A stretch of 64,000 nucleotides of DNA from Gammaproteobacteria bacterium (GCA_963662545.2 CAXXLL010000003.1:320001-384000), one strand, 5' to 3'. Positions 1-64,000 are shown, counted from the stretch's first letter. The notes: generated by a model from the sequence alone, not told the origin. Program-made: numbers and translations.

Positions 1-889
1 TATCTGCGCTGTAGCCAGGCAGCAATCGTTCGACCTCTGCAAGATCGGTAAACTCTACCTCGACCTCGACGGTGCGCGCCTGCTTTTCGCGATCTAGTAC
101 ATAGGGCGCGATGCGGCGCACCCGCGCGCTGCAGCGCTTGTCTGGAAAGGCATCCAGAGACACGCAGGCTGACATGCCGGTTTCGATCTGCGGCGCGTCG
201 ACTTCATCGATTGGGGCCGAGATGTAAATGCAGCCGGGTTCAATCAGATCGATCGCCGGCAGGGTCGCGATCCCCGGGGGAGACGGCGTTAGGTACTCAC
301 CGAGCTTGGCATCGACCTCGGCGACGACTCCGCCAAACGGCGCGCGCAGTACGGTGCGTTCCAGCGCTTCGCGCGCCACTTTAATGCGCGCCGTGCCGAC
401 CCGCATCGAGGCGCGCGCACCTTCGCAGGCGGCCTTACGCGATTTCGCCACCGTGGCAGCGTCATCGGCAACTTCTTCGGCTACGAGCTTGTTCTTGCGC
501 ATCTGCGCGAGACGGTTCGATTCACGCTTGGCCCCGGCCGCCGTCGTGCAGACTTCTTCGACGCGCGATCGGGCCGCCGTCACTTCCGTCTCGGCCAGGC
601 GCACATCCGCTTTGCGGTCTTCGTTCCAGATCTCGAGCAGCACCGAACCCGCTTCCACGCGATCACCTTCGCTGACCCAAAGCGTCGCCACCTGTCCCGC
701 GGCCGCAGGTGACAGTTTCGCGCGCCGGCACGCCTCGACCGTGCCAACCCGGGTGTTCGCGACGGTCGCGCGCACAGTCCCCCGTTCGACGGGGGCGAGG
801 CGTACCGCGATGGGTTTTTCGCGCGTGAAATACCAGCCCGTGCCAGCGGCGAGCGCAGCGACGATGAGTATAAAGACTGCCTTAATCAT
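1..889 (-). CDS. Efflux RND transporter periplasmic adaptor (membrane fusion protein), runs off the left edge
   Basis: Manual translation from ATG at 889: MIKAVFILIVAALAAGTGWYF...GTVEACRRAKLSPAAAGQVATLWVSEGDRVEAG...LRAPFGGVVA. N-terminal TM plus lipoyl-like half motifs. Absent from the ORF track because the stop lies outside the window. Confidence 0.85.
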   Translation of the reverse strand, partial: MIKAVFILIVAALAAGTGWYFTREKPIAVRLAPVERGTVRATVANTRVGTVEACRRAKLSPAAAGQVATLWVSEGDRVEAGSVLLEIWNEDRKADVRLAETEVTAARSRVEEVCTTAAGAKRESNRLAQMRKNKLVAEEVADDAATVAKSRKAACEGARASMRVGTARIKVAREALERTVLRAPFGGVVAEVDAKLGEYLTPSPPGIATLPAIDLIEPGCIYISAPIDEVDAPQIETGMSACVSLDAFPDKRCSARVRRIAPYVLDREKQARTVEVEVEFTDLAEVERLLPGYSAD

Positions 890-1095
890 CGATAGTTAGA
901 CAAAACGAACTCTAGCGGCCTGTTGGACTTAAAGTCCGACAGGCCGTTAGTGTCGGTGATTACGCCGGATTTGACGATAAGGGATGGCAGCGATCGGGAA
1001 CCCGCCGAGAACCGCTGCGGGTACGACATCACTGCGGGATTCGACAATCCGAGCGGGGCTTCGTATGTTGTGGATAGCCAAATTGAGGATGCCAC

Positions 1096-1554
1096 GTGTT
1101 TTTCCCTGTCGCTATTAGCCTGCATCTGCTGTCAGCCGTCATCTGGATCGGCGGCATGTTCTTCGCCTACGTCTGCCTGCGCCCGAGTCTGCCGGAAACG
1201 CTGGAACCGCCGCAGGCAGCCCGGCTGGTAAACGCGAGCTTCGCCCGCTTCTTCCGCTGGGTCTGGGCGGCCATGGTCATCCTGCTCCTGACGGGGTTCT
1301 ATATGGCATTCGTGCGCTACGGGTTCGTCGTGTGGCCGCTGTGGCTGTATACCATGGTGGGGCTGGGGATCGTCATGATGTTGCTGTTTGCCCACGTGTA
1401 CTTCGGGCCTTTTCGGCGGCTGCGTATGGGTCTTGCCAAGAGTGACGCCGAATCGGTGCGCGAGGCCATCGCCCAGATCCGAACGATCGTCGGCGTCAAC
1501 CTGTGCCTCGGGGTGATCGTCGCGGTCAGTGCCAGTGCCGGACGCGTCTGGTAG
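1096..1554 (+). CDS. CopD-like integral membrane protein
   Basis: LHLLSAVIWIGGMFFAY..LRP motif, four hydrophobic helices. Confidence 0.75.
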   Translation: MFFPVAISLHLLSAVIWIGGMFFAYVCLRPSLPETLEPPQAARLVNASFARFFRWVWAAMVILLLTGFYMAFVRYGFVVWPLWLYTMVGLGIVMMLLFAHVYFGPFRRLRMGLAKSDAESVREAIAQIRTIVGVNLCLGVIVAVSASAGRVW

Positions 1555-1559
1555 ACGGT

Positions 1560-2417
1560 ATGAAAAACGAAGAGTCTCCGGAATCCCGCTCGGTCACACA
1601 AATCGTCACCGGACAAGCCACCAGCGACGGCGCGGGTGTGCGCCTGTTCCGAGTCATCGGCGGATCGATGCTGCCCGAACTCGATCCCTTTCTGCTGCTG
1701 GACGAGTTTCTCTCCGACGATCCGAATGATTACATCGCGGGATTTCCGGATCACCCGCACCGCGGGTTCGAAACCGTGACCTACATGCTGGCGGGCACGA
1801 TGCGCCACCGCGACAACCAGGGCAACAGTGGCTTACTCACGGCCGGCAGTGTGCAATGGATGACGGCCGGTCGCGGCATCGTGCATTCCGAAATGCCGGA
1901 ACAGGAAGACGGGCTCATGTGGGGTTTCCAACTCTGGGTCAATCTGCCGGCCCGTTCGAAGATGACTGTGCCCCGCTACCAGGACATCCCGCCCGCGCAG
2001 ATCCCCGAAGTCGAAACCGCGGACGGGATCCACGTCCGCGTGATCGCGGGGGAGTTCGATGGCATGTGCGGGCCGATCAACGGCGTCGATGCCGATCCGA
2101 TCTACCTCGACGTTACGCTCCCTGCCGGACAAACGATCGCCCTACCCCTGCCGCGCGAACACAACGCCTTTCTGTATTGCTACGACGGGGAGATCGGTGT
2201 TGGTGGCGAACCCGCCACGATCGTAGGCAAACGGCGGCTCGCAGTGCTGTCCCTGGGTGACAAGCTGCACCTGACGGGCGGCCCCGATGGCGCGCGGCTG
2301 CTGCTCGTCGCGGGCAAGCCCTTTGGCGAACCGGTGGCGCGCTACGGACCGTTCGTAATGAACACGCGTGATGAAATCGCGCAGGCGATCGACGATCTGC
2401 GCAGCGGACGATTTTGA
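1560..2417 (+). CDS. Pirin family protein
   Basis: DPFLLLDEF, FPDHPHRGFETVTY, WMTAGRGIVHSEMP, YGPFVMNT motifs. Confidence 0.95.
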   Translation: MKNEESPESRSVTQIVTGQATSDGAGVRLFRVIGGSMLPELDPFLLLDEFLSDDPNDYIAGFPDHPHRGFETVTYMLAGTMRHRDNQGNSGLLTAGSVQWMTAGRGIVHSEMPEQEDGLMWGFQLWVNLPARSKMTVPRYQDIPPAQIPEVETADGIHVRVIAGEFDGMCGPINGVDADPIYLDVTLPAGQTIALPLPREHNAFLYCYDGEIGVGGEPATIVGKRRLAVLSLGDKLHLTGGPDGARLLLVAGKPFGEPVARYGPFVMNTRDEIAQAIDDLRSGRF

Positions 2418-2531
2418 ATTTCGAGGCCGGAACTATCGCCCAGATTGCAGGCCTTGCTCGACCCGATATTAAATAAAAGCAAGGGAGGCTTAACGCTTCG
2501 GTGGAATCGTTCGGATCAGCGACGGCCCACT

Positions 2532-3197
2532 TCACTGTTCTCGCTCACCTGCAAACGACTCCTCAACGGCGGAGTTCGCCAACCAGCGCTTGATCGCAGG
2601 CGCGATCGCTTCTAAGGATTGATAGCCGACCGTTATCGCCGTCAGGCCTTTATCCTCGAAGCCGGCAACCAACGCGGGGAAGCCTCGGATCCCTGTAGTG
2701 TGAGTGATCGAAAAGTCGTTGCCCGTCGCTAGGCGCGTCTCTTTATCCTCGAAGTGAGACTGAAACGCGCGGCGTTCGAATCCCTCTGCTGCGGCGATAT
2801 CGCACAACACATCCGCATCGGTGACGTCACGGTTATCGGCGTAAAAGGCCTGGTGGATCGCCCGCAACATCGAAAATTCCGAATCCGGATGCAGCGTGCG
2901 CGCGGCGACGACCGCGCGGCAGGCAGGCTCTGTGTCGTATCTGAAATCCGTGCGTTCAAAGAAAGTGAAATCAAATGGCTGGCCGCTCATCTCGTGTACG
3001 TGTTCCCAGTGCTCGCGGATAGTTGCCTTGGTCGCTTCATCCACCGATTGGGTGGTTCCCGGGCTCAAGCCCCCCATGATGAGCACTACCTCGAATCGAT
3101 CGGCGCAGTCCCGGTGGATGCGCTCGAACACCGGCGAAAACCCCCAGCACCAGGAGCACATGGGGTCGGCGAAATAAGTGAGGATCGGTTTAGCCAT
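2532..3197 (-). CDS. DsbA family (thioredoxin-fold) protein
   Basis: YFADPMCSWCWGF CxxC motif and GIRGFP cis-Pro motif. Confidence 0.9.
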   Translation of the reverse strand: MAKPILTYFADPMCSWCWGFSPVFERIHRDCADRFEVVLIMGGLSPGTTQSVDEATKATIREHWEHVHEMSGQPFDFTFFERTDFRYDTEPACRAVVAARTLHPDSEFSMLRAIHQAFYADNRDVTDADVLCDIAAAEGFERRAFQSHFEDKETRLATGNDFSITHTTGIRGFPALVAGFEDKGLTAITVGYQSLEAIAPAIKRWLANSAVEESFAGEREQ

Positions 3198-3218
3198 GGA
3201 CCGTCGTTCGCGCACCTC

Positions 3219-4154
3219 TTATTCCCATTCAAACCAGAACCATTTTCGGTCGGTCTGCGTGTGTGACGAGTCGTCGGCAAGACGAATCAACACCTCTGCT
3301 TTGGAAGACGCATAGCGCGGCATGAGACTGCTCGGACGCGTGACGACTTCGGTGACGTTCGTGGCACGCGCCGAGGTGAATTGAGTGGGGTCGAAAGTCT
3401 CGCCCGCACGGGCCATGACGGTGGCCATGTCCTGCAGCATGCCGGTCACGAGCTGCAGGACTTCGGGTCCATCGACTACCGTTGTCATCCGCAGCCGTAC
3501 ACAGCACGGATATCCCTCGGCAGCGCCGAGATGTTCGATCAAGATCTGTTGCTGAATTTCCCTGCCCATCACCTGCACCGGCACCGTGCCCTTAAGCGAT
3601 TGCCCGGGATCGAGTTCCAGACCGTTCCAAGCGCCCACCCATACGGTCCACATTTCGCCCGATTTCTGCTGCATCAGCGCCTGGACCTTGGGCGAGCGGT
3701 AATAGTTGATCAAGCCCGCGCGGGCCTCGCCGTCCAACTCGCCCGGCATCGCCGCCATCAGGCGATCCATTAAAGTATCTAGACCGCTCGTGCCGAGGTA
3801 TTCGCCGCTGCCCGACAGGCGCATCGACGGCAATGACGAGGCCAGCGAGGCCACCGGGCCGAGTTGCGCGGCGACCTTGGGGTCGGTCACGTCCTTGCCG
3901 TTGATGCTCAGAAACTGGAAATCACGGAACTCGAGTGTCATTTCATCATCATTACCGGGCGTGACACGCACGGCGTATGTCGCCGTGCTCTCGTTGCCCT
4001 TCTTCTGCATCTTCGCCTTGACCACCGCTCTCACCGGCACCGGCCAAGCGAAACGAAAGACGTCCGCCCAACTTGCAACAGACAACATAAGCATTAGCGA
4101 CGCCGATAATGCCGTGACTAAGAAACGAGCATGTGCGGCAGGGAATCGAATCAT
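3219..4154 (-). CDS. Hypothetical exported protein
   Basis: 311-aa ORF with signal-peptide-like N-terminus, start overlaps greB stop. Confidence 0.65.
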   Translation of the reverse strand: MIRFPAAHARFLVTALSASLMLMLSVASWADVFRFAWPVPVRAVVKAKMQKKGNESTATYAVRVTPGNDDEMTLEFRDFQFLSINGKDVTDPKVAAQLGPVASLASSLPSMRLSGSGEYLGTSGLDTLMDRLMAAMPGELDGEARAGLINYYRSPKVQALMQQKSGEMWTVWVGAWNGLELDPGQSLKGTVPVQVMGREIQQQILIEHLGAAEGYPCCVRLRMTTVVDGPEVLQLVTGMLQDMATVMARAGETFDPTQFTSARATNVTEVVTRPSSLMPRYASSKAEVLIRLADDSSHTQTDRKWFWFEWE

Positions 4155-4651
4155 GACGCAGAGTACTTGATATCGACGATAATGAAGCGATCACGCCTAC
4201 CGGCAACGTCGACTTCGACCGTATCATCCAGTCCGCGTCCCATCAGCGCCTGCGCCACGGGCGAGTCGACGCTGATCTCGCCTTGCTCGGGACGCGATTC
4301 GTCACCGCCGACGATGTGATAAACGCAGGTGCCACCGTCCGCGTCCTCGAGTTCCACCGCGGCGCCGAAAAAAACCCGGTCCTGGTCCGCCGGCGCTTCG
4401 TCGACCACCTTGAGTTTCGGCATACGGCGCTGCAGGTAACCGATCCGGCGATCGATTTCGCGCATCTCCTTCTTGCGGTAGATGTATTCGGCGTTCTCGG
4501 AGCGATCGCCTTCCGCGGCAGCCGCCGCGAGATGTTTGACGACGATATGGCGCTTGTCCCACAAGGATTTCGCCTCGGCTTCGAGCGCGCGGTAGCCGGC
4601 CCGAGTGATATAGGGCGTAGCGGCTTTGGCGGGTGGCTTCCAACGGCCCAT
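4151..4651 (-). CDS. greB: Transcription elongation factor GreB
   Basis: AAAEGDRSENAEYIYRKKEMREIDRRI and ISVDSPVAQAL motifs. Confidence 0.93.
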   Translation of the reverse strand: MGRWKPPAKAATPYITRAGYRALEAEAKSLWDKRHIVVKHLAAAAAEGDRSENAEYIYRKKEMREIDRRIGYLQRRMPKLKVVDEAPADQDRVFFGAAVELEDADGGTCVYHIVGGDESRPEQGEISVDSPVAQALMGRGLDDTVEVDVAGRRDRFIIVDIKYSAS

Positions 4652-4819
4652 CGGTAGTTTAGAACTCTCTCAAGACGATGACGCTAAGCATAGTGATTGC
4701 ATCGCTGGTGAACAAATGCACTTTCATGACCCGTCTGCTTACGGGCGCACTAAAACCTGCCACTATTCGGAACGACTACAATGAACAATCCACTTTTCGC
4801 CGCCAAGGAGTCTACATCC

Positions 4820-5809
4820 ATGCAATACGCCCGCCTCGGTTCGACCGGCCTGCAGGTCTCGCGCATCTGTCTCGGGTGCATGAGCTATGGTGCGTCGTCC
4901 TGGCGCGACTGGGTGCTCGATGAAGCCGCGTCGATGCCCTTTTTTGAGCGCGCCATCGATCTGGGTATCAATTTCTTCGACACCGCGGACATGTACTCCG
5001 AAGGCGAGAGTGAGCGCATTCTCGGTAAGGCGATCAAAGCCTCGGGACTTCCGCGCGCGGATTTGGTGATCGCGACCAAGGTGTTCTTTCCGCTGAGCGA
5101 CGGCGTCAACGCCGGCGGACTATCACGCAAGCATGTCCGCCACGCCATCGACGCCTCGCTGGAACGGCTCGATCTGGATTATGTCGATCTCTATCAGATC
5201 CACCGTCTCGACCGGTCAACGCCGATGGAAGAGATCCTCGAGGGCATGAACGATGTCGTAGAGTCAGGCCGCGCACTCTATATCGGCGCCTCCAGTATGT
5301 TCGCTTGGGAATTTGCGAAGCTGCTCTACCTCGCCGAGCGGCACGGCTTCCATCGTTTCGTCAGCATGCAGAACCAGTACAACCTGATCTATCGCGAGGA
5401 AGAACGCGAGATGATCCCCTTGTGCCGGGCCGAAGGCGTGGGGCTTATCCCCTGGAGTCCGCTCGCCCGCGGCTTCATCATGGGCAATCGATCGCTCGAC
5501 GGCGACGCTCGCGGCGGTTCGACGGTGCGCGCCCGCAGCGACGAACTCGCGCAGCGCATGTATTACCGTGACGAAGATTTCGCGATCGTCGACGCGATCA
5601 CCGCGATCGCCCGGTCGCACGGCGTATCCAATGCTCAGATTGCGCTAGCCTGGGTGCTGCACCAGGACGGCGTCACCGCGCCGATCATCGGCGCCACAAA
5701 GATGGCGCATCTCGACGACGCCATCGGTGCGCTGGACCTGGAATTGACGGAGCAGGAACACTCCGCGCTTGCAGCGCACTACCTACCCCGTTCCGTCCAC
5801 CAACAATGA
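4820..5809 (+). CDS. Aldo/keto reductase
   Basis: LGSTGLQVSRICLG, FFDTADMYS, LDLDYVDLYQIHRLD, WSPLARG. Confidence 0.95.
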   Translation: MQYARLGSTGLQVSRICLGCMSYGASSWRDWVLDEAASMPFFERAIDLGINFFDTADMYSEGESERILGKAIKASGLPRADLVIATKVFFPLSDGVNAGGLSRKHVRHAIDASLERLDLDYVDLYQIHRLDRSTPMEEILEGMNDVVESGRALYIGASSMFAWEFAKLLYLAERHGFHRFVSMQNQYNLIYREEEREMIPLCRAEGVGLIPWSPLARGFIMGNRSLDGDARGGSTVRARSDELAQRMYYRDEDFAIVDAITAIARSHGVSNAQIALAWVLHQDGVTAPIIGATKMAHLDDAIGALDLELTEQEHSALAAHYLPRSVHQQ

Positions 5810-5915
5810 AGTCACACCAATCGGAAATGACCAAGATATGACCCGGGTCTGGCGCAATCTGCGCCGCGCGGTTATCGTCATGCGATACAAATAACGACCC
5901 CAAGGGGAAAACACC

Positions 5916-6809
5916 ATGCGACGCGATATCGAATTCCTGTCCGACGGCGTGACCTTACGCGGCTGGCTTTATACACCCGAAGCCGGATCCGGACCGTATC
6001 CCACCGTCGTCTTCGCGCACGGCTTCTCCGGCGTCAAGGAAATGGGCCTCGACCAGTATGCCGAAGTCTTTGCGTCAGGCGGGCTCGCCTCTCTCGTCTA
6101 TGACAACCGCTGCCTGGGTGCGAGCGACGGCGAACCGCGCCAGGACATCGATCCCATCTTACAGATGCGTGATTACCGAAGCGCCATCACTTACGCTCAG
6201 ACGCTAGACGAGGTCGACGGCGCGCGCATCGGTGTTTGGGGCACGAGCTATACGGGCGGCACCGTGTGCACCGTCGCCGCGATCGATCGCCGCGTCAAGG
6301 CGGTAGTCAGCCAGGTACCCTTCATCAACGGACACCGCAACCTGCAGCAATTCATGCCGGTTGGCGACATCGCCGGATTTCACCAGATGCTCGACGAGGA
6401 CCGCGCGCGGCGGGTGCGCGGTGAACCATCGGAGTACATGAAAATGTGCTCACTAGACCCTAACGAACCGCACCTTTTTCCGGGCGAAGCTACCTACAAC
6501 TTTATTCATCAATACGTCGACGCCGACCCCGACTGCACCTGGGAGAACCGGGCCACCCTGCGGTCGCTGGACTACATGCTGGAATACGATGTCTCGGGCT
6601 TCATGGCGCAGATCTCACCCACGCCCCTGCTCATGATCGTCGCCGAATGGGATACCACCACCCCAACCGACATCGCGCTCGACCATTACGCCATGGTGCC
6701 GGGACCGAAAGAGCTCCTGGTCATCAAATCCGATCACTATGCGGCCTATGGCGAAAAGTTCGATGAAACCAGTGCGGCCGCGAGGGATTTTTTCGATCGG
6801 CATCTTTGA
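5916..6809 (+). CDS. Alpha/beta hydrolase
   Basis: AHGFSGVKE, GASDGEPRQ, nucleophile elbow WGTSYTGG. Confidence 0.9.
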   Translation: MRRDIEFLSDGVTLRGWLYTPEAGSGPYPTVVFAHGFSGVKEMGLDQYAEVFASGGLASLVYDNRCLGASDGEPRQDIDPILQMRDYRSAITYAQTLDEVDGARIGVWGTSYTGGTVCTVAAIDRRVKAVVSQVPFINGHRNLQQFMPVGDIAGFHQMLDEDRARRVRGEPSEYMKMCSLDPNEPHLFPGEATYNFIHQYVDADPDCTWENRATLRSLDYMLEYDVSGFMAQISPTPLLMIVAEWDTTTPTDIALDHYAMVPGPKELLVIKSDHYAAYGEKFDETSAAARDFFDRHL

Positions 6810-6945
6810 TTAGAAGAAGAATCTCGTCCGCATGCGCACTAAATACGCGTTCCAAATGATAGGACGTTTCCTCGTTTGTAAGGGTACTCGTCATTCGCCC
6901 GCTTGTGGGCGAATTGAAATCTGTCTCGCAATTCGGAGCAGCTAC

Positions 6946-8106
6946 TTAGGCTTCGTGACGCCGCACGCGCCGCTGGAACCATAGACCGAGTGCGGCGACG
7001 CCAAGACCGGCGACGATAAACGCGGCATCGTAACCGGGGCCGTCGATCATGTAGCCGAAGAGCGTAACGCCGACGCCCTGTCCGAGAAATAGCATGAAGA
7101 CCCACAGGGACACCGCGGTGCCCCGCGCTTCGGGCGACAACTCCGTCGCGTGCGTCTGCATGGTGTTGTGAAACGCGTAGAAGCCGAGCCCGGCGAACAG
7201 GAAGACCGGAATACAAAGCCACCAGAAAGGCACGACCGTCAGCAGCAAATAGCCGGTGGCGAGCAGGGCTGTGCCGCCCAGGATCATGCCGCGCTCACCG
7301 AGTACCCGCATGATGTGGACGACCGCGGCGATGTAGATCGCTCCGCCCATGCTGTATGCGGCGAGCACCAGGCCGATGGCGAGGTAATTCAAGGCATGCT
7401 CGTGGCGCAGATAGGCGCCGAAGTAGGCCAGTGCCCCGAAGATCAGGATGCCTTCCAGGGTCGCCGTGATGATGAGGTCGCGCGAGCGCCGTTCACGGAA
7501 AAGCTGAAGGTAGATCCCGAGCACCTCAGACATTCGGTGCGGCCGTTCATTGCGCGGCAGCGGGCGTCGGCCCGCCGTGAACCAGAGCGCGATCGATATC
7601 ACGATCGACAGGCTACCGAATAAAAAGAAAACGTCGCGCCAGTCAAAATACTCGGCTGCAATGCCGCCGAAGCATCCCCCCGCGATCTGGCCCGCGATGA
7701 TGCCGCTGATATAGCGCGCGATAACCGGCTGGCGTTCGGTATAAGGCACTTCGTCGGCGATGTAAGCCATGGAGAGCGGCACGGTCGCCGCCGTCGCCGC
7801 GCCCGTTAGGCAGCGCCACAGGGTCAGGCTTTCCAGCGAGGCGACAAAACCGCAGGCCATGATGAACACGGTCGAGACGCCGAGCGTCGCGGCGATGACG
7901 CGAAGTTTGCCGACCCGATCGCCGATCGGGCCGTAGAAGATCTGTAGCACGCCGTAGGGGATCGCAAAAGCGGTCACGATGATCCCCGCGCTGCCCACGC
8001 TTTGGCCGAATTCGGCCGCGATCAAAGGCAGCAGCGGGCCGGTTACGGTCATCACGGCGACAACGATGAAGCTCGCCGCGCTCAACAGATAAATGGTCGG
8101 ATTCAA
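6946..8106 (-). CDS. MFS transporter
   Basis: GPIGDRVGKLRV motif A, about 12 TM segments. Confidence 0.9.
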   Translation of the reverse strand: MNPTIYLLSAASFIVVAVMTVTGPLLPLIAAEFGQSVGSAGIIVTAFAIPYGVLQIFYGPIGDRVGKLRVIAATLGVSTVFIMACGFVASLESLTLWRCLTGAATAATVPLSMAYIADEVPYTERQPVIARYISGIIAGQIAGGCFGGIAAEYFDWRDVFFLFGSLSIVISIALWFTAGRRPLPRNERPHRMSEVLGIYLQLFRERRSRDLIITATLEGILIFGALAYFGAYLRHEHALNYLAIGLVLAAYSMGGAIYIAAVVHIMRVLGERGMILGGTALLATGYLLLTVVPFWWLCIPVFLFAGLGFYAFHNTMQTHATELSPEARGTAVSLWVFMLFLGQGVGVTLFGYMIDGPGYDAAFIVAGLGVAALGLWFQRRVRRHEA

Positions 8107-8385
8107 GCCTGGGTGATCAATTCCGCGACTGGCGGAACCCCTAATGCCGGGAAAATTCGAAGATCATGAAAAGCGGCGACGTTAATGCTAATCGCGGCCC
8201 GTGTCCATGCCGCCCGTGGATCGGGCCGTGCGCCCCGGCCGTGGTTGAACCCATTCCCTCGAAGATGGAGCGCAAGCATAGAAATTCTTTAACATTTGTT
8301 TGAATCAGACCGACGCAAATCCGACGACAATCAATTAAAATCCACCGGCGAGCCAGGAGCAAGGCGATAGCAGCGGTAACGAGAG

Positions 8386-9234
8386 ATGGACAAACCGGCA
8401 GTCGAACGATTACTCGAAATCGGCTTCGAGCGAGCCGGCTATTGGGAATTGATCGATGACGAACCGCACGTCGAGGTTCAGCGTTATGCCAACGCCGCGA
8501 ACGTTCTCTACGCGTTCGTTTCCGATCGTGAGCTCCTCTACATCGGTCGATCAGGCCGCTCGCTGCAGCTCCGCATGAGCGGCTACCAGAACGGTGGGCC
8601 GCCCCGCTCCATGCGCGAACGCAACCGTGAGCGCATTATCGCCATGCTGATCATCGACCACCCGATCGAACTCTACGTCATGGCGGACCCGGGCAATCTC
8701 CACTATGGCTCGTTCCGCGTAAACCTGGCGGCGGGCCTGCAGTACAGCCTTATCGAAGCGCTGGCTCCCCCGTGGAACAAGGGCGCTTCCCGCCGCCGTA
8801 GTTCGCGCTCGAAATCCTCACGTTCGAAACCAGCCCGCTCACGATCGCCGAGCCGGGGTCCACGTACGTTTACCGACAGCGACGGGCAGGAGTACACCGA
8901 TCTGACCATAGACTGTCCGAGCTACCGCTTCCTGGTGGGGTACATCTATATGGACAAGGGATTCTTCAACGTGCCGATGTGTTATTCCCGGATGTTCGGT
9001 AAGGACCGCGAGCGCATCAAGATCCTGTGCGGCGTGGAAAAGGAGACCATCTACGGCCACATCGATCGCTCGATCAACACCAACGCGTCGCCGCGTGTGA
9101 TCGGCGGCAAACCGCTCAAGTCATGGTTTGAAAATAACGCCGGCATTAATCATCCGGTCGACATCGACATTCTGGCCCCGAATGCCGTATGGATCCGAAA
9201 TCCAGGGACGCGTGACTTTGTTCCGCCGCCTTGA
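8386..9234 (+). CDS. GIY-YIG-like nuclease domain protein with Arg/Ser-rich linker and C-terminal domain
   Basis: VLYAF...LLYIGRS...LQLRMSGY...PPWN pattern. Confidence 0.7.
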   Translation: MDKPAVERLLEIGFERAGYWELIDDEPHVEVQRYANAANVLYAFVSDRELLYIGRSGRSLQLRMSGYQNGGPPRSMRERNRERIIAMLIIDHPIELYVMADPGNLHYGSFRVNLAAGLQYSLIEALAPPWNKGASRRRSSRSKSSRSKPARSRSPSRGPRTFTDSDGQEYTDLTIDCPSYRFLVGYIYMDKGFFNVPMCYSRMFGKDRERIKILCGVEKETIYGHIDRSINTNASPRVIGGKPLKSWFENNAGINHPVDIDILAPNAVWIRNPGTRDFVPPP

Positions 9235-9308
9235 GATAACCCAGTCTGCACTACGATTCGAAGGCGCGCCGTGCACCGGGCCATCCGCTTGCATTAGACT
9301 GAAAAGCC

Positions 9309-10214
9309 ATGGATAAATCCCTTGACAAGCTTGCGGTGCTCTATGCTGACGTGTCGGGGAGTACGGCCTTATATGAGAAATTCGGCGACGAGATCGCGCG
9401 CGCCGACATGGCATCCTGCATCGAACTTCTTGCCGAGACGGCGGACGGCCTGTCCGGCGAAACGCTCAAGACCATCGGTGACGAGATCATGTGTGCCTTC
9501 GTCGAGCCCGTGAAAGCGGCGCTGTGCGCGACGGAAATGCAGGCGGGCCTCGCCAGGGCCGGCGAGGAAGGCCGCTTCAAGATGGGTATTCTGCATATTA
9601 AGATCGGCTGGCATTTCGGCGCAGTCGGTTGGCGCGGGGACGAGTTGACCGGCGAGGCGACCATCACCGCGCAACAGATCATCAACATGGCCAAGGCGGA
9701 TGAGATCCTGACCTCCAAGCAGAGCGTCGATGTGATTCCGACGCCGCTGTTTCCCGGCATCCATCCGATCGAGACCGTTCCAGCGGAAGCCTGGAGCGGT
9801 GATCTCGAGATCTGCAAGATGCCGTGGGAGGAATCGGGTGACGAAACCCAAATCAGCTCCAAGCCGCACATGCATGCCGTCTCGGCCGAAATCGCGCTGA
9901 TCCTGGAATATGCCGGGTCAAAGGTACGCGTCGATCCGCGCAATTCGAGCTGCAGTATCGGTCGCGGCAAGCATGCGGATCTGCAGGTCGATGGCAAGCT
10001 GACATCCCGCCAGCATGCAGAGATCACCTGCCGTCAGGGCCGCTTCAATATTCGCGACGAGAGCACCAACGGCACCTTCATCGTCGGCGACGACGGCGAG
10101 AGAAAGCACCTGCGGCGCGAGGAAGGTGTACTCGTCGGCACCGGAACGCTCGGTTTCGGTGCGCCCCCGGAAGAAGATCCGGGTGGCGCAGTACGGTTCA
10201 ACAGTGAGGGATAA
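9309..10214 (+). CDS. Class III adenylate/guanylate cyclase domain + FHA domain protein
   Basis: VLYADVSGSTALYE, KTIGDEIM; FHA motifs IGRG, SRQHA, DESTNGT. Confidence 0.9.
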   Translation: MDKSLDKLAVLYADVSGSTALYEKFGDEIARADMASCIELLAETADGLSGETLKTIGDEIMCAFVEPVKAALCATEMQAGLARAGEEGRFKMGILHIKIGWHFGAVGWRGDELTGEATITAQQIINMAKADEILTSKQSVDVIPTPLFPGIHPIETVPAEAWSGDLEICKMPWEESGDETQISSKPHMHAVSAEIALILEYAGSKVRVDPRNSSCSIGRGKHADLQVDGKLTSRQHAEITCRQGRFNIRDESTNGTFIVGDDGERKHLRREEGVLVGTGTLGFGAPPEEDPGGAVRFNSEG

Positions 10215-10245
10215 AACTCAAGGAACCTCTGAATAAGTCTATTGC

Positions 10246-11466
10246 TTATCTGGCGTTCAACACGACGCGCCACGCCGTCGCGACCGAGAAGCAAAAACAG
10301 AACGCGATGCCGTAAAAAACCTCAACGTAGAATCCGTAGTCCAGCATCTTGCCGAATACGAATGGTCCGACGGCGAGGCCGACATCGAGACCGGAGTAAA
10401 CCACACCGTAGACGCGCCCAGTCGCGCCGACCGGCGTCACGGACCGGATCAGCATATCTCGTGAGGGACCCGAGAGGCCGGAGCCGAAACCCATAAGCAC
10501 CATCAGGGCGAAGATATAAACGCCCGAGAAGATCTGCAGCCCCACAAGCACGGCGCCGACCGCCGATAAGCTCAGCGCAATGGTGATGTTCCGTTCCAGC
10601 GATCGTCCGCGCATCACGAGCCAACCCCCGGCGATCATACCGAGCGCACTCGACAGCATATAGATCGTAATGCTGAGCGCGGCCACCGTCACCGCCATGC
10701 CGTAGGCGTTCATGAAGATGGTCGGCGCGAAATTCTGCACACCGCCGAGCGCCGCGGAGATGAACAGGAAAAACGCGAAACACCACCAGGTAGAGGGATC
10801 GCGCAGGAAGCGGAAGGTCGATTTGCCCTGGCTGTCGCCGGACATCGCGGGATCCCCGCCGTTGCCCAGTTTGAGGGCCGTACGGTTGAACGCCAGGAGA
10901 GCAATCACGATTAGCGGCAAGGCGGCGGCGGCCAGCACGGCCGTGCGCCACCCGAACGGCGTAGCAATACCGACGAGAAAGACGGGGGCAAACGCCCAGC
11001 CCAGACTCCCCGACAAGCCATGCGCCGAATAGGCCGGCCCCAGCCGCGGGACGCTGATCCGGTGATTGATCAACCAGAAGTCGACCGGATGGAATACGGC
11101 GTTGCCGAGCCCCGCTAACGCCGCGCCAATGAGCAGCATGCTGTAATCGTCGCTCGAGGCCAGTACTGCCGCGCTGACCGACAGGCTCAAAAGGCCGGCG
11201 ATCAATGTTCGCACCGCGCCATATCGATCGACTATGAAGCCGGAAACGGCCTGAAAACCGCCTGAGACGACGAAAAACACCGTCATCAAGAATCCGAGCT
11301 GGGCGTAGCTGAAACCAAACTCGGCGCGCAGCCAAGGAAAGAGCGGCGCCAGGATAAGGTGAAAGAAGTGACTGACAAGGTGCGCACTGCCGACGAGGCC
11401 CATGATGCGGGCGTCCTCGCTCCAGGTCGCGGTTTTGATCCCGATGGCGTCTGCCCGGTCAGTCAT
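10246..11466 (-). CDS. MFS transporter (FsR-like)
   Basis: HLVSHFFHLILAPLFP, GFIVDRYGA, GLGNAVFHP; start codon uncertain. Confidence 0.88.
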   Translation of the reverse strand: MTDRADAIGIKTATWSEDARIMGLVGSAHLVSHFFHLILAPLFPWLRAEFGFSYAQLGFLMTVFFVVSGGFQAVSGFIVDRYGAVRTLIAGLLSLSVSAAVLASSDDYSMLLIGAALAGLGNAVFHPVDFWLINHRISVPRLGPAYSAHGLSGSLGWAFAPVFLVGIATPFGWRTAVLAAAALPLIVIALLAFNRTALKLGNGGDPAMSGDSQGKSTFRFLRDPSTWWCFAFFLFISAALGGVQNFAPTIFMNAYGMAVTVAALSITIYMLSSALGMIAGGWLVMRGRSLERNITIALSLSAVGAVLVGLQIFSGVYIFALMVLMGFGSGLSGPSRDMLIRSVTPVGATGRVYGVVYSGLDVGLAVGPFVFGKMLDYGFYVEVFYGIAFCFCFSVATAWRVVLNAR

Positions 11467-11654
11467 GTCGAAATTGTTCCAACCCATCGGGGACTCTGTA
11501 GGAGCCCGATCGCCGGCGAATAGAGCGCGCTTCCGCACTCGATATACAACGGGAGAATCAATCCACCGCGATCAGGCCTGCATTCCATGACCTCGAGTCC
11601 GATCACGCGCCGTGGCATTGATGCCCGGCGGGATGAATCGTTAATTGCGATGCT

Positions 11655-12071
11655 TCAGGAATCGCCCTCGACAACTTTCCGGCCATAAGCGGCGGTTTCA
11701 ACCAGCGCGGTGTCGAGATACTCGGCGACCTTGGTGATCTTACCGTCCTTTACGGTGAATACGAACACATATTCGTTGTCGTAGTCCTTACCGAAAATAG
11801 TCTTGGCTGAGCCGCTCGCAAGCGCCACCACGCGCTCGCCTTCGCCGATCAACTCGTCGGCCTTGACGACGAGATCGCCGTCAATTTGCTTTCGCCAAGG
11901 CACGAAGAATTCGTTCACCAGCTGATCGAGGCCGCGATAGACGCCAGAGACCGGGGTCGTGCCCTTGAGGTCGTAGACGATGTCGTCGGAAAAGAGCGCG
12001 AAAGCGGCCTGGGCATCGCCCACCGCGATGTGGTCAAACCACTGTTGCACGATTTTCTGCGTTTCGGTCAC
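11655..12071 (-). CDS. NTF2/SnoaL-like protein
   Basis: EGERVV...YDNEYVFVFTVKDGKITKVAEYLDT. Confidence 0.85.
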   Translation of the reverse strand: MTETQKIVQQWFDHIAVGDAQAAFALFSDDIVYDLKGTTPVSGVYRGLDQLVNEFFVPWRKQIDGDLVVKADELIGEGERVVALASGSAKTIFGKDYDNEYVFVFTVKDGKITKVAEYLDTALVETAAYGRKVVEGDS

Positions 12072-12381
12072 GATGCCAACCCCTGCACGGCCTTAGCCAA
12101 AAAAATAGGAACGCACCATAACCCGGAGCGCGGCCTGGATCCATGAACGCATTCGAGGATCTGAATCGGAGGAGACGATGACCGGCTGTTCGCCCGCAAG
12201 CGGGCTCCGACGGCGTCCCCGATAGATCGGCGAAATCTCGATTAGTAGGAGCCCGCTTGCGGGCGAATTGAGCACCACTCCCTACTCCAAATTCAACGGG
12301 TGGATCACTCACATGCCGCCAACCCCGCAACCAATTACGCATTACCATAGTGATGAATCCCAACACCAAACGGAGCACCGA

Positions 12382-13380
12382 ATGAAGGCCATTCTGAGCA
12401 AAGCCCCTGGCGGACCGGAAACCTTGACCCTCGAGAACGTTAACGCCGCCGAACCCGGCAACGGCGAAGTCCGTATTCGCGTGCGCGCCTGCGGCGTCAA
12501 TTATCCGGATACGCTCATGATCGAGGACAAGTACCAGTTCCGGCCGGATCGGCCGTTCTCTCCAGGCGGCGAGGTGTCCGGTGAAATCGACGCGGTAGGC
12601 GAAGGCGTCACGGGATTCGCGCCGGGCGATACCGTCATCGCGCTCGTCGGTTGGGGCGGTATGGCGGAATACGTCGTCACGCCGGCGAGCAAATGCGCGC
12701 CCATGCCGGACGGCATGCCCTTCGATCAGGCCGCCGCTTTCATCTTTACCTATGGCACGACCTATCACGCTCTCAAGCAGCGCGCGGCATTAAAAGCGGG
12801 CGAGACCCTATTAGTACTGGGCGCCGCGGGCGGCGTCGGCCTCTCTGCGGTCGAACTCGGACGCGCCATGGGCGCGCGCGTCGTCGCGGCCGCCTCCAGT
12901 GATGAGAAAGTCGAGTTAGCCAAGGCACACGGCGCGTCGGTAGGTATCGTCTACGAACGCGGGCCGTTCGATAAGGACGGCACCAAGGCGTTATCCGCGC
13001 AGTTCAAAGAAGCGACCGCGCCCGACGGTGCGAACGTCATCTACGACGCCGTGGGCGGCGATTACGCCCAAGCCGCACTGCGGGCGATCGCCTGGCAGGG
13101 CCGCTTCCTCGTGGTCGGTTTTCCCGCCGGGATCCCCAGCATCCCGCTCAACCTGGTGCTGCTCAAGGGGTGCCAGATCGTCGGCGTCTTCTGGGGCTCG
13201 TTTACCGACCGCGAAGCCGAGACGAACCGTGACAACAACCGCGAACTGATGGCACTCTACGCATCCGGCAAGATCAGGCCGCATGTGTCGAAGCGTTATC
13301 CGCTGGCCGAGGCCGGCCAGGGGATCAGCGACCTGGCGGAACGGCGGGCGCTGGGGAAGATCGTCGTGATGCTCGATTGA
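12382..13380 (+). CDS. NADPH:quinone oxidoreductase (MDR family)
   Basis: GVNYPD, PFSPGGE, LGAAGGVGLSAV, GKIVV. Confidence 0.93.
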   Translation: MKAILSKAPGGPETLTLENVNAAEPGNGEVRIRVRACGVNYPDTLMIEDKYQFRPDRPFSPGGEVSGEIDAVGEGVTGFAPGDTVIALVGWGGMAEYVVTPASKCAPMPDGMPFDQAAAFIFTYGTTYHALKQRAALKAGETLLVLGAAGGVGLSAVELGRAMGARVVAAASSDEKVELAKAHGASVGIVYERGPFDKDGTKALSAQFKEATAPDGANVIYDAVGGDYAQAALRAIAWQGRFLVVGFPAGIPSIPLNLVLLKGCQIVGVFWGSFTDREAETNRDNNRELMALYASGKIRPHVSKRYPLAEAGQGISDLAERRALGKIVVMLD

Positions 13381-13403
13381 AGTGTAAAAGGTAAGGGCGC
13401 ATC

Positions 13404-13432
13404 TTGACACGACCACGCGAGATGCCTATAAA
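13404..13432 (+). promoter_or_regulatory. Sigma70 promoter
   Basis: TTGACA (13404-13409), 17-bp spacer, TATAAA (13427-13432), directly before the riboswitch. Confidence 0.8.
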
Positions 13433-13438
13433 CGTGAA

Positions 13439-13492
13439 TAGCGCCGATTTGATCATCAGCTTGCGGGCGCGTTAGAAGTACGGCTAAAGCGA
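13439..13492 (+). ncRNA. SAM-II class riboswitch aptamer
   Basis: GCGCC-GATTTGA...TTGC-GGGCGC...GCTAAAG matches the SAM-II layout (P1 GCGCC/GGCGC, GAUUU, UUGC, GCUAAA); upstream of a Met-pathway PLP enzyme. Confidence 0.85.
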
Positions 13493-13498
13493 CAACTT

Positions 13499-13537
13499 AA
13501 AACCCGCTGTGGCCGTGCCGAGCGGGTTTTTTCGTTT
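13499..13537 (+). terminator. Intrinsic terminator-like hairpin in the riboswitch leader
   Basis: AAAACCCGCT...AGCGGGTTTTTT stem plus U tract, just before RBS GGAG and ATG 13549. Confidence 0.75.
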
Positions 13538-13548
13538 GGAGTCTCACC

Positions 13549-14781
13549 ATGAAAGCGACAGGATTCACCACCACAATCATACACGCGGATCGCCAGGACG
13601 GGATCGAGCACGGCTCGCTACACAAACCGGTACATCACTCAGTCGCGTTCGGCTATGAGGACGCTCAAGATCTGGCCGCTGTCTTTCAAGGCCGTAACGC
13701 CGGCTACTCCTACGGACGGCAGGTGAATCCGACGGTCAACGCGCTTGAGCGGAAACTGACGAAGATGGAACGCAGTGTCGCCTCGGTCGCTTTTGCCACC
13801 GGCATGGGTGCGATCGGTACGGCGCTGTTCGCGCTGCTGCGAAACGGCGATCACTTCATCTCGAGCTCTTTCTTGTTTGGCAATACGAACAGCCTCTTCA
13901 ACACGTTTGCCACACACGGCATCGACGTCACTTTTGTCGATGCTACCGATGTGGAGAACGTGCGTGCTGCCATCCAGGAGAACACCAGGTTGGTATTCGT
14001 GGAGACGATCGCCAATCCGCGCACGCAGGTCGGCGACCTAGAACTCATCGGCGTTTTGTGTAGCGAGCATAGTCTCGTGTACTTCGTCGATAATACGATG
14101 ACGACCCCTTATCTGTTCCAGCCTATTGATGTCGGCGCGAGTTTAATCATCACCTCACTCACTAAGTACGTCGGCGGCCACGGTAACGCGCTGGGCGGAA
14201 TGCTCACCAACACGGGGCTGTTCGACTGGTCGAACTTTGAGAACATCCACGACGCCTATAAGAAAGGCGATCGGGCAACCTGGGGGCTCACGCAGATTCG
14301 CAAAAAGGGTCTTCGTGACTTCGGTGCATCGCTTGGGCCGGACGCTGCTCATCAGCTTGCGCTCGGGGCGGAGACACTCGCGCTGCGCATGGAACGCGCA
14401 TGCAGCAATGCTCAAGCGTTGGCGGAATTCCTCAATGGCCAAGATGCGGTGAAGAAAGTCTACTATCCAGGTCTCGAGGATCATCCGCAATATCCACTGT
14501 GCCGCAAACTATTCCGCTACCCCGGCGCGCTGCTCTCGTTCGAACTGCGGGACGATATTGATTGCTTTTCCTTTATGAACCGTCTGGACCTGACCGTACT
14601 ATCGAGCAACCTTGGTGACAACCGCACTTTGGCGATTCCTGTCGCGCACACGATTTATTACGAAATGGGTCTTGAGCGACGTGCCAGCATGGGCATAGAC
14701 GAGTCGCTTATCCGCATCTCTGTCGGTATCGAAGACCCCGAAGATCTGCTCGATGACTACCAGCAGGCGCTCTCTCTATGA
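13549..14781 (+). CDS. Cystathionine gamma-synthase / acylhomoserine sulfhydrylase family PLP enzyme
   Basis: YGRQVNPTV, ETIANP, VDNT, SLTKYVGGHG (PLP lysine), NLGD, LIRISVGIED. Confidence 0.93.
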   Translation: MKATGFTTTIIHADRQDGIEHGSLHKPVHHSVAFGYEDAQDLAAVFQGRNAGYSYGRQVNPTVNALERKLTKMERSVASVAFATGMGAIGTALFALLRNGDHFISSSFLFGNTNSLFNTFATHGIDVTFVDATDVENVRAAIQENTRLVFVETIANPRTQVGDLELIGVLCSEHSLVYFVDNTMTTPYLFQPIDVGASLIITSLTKYVGGHGNALGGMLTNTGLFDWSNFENIHDAYKKGDRATWGLTQIRKKGLRDFGASLGPDAAHQLALGAETLALRMERACSNAQALAEFLNGQDAVKKVYYPGLEDHPQYPLCRKLFRYPGALLSFELRDDIDCFSFMNRLDLTVLSSNLGDNRTLAIPVAHTIYYEMGLERRASMGIDESLIRISVGIEDPEDLLDDYQQALSL

Positions 14782-14995
14782 CCGGTACGGCAGTTTCGCT
14801 TGCAGTCGCAAACCGCCTACCCGCGGCAGTGCAGCACTCTTACAGATAGCGAACCCTGATCTCGCGAACTCTGATTGCATCGGAAGGTGCGTATGCGACG
14901 GCACTTGTCAGACCATCTTGAATCCAAGCGGTCAGTCTGTAAGAACGATTCCAAGTTTTTACAAATGAAGTGCTCGCTTGTGGGCGAATAAACCC

Positions 14996-15445
14996 TCATT
15001 GAGCCGGTGCCAAAATCTCCGGGATCTCCTCCAGATGCAGCGCATGAAACCGCCGTAACTGAAACTTCCACGCGTCACCGACCTTGATGTACTCGTCCTC
15101 GTAGAAGCCCGCGCCCTGCCAGCCCATGTCGTTGCGAGCACTGCGCAAGTCGAGGCAGCAGCGCCCCGAGGCACGATCGGGACCGGTCAGCTCGATGACA
15201 TGATTGTGGATGAAGGGCCGCGGCATAATGTGGGCGGCTTTGCGGTATAGATCATTGCGTGCGTCACGCCCCGCGAACGTCCGCTCGCCCGCCGCCGTGA
15301 TCACGACGAACACGCCGTCCTCGGTAAACAGATCGATCAGGCCGTCGAAATCATCCCGCCACACACAGTCGCAGTAGCGCAGCGGCAGATCGCGGATCGC
15401 TTCGCGCGCCAGTAATCCTTCGAGTCGTTCTTCCAGGGTCGCCAT
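14996..15445 (-). CDS. NTF2/SnoaL-like protein
   Basis: LLAREAIRDLPLRYC...D, GFYEDEY...WKF. Confidence 0.82.
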   Translation of the reverse strand: MATLEERLEGLLAREAIRDLPLRYCDCVWRDDFDGLIDLFTEDGVFVVITAAGERTFAGRDARNDLYRKAAHIMPRPFIHNHVIELTGPDRASGRCCLDLRSARNDMGWQGAGFYEDEYIKVGDAWKFQLRRFHALHLEEIPEILAPAQ

Positions 15446-15575
15446 GGGTTTCTCCCTTCTTACATCCGGCTCAGTATACGGTGCCCGGGAAGCTTAGAAA
15501 TACTACGGCGAGCCATACGACCTCACCGAATTCTGCAATAATCTCATCCTTCATTCGCCCAAGGGAGAGAACACT

Positions 15576-17420
15576 GTGCGGATCCTTGCCTGTCTCCTCG
15601 CCGTTATCGTCACAGTAGTCAGCCCCGTGTTCGCGCAAGACGCGGCCACGCCCGACGGTGAAAAGATCTACAAAGGGGCCTGCGCCCACTGCCACGACCG
15701 CAGCCTCCCCCGCATGCCGTCGCTCGCGGAGCTCAAGAAGAAAGACCCGCGCGATATCTTCTCCACGATCAGCGCCGGCCTGATGGCGCCGTATACGCGA
15801 AATCTGACCCACGCCGAGCGCCGCGCCGTCACGGAATACGCATCGGGCCAGTCGCTCGGCGACTTCGCCTCAGGCGCGGCCGCGATTCCGAAATCAGCCT
15901 TTTGCGCGAACAAACCCGACAAACCGATCCAGCACATCGACTCCGGCTGGAACGGCTGGGGGAATGATCTCGAGAACACCCGGTTTCAATCTGCCGAGCG
16001 CGCCGGACTCACCGCCGCCGACGTACCCAAGCTCAAGATGAAATGGGCCTTCGGCGTACCCGCCGTATCGACCATGTCGGGGCATCCCATCGTGGCTGAC
16101 GGCCGGCTTTTCTTCGGCACCTTCTCGGGGCTCGTGATCGCCTTGAATGCCGACACAGGCTGCGCGCTGTGGGCTTTCGAAGCCCTTGCGGGCGTTCGCA
16201 CCGCGTTGACGCTCGGTCAACTCGCCGACGGCACCGTGAGTCTCTTCTTCGGCGACCTGTCCGGCAAGGTCTATGCGATCGATCCCGAAACCGGCAAAGA
16301 GCACTGGAACATCGTCACCGATGATCATCCGCACGTGCGCATCACCGGCAGTCCGGTCTATCACGACAACCGGCTTTACGTGCCGATCTCATCGCTCGAG
16401 GAAATCGCGGGCGCGATGCCCGATTACGAATGCTGCACCTTCCGCGGCGGTGTAATGGCGGTGGATGCGGCGACGGGCGAGTCGATCTGGAAGCGCCACA
16501 CCATTGCCGAAGCGCCGAGCAAGCGCGGCAAAAATCCCGTCGGCGCGCAACTCTGGGCACCCTCGGGTGCTGCTGTTTGGACCGCGCCCACCCTCGACCC
16601 GGATAGCAACACGATCTACATCGTCACCGGTGACAGCTACTCGGATCCCGCGGCGCCGGAATCCGACGCCGTGATGGCGCTCGCGATGGACACGGGCGAG
16701 ATCAAGTGGATCCAACAGACCTTGGCCGGCGACGCCTTCAACATCGCCTGCACCGATCCCTCGCCTGAATCGCAGGTTGCCTGTCCCGCATCGAACGGGC
16801 CGGATCACGACTTCGGCAGCTCGCCCGTGCTCGTGACCCTCAACGGCGGGCGCCGCATCTTGCTCGCGGGCCAGAAGTCGGGACAGCTCTATGCGCTCGA
16901 CCCGGCGACCGGTGAGATCCTGTGGGTGACCGAAGTCGGCGACGGCGGCATCGTCGGCGGCATCGAATGGGGTTTCGCGGTGGACGGGGAGAAGGCCTAC
17001 GTCGCCATCGCCGAAGCCTGGGAACAAGAGGCGGGTGAAGCAGGCGGAATTACGGCGGTGAATATCGCCGACGGCAGCGTCGCCTGGGAAGTCGACCCGC
17101 CGCAAAGCACCTGCGACGGCCGCGAGCGGTGTAATACGGGACAGCTCGCCGCGGTGAGCGGCATGCCGGGCATAGTGTTCTCCGGCAGTCTCGACGGACA
17201 TCTTCGGGCGTATTCAATCGAAGACGGCACGGTCGTCTGGGACTACGACACGCGGCAGGATTACGACACGGTGAACGGCACCCCCGGACGCGGCGGATCG
17301 CTCAACGGCCCCGGCCCCGCCATTGCGAACGGCCACGTTTACGTCGTTTCAGGTTACGCCATGTGGAACCTGTGGACACCGGGCAACGTGCTGATCGCGT
17401 TCAGCGTCGACGGCAAGTAA
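15576..17420 (+). CDS. PQQ-dependent dehydrogenase with N-terminal cytochrome c (polyvinyl-alcohol dehydrogenase-like)
   Basis: Signal peptide, CAHCH heme motif, ECCTFRG, repeated ALD..TG...W beta-propeller motifs, GQKSG, GGIEWG. Confidence 0.9.
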   Translation: MRILACLLAVIVTVVSPVFAQDAATPDGEKIYKGACAHCHDRSLPRMPSLAELKKKDPRDIFSTISAGLMAPYTRNLTHAERRAVTEYASGQSLGDFASGAAAIPKSAFCANKPDKPIQHIDSGWNGWGNDLENTRFQSAERAGLTAADVPKLKMKWAFGVPAVSTMSGHPIVADGRLFFGTFSGLVIALNADTGCALWAFEALAGVRTALTLGQLADGTVSLFFGDLSGKVYAIDPETGKEHWNIVTDDHPHVRITGSPVYHDNRLYVPISSLEEIAGAMPDYECCTFRGGVMAVDAATGESIWKRHTIAEAPSKRGKNPVGAQLWAPSGAAVWTAPTLDPDSNTIYIVTGDSYSDPAAPESDAVMALAMDTGEIKWIQQTLAGDAFNIACTDPSPESQVACPASNGPDHDFGSSPVLVTLNGGRRILLAGQKSGQLYALDPATGEILWVTEVGDGGIVGGIEWGFAVDGEKAYVAIAEAWEQEAGEAGGITAVNIADGSVAWEVDPPQSTCDGRERCNTGQLAAVSGMPGIVFSGSLDGHLRAYSIEDGTVVWDYDTRQDYDTVNGTPGRGGSLNGPGPAIANGHVYVVSGYAMWNLWTPGNVLIAFSVDGK

Positions 17421-17440
17421 ATCGAGGGAGTGACTGCGCC

Positions 17441-18289
17441 ATGGCTGCGCAAATCCAAGCGACCGATATCAAGCTGCATTACGCCACTATCGCTGAAGCT
17501 AAAAAGATGTCGGGCCTGCGCCTCGTCCTCGGCGCTTATCCGATTCCGGGGCCGTGGCGCGAAGCCTGCAAGGGCTTGTTCTACGTCAAGGGTATTCCGT
17601 ACACACCGGTCGTCACCGGCAACGAAGGGACATCAGACCTCCTGGTCGGCATGGACGATTCCCAAAGCGAGCTCGTCGCCTGGACCGGGCAGGCGAGCGC
17701 CCCCGTCGCGATCTGGAATGACGAACTGCCGCGGTCCAAATGGATCGATCAATTGAATCTCGCCGAACGGTTGGAGCCGGAGCCGCGACTGATCCCCGAG
17801 GATGGCGGCCTGCGCATGCAAATGTTCGGTCTCCTCAATGAACTGGCTGGCGAGAACGGCCTCCTCTGGCTGAAGCGCCTCGGCATGGCGCATGGCCCCT
17901 TGCAAAGTCTGCCCGCGGAACATGACGGGCGGGCGTTTTGGGAATTCCTGGGTGCCAAATACGGTTATACGCCGACGCGCGCCGAAGCCGCGCCCGCGCG
18001 CATAGTGAACACACTGAATGCGTTTCATGAGCAACTCGCTGCGCAGAAAAGCCGTGGCAGCAAATATCTGATCGGCGACAGTCTCTCCGCGGTCGACATC
18101 TACTGGTCGACGACTTGCGGGCTGTTGGATCCGCTACCGGATGATCTCTGCCCGATGGCGAGCGGGTTTCGGAACCCATCGGCTTACGGTTGCGATAATG
18201 CGGAGATCGACAAGGCCTTGACGCCGGAACTCCGCGCGCACCGGAAGTTTATTTACAACGATTATCTCGAGCTGCCGATCGTTTTCTAA
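17441..18289 (+). CDS. Glutathione S-transferase-like protein
   Basis: PGPWREACKGLFYVKGIPY N-terminus; YLIGDSLSAVDIYW GST C-terminal motif. Confidence 0.65.
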   Translation: MAAQIQATDIKLHYATIAEAKKMSGLRLVLGAYPIPGPWREACKGLFYVKGIPYTPVVTGNEGTSDLLVGMDDSQSELVAWTGQASAPVAIWNDELPRSKWIDQLNLAERLEPEPRLIPEDGGLRMQMFGLLNELAGENGLLWLKRLGMAHGPLQSLPAEHDGRAFWEFLGAKYGYTPTRAEAAPARIVNTLNAFHEQLAAQKSRGSKYLIGDSLSAVDIYWSTTCGLLDPLPDDLCPMASGFRNPSAYGCDNAEIDKALTPELRAHRKFIYNDYLELPIVF

Positions 18290-18310
18290 GTAGAGATTCC
18301 AAAGAATAAT

Positions 18311-18727
18311 TCAGCGTTTGTCGCAAACGTGACCGTTCTTTTCGATTTCCTGGGGCGTCGGCGGCGAAACGCCGAATTTAAAGTCGCCCAGCGATTCGCT
18401 GCATTGGCGCATCTGCTTGAGCCCCGGTGAACTGGCGATCTTCTTGCTGTCTGCGATAGCTGCAGACAGTGCCTCTTCGCGTTTGCCGGCGGTACAAAGG
18501 GCGGAGACTTTTTTGCCCATGGCCTCGCCTTCGATACGGAGGTTTTCGAGGACGCTTTGATCAACCTTGGCCATGCAAGCCTGCATTTTCTGGGCTTGTT
18601 CCATCATTTGGCGCATCTGGGCTTCGTTTGGGGCTTGCTGGGCGGAAACGGGCGCCAGTGCAACCATCAAGACAGTGATGGCTATAACCAGGCTCACCCG
18701 TTTCCAAAAATTAGTTAAACGCCGCAT
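18311..18727 (-). CDS. Hypothetical exported helical protein
   Basis: Signal peptide, Gln/Met-rich helices, four Cys. Confidence 0.6.
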   Translation of the reverse strand: MRRLTNFWKRVSLVIAITVLMVALAPVSAQQAPNEAQMRQMMEQAQKMQACMAKVDQSVLENLRIEGEAMGKKVSALCTAGKREEALSAAIADSKKIASSPGLKQMRQCSESLGDFKFGVSPPTPQEIEKNGHVCDKR

Positions 18728-19009
18728 CGCCAAGCTCCTCCTAATTTATCGTCTTCAGTAGCTAACAAAAGAGGGTATACATAAAGTTGAAATTTTTTCG
18801 AGGGCCATTCAGCAATTCCAATAACTCGAATTTTGCCGGAATTATTTCGAGGCATTAGCTAAGTAACCTCTAAAGAATTATTCGACCCGGAATCCGCAAC
18901 GGTCAAGCTTTCCGCTTTTCGGCCGATTATTCGGAGGATCCGGCAGGTCGCGGACGCGGCGTCGAATAGCAACAACGTCGAAAATCTCCGAAAAACACAC
19001 AAGGATCTT

Positions 19010-19873
19010 ATGCACACAAGCCCTGAAGCATTGATCGCCCAGACGACGGACCTCGTTTCGTTACCGCACATCTATCTGCGGGTCAAAGGCGTAATGGAAG
19101 ATCCAGAAACGTCTATGGCAGATCTGACCGCGGTCGTGTCGCACGACCCCGCGCTTATAGCGCGGCTGCTCAAGCTCGCGAACAGCGCGTTCTTCGGTTT
19201 CACCACCAAGATCGACACCATCGACCGTGCGGTCAATCTACTCGGTGCACAGCAGATCCACGACCTCGTGCTGGCGACAACCGTCGCCGACGCTTTCTCG
19301 AAAATGTCTCCGCATACGATCACGATGCATGATTTCTGGACCGACAGCATTCATTGCGGTCTGCTGGCCAAGTCGTTCGGAAGTGCCTGCGGCTTGTTCG
19401 ACGCTGAACGGTTTTTCGTCGAGGGCCTGCTCTACGACCTCGGTCACCTGATACTCGATCAATGCGTACCCGAGGCCTGCGCCGCCGCATTCGAGCGTGC
19501 GCACGAAGAGGCGCGCCCCGTCCATCTGGTCGAGCGCGAAATGATCGGCTGTGATTACGCGCAGGTCGGCGCAGCCTTGATGAAGAGCTGGAGTTTCCCG
19601 GGCGGTTTCGTGGAAGCGGTGCGCTGGCAGAACGAACCGGCCGAGGCCGCGGCATTCGCCCTCGAGGCTGCCGTAATGCACACCTCGGTCACCATGCTCC
19701 GCGCCGATCGCACGGAACTCGACTGCGACGCGGTCTTCGCCATCCTCGACCCGAGTGCGGTCGAGGTCACCGAAGCTAACGCCGACATCTTATCGGACGT
19801 GCGCAGCGAAGCGGCCGAAGCGTTGACGGAAACCGTCGAACTGTTGTTTCCGCAAGCGCGACTCTGCGCCTGA
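19010..19873 (+). CDS. HDOD domain protein
   Basis: LVSLP, DPALIARLLKLANSAFFG, AVNLLG, GLLYDLG. Confidence 0.92.
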   Translation: MHTSPEALIAQTTDLVSLPHIYLRVKGVMEDPETSMADLTAVVSHDPALIARLLKLANSAFFGFTTKIDTIDRAVNLLGAQQIHDLVLATTVADAFSKMSPHTITMHDFWTDSIHCGLLAKSFGSACGLFDAERFFVEGLLYDLGHLILDQCVPEACAAAFERAHEEARPVHLVEREMIGCDYAQVGAALMKSWSFPGGFVEAVRWQNEPAEAAAFALEAAVMHTSVTMLRADRTELDCDAVFAILDPSAVEVTEANADILSDVRSEAAEALTETVELLFPQARLCA

Positions 19874-20088
19874 CACATTCTATCGGGCACAATTAGGGGC
19901 CGAAGCGCCAAGCCGGGTTTCATCCAACTCCGCTATAGCCAGTGATCCACCGGGATCCGGGCCGTAAGCCACGGTCTTCATCCATCCGCGATCGAAATCC
20001 TGGGGCAACTCCGTCGTCACGCCTACCTCAAAGAACGCCTGCCGCCGCCGCTATACCCTAAACAGGGGAATTAATACAAGAACGGCAG

Positions 20089-21310
20089 ATGGAAAGCCCG
20101 AATAAAAGATTGATCCAGGCCTGGCTAGACTTACAGTGCACCATGGTCCAGGGTACGGTGCGCGCGGCCGTGCTGGTGGGTGACGGGCGAGTCGGGGCTG
20201 CTGATCCGATCGCCATATGGCCGCCGCGGACGATGCTGACGGCGCCCATGCTGTCGGCCGCAAAGCTGGCGCTCAACGAACAGCGTCAGGTCGTCGAAGC
20301 ACTTGCGCTCACCGCCGGCTCCGATGTCGCGCAGGGTTGCGACGTGATCGCCACGCCGCTGGTCGTCGACAACCGCACCATCGGCGCCGTCGTCATTGAA
20401 ATGACGGCGCGCATGAAACAGCGCCAGGATGCTGCACAACAGGTTTTATCTTGGGGCGGCACGTGGCTTGAATCGGTCATCGAGCATCTCAACGCCGGGC
20501 CCAACCTGCGTCTCAACATCGTCGTCGAGACCATCGGAGAAGCGGTTAAACACGAGGCCTTCGGCGCCGCCGCGGCTGCCGTGGCCAGTGCACTCGGCCG
20601 GCTGCTCGAATGCACACGCGTGTCGGTCGGCTTCCGAGATCGCGTGCAGGTCACCGTCGTCGCCATTTCAAACACTGCGCGCTTCGAGCAGCGAACCAAT
20701 CTGGTGCGCTCGGTTGCCGCCGCGATGGGCGAAGCCATCGATCAGGACCGGCGCCTATCCCTGCCAGACGACGATAGCCGGTCGCTGGCGCTGACGCGTT
20801 CGCATCAACACCTGCAGGCGGAATTCGGCTCGCGCGAAATCCACACGCTGCCGTTCTCGAACGCGGGCACTTTGGTCGGTGCGGTCACGCTCGAGCGCAA
20901 TCACGAACAGGTTCTGAACACCGAAGACATCGCCCTCGCCGAAACGGTGGTTAGCATCGTTGGCCCGATTTTACATACCAAGCGCAACGCGCAGCTTCCT
21001 GCGCTCAAGCGCACGACAATCGCGCTCGGCACCGAACTGCGTCGCTTTATCGAACCCGGCCACTTGAGTTTCAAGGCAGGCGTCGCTGCGGTCGCCACCC
21101 TCTTCTTACTCGCGTTGATCGTGCGTGTAAATCACGACGTCAAGGCCGATGCGACACTGGTCGGCCAGGTGCAGCGCGCTGTGATCGCTCCCTTCGACGG
21201 ATACATTGCGGAGGCGCCTGTACGGGCAGGCGACGTCGTCACTTCGGGTACTGTCATGGGCCGCCTCGACGACCGCGATCTCAAGCTCGAACGCGCTAAG
21301 TGGTCGGGAG
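20089..21310 (+). pseudogene. GAF-domain HlyD-family adaptor, 3'-truncated by IS6
   Basis: GAF-like regions, TM helix, APFDGYIAEAPVRAGDVV lipoyl motif; frame runs into the IS6 IR at 21311 and the remainder is not in the window. Confidence 0.8.
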
Positions 21311-22108
21311 GGTTCTGTCAGGTTGGCGCCGGATCGCGGACAATTAACGCATGACAGAAGCTCCTAATTATCGCGGATATCGATTTCCGCCTGAAATCAT
21401 CGCGCGGTCGGTGTGGTTGTACCCTCGTTTTACGCTCAGCTTTCGCGATATCGAAGACCTTTTAGCCGAGCGCGGCGTGACGGTTTCGTATGAAACTATC
21501 CGCCAGTGGTGTCTGACGTTTGGACCCGATTACGCTCGCCGAATTAGGAAACATCAGGGGCCTTGCGGCGACTGTTGGTTTCTCGATGAGGTCGTCGTCT
21601 CAATTCAAGGAAAGCGTCGTTACCTTTGGCGAGCCGTGGACCAAGACGGCGATCTGATTGAGATCCTCGTACAAAAACGCAAGGATACTAAAGCCGCTAA
21701 GCGCTTCTTTCGAAAGGCGCTACGCTCACAAACAGCCGTTCCTATCGAGATAACAACCGATAAGCTCCGTAGTTACGCCTCAGCCAAACGCGAGGTAATG
21801 CCGTCCGTGCCACACTGCCAAGATCACTATGCGAATAACCGCGCGGAAGTTTCACACGAGCCGACGCGGGAACAAGAAAGGCAGATGCGCGGGTTTCGAT
21901 CGGACGGACACGCGCAGCGCTTTCTAAGCGTCCACGGTCAAGTCAACAATCTGTTTCGCCTCGGTCGTCATCTCCTCAGAGCGAAGAACTATCGTGAACT
22001 ACGCTCCAAGGCATTTCTCACTTGGTCGGAGGTGACATGCGCCTGCTGATTGACGATGATTCTACTTGCTCGAAAGATCGGGCCTGCGCGCAACAACCTG
22101 ACAAAACC
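21311..22108 (+). mobile_element. IS6 family element, complete copy
   Basis: IRs GGTTCTGTCAGGTT / AACCTGACAAAACC (14 bp, 1 mismatch). Confidence 0.95.
21351..22049 (+). CDS. IS6 family transposase
   Basis: YRFPPEII, WFLDEV, YLWRAVDQDG, TDKLRSY, NNRAEVSH. Confidence 0.95.
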   Translation: MTEAPNYRGYRFPPEIIARSVWLYPRFTLSFRDIEDLLAERGVTVSYETIRQWCLTFGPDYARRIRKHQGPCGDCWFLDEVVVSIQGKRRYLWRAVDQDGDLIEILVQKRKDTKAAKRFFRKALRSQTAVPIEITTDKLRSYASAKREVMPSVPHCQDHYANNRAEVSHEPTREQERQMRGFRSDGHAQRFLSVHGQVNNLFRLGRHLLRAKNYRELRSKAFLTWSEVTCAC

Positions 22109-22412
22109 CTTTTTCACATTGCTGCCGGGATCGGACAGAACAGGTCCGAACACCACAGGGGGAGAGACGAGAAGCGCGAAGCTGGAAGTTAAACGAGATC
22201 ACTTCCAGCAACTCCGCAACGAAAAACGTGCGCGGGGAGGGGGGGGGTGATATCGAATGCTATACACAGATGTCTTGGAGCAGTTTTGGCGTTTTTTAAG
22301 GCGGAGCGTTGCCCCCGGATCAACCCTTCTGAGATTTGGGAATTGCGCGAAATTGCAGCTCGGGCCAGGGCCGGATTCGAGGCGCTTTCCTCACTTGAAA
22401 ATTGGCCGAAAA

Positions 22413-22502
22413 TTGGGACCCCATTTCCCAGCTCCGGTGACGATACAGCGTGGGAAATGGAATTGGACCCCATTTCCCCGGATTTTTGGGTCCCATTTCC
22501 CA
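22413..22502. repeat. Cluster of GG(G)ACCCCATTTCCC-like repeats (three direct, one inverted half)
   Basis: Copies near 22413, 22461 and 22486, inverted TGGGAAATGG at 22451; non-coding; iteron- or REP-like. Confidence 0.5.
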
Positions 22503-22944
22503 GGACCCGCTTTTCTATCGGATTGCCCCCGCTGTGGTTACGTCTGATCGAAGCCCGGCACGGGGTCGAAGAGCGGAAGGGGGAGCGAACGGGAGCGACC
22601 CCCCCCCTTTTTGGGGTGTCTCCGTGTCCGCACCCACTCTTCATTTCCCATTCGTGTGTACGGACACGTAGCCCCCCCGGTTGGGGTCGCTCCCTTGTCA
22701 TTTATCCCTGCGGGAAGGCTCGGACTCGGACCTGATAATCGGAAGCGCAGCCAAATGAAATCTCCACATATTGCCTCTGTAGTCGGGCGGCGGAAACCCG
22801 GCGATCGTGCCGGCGGCGGGGTCTCAGTGGTGGTGAACGTCGCGTAGAATTTCAACCGAGCCGCCGTCGAGCTTCAACAGCGGGCTGGCATCCACCGCAG
22901 CAAATGAAACGGACCCCAAGCTAGCTCCAACATGAGGAGGAAAC

Positions 22945-23661
22945 ATGACCAACGCTGAAACCAACACGGGTGAGCAGGACTGCGGTCCGGTCGACCCTTC
23001 GATGATCAGCGCAGAGATGCGCACGATCTATGTCTATATTAGCAATACCCTGCTGGAGGAAGGTAGGCGGCCGTCGCTTGAGGAAGTCGCTGAGAAGACG
23101 GTACAGCCGCTGGAGGTGGTTAAACAGGTACTCGACGTATTTGAGAGCGTTGGCGGAATCTATCGCGATCCGTTCTTTAAGAACGTCATCGCCTTCTATC
23201 CGGTGGCGGCTATCCCAACCATCCATCGGATCGTACGGGGAGACAGTGGACGCATCGCATATTCGCCCTGCGCCATGGACGCGCTGACGTTGGCACCGAC
23301 CTTGGAGCGTATGTTGGCCATCCGATCGGCGTGTAGATACTGTGACCGTGAGATCTCGATTAGCTACAATGACACCGGTAGCAAGATTACCGAGCACACG
23401 CCTGATGATATTTGGATCTGGATCGAGGATCGTATTCCGAGCGATGCACCTTACTACCTGGTCGTGTGCATCAACACGAATTTCTTCTGTTGCCGGGACC
23501 ACCTTGACAAATGGCTGGCGGCCGAGACAATCATCCACAGCGGCAAACCGTACAGTCTGAGCGAGGCATTTGCCGCAGCTGACCGATGGTGTACATACAA
23601 GATGTACAAGCTGGTCGTCGAGGGGCGGCCCTGGGGTGGCAAGGCTCTCGATCAGGTCTGA
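22945..23661 (+). CDS. merB: Organomercurial lyase MerB-family protein
   Basis: RBS GAGGAGG; N-terminal wHTH-like region; YSPCAMDAL (Cys/Asp) and VCINTNFF (second Cys) match the MerB catalytic layout. Confidence 0.7.
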   Translation: MTNAETNTGEQDCGPVDPSMISAEMRTIYVYISNTLLEEGRRPSLEEVAEKTVQPLEVVKQVLDVFESVGGIYRDPFFKNVIAFYPVAAIPTIHRIVRGDSGRIAYSPCAMDALTLAPTLERMLAIRSACRYCDREISISYNDTGSKITEHTPDDIWIWIEDRIPSDAPYYLVVCINTNFFCCRDHLDKWLAAETIIHSGKPYSLSEAFAAADRWCTYKMYKLVVEGRPWGGKALDQV

Positions 23662-24440
23662 GAAGCGCGGTCCGACTCAGGTCACGAAACCATCCAACAG
23701 TTCGTGGAGCTTCGAGATAGCATCTCCTTAACCCCGGAGATCAGTTGTGTTGATCGTGTGGGTGGCGCGAGCACGTGACGCTCAGCTGGGGCTCGATGAA
23801 TCGTCGGGAATGGTTGCGTAGTCGTCAACCGAGCCGCCGCTGAATTTCAACAGCGGATGGGACAAGCCCGTGGGCACGCTGAGGCCCAAACAAGGCTCGG
23901 TAGCGCGTTGAGGCTGCCCCGTGACGGGCGAACGCTGGCCGGGTACCCCCCCCCAGCCGTCTGTCGCCCAGTAATCGAGCCTGAGGTCGCTCAGTGCCGG
24001 CGCCTGCTGGCAACCGATGCCCCCCCTATCTGATCGGCCCGCAAGTCCGCCAGGGAGGCTCCTGGGCGATCCTGCGGCCCTTCTCCGGGCTTTTCTTCTC
24101 CCGTCTCCCCCTCCTGTGGTCCTTCCCGGTCCTGCCGTTCAGCGCGGGGTTGGCTGATCCGATTCCACCGGTTTTCACCTTAAAAGGGTCTTCTTCCGAC
24201 TCCGATCCGGCGCGCGACAGTAGCAAAAAAACGCGGTGCGATCAGAAAAGACCCATGCAGACCAACCCAGCCCCGGCATCCCAAGACCGCGCACCGTAGA
24301 TTCAGCCCCCCGACCCATACAAGCCGGGGGCGCTCCGCCCCCCGGACCCCCAGGTATTACTTTCGATCAATTCGATCTAGAAATCAGGGAATCAACTGGC
24401 TCCGCCACCAATACATAGGGCCATTTTTTACACACCACAG

Positions 24441-24716
24441 CTAAGTCAATGAATCTATTGCGATTGCGAGTGGTTGCCTCAATTCGTTTGCTACGGTCTT
24501 ATGCGTGCATCCGACCACTACCGCGATCTGCCGCAGCGACAGCCCCGCCCGGTGCAATTCAACGATCTTCTTGGCCCTTTCCACGCGCTTGGATTGATAC
24601 CCTCTCGCGGCCCTGTCCTTCTCATTGCGTCGCCGGTACTTGGGGTAGCGGGCGCATTTTAACGGAAATATACGGTTTGGCTCTGTAGCGAGCCTTGGCT
24701 GCTTCTGAAAGCGCAT
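24441..24716 (-). CDS. Small HTH protein (possible replication protein remnant)
   Basis: GLSLRQIAVVVGCTHKTVANEL helix-turn-helix. Confidence 0.5.
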   Translation of the reverse strand: MRFQKQPRLATEPNRIFPLKCARYPKYRRRNEKDRAARGYQSKRVERAKKIVELHRAGLSLRQIAVVVGCTHKTVANELRQPLAIAIDSLT

Positions 24717-24876
24717 ATTTCCATCGGAGATTCGACTACTTTGGCAGATTGATTTCAGCGGTCAACACCCTCAACGCGAGCTCTGCCTCGTCCATTTCCA
24801 GAACACTAATCACACTTTTTGTCGCGATCTGCTCAACGTAGTCGTGGAGCTTGCTAACTGCGATTTTCGGAACCGA

Positions 24877-24990
24877 GTGAACACTTTCCTACTAAACTGT
24901 TCACAGATAAGTCACGGCGATTGCATCAAAGTGGCTTTACTGATTCATGGGTTGACAATAAGGTGAACAAATGACTAATGATCTGTTCAC
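24877..24990. promoter_or_regulatory. Two 28-bp palindromic recombinase-binding sites GTGAACA-N14-TGTTCAC
   Basis: Sites at 24877-24904 and 24963-24990; the second overlaps the recombinase ATG. Confidence 0.7.
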
Positions 24991-25552
24991 AAATGACGGA
25001 AACCGCAAATATCTGAATGCCGATGAATTGGAGAATTTCATTGCTCAAGCGATTGCACAGCCCCGCGCCGAGGTGCGGACGTTCTGCCTTGTGTTAGCGC
25101 ATACAGGTTGCCGGATATCTGAGGCGTTGGAATTGACCGCCAAGAGCGTCGACGTGACAGAGGGCGCAATCAAGTTTCGGACGCTCAAGCAACGCAAGAA
25201 GATCAAATATCGCTCTGTTCCTGTCCCTGACAGCACGCTGGATGCCCTCGAATTGGTTCACGGCATCCGTAAGGCTCAGAAATCGCGTAAACGCCCCTCA
25301 CGGCTCTGGCAGTGGGGCAGGACGCAAGCCTATAACCATGTCAAAGCCGTTATGGATGCAGCCGAAGTGCAGGGGGCACAGGCCAGCCCGAAGGGTTTAC
25401 GGCATGGTTTCGGCGTGAGAGCCACCCAAAGCACCCGAAATCCGCGCCTTGTTCAAAAATGGCTGGGGCATACGACCTTAGAAATGACAACGATTTATAT
25501 GGATGTTATCGGGGATGAGGAACGGGATGCAGTGCGGGAAATGTGGTCGTGA
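24971..25552 (+). CDS. Small tyrosine recombinase (plasmid resolvase type)
   Basis: HTGCRISEAL, KGLRHGFG, WLGH, TTIY catalytic residues. Confidence 0.93.
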   Translation: MTNDLFTNDGNRKYLNADELENFIAQAIAQPRAEVRTFCLVLAHTGCRISEALELTAKSVDVTEGAIKFRTLKQRKKIKYRSVPVPDSTLDALELVHGIRKAQKSRKRPSRLWQWGRTQAYNHVKAVMDAAEVQGAQASPKGLRHGFGVRATQSTRNPRLVQKWLGHTTLEMTTIYMDVIGDEERDAVREMWS

Positions 25553-25589
25553 GTGATCCAGAACCGAAATTGAAAAGTGAGCCTCGATA

Positions 25590-25832
25590 ATGGATATCAC
25601 TGGAGGCAAAGAAGAAGAAGTGCCGATTGAGCAGCAGCTTGAAGCACTGGAAGACGAACGCAAAGAGATTGACGAAGCCCACGATAGCGGCAGCATTTCC
25701 ACGCAGGAATACAAAAAGCTGATCTCGAAAAACAAGTTTCAGAGAGCGCAGATTATCGAGAAAAACGAGCAAACCTTGCAGCGACAGCAGCAACAAACTT
25801 TTGAGCGAACCCGCGACCGCTTCAATGATTGA
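25590..25832 (+). CDS. Hypothetical coiled-coil protein
   Basis: 80-aa charged ORF downstream of the recombinase. Confidence 0.4.
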   Translation: MDITGGKEEEVPIEQQLEALEDERKEIDEAHDSGSISTQEYKKLISKNKFQRAQIIEKNEQTLQRQQQQTFERTRDRFND

Positions 25833-26214
25833 GAGTAAGCCAAAGACCAATACTCGACCCGCCGCATTACGCAAAACGGGGGCAGCCGCGTACTTTGAAT
25901 ATCTTGTTATGGGTGTGCTTGCCCTTATTTATTATTGGGCGTTCAGTCATGAAAATATTGTCAGGGTGTTTCGTGGCTTCGAGTGGACGGGCAATGACCT
26001 GTTTTCTGGCCATGCTGCGATGTATGCCGCCGTGCTTTTCGCTTCCCTGTATCTTTTCACCATGCCGCGCTTTGGGCTGATCTCTTTGCCGCGCTGGTTT
26101 AACCCGACTTGCAAATATCTATCCGTTTTCTGCATCGAACGTCTGTGCTGCCGCCGGAAGGGTACCTACTGTGACGAGCAGCATCGCAGCAGCAGCGAAG
26201 AGTTGCGTCGTTAA
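25801..26214 (+). CDS. Hypothetical membrane protein
   Basis: Two hydrophobic segments; start uncertain. Confidence 0.4.
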   Translation: MSEPATASMIESKPKTNTRPAALRKTGAAAYFEYLVMGVLALIYYWAFSHENIVRVFRGFEWTGNDLFSGHAAMYAAVLFASLYLFTMPRFGLISLPRWFNPTCKYLSVFCIERLCCRRKGTYCDEQHRSSSEELRR

Positions 26215-26225
26215 CATTGTCCTCG

Positions 26226-26771
26226 TCATGATGATTCCTCAGTAGAGCGGCTTTGCCCGGTGTGTGCGCTCAGGCGGGGCCGCCTTGGATGCACGCGGCG
26301 AGCTCGTCGACGCTGGTTCTGCGACTCAATTGAGGCGAGATCGTGATGGAATTTTTCTCTGACGCGGTCAAGGTGCGCCAGATTCCCCTCAAATTCCAAC
26401 AGCCTGTCAGTGATCTGCTCATCGCTGAGTTTCTGCGGATCGTTATCCAGCACGCTCCGGGCTGCCTGTTGCATCGGGCCGATCGCTGTTTGCTTCTTTT
26501 CCACCTCATCTACGTACAATTTGAGACGGCTGCTGCCGCCCTGCCCGGCAAACATGAACAAGGTCTGGTAGCCCATTTCCAGTTCATTGCTGAGGTCGTC
26601 GATGTGGATGGTTGCCGCCACCACCTTGTTGGCGAGTAGCGAGACTTCTCGGACCTGCCGCACTCGGTCAGACTTAGCGACATTCCGATTGGCTTGATAG
26701 GCAATGGCGGCCGATACGAACGCCGCGAGTGCACTGAACGGTCCCACCAGGTCGGAGAAGTCAAAGTCCAT
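26226..26771 (-). CDS. Hypothetical protein with N-terminal TM helix
   Basis: 181-aa ORF, helical. Confidence 0.55.
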   Translation of the reverse strand: MDFDFSDLVGPFSALAAFVSAAIAYQANRNVAKSDRVRQVREVSLLANKVVAATIHIDDLSNELEMGYQTLFMFAGQGGSSRLKLYVDEVEKKQTAIGPMQQAARSVLDNDPQKLSDEQITDRLLEFEGNLAHLDRVREKFHHDLASIESQNQRRRARRVHPRRPRLSAHTGQSRSTEESS

Positions 26772-26816
26772 GGCACCGGTGTCCTGTCATGAACAAACCC
26801 TCAAATATGGGTTTGT

Positions 26817-27122
26817 TCATTTGTGGGTAATACCCGCCTCTTTCTCGAGTTCCTCGGTGCGGGCCGCAATGAAGGTCTGCATCTCGTTAACCATCTTGCG
26901 ACTCGTGGCGCTGCAGGCGGTCTTAAAACGCGTGTGCAGGCTTTGCGGCAGGTCCAAGCTCAGACGCTTAGTAGGCTCGGTCTTCGTCTTCGCGGCAGTT
27001 GGCGTGCCCGCTCGCTGACTGGGCTTGTCGTGACCGGTGCCGCCGCGCTCGAACGCGGCGATCTGATCGTCGGTCGGCTGCTTAGCCGGTTTGGGTGCGG
27101 TTGCGAAGTTCTTCTGTGCCAT
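26817..27122 (-). CDS. Plasmid partition accessory protein (ParG-like ribbon-helix-helix)
   Basis: KRLSLDLPQSLHTRFKTAC RHH pattern; overlaps the parA 3' end. Confidence 0.75.
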   Translation of the reverse strand: MAQKNFATAPKPAKQPTDDQIAAFERGGTGHDKPSQRAGTPTAAKTKTEPTKRLSLDLPQSLHTRFKTACSATSRKMVNEMQTFIAARTEELEKEAGITHK

Positions 27123-27738
27123 GGCTGAGGATTTCTTTGGTTAGGGATTGAATTTCGTGAGCGGCCGGGCTCTTTGGCGCCCACTCGAAAATGCTCTGAC
27201 CCATAGTCAGACTTTCCGCGAAGGGCACGCGATTCTCGACCTCGGCCGTGAGGATCGGGATACCGCCTTCGGCGGCCATCTCGCGAATCTGCCGGCCAAT
27301 CACCGTATTCCGAATTTTGCGGGAAACCACAAACCCACATTTGAGGGTTTCTTTGTACTCCTGAGCTTCCTGGACCTGTTTGACGGTTAAGTCTGATGCC
27401 CAAGTCGATAGACCCGAGGGCTCGATCGGTAACGCCACGAAATCGGAAGCGATGATGCAGGAACGGGCTATTTCTTCGGCGTGTGGTGGGCCATCGATCA
27501 CGGTGAACTCGAAATCGGCGGCGAGCTTCAAGGCGTCGCGCGCCATGTTCTCACGTGCCAGGCTCACGACCTGAAAGGGCGCATCCTCGCGAAGACTCGC
27601 CCAGGTGCTCGTTGAGCCTTGCTTGTCAGCATCGATGAGCAGGACTTTGTGGCCCCGGTTGGCGAGGTCTGCGGCCACATTGATGGAGAGGGTGGTTTTG
27701 CCAACGCCGCCTTTTTGATTCAGGAACGCGATAATCAT
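27082..27738 (-). CDS. parA: ParA family partition ATPase (type Ib)
   Basis: NQKGGVGKTT, LIDADKQGS, VIDGPP. Confidence 0.93.
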   Translation of the reverse strand: MIIAFLNQKGGVGKTTLSINVAADLANRGHKVLLIDADKQGSTSTWASLREDAPFQVVSLARENMARDALKLAADFEFTVIDGPPHAEEIARSCIIASDFVALPIEPSGLSTWASDLTVKQVQEAQEYKETLKCGFVVSRKIRNTVIGRQIREMAAEGGIPILTAEVENRVPFAESLTMGQSIFEWAPKSPAAHEIQSLTKEILSHGTEELRNRTQTG

Positions 27739-27756
27739 GGCGCGTACATTAGCTCA

Positions 27757-27806
27757 TTTGTGGGAATGTGGGAATGTGTGAATGTGGGTTTGGGGGTAAC
27801 CACATT
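27757..27806. repeat. Tandem 8-bp TGTGGGAA-like repeats, putative parS centromere/operator
   Basis: tttgtggg-aatgtggg-aatgtgtg-aatgtggg-tttggggg directly upstream of parA; similar units at about 26805-26828 after the partner gene. Confidence 0.65.
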
Positions 27807-27874
27807 CTAGGATATCGCGCACACCGCATTATATACTTTACGTACAGCGTACAAGTGTGCTAGGGTCAGTGTCC

Positions 27875-28153
27875 ATGATTCGAAGCTTTGGCGACCGTAA
27901 CACCGAACGCTTTTTTGGAGGCCAACGGGTTCGCGCCTTTCAAGGCTTTGCGAATCAGGCAGCGCGCCGATTGACCGTTTTAGACAGTGCAGAATCGCTG
28001 CAAGACCTGGCCGGGTTGCCGAGTAATCGATTAGAGCGGTTATCCGGCGATAGGGCACGGCAGCACAGCATTCGGATCAATCAACAGTGGCGCATTTGTT
28101 TTTGTTGGAAAGAGGATGGTCCTTACGATGTCGAGATCGTGGACTATCACTGA
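27875..28153 (+). CDS. higB: HigB (RelE/ParE family) toxin
   Basis: MIRSF, PSNRLERLSGDR, SIRINQQWRICF, VEIVDYH. Confidence 0.93.
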   Translation: MIRSFGDRNTERFFGGQRVRAFQGFANQAARRLTVLDSAESLQDLAGLPSNRLERLSGDRARQHSIRINQQWRICFCWKEDGPYDVEIVDYH

Positions 28154-28167
28154 ATGAGGTTTAGGAC

Positions 28168-28479
28168 ATGAGTTTTAAAAATGGTATGCGGCCGGTACAT
28201 CCCGGCGAAGTGTTGCGTGAGGAGCTCGAGGAGCTCGGCTTGTCGGCCAATGCAATGGCGCAAGCATTAGACGTGCCCGCGAATCGTGTCTCGGCCATTT
28301 TGAAAGGGCAGCGTGGCGTCACGGCCGACACGGCACTACGGCTCTCGCGGTTCTTCGGAACCACACCGCAAGTGTGGATGAACCTGCAGAAAACTTACGA
28401 ATTGCGTGTGGCTGAAAACGAGTCCGGCAAGGTGATCGCGAAAAAGGTGAAGCCTTGGGCGGCGGCAGCGAGTGCATGA
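28168..28479 (+). CDS. higA: HigA antitoxin
   Basis: HPGEVLREE, RGVTADTALRLSRFFGTTPQVWMNLQ. Confidence 0.93.
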   Translation: MSFKNGMRPVHPGEVLREELEELGLSANAMAQALDVPANRVSAILKGQRGVTADTALRLSRFFGTTPQVWMNLQKTYELRVAENESGKVIAKKVKPWAAAASA

Positions 28480-28697
28480 TCCAACTTGGCAAGAAAACCA
28501 AACTGACCACGGACGTGGAGAAAGCGTTTGTAGAACTCGGAGGAGGGGACCCGAATAAAACACTCGCGGAAAATGAGTTGCGTGTGGCGTTGCCGAAAGC
28601 CATCGACATCGTCGCCGAGCATCGGCCGAGTATTCTGCGAAAAATTTACGATCGATACGTGGCTGCCGGCGAGCTCCCGCCAATCGAGAAGTTATGA
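28476..28697 (+). CDS. Hypothetical protein
   Basis: ATGA overlap with higA and with the next ORF. Confidence 0.55.
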   Translation: MIQLGKKTKLTTDVEKAFVELGGGDPNKTLAENELRVALPKAIDIVAEHRPSILRKIYDRYVAAGELPPIEKL

Positions 28698-28881
28698 CGC
28701 CTGACTTCGACAACATTAACGCAGCCGATCTCAGCGACGACGATCGCCTAAAGGCGCTGTATCTCGAAGCAGTGCGCCGTAAGTTCTGGCCGAATAACGT
28801 ACGCGCGGTTTTGGAGTTCTTTTGCTTTGCGGAAAAGGCGCTGCACGACGACAAACAGGGCACGCCGGGTAAGCTCTTTTA
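28694..28881 (+). pseudogene. Hypothetical gene truncated by the second IS6
   Basis: Stop codon is created at the IS6 junction. Confidence 0.5.
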
Positions 28882-29539
28882 GGTTCTGTCAGGTTGGCGC
28901 CGGATCGCGGACAATTAACGCATGACAGAAGCTCCTAATTATCGCGGATATCGATTTCCGCCTGAAATCATCGCGCGGTCGGTGTGGTTGTACCCTCGTT
29001 TTACGCTCAGCTTTCGCGATATCGAAGACCTTTTAGCCGAGCGCGGCGTGACGGTTTCGTATGAAACTATCCGCCAGTGGTGTCTGACGTTTGGACCCGA
29101 TTACGCTCGCCGAATTAGGAAACATCAGGGGCCTTGCGGCGACTGTTGGTTTCTCGATGAGGTCGTCGTCTCAATTCAAGGAAAGCGTCGTTACCTTTGG
29201 CGAGCCGTGGACCAAGACGGCGATCTGATTGAGATCCTCGTACAAAAACGCAAGGATACTAAAGCCGCTAAGCGCTTCTTTCGAAAGGCGCTACGCTCAC
29301 AAACAGCCGTTCCTATCGAGATAACAACCCATAAGCTCCGTAGTTACGCCTCAGCCAAACGCGAGGTAATGCCGTCCGTGCCACACTGCCAAGATCACTA
29401 TGCGAATAACCGCGCGGAAGTTTCACACGAGCCGACGCGGGAACAAGAAAGGCAGATGCGCGGGTTTCGATCGGACGGACACGCGCAGCGCTTTCTAAGC
29501 GTCCACGGTCAAGTCAACAATCTGTTTCGCCTCGGTCGT
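28882..29539 (+). mobile_element. IS6 family element, second direct copy, 3'-truncated
   Basis: Matches copy 1 up to about 29539; one substitution seen (29330, TDK>THK); right IR missing. Confidence 0.93.
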
Positions 29540-30735
29540 GTGGGTAGCGAATTCCTATTCATGCGGCGATGGGAGTCTGAAAAAGTCCATTGCAGTGTGA
29601 TATCCATGAATAGTTACGGAGATTTGCGCGTCGAGGCTGGGGATCACCGCTAGCCATTCCCGGTGTATCTCCGCCTAGCGAATGATGAACCCGCTCGCGG
29701 TTGTAGTACTGCCTGAAGTCGACGAGTTTTCGCTCAAGATCCTGAGTGTTCCAGAAGAAGATGTGGTCAAGGTATTCGCGACGGATCGTCCCGATCAGTC
29801 GCTCAACGAAGGGATGCGATTGCGGCGTATACGGGACGGTCTTAATCTCGTCGACCCCAAGAATTTGTAAATTGGCTTGCCATCGGTGATACAGGAATAG
29901 CGGGTCATTGTCAGAACTGAGATAGTGCGGAACACCCTGGGTAGAAATGGCTGTATTGAACATGCGGCACAGGGCGAACCCATCGACATCGCCGGCTTGC
30001 ACACCGAAGCCGATGATGCGACGGGTGAACTGGTCCATCACCACGAGCACCCAGTGGCTGTTCAGCAGAATAGATTCACACCGAAACAGATCAATGCTCC
30101 AGAGGCTGTCCTTGGTGTTTCCGAGGAAGGTCAACCAGGATGGCCCACCGTCGTTGGGCATTGGGCGGTAGTATTTGGCGAGGACACGCCTTACAAGGTC
30201 CTTGTCGATATCGATCCCGAACGTGTTGGCGATCTGCTGGGCGATCCGGCGGCAGCCAAAGCGCGGGTTACGTTGTTTCAGTTCAACGATAGCTTGGATG
30301 AGTTCCGGTGATGGGCCCTTGGGACCTGGCTTTCCTTTTCTGCCCGATGAAAACAGGAGTCGATACTTTCGCTTCTTGAGGATGTCGTGAAATTTCAGAA
30401 GTGTCGATGGTCTGATAATCACGGCAGCCCGCTGAATACGGCGTGGACTGAGAAACAATGACCAGAAGCCGACCAAGAATCGATCAAATACCGAGAGATT
30501 GGGTGCGCGTCGCCGAGAACGATTGATGACCAGGAGTTGCTGCTTCATGAGGAGGCTGTCGGCGACGACGGCCTTCGCACCACCGGGTCCCAGGAGTTTG
30601 GCGATGGTAGTAAATAAATGTGCGACGAGTACTAACAGGTCCTTCATGGCCAGGGAGGTTAGGAAAGGTTGGCGTCAGGAACAAGACTGTCTCAGTTATC
30701 GTTTTCAGGTGAAAATTACGAATTCGCCACAGACG
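29539..30735 (-). mobile_element. IS with DDE integrase-core (rve) transposase, IS481/IS3-like
   Basis: Imperfect IRs TGTGGGTAGCGAATTC / CGTCTGTGGCGAATTC; no TSD, and both flanking genes are truncated. Confidence 0.8.
29559..30647 (-). CDS. Integrase core domain transposase
   Basis: NPRFGCRRIA, WSIDLF, SSDNDPLF, PFVERLIGTIRRE, YYNRERVHHSL. Confidence 0.9.
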   Translation of the reverse strand: MKDLLVLVAHLFTTIAKLLGPGGAKAVVADSLLMKQQLLVINRSRRRAPNLSVFDRFLVGFWSLFLSPRRIQRAAVIIRPSTLLKFHDILKKRKYRLLFSSGRKGKPGPKGPSPELIQAIVELKQRNPRFGCRRIAQQIANTFGIDIDKDLVRRVLAKYYRPMPNDGGPSWLTFLGNTKDSLWSIDLFRCESILLNSHWVLVVMDQFTRRIIGFGVQAGDVDGFALCRMFNTAISTQGVPHYLSSDNDPLFLYHRWQANLQILGVDEIKTVPYTPQSHPFVERLIGTIRREYLDHIFFWNTQDLERKLVDFRQYYNRERVHHSLGGDTPGMASGDPQPRRANLRNYSWISHCNGLFQTPIAA

Positions 30736-31164
30736 GTCCAGTGACCACTCCGCCGGCGGTGATGCAAGGATGTCGCGCAGGTTACAGATTTTGTCGGCCA
30801 GTTTGACGAGTTTTGCACGCTCGGAGGACTTCGATGCTTTTTGCACCTGCAGTCGCTTTCGGGTGTTCTTGTTCAGCCACTTCGAGTCAGTCACTTCAAG
30901 AACGATATCGGCAATTTCTTCGCCGAACTCGCCTCGCAGCTCTTGCCAGGTCGTCTGCGTATCTTCGATTGTGTCGTGCAGAAGCGCTGCCGCCAGCACG
31001 ACCACGTCGTCAACATCACCCTCGGTCCGCAAGACGGTGGCAAGTGCGATCGGGTGGTTGATGTAGGGAGAAGCCTCGGCATTCTTGCGACGCTGATCAC
31101 GATGCTTCCAAGCCGCGAATTCCAGCGCTCTTAATGTCAGGACCAGAGGATCGGTCTTTTCCAT
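30736..31164 (-). pseudogene. HD-domain (Mesh1/SpoT-like) hydrolase, 3'-truncated by IS
   Basis: FAAWKHRDQRRK, PYINHP, ALLHDTIEDT, VKLADKICNLRD; frame enters the IS after WSLDR. Confidence 0.85.
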
Positions 31165-31895
31165 AATCTGAGCGGCGAATTATTGCCACGATGAATTCTC
31201 GCGAGACCGAGGTGATCGGCCACCCGATTCCAGAGATCAGCCGCAATCGAGCGCTCTGCTTTTACCAAAGATCGATCACGCAAATATTCCAGTGGACACC
31301 AACGACCGTCCCGTTCCTGATAGAAAATTCTTCGATAAATATTACCCGTGTGGGAGATACGCCAAGGCTCAAAGACTTCGGAAAGTTTGGTGAAAGCATG
31401 ATTGGGGCTCGAGAGCGGCTCTTTCGAGATAACTTCGGGGACTATGATTTGGCTGGTTCGCAGGCCCTTTGCTTCGAGCCCTCGTATTACCAGCCACACG
31501 CCGCCTTCGGTTCGCCCGCTCTCGATTTGTGCCGGCGATGGAGGACCCACATGAATCGTTGCAAATCGAGTTGTCCCCGGTTCGAGTCGCCCCCAATCGG
31601 CGACTTCTTTGAACTTCAATTCCTGAAGTAACGTTTCATATTCGCCAGCCAGATCACCGCGGATGCTCAGCGCCACCTTCAGTATTTTGCCTTGACAAAA
31701 AATTTTCTCCTCGTGAATCGCGGAGAGAGTTTTGAGAAAGTCCTTGTCGACAATGGCATAGTCTTCCAGGAGAAGATCGCCTATTGCCCCTTCTTTCGCG
31801 GGCACCGCTCCACCGTAGAAAAACTCCCACCGACCATCCACGAATTTAACGGGTATTCGGAAGGTGGGTCGCTTTTCTAACATCCGATCCGTCAT
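31137..31895 (-). CDS. Hypothetical protein
   Basis: 252-aa ORF with RBS GAGG, operon-like with RHH and HD genes. Confidence 0.65.
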   Translation of the reverse strand: MTDRMLEKRPTFRIPVKFVDGRWEFFYGGAVPAKEGAIGDLLLEDYAIVDKDFLKTLSAIHEEKIFCQGKILKVALSIRGDLAGEYETLLQELKFKEVADWGRLEPGTTRFATIHVGPPSPAQIESGRTEGGVWLVIRGLEAKGLRTSQIIVPEVISKEPLSSPNHAFTKLSEVFEPWRISHTGNIYRRIFYQERDGRWCPLEYLRDRSLVKAERSIAADLWNRVADHLGLARIHRGNNSPLRLWKRPILWS

Positions 31896-31968
31896 GTTTT
31901 CCTCGTTTTCGTTGACCGTGAGGCGTTAACCCAAAACATCGTTCGGGTTCGCGGGTGGCTCGATGAGT

Positions 31969-32172
31969 TCACCCCTTCTTCGCGAAAAGCTCCGACTGCT
32001 CGGGGACCACAATCCCGACTTTCTCGCAATGCGCTCGCACGAGCACCTCGATCATGTTCGCGATGCTGCGATGGTCCTTGGCGGCGGCAAGCCGAACAGC
32101 CTCCTTGACCCCTGGGTCGATGCGCAGGTTGAGGGTTGCGGTTTTCAGGGCTGGCATATCCACGATTCCCAT
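31969..32172 (-). CDS. Small ribbon-helix-helix regulator
   Basis: KTATLNLRIDPGVKEAVRLAAAKDHRSIANMIEVL. Confidence 0.75.
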   Translation of the reverse strand: MGIVDMPALKTATLNLRIDPGVKEAVRLAAAKDHRSIANMIEVLVRAHCEKVGIVVPEQSELFAKKG

Positions 32173-32227
32173 ACTATGATGTAACGCGTATGTAACGCAA
32201 ACATGACGCTATCACCAGTATACCGAG

Positions 32228-32335
32228 CTTTCCCGAATCCACCTCTTTTCGGGAAAGTCAGGTCAGTCGAGGTCAACAAGAATGCGCCCTTCAGCCAACG
32301 TCATCGACCTACCCCAACCACCGTTTTCGGGAAAG
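32228..32335. promoter_or_regulatory. Palindromic recombinase-type sites CTTTCCCGAA-N10-TTCGGGAAAG plus a degenerate second copy
   Basis: Perfect 10-bp arms at 32228-32257; second TTTTCGGGAAAGT arm near 32324-32336 inside the gene start. Confidence 0.6.
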
Positions 32336-32785
32336 TTACCCCGGAAACCCAGAAACAAGGATGTCAGGTCACGCGAATACTTAACGCCTGACGAAGTTGC
32401 GCAACTAATGCTGGCTGCCGGCAGGGTCGGTCGGCATCCGTTCCGAGACAAGACGCTCATCCTGATTGCTTACCGCCATGCCCTGCGGGTATCCGAATTG
32501 GTGTCTCTCCGCTGGGACCAAATCGACCTGAAACAGGGTCAACTACACGCCGTAAGGATGAAGGGTGGGATTGACTCCACACACCCGCTTAGAGGGCCAG
32601 AATTGCGCGCTCTTAAACGCTTACAGCGCGAGTATGAGAAGTCCCCGTATGTGTTCGTGACAGAGCGCAGAGGACCTCTGACGACGTCTGCTGTGCGGAA
32701 GATTATCGCGAGGGCGGGGGAAGTTGCCGAGCTGGGATTTCCGGTTCATCCGCATATGCTCAGACATGCATGTGGCTTCTACCTA

Positions 32786-34482
32786 GTGTGCATCCCTAAA
32801 CGCGATGCGGTTGAAATAAAAAGGAAAATTTGTCGCTTAAGGGATCGAAACCTCCGGTAGGTCGTGATCTAATGGAACTTCAAACCTCTGATTTTCCACA
32901 CAATCATCGACACCACAGGAGGGGGAATGCGTCAGAAACGCACGGCCCAAGCGAGTATATACGAGCTGTTTGCTGACCATGACCTGGGGCGAGAGCTGCA
33001 GGGCATGTCCGAGTGGCTCGATGCTCACCCCAAGGTCCTCACGCCGGTCATGAACGATCTGTGTCGGCGGGGTTTGAAGCCCACCGGTCGACGCGGACTG
33101 TCGGCGGAGTCGGTGCTGCGCTGCGCGGTGCTCAAGCAGCACCGGCAATTGAGTTACGAGGAGCTGGCCTTTCACCTGCAGGACTCGGCGAGCTTTCAGG
33201 CCTTCGCCCGGTTGCCGGGTAATGAACGTCCGAAGAAGTCTGCCTTACAGCGGGTGGTCTCGGCGATCCAGGTATCGACGTGGGAGTCTATTCATCGCGC
33301 CCTGCTGGCGACGGCGAAAGAGACGCGCATTGAGCCGGCACAGCGTGTACGGATTGATAGCACGGTAACGGACAGTGCCATCCACGCGCCGAGCGACAGT
33401 CATCTGCTGTGGGATGGCGTGCGTGTTGTGGTTCGTCTGCTCGCACAGGCGCGCGAGTTGCCTGGCGCGCCGGAGTTGTGCTTCGTGAACCACACTCGAT
33501 TGGCGAAGAAGCGTGCGCGGGCGCTGTGGTATGCGCGTGGTGCGAAGCAACGCCAACGTCTGTATCGCGATTTGATTGGGGCGACGCGTTCAACCTTGGA
33601 AGCGGTAGCGAGGGTACGTGAGCAGCTGCTGAGCCCGGGCGTCACCGGCGTTGAACTGCCGGACTGGCTAGCGCAGGTAGCGCACTACGAAACACTTGTT
33701 CTGCAGGTGATTTCGCAAACTGAGCGGCGGGTGTTCGGCGGTGAGAAGGTCCCCGCGAGCGAGAAGTGCGTGAGCTTGTTCGAGCCGCATACCGACATCA
33801 TCATAAAGGGTGCGCGCGACGTTCAGTACGGACACAAAATCAATCTGGCTTCGGGGCGCAGTGGCCTCATCCTCGACGTGGTCATCGAGCGAGGCAATCC
33901 GGTCGATAGTCAGCGCTTCATGCCGATGCTCGAACGGCATCGAACACACTACGGAACGATGCCACGACAGGTCGCCGCCGATGGCGGCTATGCGAGCCTC
34001 GACAATCTCCGGGCGGCGAAAGCAGAAGGCATCGAAGACGTTGCCTTCCACAAGAAGCGCGGGCTCGCGATCGCCGACATGGTCAAGAGTCAGTGGGTCT
34101 ATCGACGCTTGCGCAACTTCCGCGCCGGCATCGAGGCCGGTATCTCCTGCCTGAAGCGTGCATACGGATTGGCACGTTGCACCTGGAAGAGCCTGCCGCA
34201 CTTCGAAGCCTACGTGTGGTCTTCTGTGGTCGCCTACAACCTCAGCCTGCTCGCGCGCTATCAACTCGAATAGCGACGTTCACTCGCACTAACTGACCTC
34301 CTCGATATCGTCGAACGGGCGACTTTGGGTTGCAGCGCTCTGCGGCCGGCGAACGTACTCACAATTACGCTCGAAGAGCCCTTCGACCCCCACCGAACCG
34401 CCGCTACCGCTCCAACAACCTACTTTCAACACCTCGATTTCTCCGTGCCCATCGAAGAAAATGCCTGTTTATGGACGGACAC
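32786..34482 (+). mobile_element. ISNCY-type insertion sequence
   Basis: IRs GTGTGCATCCCTAAAC / GTGTCCGTCCATAAAC; 6-bp TSD TACCTA (32780-32785, 34483-34488). Confidence 0.9.
32927..34273 (+). CDS. ISNCY (IS5-like DDE) transposase
   Basis: RIDSTV, SLFEPHTDII.KG, AADGGYAS, FRAGIEAGISCLKR. Confidence 0.9.
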   Translation: MRQKRTAQASIYELFADHDLGRELQGMSEWLDAHPKVLTPVMNDLCRRGLKPTGRRGLSAESVLRCAVLKQHRQLSYEELAFHLQDSASFQAFARLPGNERPKKSALQRVVSAIQVSTWESIHRALLATAKETRIEPAQRVRIDSTVTDSAIHAPSDSHLLWDGVRVVVRLLAQARELPGAPELCFVNHTRLAKKRARALWYARGAKQRQRLYRDLIGATRSTLEAVARVREQLLSPGVTGVELPDWLAQVAHYETLVLQVISQTERRVFGGEKVPASEKCVSLFEPHTDIIIKGARDVQYGHKINLASGRSGLILDVVIERGNPVDSQRFMPMLERHRTHYGTMPRQVAADGGYASLDNLRAAKAEGIEDVAFHKKRGLAIADMVKSQWVYRRLRNFRAGIEAGISCLKRAYGLARCTWKSLPHFEAYVWSSVVAYNLSLLARYQLE

Positions 34483-34585
34483 TACCTAGCCAATGAAGGA
34501 CACGATACGCGAGCGATTCAGATGTATCTGGGCCACTCGAACATTCAGCACACGACCCGGTATACGGAACTGGCGGCGAACCGGT

Positions 34586-34837
34586 TTAATGGGTTTTGGA
34601 AGGATTAAACCAGCGCTCCCGATCGTCGCTCTGAAGCTCGGGCGCTGCCACCGCCTCCTTAATCTTCGCCCGCCATTCAGCCAAGTCGTTTACCGCCTTG
34701 TCAGCCGTTTCCACGAGCAGCTTGGTCGGCACTTTGCCTCTCTTGGTGGACTTTATGAAGCCAGCCAGAGCTGCGGTGGCGTTGCCGAGGATTTTGTACA
34801 GATCGCGTAAGCCCGCGAGGTCGTCTTTTTCGTTCAT
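34586..34837 (-). CDS. Hypothetical protein
   Basis: 83-aa ORF between the recombinase and the first repeat. Confidence 0.4.
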   Translation of the reverse strand: MNEKDDLAGLRDLYKILGNATAALAGFIKSTKRGKVPTKLLVETADKAVNDLAEWRAKIKEAVAAPELQSDDRERWFNPSKTH

Positions 34838-34882
34838 ACGGCTAGTCTAGCTTGCATTCGGTTGGCCTCGAATCGCAACCCA

Positions 34883-35027
34883 ATAAGCCGCGTGTAGCAA
34901 AAGTCGCCGCTCGCCAGTGCCGCGTTGCCGAACGCTACTCGACGACCGCTTACGAGCGCATTGCAGACGTAATGCTTAGCGTTGTTGCAGTGCCGCGATT
35001 TGGCCGCTGACGACCCTAAACGGCCAT
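34883..35027 (+). repeat. 145-bp tripartite repeat R1 (subsite A degenerate)
   Basis: B GACCGCttacgagcgcattGCAGAC at 34944; C GGCCGCtgacgaccctaaACGGCC at 35002. Confidence 0.85.
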
Positions 35028-35188
35028 CGGCGAAAATCGAATAACCAATCCTGACGGTTTCAAGTAGGGGAAATTTAACCCCGAGCGTAACGTCGCAATG
35101 CAAGACTTAATCCCATCGTTTAAGTCCTATGGACTGGGGAAAGGGTAGACCGCTGGAAAAGGGTTAAGCCGGTGTTTCAGGGGCCCTT

Positions 35189-35415
35189 TGTCAAGATTTT
35201 TTACACGCCGAGTTTCCCGGCCCGATTGGCGCTAAGCCTTTGTTGTTATTACGGTTCGTACCCAGATTACCCGGAAACCCCGGTGATTTGGCCCCGAAAT
35301 GGGTTGAAAAGTGTCAGTAATTTTTACAAATCCCGGTATTTTTACGGCGTCATGCTAGGGCGTATGGCCTAACCCCTTGAAAGCACTTTAATTATTTTTT
35401 TGGCATGAAACCTGC
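35189..35415 (+). promoter_or_regulatory. Sigma54 promoter with two TGT-N11-ACA enhancer boxes
   Basis: TGTcaagattttttACA 35189-35205; TGTcagtaatttttACA 35312-35328; TGGCATG-N4-CTGC -24/-12 at 35401-35415. Confidence 0.75.
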
Positions 35416-35477
35416 GTCTTAACCAAGCGACGAGAGGCAATTGTTGCCCAATTTAGAAAACGACCGGAGCGTCTGAC

Positions 35478-36257
35478 ATGACCTCGTTCGCGGCCAACCC
35501 CGCGAAACCATTTCCCCCGGCCGCCATTCTGGTGGCGATTCTTCTTATAGGTGCCCCACCGTCCGCTCGAGGCGTGGTGTTGAATTTCGAGGGCTTGATG
35601 CTGCAGTTTCCAACTGGCAACGAAGGGCCGGTTCTAACGCCGTTCCTTACCGGGACGTATGGGTTTCGCTTAACATTGGACGAGCCAGAGCTCTTCCCAC
35701 AAGTCATTAACACGCCTGCTATGCAGGGCATCGTGCACGACATCGAGACCGCTCAGCTCGAAATTTTCCACAACGGCGTGCCCCTCATAATCGGGAGCCA
35801 GGACGTTCACGCCGCAGACGACGGTGTATCGGCCCAGATCTTCTATGACTACAATAATCCCGGAGAAGGCTTCAACGGCCCCCTCGATTTGATCTTAGTG
35901 CAAGGCATCATACCCAGCGGCTCGTTACTGACGGACAATTTATTTGAAGCGGTAACTCTAGAGATTTTCATGACGTTGTTCCCCATGGACGAGTTAGACG
36001 CTTCCGCACGTGAATTGCCTACCCTGATACCGCCATCACAATTCAACGTGGTTACTATGACTATTCACTACCAGATATTATCTGTAAGCCCCCAAGCAGT
36101 GGTGACCCATGAAATTATCCGCGTGGATGGGTTTCAGGGAACCGGTTTCGGCCCGGTGACTAGCCTCACGCTACAAACCATCCCTGAACCCACCGCCCTT
36201 GCCCTTATGGGATTAGCACTCGCAGGATTGGGTTTCCAAAGGCGTAAAGCAGCGTAA
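35478..36257 (+). CDS. PEP-CTERM sorting domain protein
   Basis: Signal peptide; C-terminal IPEPTALALMGLALAGLGFQRRKAA. Confidence 0.9.
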   Translation: MTSFAANPAKPFPPAAILVAILLIGAPPSARGVVLNFEGLMLQFPTGNEGPVLTPFLTGTYGFRLTLDEPELFPQVINTPAMQGIVHDIETAQLEIFHNGVPLIIGSQDVHAADDGVSAQIFYDYNNPGEGFNGPLDLILVQGIIPSGSLLTDNLFEAVTLEIFMTLFPMDELDASARELPTLIPPSQFNVVTMTIHYQILSVSPQAVVTHEIIRVDGFQGTGFGPVTSLTLQTIPEPTALALMGLALAGLGFQRRKAA

Positions 36258-36280
36258 CCGCTCTCAATAATCTAACATCA

Positions 36281-36309
36281 GGAAGCCTGCTTCGGCGGGT
36301 TTCTTTTTT
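36281..36309 (+). terminator. Intrinsic terminator
   Basis: GAAGCCTGC-TTCG-GCGGGTTTC-TTTTTT. Confidence 0.8.
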
Positions 36310-36317
36310 GGCGCGCC

Positions 36318-36462
36318 AGGTCCGCAGTTGGCCGAGACCCGCCCTGCTCAGCTAACGCTCCACTGAAAGCCACTGGATGACCGCTTCCGAGCGCATTGCA
36401 GACGTAACGTTTAATCGTGCTGCACTGCCGCGATAAGGCCGCTGACGACCCACAGCGGACAT
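36318..36462 (+). repeat. 145-bp tripartite repeat R2
   Basis: Subsites start at 36320, 36379 and 36437. Confidence 0.9.
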
Positions 36463-37397
36463 GGCTATCGGAGCGGCAGTGAAGGGAATGCCACTGTCAA
36501 GCGTCCGCCTCCAACGACCCGTTATGCTGCATTATGAATGCACAGTGACCCCATTTCTGTTCAATTATTCTACGATCCTTTTCTATGTTCGGCGGACCTG
36601 GCGGAACTTCATTGTCGAGCGCCGTGAACATTTGAGCAGCTATGCTCCCGGAGCCTGTTATTTCCAGCATTTCGCCGCCATCGCCGTATTTGAACGCATG
36701 TATCGTTCCACCCGGCACAAAAACAAGTGTGCCTGGTGTGCACAGTTCGGTCCTTCCATCACAGGTGATTTCAACGCTTCCTTTAATCACGAAAAATGAT
36801 TCATCCCAGTCGTGGCTATGAGGCGGAGGTCCCATGCCTTTGTCTCCGGACTGATACGTAAATTCCTGTCCCTGTGTTTCTTGTTTTGAAGCGAGCACGG
36901 CTATCGGAGCGGCAGTGAAGGGAATGCCACTGTCAAGCGTCCGCCTCCAACGACCCGTTATGCTGCATTATGAATGCACAGTGCATTACTTCTACGATCT
37001 TTTCTATGTTCGGCGGACCTGGCGGAACTTCATTGTCGAGCGCCGTGAACATTTGAGCAGCTATGCTCCCGGAGCCTGTTATTTCCAGCATTTCGCCGCC
37101 ATCGGGGCCGTATTTGAACGCATGTATCGTTCCACCCGGCACAAAAACAAGTGTGCCTGGTGTGCACAGTTCGGTCCTTCCATCACAGGTGATTTCAACG
37201 CTTCCTTTAATCACGAAAAATGATTCATCCCAGTCGTGGCTATGAGGCGGAGGTCCCATGCCTTTGTCTCCGGACTGATACGTAAATTCCTGTCCCTGTG
37301 TTTCTTGTTTTGAAGCGAGCACGGTTACGTCAGTGCCTACGACGTTCAACGCGGATTTATAAGTCTCCGGTTTGATAATAAGCGGGGCTCTACTCAT
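36463..37397 (-). pseudogene. Cupin domain gene with tandem duplication of its 3' ~430 bp; both copies carry indels
   Basis: PPPHSHDWDESF and VFVPGGTIHAF cupin motifs; 36463-36900 repeated at 36899-37324. Confidence 0.8.
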
Positions 37398-37435
37398 GGG
37401 ATTACTCCTCCGACGGTGTAGATGGGCCGGTTGCG

Positions 37436-37489
37436 GCATAACGCTAGGATAACCTGCTGTAACACGTCAGGATGATCCGTTTGTTAGGT
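37436..37489 (-). other. Integron attC site (54 bp)
   Basis: Minus strand: R'' ACCTAAC, AAACG, L'' GATCATCC ... L' GGTTATC, CTAGC, R' GTTATGC, followed by RBS and cupin ATG. Confidence 0.75.
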
Positions 37490-37491
37490 GG

Positions 37492-38581
37492 CCCGGATTC
37501 ACAATGTAAGTGCAACACAAGAATTTCCCTATATCGCGTTAAACGAAGCGAGCTGGGATACTCGTAAGCACTCTCTTCTTGGCAGAATAGGAAACTTACG
37601 ATGAGTTATCACCAGCTCACCTCTGGAGAGAGGTATATGCTTCACACCTTGAAAATGCAAGGCTGTAAAAACGCAGAGGTCGCTCGAAAACTCGGGCGAC
37701 ATCGGTCTACGATCGGACGCGAACTAAAGCGTAATCGCCGCATCGGTCGGTATCGTCCTGACGAAGCTGAGGAGATGACCCGAGGCAGGCGAACGAAGTC
37801 TCGCCGACGATGGTATTTCACCGACCAACAACTCAGTCTCGCCATTCGCTTGCTGCGCGAGGAATGGAGCCCCCAGCAAGTCTCGGATTGGTTCAAGCGT
37901 CATCGGATATTTTCAATCAGTCACCAGACCCTATACCGGTATATCTGGTACGACCACTTCTTCGGCGGCACCTTATATAAGCATCTGCGACAGGCGGAAA
38001 AACGACGACGGAAACGCTACGGCAGCGGTGATTCTCGCGGTGTTATGCGAGGAAAGCGCCATATCACCGAACGACCACCAGGCGCTGAAAACCGTTCCCG
38101 CATCGGTCATTGGGAAATAGACACCGTCATCGGTAGCCACGACGGTCACTGCATCGTGACCCTCGTTGAACGTAAGACACGATATACCTTAATCGGAAAA
38201 CTTCGGGCTCGCACGACCGCCGAACTCAACCGCAAAGTGATCCAACTTATCAAACGTGAAATGCGCTTGGTGCGAACCGTAACCGCCGATAATGGAACTG
38301 AGTTTCATCAGTTCCAGAAGATAGAAAACGCGACCGACGCTCGCTTCTATTTTTGTACGCCATATCATTCCTGGGAACGCGGTACCAATGAAAATACCAA
38401 CGGCCTTATTCGACAGTACCTGCCCAAAGGGAAAACCATGGCAGACGTTACACAACGTGACTGCGATAAGATAGCGAAGAAACTCAACACACGTCCGCGA
38501 AGGGTTCTCGGCGTCAAAACACCGGAGGAATGTTATGCAGCAGTTTAATCACCCCTGTTGCACTTCACTTGGACATCTGGG
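37492..38581 (+). mobile_element. IS30 family element
   Basis: Imperfect ~26-bp IRs ending AAGTGCAACA; 3-bp TSD TGG. Confidence 0.9.
37601..38548 (+). CDS. IS30 family transposase
   Basis: GRHRSTIGRELKRN, GHWEIDTV, TADNGTEF, WERGTNENTNGLIRQYLPKG. Confidence 0.96.
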   Translation: MSYHQLTSGERYMLHTLKMQGCKNAEVARKLGRHRSTIGRELKRNRRIGRYRPDEAEEMTRGRRTKSRRRWYFTDQQLSLAIRLLREEWSPQQVSDWFKRHRIFSISHQTLYRYIWYDHFFGGTLYKHLRQAEKRRRKRYGSGDSRGVMRGKRHITERPPGAENRSRIGHWEIDTVIGSHDGHCIVTLVERKTRYTLIGKLRARTTAELNRKVIQLIKREMRLVRTVTADNGTEFHQFQKIENATDARFYFCTPYHSWERGTNENTNGLIRQYLPKGKTMADVTQRDCDKIAKKLNTRPRRVLGVKTPEECYAAV

Positions 38582-38606
38582 TGGATGATGCATTTCAAAT
38601 GTGAAC

Positions 38607-39038
38607 TCAGGCCCCTTCGGCTAGCTGCCGCTCGTAACAAGCAGCATCGTAGTAGCCACGAGACTGTGCGATCAGGCCTGATTCGCCCATCTCCCAAACC
38701 TCGACTCCGCTCACGCGAACGGAATTTCCCGTGCCGCCCGGTCCTGTGTTGGTCCCAGTGAGCGTCCATACAAAGAACGCAGCATTACCTGCGACGAGAA
38801 GCTGATCAAGACTGATTTGTAAGTCGGGAAAAGCTTCCATGTAGCTACTTGCTACAGCTGCTAGCGCCGTGCGTCCAATGGCGGGTGGTCCGTCGTTTAT
38901 CGATTGTCGTCCGACTTCCTCGTAGCACGAGGCCATTCCCTCCGGATCGTGCGAAGACCACGCACTCGCACACCGAATCGCGAGATCCCATAGTGCTTGG
39001 GATGGGGCCGTCGAACCTGGCGTCGAGGCTAATTGCAT
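38607..39038 (-). CDS. SnoaL-like ester cyclase
   Basis: AWSSHDP, YMEAFPDL, WTLTGTNTGPGGTG. Confidence 0.85.
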   Translation of the reverse strand: MQLASTPGSTAPSQALWDLAIRCASAWSSHDPEGMASCYEEVGRQSINDGPPAIGRTALAAVASSYMEAFPDLQISLDQLLVAGNAAFFVWTLTGTNTGPGGTGNSVRVSGVEVWEMGESGLIAQSRGYYDAACYERQLAEGA

Positions 39039-39196
39039 TACCGTTTCCTCCGGTTTTTTGCTTTAACGAAAATGTGTCCTTATTTGGGAACTGTATAGAG
39101 GCCTAACATTAAATGGTCGCTACAATGACGCGATTAATCGAATCATTGTGACGCATAATAATCGGTGCAGACATAGCTGTGGTTACGGTAGCCGGG

Positions 39197-39339
39197 GATG
39201 GCTCTTGGCCGACTGCAGCCGTGCTCCCTCCACTCGGTTCTTGAAGCAACTGGACGACCGCTATGAAGGGGAATACAGACGTAATCTAGAGCGGTGTTGC
39301 GATGCGACGATGAGGCCGCTGACGACCCACAGCGGACCT
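39197..39339 (+). repeat. 145-bp tripartite repeat R3
   Basis: tggccgactGCAGCC / GACCGCtatgaaggggaatACAGAC / GGCCGCtgacgacccacaGCGGAC. Confidence 0.88.
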
Positions 39340-39469
39340 CCACAAATCCGGAACCGCTATGCCCGTCCGACGACGAGAACCAAGTTTTCAATCGCTCTTG
39401 TCAGTTGATTATCGATTCCCGGACGGGTTACGGTTCCGTTACCTTAAGAAAATATGGAGAGAGCACTTA

Positions 39470-40414
39470 ATGTCGTTGCCCTCCTTGCCAGAAGTAACTC
39501 GTATTTACCAGAACACGTTCTTCGACAGCACGCGCTGGGACGGTTTCAAACCGCGCGACGGTGACATCATCATCTCGACGTCGTACAAAGGCGGCACGAC
39601 CTGGACACAGGCAATCTGCGGGGCGCTTATTTTTCAATCACCGGACCCTCCTGCACCGCTGGACGAACTCTCACCGTGGATCGACTCAATGTACCATCCC
39701 ATTGAGGACGTCCTCGACCGCGTCGAAACGATGACCTACCGCCGTTACGTCAAGACGCATTTACCGCTCACGGCAGTGCCCTATTACGACAATGTCCATT
39801 ACATCTTCGTCGGTCGTGACGGGCGCGACGTGTGGATGTCGCTGTGGAATCACTTCCGCAACATGAAACCGGAGGTGGTGCAGGCGTTGAACGATAATCC
39901 TCTACGCAAAGGACCCGAGGTGCCGCCGGTTGCCACAGACATTAACGAGGGGTTCGATGAGTGGATGTCGAAATCCCTATACCCCTGGGAACGCGACGGC
40001 TATCCGGCATGGTCACTCCATAATCACGCACAAACGTGGTGGAACTACCGGCACCTCGACAATATCCTGTGTGTTCATTTCGCCGATATGCTCGATGATC
40101 TGAACGGTCAGATGCGCCGCATTGCCGCGTATCTCGACATACCGGTAAACGAGGACGTCTGGCCGGCGCTCGTGCAGTCGGTCACATTCGATGAGATGAA
40201 GCGCAACTTCGCTACGCGCGCACCGGGCAGCAGTAGGGGGGTGTGGAAAGACACTAAGAATTTCTTTCACAAGGGCACCAATCGTCGCTGGGAAGGCGTG
40301 TTGAGCGCTGATCAGATCAGGCGGTATGAATCGCTTATTACAGAGCTGATGGAACCGAATTTGGTGCGCTGGCTTGTGCACGACGACGGGTTCATCGATC
40401 CAAAATCCTTATAG
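39470..40414 (+). CDS. PAPS-dependent sulfotransferase
   Basis: STSYKGGTTW 5'-PSB loop, VKTHLP, RDGRDVWMS, FFHKG. Confidence 0.92.
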   Translation: MSLPSLPEVTRIYQNTFFDSTRWDGFKPRDGDIIISTSYKGGTTWTQAICGALIFQSPDPPAPLDELSPWIDSMYHPIEDVLDRVETMTYRRYVKTHLPLTAVPYYDNVHYIFVGRDGRDVWMSLWNHFRNMKPEVVQALNDNPLRKGPEVPPVATDINEGFDEWMSKSLYPWERDGYPAWSLHNHAQTWWNYRHLDNILCVHFADMLDDLNGQMRRIAAYLDIPVNEDVWPALVQSVTFDEMKRNFATRAPGSSRGVWKDTKNFFHKGTNRRWEGVLSADQIRRYESLITELMEPNLVRWLVHDDGFIDPKSL

Positions 40415-40482
40415 CAGGCGACGGCGTTTGGCGTCGATAACGCCACCACCATCTGTTTCCCGTGAGCAACCATGAGACAACC

Positions 40483-40502
40483 GCTTTTATTCTTCTTATA
40501 CG
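40483..40502 (+). mobile_element. ISCR/IS91 oriIS-like end
   Basis: GCTTTTATTCTTCTTATACG resembles the ISCR oriIS end (TTTATACTTCCTATAC, recalled from memory) and abuts a gene fragment. Confidence 0.45.
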
Positions 40503-40666
40503 TCCGCGATCAGGGCCGCCTGGTCGGAGATTCACCACAAATGCCCTTGTTCTCGAATAAACACCCGCTCATCGGTGCGCTGGGAATGATCGATCCCGAC
40601 TCTCTGACCCCGATCGAAGCGCTCGAAACTCTCTTCCGGTTGCGGTCCTTACTCGACGACGAATGA
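40503..40666 (+). pseudogene. mutS: mutS extreme 3' fragment
   Basis: QMPLF clamp-binding-like motif and IDPDSLTPIEALETLFRLR tail; followed by fdxA as in the usual synteny. Confidence 0.8.
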
Positions 40667-40742
40667 CCATCTTTCTTGTTGGGCTCGGGCGAGGCCGCCG
40701 TTATACTGCACTGCTTTTTCATCAGTCACGAAGTGCTGAGAC

Positions 40743-41066
40743 ATGACATTTGTTGTTGTTGAAAGTTGTATCAAGTGCAAGCTCACGGACTGCGTGGAGG
40801 TATGTCCCGTCGATTGCTTTCACGAAGGTCCGAACATGCTGGTCATCGATCCGGATGAATGTATCGATTGCACCTTGTGCGAACCCGAATGTCCGGTCGA
40901 CGCCATCAAATCCGAGGACGATCTCACCGACGACGAGCAGCACTTCCTGGCCTTGAACACGGAACTTTCCGCCGAGTGGCCCGTGATCAGTGAGATGAAG
41001 GACCCGCCGCCCGATGCGGATGAGTGGAGGGACAAAACCGATAAGCTGCAATACCTCGAACGTTGA
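40743..41066 (+). CDS. fdxA: FdxA-type 7Fe ferredoxin
   Basis: [18 protein letters not shown]...[17 protein letters not shown]. Confidence 0.95.
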
Positions 41067-41159
41067 ACAATGCCCGTCCACAAGCTCGGCTCTGAAGCGG
41101 ACCCATTCCGACTGCACGAGAACCGCCAGCGCTTTTGAACCGGCCATGTAGTGTGCTCG

Positions 41160-41615
41160 TTACAGCCTGTTCCGCACTGGGGCTGAAATGGCGCTCGATA
41201 ATGGGCAGTTGTTTCGGGTGTATGGCGCCTTTGCCGGTCATGCCGAGTTCTGTGCATCGTGCGGCCTCGCGTTCGAGGCCATCCATGTCCTCGAGGTCGA
41301 GCCACGGTACGTCGATGAGATCGACCTGGGCTTCGGCGGTTGCATGGACAAGACGCGAGCGCGCGTACAGCAGGGCATCCCAGGTCGGCGCAACGCGCAA
41401 CTCCGCAGCCATGTCGGTACCGCCGAACAGCAGTGCGTCGACGCGCGCGCTCGCCCTCGCAATCTCGTGGCAGGCTTTGAGCCCCTGATTTGTTTCGACG
41501 ATAAGCTGCAACCGAGTAGCCGCCCCCACACTGGTCAGCAGTTCATCGAGCAGGCGTACTTCATCCGGCGATTTGATCTTGGGTAGCACCAACCCGGGCG
41601 GCGGTGCGTCCGTTC
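41160..41615 (-). pseudogene. Internal fragment of HpcH/CitE-family lyase
   Basis: LVLPKIKS, IVETNQGL, LFGGTDM, GMTGKGAIHPKQ; both ends missing. Confidence 0.8.
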
Positions 41616-41744
41616 GTATAACCTGATATTTAGACGCCCCGCCCAACGCACTCATAAACTTTGAATTCGACGGGAGGACAGCGCCGGGCCATTTTTTGAT
41701 ACGCTGCATTTTCCGAACCGCGTTCGCGCAAGATTGTTCCGACC

Positions 41745-41972
41745 ATGGCTGATCTCCTACTCGATACCAAGGGACTCAACTGCCCCTTACCGATCCTCAA
41801 GACCAAGCGATCGATGAAAGACGTACCCGTCGGAGGGACCATCGAGATCCTCGCCACCGATCCGGCGGCTGACGCGGACTTTCAGGCATTTTGCCGCGCT
41901 ACGGGGCACGAATTGGTCGAGTCTTCGCAGGAGGGCGACGTCTACCGGTTTCTAATCAGACGGGCTAAGTGA
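41745..41972 (+). CDS. tusA: TusA family sulfur carrier
   Basis: LDTKGLNCPLPIL CPxP motif, ATDP. Confidence 0.92.
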   Translation: MADLLLDTKGLNCPLPILKTKRSMKDVPVGGTIEILATDPAADADFQAFCRATGHELVESSQEGDVYRFLIRRAK

Positions 41973-41990
41973 ATGACTGAATTAACCTAG

Positions 41991-42222
41991 CAGGCTGTTG
42001 AAAAAGTCGAACTTTCCCACCGATTGACGATCAGATCGTGTAGGTCAGAGTAACGGGGAGCAACCCGATGCGCGGAGTCGATGATCGTCAAGACAGGATG
42101 TTCAGTTACATCTCGCTGGAGGCGAGAGTGCCGGAAAACCATCCGTTGCGGCCGATCCGCACGATGTTCGATGAGGCGCTAGCGAAGCTGACGGCGAAAT
42201 TTGACACGATGTACGCCGACGG
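41991..42222 (+). mobile_element. IS5 family 5' fragment
   Basis: CTAG|CAGGCTGTTGAAAAA end; MRG.D..Q..MFSYISLEARVPENHPLRPIR. Confidence 0.8.
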
Positions 42223-42297
42223 CGAGCTCGACGTTGTATTGGGCGTCGATCTCGTCCTGGGTCGTGAACCGGCGATAAAGCATCGCGTAAATCAAGA

Positions 42298-42321
42298 GGT
42301 CAGAGTCAATTGACTCTGACC
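42298..42321. repeat. REP-like palindrome
   Basis: GGTCAGAGTCAATTGACTCTGACC perfect 24-bp palindrome. Confidence 0.7.
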
Positions 42322-42346
42322 CCTCGCCGGACAATCTCCCGGCCAA

Positions 42347-43273
42347 TCAGTAGCGCGGCACGCCGGGATCGATCTTCTGCGACCAGGCGTCGATGCCGCC
42401 CGCGAGGTTATGCGCGTTGCTATAACCATTGCGACTGAAAAAATCGGCCGCGGACTGGCTGCGCATACCGGTATGGCAGTGGAAGACGAGCAGCGCATCC
42501 TTCGCCAGTGAATCGATGAATTTCCGCGCCTCTTCGTCCAGCAGACGTGAGCCTTCGATCATGGCGCGTTCGCGTTCGTCTTTTTCACGCACGTCGAACA
42601 GGTGCACCGGTTCGCCCGCATCCATCTTCGCCTTGAGCTCCTCGACTGACATCTGCGCGGCGGGCGCCGGTGCGTTCGGGTTTTTGATGCTCATGCTCAT
42701 GCCCTGCGGCGTTTCCGTCATGTCGATCACGAGTCCGTCGGCGCGCCGCGCCGAGTCGACGTCCAGCAGGAGCTCGATGCCATTCGTGGTAACGCCAACC
42801 TCGTGGCCTTTCGCGGGGGCCAGACTGAATTCATGGTTCCAGTCGGCGTCGATACTGAGGTGCACCGGGACGCCCGGAGTCTCAGCCATCACGTTGCGGA
42901 TCGCCCTCGCCGCGGTGTCGCTGATGGTGATCTCCGGCGTGACGAGTTCGACCGGTTCCACGCCCAGCGCTTGGTGCAATTGGCCGGTGGTGTACATCTG
43001 CTGAATCACGTCGCAGCCGCCGAGGAATTCCTGATCCACGTAGAGCTGCGGTATCGTCGGCCATTGCGAATATTCCTTGATACCCTCCCTGATCTCCTGA
43101 TCCGCCAGGACATCGACCGTATCGTAATCGGGCGCCACATTGTTCAGAATGCTGATGACGGTGGCCGAGAAGCCGCATTGCGGCTGCTGCGGGGTGCCCT
43201 TCATAAAGAGCACGATTTTGTTCGACGCGATGGTCGAATCGAGGCGGGAGCGAAGCTCGTCGGTGAGCGGCAT
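42347..43273 (-). CDS. grxD: Monothiol glutaredoxin Grx4 fused to IscA-like and rhodanese domains
   Basis: FMKGTPQQPQCGFS, WPTIPQLY, GGCD; middle EITISD.AA...IKNPNA; C-terminal FDVRE, FHCHTGMRS, NLAGGIDAWS. Confidence 0.9.
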   Translation of the reverse strand: MPLTDELRSRLDSTIASNKIVLFMKGTPQQPQCGFSATVISILNNVAPDYDTVDVLADQEIREGIKEYSQWPTIPQLYVDQEFLGGCDVIQQMYTTGQLHQALGVEPVELVTPEITISDTAARAIRNVMAETPGVPVHLSIDADWNHEFSLAPAKGHEVGVTTNGIELLLDVDSARRADGLVIDMTETPQGMSMSIKNPNAPAPAAQMSVEELKAKMDAGEPVHLFDVREKDERERAMIEGSRLLDEEARKFIDSLAKDALLVFHCHTGMRSQSAADFFSRNGYSNAHNLAGGIDAWSQKIDPGVPRY

Positions 43274-43321
43274 GGTCAACTCTTTGATGACGTTCGAGAC
43301 TGTACACAGTGTATAAAACAG

Positions 43322-43349
43322 GGGGTCAGAGTCAATTGACGCTGACCCC
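43322..43349. repeat. REP-like palindrome, second copy
   Basis: GGGGTCAGAGTCAATTGACGCTGACCCC (1 mismatch). Confidence 0.7.
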
Positions 43350-43368
43350 ACACCCGGAGAAACTTCCC

Positions 43369-43825
43369 ATGCGACTCATTGCGGCGATGATCATCGTGCA
43401 ACTGGCCCTTGGCTCGCTGGCCTTTGCCGTTGAAAGCCCGGAGGAACGCGCGGAAGCACTGTCGTCCTTCGCCGAGTTTACCGTACCGCAAACCGGTGGT
43501 CCGCATCCGCTTGCGATCCTGATGCCCGGATGCCTCGGCTGGCACCCGCATCACGAACGATGGCGGGACGACTTGTTGAGTCGCGGGTTCGCCGTCCTGC
43601 AGGTCGACAGTTTCGGCGCGCGGGGTGTCGACGATCGCGCGGTCATGGAACGGGACATCTGCACGGGACGGCGCATCCCCGGATCCGAGCGCGCGGGGGA
43701 TCTCATGGCCGTGCTGCGGAGATCTGGGAGCGCCTCGACGTGCGGGCGGACCGGACGATCCTGATGGGCTGGTCCACGGCGGCTGGAGCGCGATGGATTT
43801 CATGATCCTAGCCGAAACCGCAACA
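43369..43825 (+). pseudogene. Dienelactone hydrolase-like gene, frameshifted and truncated
   Basis: Signal peptide, MPGCLG, VDSFGARG, GWS-HGG elbow spread over three frames. Confidence 0.7.
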
Positions 43826-43866
43826 TCGAAGCCGTCAACCCGCGAAGAGCGGCGAGGACGCGGCGC

Positions 43867-44265
43867 TTAAGAACCGCTGCCGCCGCAGCCGCTGCACATG
43901 CCGCTGCCGCCTACACTCTCAAAGACATTGTTAAAGACAAAGGACTCATTGAGGCCGTCCTTGACGTAGTCGATTTCGCAGCCCCGTAGGAAGTTCAGGG
44001 CGACGGCATCCACCACCAGCTGGAAGCCCTCACGCTGAAGGACACAGTCGTACTCGGTCCGCCCGTCAACGTAGGTCATCCCATAGCTGAGCCCATTGCA
44101 TCCGCCACCCTCAACAAAGATACGCAGGGCAGTGAACTCCGCCTCGGCCTCCTCCATGATGTTCGCGAGCTGCGCTTCGCAAGCGGGCGTAATCGTTATG
44201 GTTTGCGCGGTGATCGCCTGCGGATATTCGGACCTCGATTCTTGCAACACGGTCTTGAACCTCAC
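43867..44265 (-). CDS. HesB/IscA/ErpA A-type Fe-S carrier
   Basis: LRIFVEGGGCNGLSYGM, EIDY, FVFNN...CSGCG. Confidence 0.88.
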   Translation of the reverse strand: MRFKTVLQESRSEYPQAITAQTITITPACEAQLANIMEEAEAEFTALRIFVEGGGCNGLSYGMTYVDGRTEYDCVLQREGFQLVVDAVALNFLRGCEIDYVKDGLNESFVFNNVFESVGGSGMCSGCGGSGS

Positions 44266-44361
44266 TCATTCAACTGCAATAATTAGATAAAATAATTCTT
44301 GAGTATTTTACTCAACTATTATAGCTCGGTCGACCTCACCCCGCCTCGAAGCCCACTAGCC

Positions 44362-44646
44362 ATGGCACGCTCCGTTAATTGCCCGATCCTGCAGCGCGAG
44401 GCCGAGGGCCTCGACGCACCTCCGTACCCCGGCACTTTGGGGACGCGCATCTATGAGGAAATTTCCAAGGAAGGATGGCAGCAGTGGCTAGAGCGGCTCA
44501 CCATGATCATGAATGAGAACGGGTTGAGCACGGCAGATCCGGACGCTTTACCTCTCATTGAAGATCACATGCGGGGATTCCTCTTCGGAGAAGGCGATCT
44601 CGGCGGTCTACCGCCGGGATTCGTCCCCCAGGGCCAGAAAAAGTAA
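44362..44646 (+). CDS. yggX: Fe(II)-trafficking / oxidative damage protection protein
   Basis: MARSVNC..L.REAEGLDAPPYPG.LG.RIYEEISKEGWQQW. Confidence 0.9.
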   Translation: MARSVNCPILQREAEGLDAPPYPGTLGTRIYEEISKEGWQQWLERLTMIMNENGLSTADPDALPLIEDHMRGFLFGEGDLGGLPPGFVPQGQKK

Positions 44647-44717
44647 CCAGCGCAGCGGAACGATTTCCGCAGTTCCGCTGTTGGCATCTCCGGTCGCGGG
44701 CGGAAGTGCTTTGGCGG

Positions 44718-46109
44718 TTATAGTTCAGCGAACTGCTCGTCCGTCGGCTCAGCGCAACAATACCAAGGCTCACTCAACTCCGCCGATGGCGCGCGGTCGG
44801 CCATTATCGGCAGGGGCGGCGTCGGCCGATCCAGGTACGCATGGGTAAGCGCCCAGATCTCCCTGAATAATTGCTCGCGCGGCTTCCCTGCGGCTTGCTG
44901 TACCACCCGCTGAATTTCAACCTGCAGTTCGTCTACCTTGGGGTCGGCACTGGACCACGGATAAACGAGTGCCGCCTGCTCGAGCGGGCCAACGCGATCG
45001 CGGATCTCCTGCAATTCCAGCAGCCGCGATCCGGGTGGGATCAACAGGCGGATGGCAAGCTGCACCGGCGCGACTGCGCCCACCAGACCGAGCTCGGTAA
45101 GCGCCACCAGCAGATCCTGGTAGCCCGTCAGTGTCGTCCAAGGCGTAAACGCGACGAAAGTCGGCGAGAGCGTCAGCCCCAGTTCATCGAAAATGCGCAC
45201 CACCCGGTAGAAATCCTCGCGGGTGTGGCCTTTGTCCAAGCGGGCGAGGATCTGATCATCAACCGACTCGACGGCCGTGGTGACGAAAAGACACCCTGTG
45301 CGTTTCAATATCGGCAGCAGCCGGCCGTGCGCGAGCAGGTGCTCGACCTTGATGGTTACGTCATAAGTCAACTGCGGGAATTGCTCATGTAGCGCCTCGA
45401 CGATACGCACAGCGTGGGTCGGCCCGTTGAAGAAATCCGGATCGCCGAAGGTAATATGGCGTGCGCCCGCCATCACTTGCTGGCGAAGGTCGGCCAGCAC
45501 GATCTCGCGCGGCACGGCGCGAAAGCGTCCGTTATACACCGGAACCACCGGACAGTGCCGGCAGCGGTGCTTGCAGCCCCGACTGGCCTCGACGTAGCCG
45601 GTAACCCGCGTCTCGCCGTTGGGCATCCGCAGAAATGCATAGCGGTCGAGCGCCGGAAGGTCGCTACGGTCCGGTACCAGAAATCGCTGCCCGGCCAGGG
45701 AGATCCGCGGTTCCAGTTGCTCGCCGGTCTTACAGGACACGCCGGATTCGAGCCGTTCGGCGAGTGCCATGAGTCCCGCCTCGAACTCGCCCCCCAGTAC
45801 CGTCCCGACACCGAGTTCCCGAAGGTACGCTTCGTTCGTCGGCGCATAAAGACCATAGGCGGCGATATGCGCGCGTGGGTTGAGGTGCTTCACCCGGGGG
45901 ATCAGCCGGGCGGCAAGCCGGGTCGCCGTGTGCATCGGCACATAGAAAGCCGCTAAGTCAGCTTTGCGAACAAGGTCTTCGTCCCAGCTCTCCACTGCCA
46001 GATCCAAGGTCCACACTGAATCGCCGCGCTCCCGCAAGCACGCAGCAGGCTCCGCCAGACCAAACGGTTGGTGGCCGAGTTCATAGGTGGAAATGAGGAC
46101 GACGTTCAA
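44718..46109 (-). CDS. CUAEP/CCAEP-tail radical SAM protein with B12-binding-like N-terminus
   Basis: ISTYELGHQPFGLA, ASRGCKHRCRHCP CxxxCxxC, C-terminal LSEPWYCCAEPT. Confidence 0.9.
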   Translation of the reverse strand: MNVVLISTYELGHQPFGLAEPAACLRERGDSVWTLDLAVESWDEDLVRKADLAAFYVPMHTATRLAARLIPRVKHLNPRAHIAAYGLYAPTNEAYLRELGVGTVLGGEFEAGLMALAERLESGVSCKTGEQLEPRISLAGQRFLVPDRSDLPALDRYAFLRMPNGETRVTGYVEASRGCKHRCRHCPVVPVYNGRFRAVPREIVLADLRQQVMAGARHITFGDPDFFNGPTHAVRIVEALHEQFPQLTYDVTIKVEHLLAHGRLLPILKRTGCLFVTTAVESVDDQILARLDKGHTREDFYRVVRIFDELGLTLSPTFVAFTPWTTLTGYQDLLVALTELGLVGAVAPVQLAIRLLIPPGSRLLELQEIRDRVGPLEQAALVYPWSSADPKVDELQVEIQRVVQQAAGKPREQLFREIWALTHAYLDRPTPPLPIMADRAPSAELSEPWYCCAEPTDEQFAEL

Positions 46110-46203
46110 TCCCGACTCAACTTGTCAAACATGGAGCGGCGATTCTATTTCCGTGGGGGCGGATAACTGAGACGTGGGCCCAAAGTAAACCTCAATCGGC
46201 AGT

Positions 46204-46518
46204 CTATTCTTCCACTTCAATTTCGATTTCGTCGCCCGACAAACGGACATTATATTTGCTGACATCATCGCTCGCTGGGGCGAGAGTAACCTTCCCGGAT
46301 CTGATGTTGAAATGCGCACCGTGCCACGGACATTCGATCTCGTCACCTTCGATATTCCCCTGACTGAGGGCCCCACCTCGGTGCGTACAGGTGTCATCAA
46401 TGGCGAAGAACTCATCACCAAGCTTAAATAGGGCGACCTTCTTCCCCGCCACCTCTACGCATTTGGCCGGTTGGTTGTCGAAATCGGAAAGTTTAGCTAC
46501 GGGGACAAAATTTGACAT
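46204..46518 (-). CDS. Rieske-type ferredoxin
   Basis: CTH...CPWH. Confidence 0.92.
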   Translation of the reverse strand: MSNFVPVAKLSDFDNQPAKCVEVAGKKVALFKLGDEFFAIDDTCTHRGGALSQGNIEGDEIECPWHGAHFNIRSGKVTLAPASDDVSKYNVRLSGDEIEIEVEE

Positions 46519-46600
46519 GGTCACGCTCCGTTCCCGAATGCCTACGTGCAACCGATCTTTAGATTTTCACGGATCACAAGCCATCGGGCGTCTGTTACAA

Positions 46601-47290
46601 GTATAGAATCTGCAAATCCCGATGCCAACTGGAGTGAATCTCTGACTTCGCCCAGAGGACGGGATCGCAGTGTGTGTTGCAGTGGACGTTGTCGCAGCGC
46701 AGAACACAGGAAAGCCGCGTGTCCTCCTACGTTTCTTGCTTAGACCACGCAATAGCGGTCATGCATTCCAAGCTCAATAATGCTAACGAGTTTTTTATCG
46801 TCGCTGAACAAACTGCCCATCCAGGTGGTGTAGATCCGAAAATCATCAATCATTTTTACGCTCGATCGGGCGAACCCTGAAGGCGTAATATGGTCTTCAT
46901 CAACAATTTGGTTCGCCGCCACTGAACGGTATCATTTCCTCGGCGTCAACGGGTACGCGACGGCACTGGATCATCGTACCAAGGTGGTATCGAGCCTCAG
47001 TCGTTGAGGCCCGGCAGCGCTGCTTGTGGGGGTGCTCGAGCGGAAGGAATGCCGGACCGCGTCGGCTGCGCATCGCGCCGGTCAAGATGGTCGAGGATGC
47101 GTTGGATGACGGCGGGGTCTTCGATGCAGGCGATGATCCTGAGGTTGGCGCCGCAAGCATCGCAGATATCGAAGTCGATGTTGAACACGCGTTTCAAGCG
47201 CCTGGCCCAGGTCATGGCGGCGCGACGCTCGGCGGGCGGGCGTGACCTGGGCGCGCAGCGGGCTATTCGGCGCAAAGACGCCGTGGGTGG
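46601..47290 (-). mobile_element. IS91/ISCR transposase 3' remnant with possible oriIS
   Basis: HGVFAPNS, MTWARRLKRVFNID...C..CG.NLRIIACIEDP.VI.RILDHL, RAPP (stop 46997); GATTTGCAGATTCTATAC ending at 46601 on the minus strand. Confidence 0.8.
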
Positions 47291-47862
47291 TCGTCGCCAA
47301 GCAGGTCGCGTCACTCGATGTTTTAAGTGGTGGCCGCGTTTTGTTCGGCGTAGGTGTGGGATGGCTGAAGGAAGAGTTTGAGGCACTCGGTGCGCCTTTC
47401 GAACGCCGGGGCCAACGTACCGACGAGTACATCGAAGCGATACGGGCATTGTGGACACAAGAAAAACCGACCTATAAAGGCGAGATCGTGAATTTCGAGA
47501 ATGCCTACTGCCGACCGCAACCCCGCCAGGCCCCGATCCCCATCATTATTGGCGGGCATTCGAAGGCCGCTGCCAGACGGGCAGGTCGCTTAGCCGATGG
47601 TTATTTTCCCGCGCGTGAAGCGCCAGCGGACCTGATAGAAGAGGCGCGCGCTGCGGCAGTTGCGCATGGCCGTGATCCGGCAGCAGTCGAATTCACAGCA
47701 AGCATGCCGAGCGATCCCGAACTGCTATCCGACTACGCGCGCTTGAGCGTGAACCGCGTGTTGGTGCCCGTCACGACCGTGACCGGTCTCGACAGTGGTA
47801 TAAAAAATCCTGATGACGTCCTTCAATGGAAGGATACGATTGAACGATTCGCTGATCTGTAG
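47285..47862 (+). pseudogene. LLM-class (F420-type) oxidoreductase, 5'-truncated
   Basis: AKQVASLDVLSGGR..FGVGVGWLKEEF, IGGHSKAAARRAGRLADG. Confidence 0.82.
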
Positions 47863-47894
47863 ATAGCAGTGAGACCGGAGTAAGTTCCCGCCTT

Positions 47895-49115
47895 CTACGA
47901 ACCGTGAGGCTTTGGCAGGAGCGCGAACAGCACTAGTGCGCAGGCGGCGATAAGGACGCAGTAAAAAAAGGCGAGATGATAATCGCCGTGAACGTCTCGG
48001 AGGTATCCGGCGAGAGCAGGACCCCACGCGCCCAATATTCCGCCACCGGCAAATATGAACCCGCCGATCGTCCCCGCGTGGGCCGGCCCAAACAAGTCGC
48101 CCACAAGTGCCGGGAAGAGGGTTGCGATGCCGCCGTAGAAAAACCCGAAGGCCGCGGCGCCTAAGTAGAGCGTGGTTACGCTCTCGGCGTTGAGAAACAG
48201 GACGTAGGCCAGGACCTGGGAGGCCAACGCAAAAACCATCATGGCCTTGCGGCCGATTCGATCCGACACTGTGCCAAGAGAAACGCTCCCAATGAGCGCG
48301 AATAGACCCATGATGCTGAACGTCATCGCGCCGGCAATGTCGGACAAGCCGATGTCCTGTGCGAAACCGGCGATGTGCACGAACGGCACGGTGGTGGTGA
48401 GCATTCCGACCGCGAACGCCACCAGGAACACCCAGAACGATAATGTCGCAGCCGCCTCACGTAACGTCCAGCTAGTCGTATCATCGAGTGAGCCAGCGAT
48501 TGAGTCTTGCGCCGGTGCGCCGTCGCCGTCTGGCAATAAACCCATCCGTTTCGGATCGCTCACCATGAAACGGGCAACGACGCTTATTAGGACAAGCATG
48601 CCCGCTCCCAGCGTCAGCATGGCGGTGCGCCAATCCGTGAGATTGATGAGGAGCGAGGTAAACACCGGCACGACGAGGATCCCGCAACTCGCGCCGCAAG
48701 AAGCGACGCCCAAGGCGAGTCCGCGCTTACGGTGAAACCAGCGAACCACGGTCATATTGCAGGGAATGTAGGCTGTGCTCATACCGAGCGCGGCCACGAT
48801 GCCGTACCAAAAGAAGAGCTGCCACTGTGACGACATCTGGCTCGTCGCCATAATTCCTACCCCCAGCAAGACGGCGCCGAGACCCACGACCCGACGTGGT
48901 CCGAGTGAATCGGTGAGCTTTCCACTGAGCAGGCTGAACGTCGTGTACACGACGGTATAAAAAGAAAACGCTCCGCCCAGGCTCGCGCGCTGCCAACCCA
49001 GGTCATCCACCATGACCGGGACAAAGATGCCGAACGAATACTGCACGCCGTAGGTGAGGAAGAGCACCACGAAGGCACAACCGGTAACTATCCAACCATA
49101 GAAAAGAGGTTTCAT
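47895..49115 (-). CDS. MFS transporter (OFA/MCT-like)
   Basis: FYGWIV, GKLTDSLGPR, RWFHRKRGLALG. Confidence 0.9.
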   Translation of the reverse strand: MKPLFYGWIVTGCAFVVLFLTYGVQYSFGIFVPVMVDDLGWQRASLGGAFSFYTVVYTTFSLLSGKLTDSLGPRRVVGLGAVLLGVGIMATSQMSSQWQLFFWYGIVAALGMSTAYIPCNMTVVRWFHRKRGLALGVASCGASCGILVVPVFTSLLINLTDWRTAMLTLGAGMLVLISVVARFMVSDPKRMGLLPDGDGAPAQDSIAGSLDDTTSWTLREAAATLSFWVFLVAFAVGMLTTTVPFVHIAGFAQDIGLSDIAGAMTFSIMGLFALIGSVSLGTVSDRIGRKAMMVFALASQVLAYVLFLNAESVTTLYLGAAAFGFFYGGIATLFPALVGDLFGPAHAGTIGGFIFAGGGILGAWGPALAGYLRDVHGDYHLAFFYCVLIAACALVLFALLPKPHGS

Positions 49116-49169
49116 AGATTGACCTGAATCTAGTGAACACCTACAAATATTCTGACGCTAAAAAGCTCA

Positions 49170-49388
49170 GTGATACCTGCAATTCACGTAAGCTCCCGAT
49201 ATGCTGATCCGATCAATTCGACTTATCATTGGGCGATTGGTGCATACGAATCAAAGGCATGGTCTGCACAAATGAAATTCATGATCAATTTGATGTCACT
49301 ACCGGGGGGGGGCGCAGTGTGGGAAAAATATACTCCCGGAGGATTTTCAGATATACGTCGAAACAGAAATCCTAACAAAATCACCTGA
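49170..49388 (+). pseudogene. 3' fragment of the same uncharacterised family as 52635/56046/56994
   Basis: GAYESKAW...LMSLPGGGAVWE matches the G.l....W...PG....W pattern. Confidence 0.5.
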
Positions 49389-49457
49389 CCCAGATTACAA
49401 GATGCCGGGTACTTAATCTGACATCGCATTGGGACGAGCTTCAAGGGTTACTTTCGC

Positions 49458-49557
49458 CGAACGCTGCTCGACGACCGCTTACGAGGGTACTGCAGACGTA
49501 ATCTCTAGCTGTGCTGCAGTGCCGCGATGAGGCCGGAAACGAGCCCTAAACGGAAGT
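49458..49557 (+). repeat. Tripartite repeat R4 (B and C only; extra half site near 49598-49619)
   Basis: GACCGCttacgagggtactGCAGAC at 49473; C at 49531. Confidence 0.8.
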
Positions 49558-49666
49558 TTTGGCCCCGCGTTTTCGCGCAAGGGGGTTCTTACGGATCCCG
49601 ACCCTCGATTAGCGGACCTCCAAAATGGAACAATGGGCGGCAATTCGTTACCAGCGGAGAAGGGTT

Positions 49667-50740
49667 ATGGAATTTGGCATCAGTTTCCCGACATACATCC
49701 GATCCTGGCACGACGCCAAGATGGCGGAGGACTATGGTTTCTCGCATGCATGGTTCTACGACTCGCAAATGGGTTATAGCGACGTCTATGCGAGCATGGC
49801 GCTCTGCGCCTACCACACGCGCACGTTGAAGCTGGGTAGTTACGTTTCTATCCTGGGTAATCGCATCGCACCGGTCACCGCGCATTCCATCGCCACGATC
49901 AACGAACTTGCGCCAGGACGAACGATACTCGGAATCGGCACCGGGTTCACCGCGCGAAACATGATGGGCATGCCACCCATTCCCCTCAAGACCATACGCG
50001 AACACACCGAGATCATCCGGGATCTGTTGGCTGGGAAGGAAGCGCTCTACCGCGAAGGCGAACGCGAGCGATACATCAAGTTTCTTCACCCCGATAGCGG
50101 CTACATCAACATAAAGGACCCCATCCCGATCCTCATGGCATCGAATGGACCGAAAGCTCTGAAACTCGCCGGTGAGATCGCGGACGGGTGGATTACCATC
50201 GTCCTCGATCCGGAGAACGTCGCCAACAGCATCAAGACCTTCGCCAAGAGCGCGAAAGCAGCGGGACGCGATTTATCCGAGGTCTACTGCAGCACCCTGA
50301 CTTCGAGTTGCGTGCTACGTCCTGGCGAATCGATCACCTCGCCCCGCGTGCTGCGTCAAATCGGCCCTTTCGCGATCCTGGCGCTGCACACCTATTGGGA
50401 CCCGGTCGAGATGAAGGTCGGCCCGTTCGCGCCACCTTCGATGGAACCACTCGCCAGGCGTTATTTCGATGAACACATTATGAAATTAAAAACGCCGCTC
50501 GACCGGCGATACCAGGAGATGCACCTTGGACACGAAGTGTTCCTCCGGCCGGGCGAAGAGGCGTTCATCACACCTGAACTGATCAAGATGACGACGCTAA
50601 CAGGATCTGGGGCGGAGATCGTCGATCGCATACGCGAACTGGAAGAAGCCGGCGTGAATAACATCGCCTTGAATGTCTGCGGCACCGACGCGCGCGAGAT
50701 GATCCGCGAGTTTGGTCGCGAGGTGATTTCCAAACTCTGA
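49667..50740 (+). CDS. LLM-class flavin-dependent oxidoreductase
   Basis: AEDYGFSHAWFYDS, ATINELAPGRTILGIGTG, GPKALKLAGEIADG. Confidence 0.9.
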   Translation: MEFGISFPTYIRSWHDAKMAEDYGFSHAWFYDSQMGYSDVYASMALCAYHTRTLKLGSYVSILGNRIAPVTAHSIATINELAPGRTILGIGTGFTARNMMGMPPIPLKTIREHTEIIRDLLAGKEALYREGERERYIKFLHPDSGYINIKDPIPILMASNGPKALKLAGEIADGWITIVLDPENVANSIKTFAKSAKAAGRDLSEVYCSTLTSSCVLRPGESITSPRVLRQIGPFAILALHTYWDPVEMKVGPFAPPSMEPLARRYFDEHIMKLKTPLDRRYQEMHLGHEVFLRPGEEAFITPELIKMTTLTGSGAEIVDRIRELEEAGVNNIALNVCGTDAREMIREFGREVISKL

Positions 50741-50845
50741 TTTCAACACAGTGCTGCTACATAATTTGGTACTCCGTGAAAGCTCGCTTGCAGGCGAGCA
50801 GGCGGATGGAATGATCGGAAACTAACCGTTTTTCTACAAACTCGA

Positions 50846-51145
50846 ATGTCCGCTAAGCTGTCGTGCCCTCTCGACTCGATGCTTGAGGCAACTCGACGAC
50901 CGCTATGGAGGGGATTGCAGACGTAATCTCTAGCTGTGCTGCACTGCCGAGATTTGGCAGCTACCGACCCAGAGTGTGTGAAAACTATTTTCATTTTTCA
51001 AAAGTGGGGGAACTACCCTCGAAATTGGATCTAATTGAAATGCCGATCCCTATTCGAGGGGCATAACAACTATGCTGGTGGGGAATATTTTTATTTCGTC
51101 GTCGTATTTTTGAGTTTTCACACAGTCTGGACCCATAGCAGCCAT
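50846..51145 (+). repeat. Tripartite repeat R5 with MITE in subsite C
   Basis: Same B and C motifs; A internally deleted. Confidence 0.88.
50970..51129. mobile_element. 160-bp MITE copy 1 (IS1182-type ends)
   Basis: TIR CAGA(G/C)TGTGTGAAAACT / AGTTTTCACACAGTCTG; TSD GACC. Confidence 0.88.
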
Positions 51146-51149
51146 CAGC

Positions 51150-51198
51150 GATGGCGAAAGGGGGTTGCGGTCAAGTCCGCTCCAACGACTTGTTAGGC
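51150..51198 (-). other. Half attC (R''-L'' only), cut off at repeat R5
   Basis: Minus: GCCTAAC AAGTC GTTGGAGC GGACTTGACCGC; the GFA stop codon lies in R''. Confidence 0.7.
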
Positions 51199-51606
51199 AC
51201 CGGGGAGGTCCTCTGGAGTGAGAGGTGTAATGCTTTCGGAGAAGTGAATCCAGGCGAAGCGATTCTCGTCGTTAGCAGTGCGGGTGGGAAATGGTAGGGG
51301 ATCCTCCGCGAAACACCCACCAGCAACGCCGATCACTCCCTTAAGAGTTTCTGCGTGCCAAAATAATGTTGTCCCGCAGTTACTACAAAAATAGCGCGAT
51401 TGCTTTCCAAACTGGCTATCGAGTTTATAGGCTTTGGTTGAGTCTTTAACCACTCGCACGTTTTCAGTTGGAAAATATGCCGAGTAACCAAAACCACTTC
51501 CCGTTCTCTTTTTACAATTGTTGCAGTGGCATAAAGCATTGAGCGCGGGGTCACCGGAAACCTCGATTACAGTTCCGCCGCAGCAGCATTTTCCTAGGCG
51601 CGTCAT
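51193..51606 (-). CDS. GFA family protein (integron cassette)
   Basis: GKCCCG, CHCNNCKKRTGS, FCSNCGT. Confidence 0.92.
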   Translation of the reverse strand: MTRLGKCCCGGTVIEVSGDPALNALCHCNNCKKRTGSGFGYSAYFPTENVRVVKDSTKAYKLDSQFGKQSRYFCSNCGTTLFWHAETLKGVIGVAGGCFAEDPLPFPTRTANDENRFAWIHFSESITPLTPEDLPGA

Positions 51607-51631
51607 GAGCGGTCTCCCATTTTGTTTCGGT

Positions 51632-51727
51632 GCCTAACGCTGAGTTGAGCGGCACTTGACAGCGACCGACCGAAGCGGAAGCGCAGGGAGGTCGCGGTCA
51701 AGTGTCCGCTCGAACGATTTATAGCAG
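51632..51727 (-). other. Integron attC site, R'' damaged
   Basis: Minus: CTGCTAT AAATC GTTCGAGC GGACACTTGACC...GTCAAGTGCCGCTCAAC TCAGC GTTAGGC; long imperfect hairpin. Confidence 0.8.
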
Positions 51728-51741
51728 GCACCGCGTACTCC

Positions 51742-52272
51742 CTATTCAACATTTTCTCTGGCGGTATTTGGCTTGATCGCTAAGCCGCGAACCGGATTAA
51801 GCAATAGGTATTCTTGCAAAGTGGTGTGCACAGCCTCAATCGTTTTCTCGGCGTTTTCAAACGCATTTGAAAGTATCTGGATTTTTTCTATGGGATATAG
51901 AACATCGAATAGTTTGTCGATATTTTCGTGCAACGGATCACGGCTCACGATATCCTGGACCAGAAGCTCTAAAACTTTCAGCGCAGCCGCTTCGATCGTG
52001 TCACGTTCGGTCTCAATTACTGAGTCAGACCTATACACTGATTTAAGCCATTCGTGTAGCGACTCTAGCTCGCGAACCGAACCACTCTTTGATTTCGATA
52101 CAAGAGTCCCTGGGCCTTCGGGGCAGAACTTTTCGTTTCCCTGGTACATGGCGATCGCGAATAACGCTAAATCAACACGATCGTTCTTGGAGTAGATGTA
52201 GTGTCCGCGGGCTAGATTGCGGCGTTCAGATTTCGCGCTGCCGCCAAAGAACTTTGATATAACTTGTCGCAT
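51742..52272 (-). CDS. Hypothetical protein (integron cassette)
   Basis: AT-richer 176-aa ORF between GTTAGCAG and attC. Confidence 0.65.
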   Translation of the reverse strand: MRQVISKFFGGSAKSERRNLARGHYIYSKNDRVDLALFAIAMYQGNEKFCPEGPGTLVSKSKSGSVRELESLHEWLKSVYRSDSVIETERDTIEAAALKVLELLVQDIVSRDPLHENIDKLFDVLYPIEKIQILSNAFENAEKTIEAVHTTLQEYLLLNPVRGLAIKPNTARENVE

Positions 52273-52289
52273 GCCGAGACTTTAGGTGA

Positions 52290-52330
52290 CTGCTAACAGG
52301 TAATAAACGGGCAAAAGTGCCCTGTTATGC
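52290..52330 (-). other. attI-like site heading the two-cassette remnant
   Basis: Minus: GCATAACAGGGCACTTTTGCCCGTTTATTACCT-GTTAGCAG; core complements the CTGCTA of the downstream R''; no attC-type hairpin. Confidence 0.5.
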
Positions 52331-52478
52331 ATAAAACATAGTGCATCATATTTTGGGGTCTTTCTGTTTGATCTGACGGCATATTCTCATTCAAATCGCA
52401 GCGACAGGATATTAATAATAGGGGCACATCCCATCGGGCGCGAATCTCATGTGTGCGGCTCCGAAATTCGGGTGGGCG

Positions 52479-52623
52479 ATGGCTGCTTTTGGCCGACTGC
52501 CGTCGTCATCCGTTAACACGTCAATGAACGCTACTCGACGACCGCTTACGAGCGCATTGCAGACACAAGGTAGAGCGGTGCTGCACTGCCGCGATTTGGC
52601 TGTTGACGACCCATAGCGGACTT
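52479..52623 (+). repeat. 145-bp tripartite repeat R6
   Basis: Subsites at 52481, 52540 and 52598. Confidence 0.9.
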
Positions 52624-52634
52624 GTTGCGCCGCA

Positions 52635-53132
52635 TTATCGTGTGCTGGATTGTGTAGACCGAAGCGGCTCAGCTTGGGCGATGATATCGTCTACTACTGC
52701 TCGAATATTTGGAGTATATAGCTCGCGCAACCCAGCCCACTCCTTGCGAACGCCAGGGCTCGTAACTAGTACCGAGGCGTAGCCTCTCACCCATGCTTTC
52801 CAGATCTCTTCATTTAGAAGCCCAGCTTCATAATTAAATCGTGCGCTTTGAAACACGTTGAACATGGAAAGACAGTAGAACGAGTACTGCTTTCGTTCAG
52901 CCGCCGTCATTTCATCGTACGCCTCATCAGCCCGGACCAATAATTCGGCGACTTGCGGATTACCGCCGACCAAATCCATTGCGGCGATTTGATTCGACAC
53001 CAGGTCTTGATGAGTCGAAACCTTGAGCGCAGAGGTATTCTGACGAACTTGAAATGCCAGATATATGAGAGTGATTATTACTCCTGACGCGGCCACTACT
53101 TCTGCTATCACACCTATGGCGGCCCAGTTCAT
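52635..53132 (-). CDS. Uncharacterised membrane-anchored protein, family member 1
   Basis: MNWAAIGVIAEVVAASGVIITLIYLAFQVRQNT...SPGVRKEW. Confidence 0.8.
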   Translation of the reverse strand: MNWAAIGVIAEVVAASGVIITLIYLAFQVRQNTSALKVSTHQDLVSNQIAAMDLVGGNPQVAELLVRADEAYDEMTAAERKQYSFYCLSMFNVFQSARFNYEAGLLNEEIWKAWVRGYASVLVTSPGVRKEWAGLRELYTPNIRAVVDDIIAQAEPLRSTQSSTR

Positions 53133-53191
53133 GCGTTCTGCCTCGACATCCGATCGAACGCGCAGCATACCTGTGTGAACTAGGGCGGGGA

Positions 53192-53467
53192 ATGCCCGCA
53201 CCTAGCCGTGAGCCGAAATCACCCGCAGTTGCACTTTCAAAGCGACCGGGATGGCCGCTTACGAGCGCATTGCAGACGTAACAACGCCACGTCGATCACT
53301 CCTTTATCTCCTGCCCGATCATCGAGCAGGTCAGTGTCTAGGCGTGGGTCATTTTTCGGTGCAAATATCCCCTTCAGGTGGGTCAGTTTTCAGTGCAAAT
53401 CAACAGACGTAACTATTACCAGTGCTGCACCGCCGCGATTGGGCGGCTGACGATGCTAAAGAGTCAA
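53192..53467 (+). repeat. Tripartite repeat R7 with IS21-end remnant after subsite B
   Basis: GGCCGCttacgagcgcattGCAGAC; C degenerate. Confidence 0.8.
53283..53405. mobile_element. IS21-family terminal remnant
   Basis: Two GTGGGTCA.TTTTC.GTGCAAAT repeats ending CAACA; flanked by GACGTAAC direct repeats. Confidence 0.7.
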
Positions 53468-53682
53468 GTGTCGTCGATCCGGAAAAGCACAAGGATTACT
53501 TTTCACGGTCGGGGCGGAAAACCTGAATACGAGAAATCGCGATTGTTGAGGGCCGTTTGACAGACAGCCTTACTCGTTGTTACTTGCGAATGATGCGGGC
53601 GCTCGACTAAGCTATCTAACGGATGATCATTGAAAAAACATCCGAATAACCAAAAATTACTTTATCAAGGGAGATAATTACC

Positions 53683-55611
53683 ATGCCCACACCGAATCTG
53701 CCAGTATGAACAGGACACTTTCTAGAAATAGTTTATTGTAGAAAGTGAGTCCATCAAATGTTACAGAACAATCATTCAATGATCGAAGAGAAACCGGGGT
53801 CAAGCGACGAAACGCCTGATCCACAGGTCAAATCGAAGACGATTCGACGCGCCTTTACGACCGCCTACAAGCTGTCGATCCTAGAGCAGGCCGATCAGTG
53901 CCAGGGGCATGGTGAGGTCGGTGCGCTACTGCGCCGAGAAGGACTATATTCGTCCCACTTGAGCACCTGGCGTCGGTTACGGCGTGAGGGAACGCTGCAG
54001 GCGCTCAAGAACAACAAGCGCGGGCCCAGACCAACGCTGGACCCGGTAGATCGGCGCGTGCTCGAGCAGCTGCGTCGTCGTAATGCGAAGTTGGAGCACG
54101 AACTTGAGAAGGCCCGCACTATCATTGATGTTCAAAAAAAACTCTCGTCCATCCTGGCGGCGATGCCCGACGACAAGGAGTCGTCATGAACGCGGTCACA
54201 GCGCTGGGTGGATCCGTGGGCACACGAGGCGCCTGCGCGGCACTCAATGTGCATCGGTCACGGTACTACCGTTTTCGACGTCCCAAGCTTGCCACGCGGC
54301 GAGCGCCACCGCCATTGAAACTCAGTGAGGGCGAACGCCAGCACATCCATGAGGTTTTGGTCTCGCCAGCATTCGTCGATCAAACACCGGCCACCGTGGT
54401 GGCTAATCTACTCGATGACGGCACCTATCTGTGCTCAGCGCGAACGATGTATCGGATCTTGCATGAGCATCAGCAGGTGCGAGAGCGGCGTCGTGGACAC
54501 CGCCGGGTGCACTACGCGAAGCCGGAGTTGGTCGCCAGGGTACCGAACCAATGCTGGTCGTGGGACATCACCAAACTCAAGGGGCCGGTTACGTGGCAGT
54601 ATTTCTACCTATACGTCATCCTGGACCTGTACAGCCGCTACGTGGTGGGCTGGATGGTGGCTGAACGTGAAGCGGCGGTGCTGGCCAAACGGCTGATCAC
54701 TGAGATCTGCGCGAAACAGGACATCGTCGAAGGCCAGTTGACGTTGCACGCCGACCGCGGCTCATCTATGAAGTCGAAGTTGGTCGCTCAACTGCTGGTG
54801 GATCTCGGCGTGATCAAGTCTCACTCGCGGCCGCATACCAGTGATGATAATCCGTTCTCCTAGGCGCAATTCAAAACGCTCAAATATCGACCGGGGTTCC
54901 CAGGACGGTTCCCCCACATCGGTGCTGCCGCAAGACACAGTCAGTCCTTCTTCAATTGGTACAACCTCGAGCACAAGCACTCCGGTATCACGATGTTGAC
55001 GCCGCACGCCGTTCATTACGGTCTTGCCGACGGCATACTGGCAGGGCGCCAGCAGGCCCTAAACCAAGCGTTCGCGGCCCATCCCGAGCGCTTCAAATAT
55101 GCCGCACCCACGGTCACGCCGCTGCCGACGGCCGTATGGATCAATCCGCCAGTTCAAACCAAAAAGGAGAGCCGCTGCCAATCAGAATAGACATTGAACT
55201 TCGAAACCATGTGTCCTATTTTCATTGACAGGTTCCGCAGGAAAAGAAGTCGGAGCGTTCACGACCACGTCTACATCGATTACCAAAGGCGTCGACGCGG
55301 CGGGAAATCACACGTTCGTATTGAATGTAGAGGGCTCTGTGACAGGGGGATGGTCCGGCACCGTACTCGGTACGCTGATTGCCACGACCGCTGACTTTCA
55401 GACTGGCAGCTATACCGCAGATTTTGCGGCGTACCTGGAAGACGGCAGTGTGGTGACGGGAAGCGGCGGCGGGACATTTGGCTCAACAGGCGGGCACCAG
55501 TGGCAGCTGAATGGAACGGCACTGCTCTCCGATGGATCGCGGGTGGCCACTGAGGGCATCCTAGAACTCGCAAACCGCACCTACAATGGGAAGATGTTTA
55601 AAATTAGCTAA
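53683..55611 (+). pseudogene. Hypothetical beta-rich protein interrupted after codon 3 by IS3
   Basis: RBS GGGAG, ATGCCCACA|IS|CAGGAAAAGAA restores MPTGKEVGAF... Confidence 0.75.
53692..55237 (+). mobile_element. IS3 family element (orfA 53758-54189; orfB 54186-55190 with internal TAG)
   Basis: IRs CCGAATCTGCCAGTATGAACAGGACAC / CGGAACCTGTCAATGAAAATAGGACAC; WSWDITKL, HADRGSSM, DNPFS*AQFKTLKY. Confidence 0.9.
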
Positions 55612-55633
55612 GTTCTTCGCCGGCCAAAGATAT

Positions 55634-55661
55634 AGAAGCCCGCTTCGGCGGGTTTCTTTTT
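55634..55661 (+). terminator. Intrinsic terminator
   Basis: AGAAGCCCGC-TTCG-GCGGGTTTCT-TTTT. Confidence 0.82.
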
Positions 55662-55672
55662 GAGTGCTCACC

Positions 55673-55981
55673 ATGGCCGCTCATGGCCGACTGCAGCCGT
55701 GCCCTCTCGACTCGATGCTTGAAGCTACTCGACGACCGCTATGGAGGGGATTGCAGACGTAATCTTTAGCGGTGCTGCACTGCGGCGAGGGGGCCGCTCA
55801 CGACCCAGACTGTGTGAAAACTATTTTCATTTTTCAAAAGTGGGGGAACTACCCTCGAAATTGGATCTAATTGAAATGCCGATCCCTATTCGAGGGGCAT
55901 AACAACTATGCTGGTGGGGAATATTTTTATTTCGTCGTCGTATTTTTGAGTTTTCACACAGTCTGGACCCGAAGCGGACAT
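55673..55981 (+). repeat. Tripartite repeat R8 with MITE in subsite C
   Basis: Subsites at 55675, 55734 and 55792; 309 bp = 145 + 160 + 4. Confidence 0.9.
55806..55965. mobile_element. 160-bp MITE copy 2
   Basis: Same sequence, 17-bp TIR, TSD GACC. Confidence 0.9.
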
Positions 55982-56045
55982 CAGAGGTAGCAAGGTGAGG
56001 GCGCGGTCAAGTGCCTAAATTGACGCTTTGTAGACTCATTTTCCG

Positions 56046-56537
56046 TTACGAATTTCCTGAACTCCCCAACCACGGATAGTTTGAATCGACGTTTCTATAT
56101 TCTTCAAGTTCAGAAAGAATTGCCGGCGTCGTTGTAACGGTGTCCCATAGCCATCTTCCGCCAGGTGAGTTCAACATGGCCGCCATGGGTTTTGTATACA
56201 TTAACCATTCGTCATCCGACAGGACACCTGCGCTGTGATACTTCTTGAGAGCCGTGTATTGGTTTAGATATGACTGCACTAGCATTGAGATTTGTACGCG
56301 GCCAATCTCATCCAATTTTTCAGGCTCAGCCATGCCTGACACCCATAGTTTCGTGACCGCCGGGTCGTCGATGATGTGAGTGTTAATTGCGTTAAAACCC
56401 GTCGCCAACGCATCCAGGGACGAAGACTCTGTTGCACGTCGGTTATTTCGGACCTCAATTGCCAAAAATATCAACGTAACTACGATGGCAAGTGCGCCTA
56501 TAACTTCAGAGATTCCGATAATTAACTGCCAGTTCAC
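56046..56537 (-). CDS. Uncharacterised membrane-anchored protein, family member 2
   Basis: MNWQLIIGISEVIGALAIVVTLIFLAIEVRNN...SPGGRWLW; RBS GGAGG. Confidence 0.8.
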   Translation of the reverse strand: MNWQLIIGISEVIGALAIVVTLIFLAIEVRNNRRATESSSLDALATGFNAINTHIIDDPAVTKLWVSGMAEPEKLDEIGRVQISMLVQSYLNQYTALKKYHSAGVLSDDEWLMYTKPMAAMLNSPGGRWLWDTVTTTPAILSELEEYRNVDSNYPWLGSSGNS

Positions 56538-56598
56538 TTTTTACCTCCCCCTATCTATGCCGCGAATCGATAGCATATTCTGAAGGCTTAAAAGAGGC

Positions 56599-56906
56599 AT
56601 GTCCGCGCGTAGCTGAGGCCGAAGTCACCTGCAGTGATGCTCTCTATAAGAAGGACGCGACCGCTTACGAGCGCATTACAGACGTAACGTATAGCAGTGC
56701 TGCACTGCCGCGATATGGCGGCTGACGACCCAGACTGTGTGAAAACTATTTTCATTTTTCAAAAGTGGGGGAACTACCCTCGAAATTGGATCTAATTGAA
56801 ATGCCGATCCCTATTCGAGGGGCATAACAACTATGCTGGTGGGGAATATTTTTATTTCGTCGTCGTATTTTTGAGTTTTCACACAGTCTGGACCCATTGC
56901 AGCCAT
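56599..56906 (+). repeat. Tripartite repeat R9 with MITE in subsite C
   Basis: GACCGCttacgagcgcattACAGAC; C GGCGGCtgacgacc[MITE]gacccattGCAGCC. Confidence 0.9.
56731..56890. mobile_element. 160-bp MITE copy 3
   Basis: Matches copy 2, TSD GACC. Confidence 0.9.
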
Positions 56907-57264
56907 TATCGTAGTCACCAGACTGCGCTCTTTGTACGGTCACCCTACGCGTCGATATGCTATCCCAAGCAACTCATCAAGAAGGGGGACATCATGGAAT
57001 CAATAAATTGGGATGCCGTTTCAGCGTCTGCGGAAGTAATCGGAGTTGTCGCAGTGCTTGCTTCGATACTCTATCTAGCGCGTCAGGTCACACAAGGAAA
57101 CAAGCTTAACCAAGCGGATTCCGTTCGAGCATTTCTCGGCCAGTACAACGCATTTTTATATGAAGTAAAAGCGCCCGGAATGACTGAGATTTGGCGGCGC
57201 GGCTTAGCTGATTTTCAATCGCTTTCTGCCGATGAAAAATCAAGATTACATCTCGTTTTGCTAG

Positions 57265-58870
57265 CCTGCAAATTGCACCAATAGAAACGGCGGTCCTGTA
57301 GTTTCCTATATAATTCAAAGTGCTAACAACGAATAAAGGAAGGGACCGCCGTGACGAAATGTTACCAGAGATCGTTCGAATTTCCACGTGTTAATCGCCG
57401 CATTGTCGAAGCCAGATTCGACGGTGGCGACATCACTTCCGATGGTGGCGTGTTGCTATTGCGGCAGGCAGATCGGTTAACGGGTTTGAGTGATTCGATT
57501 GCGCGGGCGCTGTCGGATCCCCGCCGTCAGGCGAGTTGCGATCATGATGTGCCGGGTCTGGTTCGGCAACGCCTGTATGCGATTGCGCTGGGCTATGAAG
57601 ACCTGAACGACCATGACGGATTGCGTCAAGACGTGGCACTGCAGACAGCAGTGGAACGTGATCAATGGTTGGCCAGTGCATCGACCTTATGCCGTTTTGA
57701 GAACCGGGCTGATCGGGAGACTGCCTGGCGGTTGCACGAAGTGCTGCTCGATCAGTTCATCGCCTCGTTCAAGCGTGCACCGAAAAAGTTGATACTGGAC
57801 TTCGATGCGACCGATGACCCGGTACACGGTGAACAGGACGGTCGCTTCTTTCACGGCTATTACCGGCACTACTGTTTTCTGCCACTGTATGTATTCTGCG
57901 GTCATCAGTTGCTGGTGAGCTATCTTCGTCCGAGCAACATCGATGGTGCCAAACACAGCTGGGCGATTTTGTCGTTGTTGGTCAAAAGACTGCGGCAAGT
58001 GTGGCCAAAGGTGCGGATCATCTTCCGCGGTGACGGTGGCTTTTGCCGCTGGAAGATGCTGCGCTGGTGTGATCATCACGAGGTCGGCTACATCATCGGA
58101 CTGGCTAAGAATAAGTGCTTGAACCGGCTCACGGCATCCTTGCAGGATGAGGCCGCGGCGTGCTTTGCCGCCACCGGACATAAAGTGCGCTGGTTCACCG
58201 ATTTCCAATACGCTGCCCGCAGCTGGGATGGTGCGCGTCGCGTGATCGCCAAGATCGAGCACTCGCAGCACGGTGTCAATCCGCGTTATGTGGTGACCAA
58301 CCTTGAAGGCGATGCCAAGCAGCTGTACGACAAGCTTTACTGTGCCCGCGGTGACATGGAAAACCGCATCAAGGAAAACCAACTGGATATGTTCGGCGAT
58401 CGCACCTCCTGTCAACACTGGTGGCCGAATCAGTTCCGATTGTTACTCGCCTCGCTGGCCTACACCCTGATCGAGGCGATCCGGCGGATCGCATTGAAAG
58501 GTACCGAGCTGGCCAACGCTTATGTCGGTACCATCCGTTTAAAGCTGTTCAAGATCGGTGCCGTGATCCTGAAAAATACGCGCCGTATCCGTTTCCTTTT
58601 GGCCAGCGGTTGTCCTTACAAGGAACTCTACTTCCTGGCCGCGAATCGACTCGCACCCGGATAAACCCGAAACGATTAAAGCATTCGCGTGTTGAAAACA
58701 CGCATGGATACCTTTGCCTGAAAAACGACTTCTCAGCAAAAATTACTGCGGTAACGTCCTTGCCACTCGGGAATGAGTAGACCAGCCCCTGCAATCGCCG
58801 ATGACAATCGATTGAACGGCCAACTTGCCAACAAAACCGCCTAAATTTATTCACTCATGCAATATGCAGG
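57265..58870 (+). mobile_element. IS1380 family element
   Basis: IRs CCTGCAAATTGCA / TGCAATATGCAGG; TSD CTAG. Confidence 0.93.
57351..58664 (+). CDS. IS1380 family transposase
   Basis: FDGGDITSDGG, GYEDLNDH, LDFDATDDPVHGEQ, RGDGGF, YCARGDMENRIKE. Confidence 0.95.
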   Translation: MTKCYQRSFEFPRVNRRIVEARFDGGDITSDGGVLLLRQADRLTGLSDSIARALSDPRRQASCDHDVPGLVRQRLYAIALGYEDLNDHDGLRQDVALQTAVERDQWLASASTLCRFENRADRETAWRLHEVLLDQFIASFKRAPKKLILDFDATDDPVHGEQDGRFFHGYYRHYCFLPLYVFCGHQLLVSYLRPSNIDGAKHSWAILSLLVKRLRQVWPKVRIIFRGDGGFCRWKMLRWCDHHEVGYIIGLAKNKCLNRLTASLQDEAAACFAATGHKVRWFTDFQYAARSWDGARRVIAKIEHSQHGVNPRYVVTNLEGDAKQLYDKLYCARGDMENRIKENQLDMFGDRTSCQHWWPNQFRLLLASLAYTLIEAIRRIALKGTELANAYVGTIRLKLFKIGAVILKNTRRIRFLLASGCPYKELYFLAANRLAPG

Positions 58871-59161
58871 CTAGGTCACTTCATGTTGGGTCAGGCGCAA
58901 AGAATGGTCGATCCAGAAGGGGCAGAGGAGATTTCCAAAACCATCGATTATTTCATCGCGGTTACGGTGAAGCAGGGCGGCTTTCAGCAATGGTGGGATA
59001 CTTTCAAGAAAATCTTGCCCGATGAAGAGTACGTTAAACGGATAGATGACTTGCCTGCGGCTCAGGGAGTAATTTGGGCGGAAGCTATGCCATGGTTCTC
59101 ACAGGACAGCACGTAAGCGGATGAAGATTTCGCCAAATACTCCAGCCTGCTGAGAATCCGG

Positions 59162-59306
59162 ACGACCGCTCATGGCCACGAGCCCAAGTCAGGCTTCCAC
59201 GTAGCGCGTTAAGCAGTTTGACGACCGCTTCCGGGGGTATTGCAGACGAACTCCTTAGTAGTGCTGCGCTACCGCGATCAGGCCGTTAACGACCCACAGC
59301 GGACGT
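59162..59306 (+). repeat. 145-bp tripartite repeat R10
   Basis: Subsites at 59164, 59223 and 59281. Confidence 0.9.
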
Positions 59307-59717
59307 CCGCAAATACGGAACTTCTACCCCAACTCCTCCAACAATCCCTTCGCTTCTTGCAGATCTTTGGTGTCAAAGCCTTCAGTGAACCAGTTGTAAA
59401 TTTCGGAGAGTAACTGGTGAGCTTCGGTTTGCTTCCCCTGCTGTTGCCACAGACGGGCGAGACTTGTGGAGCCGCGGAGTTCCCAGGATTTGGCGCTTTG
59501 CTCCCTGGCGATTTCCAGGGCTTTCTCGAAGCAGGTTTCGGCTTCGGGCTGGACGGCCGAGGTGGGATGCTCTCCACCTGACTGCAAGGTCATCTCGCCC
59601 TTGAGACGATAGAGTTCGGCCGCGCACCATATTTCATCGCGTCTTGTACTCATTTCAAGTGCTTCATCCAAGACGATCAAAGCCTCATCGGTTTGGCCTG
59701 CCTTGCTGTGTAACCGG

Positions 59718-61301
59718 TCAAACGGCGGCGTCTGGTAATTGATCTCGTGTTGCGGTAACGACGGCCAAGTTAGAACGCAGCGGTTGGGTAGCGAACAATG
59801 TCTTCCACACCCGAGGCGTGAGTTGTTCCACTGCGCTATCCGGATGGATCGCGATCCTCTGGAGTACATCAACCAGGTAGGTGTACGGATTAATGCCGTG
59901 TATTCGGCAAGTACAGATCAAACTTTGTATGATCCCAACGTGTTCAGCGCCCACCTCAGTCCAACAGAACATCCAATTCTTTCGGCCCATCGGAATGGGT
60001 CTCAGAGCGCGCTCTAAATGATTCGTGTCGATCGCGACGCTCGCATCCGATAAGTAAACACGTAACGCGCCCTCACGCTCGGCTGCATAGGCCAGCGCCT
60101 TCGTAAACGGCTGACTCGGTAATAAACCCATGCACTGGCGTTGCTCGTCAAGCCAGGCAAAAAATGCATCAACCGCAGGCAAGGCGTACCGGCTGCGGTA
60201 GGTCTGGGTCGCCGCTTCATCCATTGCCTGGTCACGGATGGTGGCCTCAACGGCATACAGTGCCGCGATCAAATCAAGTGCCTGCGCCGCACTTTGTGGC
60301 CTATCGGATAATGCCCTTTCGAACTGACGACGCGTGTGCGCCCAGCATTGCGCATGCACGACTTCATCGCCGCGATCGGCGGCAAAACGCGCATAAGCCG
60401 CGGCGCCATCGGTTAGTAAGGTGCCTTTAAAGTCCACCAACGTTTTGTCGATGTGCGACCGCGCCTTGGTTCGCGCAAACGTGAACGCAATCTCATCCGC
60501 TTCGCCATAAATTGGCCAATACCACGCCGCGTTCATCTTGCCCTTGCCCGAGCGACCCGCCTTAATCGGCGTTTCATCCATCGCCAGCGTCTTCGATAAC
60601 AAGATATGCCGCAACTGCGCCAGATAAATCGGCTTCAACAGGTCACTTGCCTTCTGCACCCAGTGCGTCAGACTCGACCGCGCCACGGTAATGCCGTTCA
60701 GCCCCATTCGTTGATGTTGACGGTACAGCGGCAGGTGATAAGCGAACTTATCAACCAGCATCCCCGCAACCACACTCACATCCGCCAATGAGCCGGACCA
60801 CAGACCATCGGGCGCCGGGATCGTGAAGATCTGACCGTCGCTTTTGCGCTTCACTACCGGTTGGATGTACTTCAAGACCACATAGGCCGCCGGCCGTTGC
60901 GCTAAACGATAGGTGATCTTTTCACTGCTCGCTTCAAACGCATCCGCGACATCTTCAGGTACCGACAATTGGATGCATTCAATCGGCACCGAGTCATCGA
61001 AACGTAACCCTTGATCAGTCACACAATCATCGCCACGGCGCTTTCCTTTGCGCCGCTGATAAGTGATCGTTTCTTTCTCAACCGCCGCCGTCGATGACGA
61101 CTCATCCTCGAAGCCATTGAGTAACCGTTGATCGGGATTGGGATCAATCAGCCGCCGTTCAGACTTGCGACCGAACAGTTGGCGTTTGAACCAGTCGAGT
61201 TGTTGGGTGAGTGTGGCGACCTGCGTTTTGAGGGCTGTGTTTTCCGCTTGTAACACCGCCGCATCAAGTGATATTTCCGGCGTTGCATAACCCCCATTCA
61301 T
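59718..61301 (-). CDS. tnpC: IS66 transposase TnpC
   Basis: LFGRKSER, HLPLYRQ, MDETP, CWAHTRR, DTNHLERALR, GRKNWMF. Confidence 0.95.
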   Translation of the reverse strand: MNGGYATPEISLDAAVLQAENTALKTQVATLTQQLDWFKRQLFGRKSERRLIDPNPDQRLLNGFEDESSSTAAVEKETITYQRRKGKRRGDDCVTDQGLRFDDSVPIECIQLSVPEDVADAFEASSEKITYRLAQRPAAYVVLKYIQPVVKRKSDGQIFTIPAPDGLWSGSLADVSVVAGMLVDKFAYHLPLYRQHQRMGLNGITVARSSLTHWVQKASDLLKPIYLAQLRHILLSKTLAMDETPIKAGRSGKGKMNAAWYWPIYGEADEIAFTFARTKARSHIDKTLVDFKGTLLTDGAAAYARFAADRGDEVVHAQCWAHTRRQFERALSDRPQSAAQALDLIAALYAVEATIRDQAMDEAATQTYRSRYALPAVDAFFAWLDEQRQCMGLLPSQPFTKALAYAAEREGALRVYLSDASVAIDTNHLERALRPIPMGRKNWMFCWTEVGAEHVGIIQSLICTCRIHGINPYTYLVDVLQRIAIHPDSAVEQLTPRVWKTLFATQPLRSNLAVVTATRDQLPDAAV

Positions 61302-61319
61302 GGGTACGTATTGTACCGT

Positions 61320-61688
61320 TTACACTGCTGACCGTCGATCGTTTTCCGGTAATCGAAACCGTTTTAATCGACGCACTGAGCGTAGATCGATCCCTTCAAT
61401 AATGCACTGCCATTCGCTGCGTTGCAGCCGCTGTTTGACCTCGCTATTCCACCGAACCTGGAACTGACCGCGTTCGAGTTTCTTACTCCACAGACAATAT
61501 CCGTCCGACTCAAAGTACAGCGCTTTTAATAACGTACGCCGGCGATTGACGAAAACGTACAGTGCCCCATCGAGGGGCTCCTCGTGTAACGCCTGCCGCA
61601 CCAACGCCGATAAACCATGGAACGATTGACGCATATCAGTCGGTGCCCGACATAACCATATACGCAAACCCGATGGGGGCGACCACAT
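61320..61688 (-). CDS. tnpB: IS66 accessory protein TnpB
   Basis: TDMRQSFHGL, VFVNRRR, KKLERGQF. Confidence 0.93.
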   Translation of the reverse strand: MWSPPSGLRIWLCRAPTDMRQSFHGLSALVRQALHEEPLDGALYVFVNRRRTLLKALYFESDGYCLWSKKLERGQFQVRWNSEVKQRLQRSEWQCIIEGIDLRSVRRLKRFRLPENDRRSAV

Positions 61689-61978
61689 CAGTGCCGTGAC
61701 ACACGTAGCACGATGTCATCACCGAGCGCTAACTCGATATCCCATTGTGCATTGGTTAATGGTTGTAACGGGGCCAACTCGACGAAACGTGTTTCCGCCT
61801 TCCCTATCTGAGCGTCCCTCGCTGACCTCGACTTCCTTTTACTGAACGTCGAATATCCAATTCCTCGCTCAGCACAGAATGCGCGGATCGATGAACCGCT
61901 TTGTGCCTGCTCCGCTAATAGGCCACGCCACTCATCCGCACTACGTCGTTTGTTCCGAGGTTTTCCGTGATCATTCAT
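61688..61978 (-). CDS. tnpA: IS66 accessory protein TnpA
   Basis: W.......QSGSSIRAFCAERGI...F, FVEL. Confidence 0.88.
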   Translation of the reverse strand: MNDHGKPRNKRRSADEWRGLLAEQAQSGSSIRAFCAERGIGYSTFSKRKSRSARDAQIGKAETRFVELAPLQPLTNAQWDIELALGDDIVLRVSRH

Positions 61979-64000
61979 TTACCAAGCTCCCGATTGACTG
62001 GGAAACCTGGCAAACTAAACCATCTGCCCGAGACCGTGAATAACGGCCTGGATTGACCGGTTACCTTGCTGTGTATCTCGGCCGTTAAGGCGAGATAGTG
62101 TGGCCTATAGGCCCCGACTCCGGAGCTACGAAGGCTCGCCACCGCCTCACCAGCGTCGCTTATTTGATCTTTCCGATAGCATTGCCCAGCCGAAGCCGTG
62201 CAATGCAAGATAGTTCCCCATGCCCAGGTTATCGTGAAGCCTTGGTCGTGCGATAGCGTAGCGGCGTCTTGTGCGTGCTCGCATGTCGCCGGCAGTTCAC
62301 CGCGCCACCTGTGAATCATTGCCGCAAAATCCAATGCCCACGCCAAGCTAAATCGATCCCCAAGCTTCCTCGCTAGTGCCAAGGCGGCGGTGCTGGACTC
62401 CATTGCCTGTGTCGGATAGCCCAGCAACCAGCGGGTCATAGCAACCGTAGTATGAGCACATACCCCAAGGTCGAATCCACTTATCCGCACTGTTGAATCA
62501 CGGTGCAGCTCGATATCGTAGAGATCCGCACACTGGTCCAAATGCTCGCGCGCGGCCAGCAGTTCTCCCTGAAAAAATTGGGCATATGAAATTGCGGAAT
62601 GGGCTTTTAGAAGGGTGTTCGAATCATCCTCGTTTTGAGCGAGCCGCACGAGCTTTTCAGCCAGTGTGCGCCCGGTTTTCAGCTCAGACTGCCAGAAATG
62701 ATACACACATATCCCCAGCAGAATATCGGTAACTTCAGGTCTGTCTCCGAGCTGGCGACATAGCGCTTCGGCTCGGCTATAGGTGATTTTGGCTTCCTTA
62801 GTTCCATGCCTTCCGGTAACCATTTGCGCCGCGCCTACCTGCATTTGTATAACGAGCTCCCGTTGGGCTCGTGCCGGGGTGTCATCCAGGGTATGGAGTA
62901 ATTCGAGCGCCTGCGTCAGATGCCGGATGGCCTCAATGTTGGCCGAGCGTTGCGCAGCATTTTGTCCGGCCAGCTGCAAATATTCGATCGCCTTCTCGGT
63001 GTTGCCGCCCTTGGTGTAGTGATACGCGAGCTCACCATAGTGGTCTTCGAGGTTGGACCAGCGCAGGGCTTCTACAGCCTGCGCCGTTTTCTCATGCAAG
63101 GTCTTGCGTCGCTCCTGCAAGACCGTCCCATAGGCCACTTCCTGGGTCAGTGCATGTTTGAAGATGTATTCGACTTCGGTCAGCGCCGGTTGCTCATAGA
63201 GAAACTCCTTCGCCTGCAGCGATGAGAGCAATCGATATAATTCGTCGTCACTCTGCACTACGACCTTGCGCACGAGCCCTAATGGAAACGCCCGGCCGAT
63301 GACCGCGAGTTCTTGTAGCAGCGCTTTCTCGTCGGCCTCCAGTCGGTCAATGCGAGCAGCCAATACCCCCTGTACGTTCGGCGAGAGTTTCAACTCACTC
63401 GGTGTCTCCTCGATGCGGTATTGACCCCGCTCTCCGAGCAGCACACCTTCCTCGGCCAAGGTCTGTACGACCTCCTCCATAAAGAACGGCGTGCCGTCGG
63501 TGCGTTCCAGAATGAGGGCTTTCAAGCCCTTCAGACTTGGGTCATCGCCCATGAGAAAGCTCAGCAACTCCTTAGCCTCTTCCTCGCCCAGGGGCGTCAG
63601 ACGCAGTTGGACGTAATAAGTCTTGCCGCCCCACTCATGACGGTACTCGGGGCGGTAGTTCACAAGCAGCGCGATACACGCACTCGCGATGCTCTCACCG
63701 AGCGACTCCAGAAAGCCCTGCGTCTCACCGTCGATCCAGTGCAAGTCCTCGACGATCACCATCACCGGCTGGTTCAGACTCTCTCGCAGAAACAGCCGCT
63801 TCAGGGCATCGAAGGTTCGCTGACGCCGGATCTGAGGATCCATCTGGTCCAGGCTCGCCGTCGGATCTGGGATCCCGAGAACGGTAAAGAGATAGGGCAG
63901 GGCGTCTTCCAGGTTCCGGTCCAGCCCCAGGACCTTCCCGATGACCTTCTCGCGCCTCGTCCGCTCGTCATCCTCCAGTTTGATCTGGAAGTAGTTCTTG

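Follow-up and report, generated by a model that had tools for sequence, protein, structure and literature searches.

Res-like repeats delimiting gene arrays in a gammaproteobacterial genome: candidate sites of a FimB/FimE-like tyrosine recombinase

What kind of element could be responsible for an array in which accessory genes are separated by same-orientation copies of a 145-bp repeat? The question is raised by a 64,000-nucleotide stretch of a Gammaproteobacteria bacterium (GCA_963662545.2, CAXXLL010000003.1:320001-384000), hereafter the window, which carries ten such copies, R1 to R10. The initial annotation saw in them possible recombination sites of a gene capture or shuffling system. This proposal stands in part: the repeats are gathered in islands, differ from attC, contain breaks of homology and have a recombinase nearby, but there is no single fixed breakpoint and no such recombinase was found in the sister genomes. 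Of the explanations considered, we favour one in which the repeats would be res-like sites of a FimB/E-like tyrosine recombinase, expanded into cassette arrays, a reading that we judge evenly balanced between true and false. Four direct observations are its starting points: how the site is built, how its copies cluster, that cassettes are re-used and that the recombinase gene adjoins dyads.

Anatomy of the repeat and content of the array

All ten copies were recovered on the + strand by repeat finding and alignment, as initially claimed (Table 1); they are found at the starts then given, except that these fall 2 nt ahead of the first half-site. The copies are mutually ~65-85% identical over 145 bp. 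Each was described as a set of up to three dyads: half-sites A, B and C are indeed present, but only C makes a good dyad, A and B having weak right arms, and a fourth conserved inverted pair, TTGCAGAC / GTGCTGCA, is located between B and C. The G-CCGCT half-sites are exactly 59/58-phased in four of the ten window copies, the same four for which this phasing had been claimed: they start at 36320/36379/36437 in R2, 52481/52540 with the C dyad at 52598 in R6, 55675/55734/55792 in R8 and 59164/59223/59281 in R10. Spacings are 58 and 58 in R9, and 50 and 58 in R5, whose short A-to-B distance is due to a 9-nt gap in its A part. The B-to-C spacing is 58 bp in nine of the ten copies, the exception being the truncated R4. 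R7 is a single copy broken by a ~118 bp insertion after GCAGACGTAAC.

No stable shared fold was found by RNAalifold (0.0 for 80 copies), the fold z-scores of six strands range from +0.09 to -2.64, and the aligned repeats display no Watson-Crick covariation. Sequence conservation of the blocks, with neither covariation nor a stable fold, fits protein binding on duplex DNA. Neither terminal inverted repeats proper to the 145-bp unit nor a target duplication around it were seen. The view that the repeats are neither CRISPR nor attC was upheld: a search of Rfam matched no family, and the true integron of the genome, at another locus, shows canonical CCTAAC...GTTAGG attC sites.

Table 1. Repeats, genes and mobile elements of the array and its head, in window numbering (R1-R10: nhmmer envelopes)
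Feature	Position	Strand	Remarks
Recombinase, N-terminal part	32282..32788	+	Residues 1-169 of 207 aa, IS-cut; PF00589 1.2e-28, profile positions 2-140
IS5-like insertion sequence	32787..34489	+	Splits recombinase gene; DDE_Tnp_1, DUF772; boundaries approximate
Recombinase, C-terminal part	34468..34608	+	Residues ~162-207, LGH and RY motifs; PF00589 positions 140-171; tblastn 89% identity to residues 162-207
R1	34875..35034	+	A part degenerate, B and C intact
PEP-CTERM protein cassette gene (R1-R2)	35478..36257	+
R2	36310..36469	+	Complete three-part copy, 59/58 phasing
R2-R3 interval	36497..39038	-	Two cupin gene copies in tandem duplication
IS30-like element (R2-R3)	37601-38548	+
SnoaL-like gene (R2-R3)	38607-39038
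R3	39187..39346	+	A part degenerate; B centre variant
R3-R4 interval	39359..49115	.	~10 kb, higher G+C
R4	49432..49562	+	Truncated: no A part, C part degenerate; nhmmer model positions 49-150 only
Luciferase-like monooxygenase cassette gene (R4-R5)	49625..50740	+
R5	50838..50988	+	MITE of ~180 bp at ~50970-51150 within C centre
R5-R6 genes	51193..52272	-	GFA-family, 51193-51606; unknown 176-aa protein, 51742-52272
Solitary dyad GTCCGCT...AGCAGGC	51704..51729	+	Between the two R5-R6 genes; regex scans
Second solitary weak dyad (R5-R6)	52288..52312	-	Regex scan
R6	52471..52630	+	Full copy
Small N-terminally membrane-anchored protein	52635..53201	-	Weakly DUF6082-like
R7	53184..53474	+	Two nhmmer matches, 53184-53286 and 53320-53474
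IS3-like element (R7-R8)	53758..55228	+	Named from ORF translations only
R8	55665..55824	+	MITE at ~55806-55986 within C centre, GACC duplicated
Paralogue of 52635..53201 protein	56046-56537	-
R9	56591..56749	+	MITE at ~56731-56911 within C centre
Paralogue of 52635..53201 protein	56796-57284	+
IS4-like transposase (R9-R10)	57351..58664	+	DDE_Tnp_1_4
R10	59154..59313	+	Last copy

The weakly DUF6082-like family is the commonest in the arrays (21 members), and the luciferase-like monooxygenase family has 13 array members. The R2-R3 cassette minus its IS is also present at C3:906035-909235. In the R3-R4 interval, Pfam identified a sulfotransferase gene; the other genes, named from ORF translations only, are glutaredoxin/rhodanese-like, IscA-like and radical-SAM-like, together with an LLM fragment and an MFS transporter. 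That genes may end 10-20 bp from a repeat, as had been pointed out, holds for 52635 and 59324; the TPR/AAA regulator gene, split by an IS66 element, has its stop 11 bp beyond R10. Among array genes, 91 are co-oriented and 98 anti-oriented with respect to the repeats (crude ORFs), an absence of bias that gives no sign of a common promoter. No Tn3-family transposase was found among the window ORFs scanned against Pfam. In the runs examined, read depth was very high over the IS3-like element.

Copies and cassettes in the genome and its relatives

The 5.58-Mb genome (G000) yields 119 nhmmer matches (E <= 1e-3), well above what chance would produce; the number includes a few duplicates, since part of the copies at one end of contig C2 are repeated on C3. 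The clustering in islands expected of the repeats is borne out, 112 of the 119 matches lying in 12 clusters of three or more; ten clusters are orientation-uniform and two are of mixed orientation. Among 61 genomes searched, the repeat family is present in this genus only, with 25 repeats in one sister genome (G001, 89% complete) and seven in another (G002, 95% complete). The two solo copies examined are sited where synteny with the sister genomes stops, and no isolated copy was seen amid conserved core genes, contrary to the plain MITE/REP alternative considered at the outset.

Cassettes are re-used in different contexts. The segment C2:442780-445136 recurs at C2:682783-685151 with 95% identity and different neighbours on both sides, and an X-repeat-Y order in G000 corresponds to Y-repeat-X-repeat in G002. 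Furthermore, six independent copy pairs have one flank in common, the homology stopping inside the repeat, and one cassette gene shares 97% identity with a paralogue on the chromosome, the homology stopping 6 nt before the ATG. Of the breakpoints in shared cassettes, two fall in A (alignment columns 45-46 and 49-51), two to the right of B (columns 105-115 and 108-131) and two at columns 128-145, which keep a distance of at least 10 bp from the C centre, on its left. Differences in gene content between arrays and between sister species do break in the repeats, as had been anticipated, but in three zones rather than at one GACCC or TGGCC centre, a pattern that would likewise arise if the repeats underwent homologous recombination or gene conversion.

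The recombinase and its homologues

The split recombinase gene has the orientation of R1 and ends ~270 bp before it. Its N-terminal part is 97% identical to an intact paralogue (C2:486757-487380), and the IS5-like element that interrupts it, whose transposase has 448 aa (32927-34273), has three more copies in or near other arrays. There are two intact paralogues: one (C3:1447215-1447751) heads another array, 2.2 kb ahead of its start at C3:1449924, and the C2 paralogue heads a lone two-dyad site, with dyads following it at 486638 (B-like) and 486571 (C-like). The recombinase is found beside two of the 12 clusters, and a P4-type integrase gene heads two others. A recombinase co-occurring with the repeats, as envisaged initially, is thus found at the head of the window array, at a second array and, with dyads, at the third paralogue and at metagenomic homologues, but not in G001 or G002: although both carry repeats, neither gave a match at E <= 1e-20. 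G002 has just two PF00589 matches, XerC- and XerD-looking by length and score, and no serine recombinase was found in it.

Homologues were sought in metagenomes, where 401 of 600 candidate stretches encode a relative; the best 80 loci (62-82% identity) were taken. Over the first 150 bp past the stop codon, which amount to 11,238 bases in these loci, 11 dyads were counted, compared with 15, by the same pattern, in 243,913 bases more than 1 kb away, i.e. 0.98 vs 0.06 per kb, a 16-fold enrichment near the recombinase gene. The dyads near the stop occur in nine of the 69 loci having that much flank, and in five metagenome loci the dyad starts 5-6 bp past the match end. Locus L082 carries consecutive B-like, inverted A-like and C-type (GGCCGCTAACGACCC) dyads, and in L102 the recombinase gene is followed by all five related repeats of the locus, which lie between small genes; their orientation relative to the recombinase gene is opposite to the one in G000. 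No dyad was found near the gene in nine loci from eight species genomes of the class (L148 being from the unpublished genome G075), nor in the five plasmid regions opened. On a quick tree, the nine dyad-bearing rows need seven changes, and 19 of 500 shuffles do no worse. The recombinase family is not always accompanied by the dyads.

The recombinase has a homologue in 73 plasmid records, which adjoins a Tn3-family transposase in two of the five regions opened. In a Skermanella plasmid, homologue and transposase genes are divergent and separated by a 166-bp gap; the gap between divergent recombinase and transposase genes is the classical position of a res site. The likeness to res sites noticed initially agrees with this proximity of plasmid homologues to Tn3-family transposases, and the family context fits a putative resolvase.

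Alternatives, possible mechanism and known systems

Breakpoints in three repeat zones, each beside a long conserved block, are also what could be expected of a dispersed repeat without dedicated recombinase, the arrays being reshuffled by homologous recombination and gene conversion with the recombinases as passengers. The recombinase lies at just two of the 12 clusters and was not found in G001 or G002, and the two mixed-orientation clusters are such as copy-to-copy inversions would give. We nevertheless hold this explanation to be unlikely, since ~65-85% identity over 145 bp makes a poor RecA substrate and since it explains neither why each gene has its own copy, packed to 6-30 bp, nor the 16-fold enriched dyads behind the recombinase gene in nine of 69 unrelated metagenome loci, nor the related array behind that gene in L102.

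It is improbable that the sites are used by another recombinase, be it the XerC-like integrase of IS91 elements, a second integron integrase devoid of attC array, or host XerC/XerD in a pdif-like manner. The arrays harbour all six IS91-family elements (Y2_Tnp and Zn_Tnp_IS91, with an integrase of 293-319 aa), each antiparallel to the repeats and with ends abutting site sequences: the left ends touch the inverted A dyad, after CAAG, CAAC, AGAG or AGGG, and the right ends touch an AGCGGAC-like sequence. However, IS91 elements habitually target tetranucleotides, and the left junctions fit this habit better than a role as array recombinase. No repeat array adjoins the IntI gene at C3:1527239, but IntI needs a folded single-stranded attC with AAC/GTT boxes, which the repeats lack. 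G002 has only two tyrosine recombinases, but these PF00589 matches cannot include an IS91-type integrase, and the dyads bear no evident resemblance to the dif consensus.

The many copies, genus restriction and uniform size of the repeat could suggest a non-autonomous MITE/REP-like element inserting beside or into its own copies, arrays growing by transposition with genes as bystanders. IS and MITE families do insert precisely in the repeats. The MITE claimed in R8 was confirmed, but R5 and R9 carry one too; it has ~180 bp and lies in the C centre with duplicated GACC at its flanks. Similarly, 13 of the 14 full copies of a 1687-bp IS occupy one C-centre position with GACC duplicated, the 14th lies within a solitary C-like dyad, and the MITE of this IS occupies C and A centres. 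A MITE with the same end as the array MITE is inserted in a dyad of an unrelated metagenome locus (L063). Site-specific 'hunter' elements are known for res and attC sites ('res-hunter' transposons), and by analogy we count these insertions as fitting res-like sites. Growth by transposition of the repeat itself is highly improbable: the 145-bp unit lacks terminal inverted repeats and visible target duplication, 112 of 119 matches are clustered, ten of 12 clusters are orientation-uniform, gene-plus-repeat units recur elsewhere with different neighbours, and both solo copies examined lie at synteny breaks, not amid conserved core genes.

Finally, it is scarcely credible that the repeats are unusual attC sites and the arrays CALINs (attC clusters without integrase) from a fragmented sedentary integron: the array layout, 0.7-3 kb cassettes, tight gene packing, two intI genes in the genome and roughly inverted A and C at the repeat ends recall integrons, but the repeats have no AAC/GTT boxes, stable hairpin or covariation, array genes are not co-oriented, the canonical 122-bp attC of the true integron has a quite different sequence, and no IntI gene lies within 50 kb of any cluster.

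If the repeats are res-like sites of a FimB/E-like recombinase, each would be a composite, double-stranded recombination site comprising three phased binding dyads, built on the half-site G-CCGCT / AGCGG-C with 59- and 58-bp spacing, and the conserved inverted pair between B and C. Its owner would be the FimB/FimE-like tyrosine recombinase of resolvase type, small at ~200 aa, whose gene heads the array and which is predicted to bind the dyads and to exchange strands there. C, the best palindrome, would be the main crossover site and A and B accessory, which would give the layout of a res/IRS resolution site, i.e. a core site accompanied by accessory sites for recombinase binding. Within this genus, the site may have spread together with accessory genes, leading to arrays of direct-repeat copies. 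Two direct copies recombining with each other would release the intervening genes as a circle; by inserting again at any other copy, such circles would shuffle cassettes inside an array or from one array to another. As the window's recombinase copy is IS-broken, present activity, if any, would be provided in trans by the two intact paralogues. If true, bacteria would possess a second, integron-independent route to stockpile and shuffle genes.

Several known systems share some of these features. The rAID-1 arrays of Bacteroidales, which hold recombinase-associated immunity genes, consist of a non-IntI tyrosine recombinase followed by small genes split by conserved intergenic repeats. By description, the succession of recombinase and repeat-separated small-gene array is the same here, but phylum, recombinase family, repeat and cargo all differ. 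The FimB and FimE invertases are the nearest named NCBIfam families (157.8 bits for the best match, 'tyrosine-type DNA invertase', and 155.9 bits), although these scores are under the cut-offs of 221 and 222. They have likewise ~200 aa, no separate N-terminal core-binding domain and a site beside the gene, but one inverted pair flanking a promoter instead of direct repeats around many genes.

Each pdif is a lone dif-like site of 28 bp on which the host XerC/XerD act, and successive sites alternate in orientation, whereas the sites described here have 145 bp, three dyads, uniform orientation and a candidate dedicated small recombinase. As outlined in PMC6449649, PMC13141974 and PMC12907356, the pdif modules of Acinetobacter plasmids, which involve XerC/XerD, are similarly discrete accessory-gene modules delimited by double-stranded sites of tyrosine recombinases and reshuffled from replicon to replicon, and the recombinase need not be encoded at every array.

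Integrons (IntI/attC, including sedentary integrons and CALINs) resemble the arrays by their same-orientation repeats of ~60-150 bp bounding single, tightly packed accessory genes, a tyrosine recombinase gene at one array end, the occurrence of the same cassette in different arrays and orders, and insertion sequences specialised on the sites. However, the repeats lack RYYYAAC/GTTRRRY boxes, a single-strand hairpin and covariation; the recombinase has 207 aa, i.e. the catalytic domain only, and reaches 51.7 bits on the integron-integrase model (cut-off 265); the array genes lie in both orientations and the site consists of three phased dyads.

Like the repeats, res/IRS sites adjoin a recombinase gene, homologues of the present one adjoining Tn3-family transposases on plasmids, and draw inserting elements, res-hunters there and an IS here. 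The TnpI-IRS system of Tn4430 (Tn3 family), as outlined in PMC2847244 and PMC7157771, has a resolution site with core and accessory recombinase-binding motifs beside the recombinase gene; several fixed-spacing motifs over ~120-150 bp, with a palindromic core and accessory motifs, are common to both, as would be an action between direct repeats. The dyad sequence differs from that found around the plasmid homologues, and one site per transposon or plasmid contrasts with 119 matches in chromosomal, cargo-bounding arrays.

Architecture and distribution of the 145-bp repeat

Between 34.9 and 59.3 kb, the window carries ten copies (R1 to R10) of a repeat of ~145–150 bp, all on the + strand. Repeat finding and alignment recovered all ten same-orientation copies listed in the initial annotation. 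The consensus built from 80 non-identical full-length copies displays the conserved blocks A (GtccGctctTGGCCGagaGCCG), B (GACGACCGCTTacGAGcGcATTGCAGACGTAA) and C (GGCcGCTgACGACCCanaGCGGAC), an unlettered block listed between B and C (GTGCTGCACTGCCGCGA) and, between B and C, a conserved inverted pair TTGCAGAC/GTGCTGCA. The half-site G-CCGCT is present three times per repeat, in direct order, with the spacing of 59 + 58 bp previously reported for R2, R6, R8 and R10, and of 58 + 58 bp in R9. The description of each repeat as three dyads holds for the layout of the half-sites, but only C forms a good palindrome. R4 is devoid of the A part, R7 is broken up by ~118 bp, and R5, R8 and R9 each harbour in the C centre a ~180-bp miniature transposable element (MITE) flanked by duplicated GACC. 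The DNA between repeats shows a G+C content of ~50–55%, compared with ~58–63% in the first third of the window.

The array intervals and their surroundings display other duplications. A tandem duplication of ~424–436 bp (36454–37327) in the R2–R3 interval leads to two cupin gene copies (ORFs 36497–36898 and 36933–37439), and a 41-nt palindromic element (GGTCAGAGTCAATTGACTCTGACC) occurs twice in the R3–R4 interval (42288–42328 and 43314–43354), flanking a glutaredoxin/rhodanese-like gene. Outside the array, two copies of a GTAGGAGCCCG...CGGGCGAAT element (11498–11563 and 12245–12310) are presumably REP-like, resembling pseudomonad REP sequences. A direct repeat of 300 nt has two identical copies at a distance of 7.6 kb (21311–21610 and 28882–29181); as the second overlaps an IS-like ORF (28922–29653), they probably represent two copies of an IS on either side of a segment. 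Beyond R10, a large AAA_16/TPR regulator gene (59324–59872 + 61975–63999, - strand) is split by an IS66-family element (genes at 59718–61978), whose 527-aa transposase was identified by Pfam scan and whose upstream tnpA- and tnpB-like ORFs were read from the ORF list.

The repeat profile gives 119 matches in the 5.58-Mb genome (three contigs, the window being C3:320001–384000), a total that includes duplicates since a few of the copies found close to one end of contig C2 are also present on contig C3. In answer to the question raised in the initial annotation, the copies form islands: 112 of the 119 matches fall in 12 clusters of 3–33 copies, mostly spaced by 0.7–5 kb and uniform in orientation in 10 of the 12, and the other seven are single. 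Scanning of 61 genomes with a sequence-only model of the repeat gave matches in four, including the genome under study: both other species of the genus examined carry it (25 and 7 matches), one genome from another family shows three weak matches, and none was found in 34 other genomes of the same family. An exact-pattern scan of 185,579 species genomes yielded 11 stretches, six of which, together with locus L014, were scored with the repeat model. L042 and L046, short contigs binned as Chloroflexota and Poribacteria MAGs, harbour true copies (95–108 bits) and are probably misbinned DNA of this gammaproteobacterial genus. R2 had no DNA match in the plasmid collection, and a literature search (titles and abstract openings) found no published account of the repeat or of the array system.

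The attC sites of integrons carry R'' (RYYYAAC) and R' (GTTRRRY) boxes at their ends and form, on one strand, an imperfect hairpin with extrahelical bases, the structure of which is conserved rather than the sequence. Neither box is found in the 80-copy consensus. The folding of three copies, on both strands, is no better than that of shuffled sequences (DNA fold z of -0.45, -2.64, +0.09, -0.48, -0.91 and -0.77), RNAalifold on the 80 copies gives 0.0 kcal/mol and no consensus structure on either strand, and no Watson–Crick covariation appears among the top mutual-information pairs of the alignment. A local stem, GCATTGCAGAC/GTGCTGCACTGC, is conserved as sequence without compensatory change and is broken in R3. 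Crude ORFs located between same-orientation repeats are found in both orientations (91 co-oriented versus 98 anti-oriented).

Integron integrases (IntI) scoring above the TIGR02249 cut-off are encoded at two places only, both more than 50 kb from every repeat cluster. One (C2:996723–997664, 462.5 bits) belongs to a true sedentary integron (locus L006, C2:978000–997999), in which at least 11 attC sites of ~122 bp with CCTAAC...GTTAGG ends lie upstream of intI, at positions 4349–17557 of the locus, with cassettes of 0.4–2.7 kb. The other (C3:1527239–1528180, 461.1 bits; loci L002 and L007) is not preceded by any repeat array over 18.7 kb. The lack of boxes, folding and covariation, the ORFs in both orientations and the contrast with the genome's own integron therefore argue that the 145-bp repeat is not attC, in agreement with the initial annotation; the same features speak against an attC cluster without integrase (CALIN). 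A search of the whole window at Rfam gathering thresholds, a check suggested in the initial annotation, returned 0 matches.

MITE and REP sequences are marked by terminal inverted repeats, a target-site duplication and single copies in intergenic DNA. The repeat departs from this pattern: it is clustered, and no duplication was seen at its ends. For two of the seven single copies (C3:1258230 and C3:2751969), compared with the sister-species genomes G001 and G002, synteny ends nearby and there is no clean empty site.

A small tyrosine recombinase and the dyads adjoining its relatives

To the question of which recombinase co-occurs with the repeats, the genome offers a candidate: a tyrosine recombinase gene heads both the array of the window and the array starting at C3:1449924. 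In the window, this gene, interrupted by an IS5-like element, ends ~270 bp ahead of R1. Two intact paralogues exist; read by eye, both seem to retain the motifs expected of a tyrosine recombinase (Arg, His-x-x-Arg, His and Tyr). The first (C3:1447215–1447751) precedes its array by 2.2 kb in the same orientation. The second (C2:486757–487380) is distant from all arrays. Downstream of it come GTCTGCTTTTACCAGTAGCGGAC and, after another 67 bp, the C-type dyad GGCCGTTACCAACCCATGCGGCC, which has the array orientation; these lie ~95 and ~165 bp past its stop codon. Loose C-type matches outside repeats number 23 genome-wide, and by our own estimate the probability that one falls by chance on the right strand and no more than 300 bp downstream of any of three genes is ~0.002.

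The nearest NCBIfam families are the FimB/FimE "tyrosine-type DNA invertases" (NF007370, 157.8 bits for a cut-off of 221; NF007371, 155.9 bits for a cut-off of 222), and the nearest solved structures are of the XerC/XerD/XerA type. No match to the recombinase was obtained in G001 and G002, the latter having two PF00589 matches only. Another small tyrosine recombinase of a different family (193 aa; PF00589, 70 bits) is encoded 7 kb upstream of the array of the window (24971–25552, + strand).

Among 600 candidate metagenome stretches, 401 encode a relative, and the best 80 loci (62–82% identity) were kept and scanned for the dyad pattern G-C(C/T)G(C/T)T-N7-13-(A/G)GC(G/A)G-C. In these loci, dyads concentrate directly 3' of the recombinase homologue genes: 11 occur in 11,238 bases within 150 bp downstream (nine of the 69 loci with enough flank), compared with four in 45,299 bases from 150 to 1000 bp downstream, seven in 56,950 bases within 1000 bp upstream and 15 in 243,913 bases more than 1 kb from the gene. 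The dyad starts 5–6 bp past the end of the match in five loci, and the dyad-bearing rows are scattered on a quick tree. L082 carries three consecutive dyads matching B, inverted A and C. L102 carries five related repeats 0.6–10 kb downstream of the gene and none in the 10 kb upstream, with small genes between them. In the unrelated locus L063, a MITE with the same GTGTGAAAAC end as in the genome under study lies inside such a dyad. Among 400 genomes searched, the gene was matched at E <= 1e-50 in nine, namely the genome under study and eight species genomes of the class; none of the nine loci from those eight shows a dyad near the gene.

Homologues of the recombinase are also found in 73 plasmid records. 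None of the five plasmid regions examined carries such a dyad. In two of them, the homologue adjoins a Tn3-family transposase, either convergently, on a Cyanobacterium plasmid, or divergently across 166 bp, in Skermanella, where three identical copies occur on three replicons. On plasmid pTT6-5 of Skermanella sp. TT6 (locus L155, 3840–4007), the homologue is 64% identical and the gap holds repeated TTTCGGGAAAGT motifs, which probably constitute that clade's own res site. The other three are plasmid maintenance or accessory regions. Such surroundings are typical of resolvases that act on cointegrates or multimers.

Cargo, breakpoints and elements inserted in the repeats

The cargo of the arrays consists of accessory genes, along with many transposases. 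The commonest family (21 members, of which the window has three) encodes a small protein anchored in the membrane at its N-terminus. It is weakly DUF6082-like (E 6.6e-4); a protein-cluster search returned unnamed clusters only, one with DUF6082 on 32% of its members, and no literature on DUF6082 was found. This family also accounts for four ORFs in three of the 80 metagenome loci, two of them between the repeats of L102 and the others in L068 and L094, adjoining the recombinase gene or dyads. The second family comprises luciferase-like monooxygenases (13 members), and one of eight members reads like short-chain dehydrogenases.

Several comparisons suggest that the intervals behave as cassettes. 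C2:442780–445136 and C2:682783–685151 show 95% identity over a stretch that begins within one repeat and ends within the following one; on either side the DNA is unrelated. For two segments, the order Y-repeat-X-repeat in G002 corresponds to X-repeat-Y in the genome under study. C2:682783–685151 carries a gene (632 aa) with 97% identity to a chromosomal paralogue, one of three in tandem (C3:2732105–2734146), far from any repeat; the homology ends 6 nt upstream of the ATG and ~110 nt past the stop codon, which looks like a snapshot of cassette formation.

The flanks of all pairs among 99 near-full copies were compared. Fifteen pairs are alike in the upstream flank only, seven of which are explained by a MITE end in the A centre, and the others correspond to six independent cases in which homology is lost within the repeat: in A (columns 45–46 and 49–51), right of B (columns 105–115 and 108–131) and left of the C arm (columns 128–145, twice). 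Differences thus break at the repeats, though not at the single fixed position that the initial annotation asked about. Among the 96 pairs alike in the downstream flank only, 92 are explained by an IS or MITE in the C centre; three of the other four share another inserted element, a third kind, which comes after ...GCTnnCG in three copies, and one is only weakly alike. The Logan contigs of four out of 24 sequencing runs (X19, X23, X24 and X1) all end at repeats; joints between repeats in these contigs are most likely cross-matches of other copies. Run X1 mainly covers IS elements and parts of 40–47 kb.

The repeats are themselves targets of mobile elements. A 1687-bp IS, IS5/IS1182-like as we read it, with CAGAGTGTGTGAAAAC... 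ends and a 487-aa open frame (478-aa transposase ORF), is present in 14 full copies, 13 of which occupy the same C-centre position, flanked by duplicated GACC and inserted in one orientation or the other; the remaining copy is in a solitary C-like dyad. The ~180-bp MITE shares the ends of this IS and occupies both C and A centres. Six IS91-family elements (Y2_Tnp, Zn_Tnp_IS91) are found in arrays only, all antiparallel to the repeats, with left ends that abut the inverted A dyad after its GGCCA(A/G)... stretch. A second type of repeat, ~170 bp long (GTCCGCTATACCGCCGTAAGCAGCC ... GTCCGGAGTCGACCC; six copies), has a related dyad and a C-like end. Four copies lie 0.7–3.6 kb ahead of three arrays and one solo repeat, and four carry a MITE-like end directly after GACCC (GTGTGAAAAC, or GTCCGAAAAC in one); these two sets overlap partly.

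Coordinates of the recombinase gene parts, cargo genes and inserted or related elements (window positions unless a contig, C2 or C3, is given)
Feature	Position	Strand	Remark
Recombinase, N-terminal part	ORF 32282-32860		Phage_integrase domain, cut at profile position 140 by IS5-like element
Recombinase, rest of domain	34486-34581		Profile positions 140-171
MITE in R5	~50970-51150		C centre
MITE in R8	~55806-55986		C centre
MITE in R9	~56731-56911		C centre
Small membrane-protein gene	52635-53201	-	
Small membrane-protein gene	56046-56537	-	
Small membrane-protein gene	56796-57284	+	
1687-bp IS, example	C2:1622616-1624302		
IS91-family elements	C2:613433, 623594, 627660, 1616923; C3:6876, 922389		XerC-like integrase as first ORF
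~170-bp repeat copies	C2:1108823, 1217023, 251465, 1642196; C3:1277739, 2542151		

Proposed mechanism and relation to known systems

Judging from these sequence features, the chances are about even that the repeat is a res-like duplex site of the small recombinase, used for cassette excision and re-insertion. Such a site would contain several predicted binding dyads; recombination between direct copies would excise the intervening genes as circles, which would then be re-inserted at other copies. C would be the main exchange site, since no other dyad is as good a palindrome, since this dyad type is the one retained next to the solitary paralogue and since it is the main IS target; the breakpoints do not confirm this role. 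Exchange at more than one dyad, subsequent gene conversion or ordinary homologous recombination may lie behind them. Homologous recombination among the repeats without a dedicated enzyme could account for the spread of the breakpoints, and we regard it as an unlikely but real competitor.

What probability remains is shared between another recombinase, a MITE-like element and an aberrant attC. As regards another recombinase, the XerC-like proteins encoded in the arrays were tried as array integrase and turned out to be the first ORF of the IS91-family elements, and were therefore recast as a rival. For serine recombinases, the genome under study has one broken PF00239 match, and G001 and G002 have none.

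More tentatively than the res-like site itself, the whole could be read from sequence as an integron-independent cassette platform, in which a small resolvase-like tyrosine recombinase, by means of a three-dyad duplex res-like site, would cut out, take up and rearrange single-gene cassettes within chromosomal arrays that reach ~40 sites. The recombinase–dyad module would be widespread in environmental bacteria, and the platform would have its own site-hunting IS and a recurrent small membrane-protein cargo. Seen in this way, it would be a device for stockpiling genes, derived from the resolution system of a transposon or plasmid.

Integrons are the textbook bacterial route for stockpiling and reshuffling single genes, and pdif modules are a second, plasmid-bound one. 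If the platform is real, a third route would combine a recombinase of the resolvase type with a duplex site of several dyads, acting on the chromosomes of uncultured marine (sponge- and sediment-associated) Gammaproteobacteria, with related modules in many metagenomes. The origin of cassette systems would become testable, since gene capture would here have recruited a resolution site. Compact pairs of a recombinase and its site would also form a new family. Annotation tools that seek attC alone would miss whole classes of cassette arrays. The trimming of the 97%-identical cassette gene to just before its start codon is relevant to the long-standing question of cassette formation.

Resolution sites are among the closest known systems. 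As described for Tn4430 (PMC2847244), the site of the tyrosine resolvase TnpI consists of a palindromic core, IR1–IR2, and of two accessory TnpI-binding repeats, DR1 and DR2, which limit the reaction to deletion between direct repeats. The three-dyad layout of the repeat fits, by analogy, a TnpI-type site, as the res-site comparison of the initial annotation had proposed. Like res/IRS sites, the repeat or its dyads adjoin the recombinase gene (in the window, beside the C2 paralogue and in nine of 69 metagenome loci). The sequence layout, with half-sites at 59/58 bp and C as the best palindrome, would suit a core with regularly spaced accessory binding motifs; the breakpoints do not fall at the C centre. 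However, each transposon or plasmid has a single res/IRS site, accompanied by a Tn3-family transposase or by a plasmid backbone, whereas the repeat forms chromosomal arrays, and no Tn3-family transposase was found among the window ORFs scanned.

FimB/FimE invertases would be expected to score above the family cut-offs and to act on inverted repeats around an invertible promoter, whereas the recombinase scores below them and is associated with direct repeats. The pdif/Xer modules rely on a 28-bp dif-like site with XerC and XerD arms in alternating orientation, whereas most of the repeat clusters are uniform. A tyrosine-recombinase site bounding mobile gene modules is of an already known kind, that of integrons and pdif; the novelty would lie in the recombinase family, in the duplex site with its composite structure and in the arrays on chromosomes.
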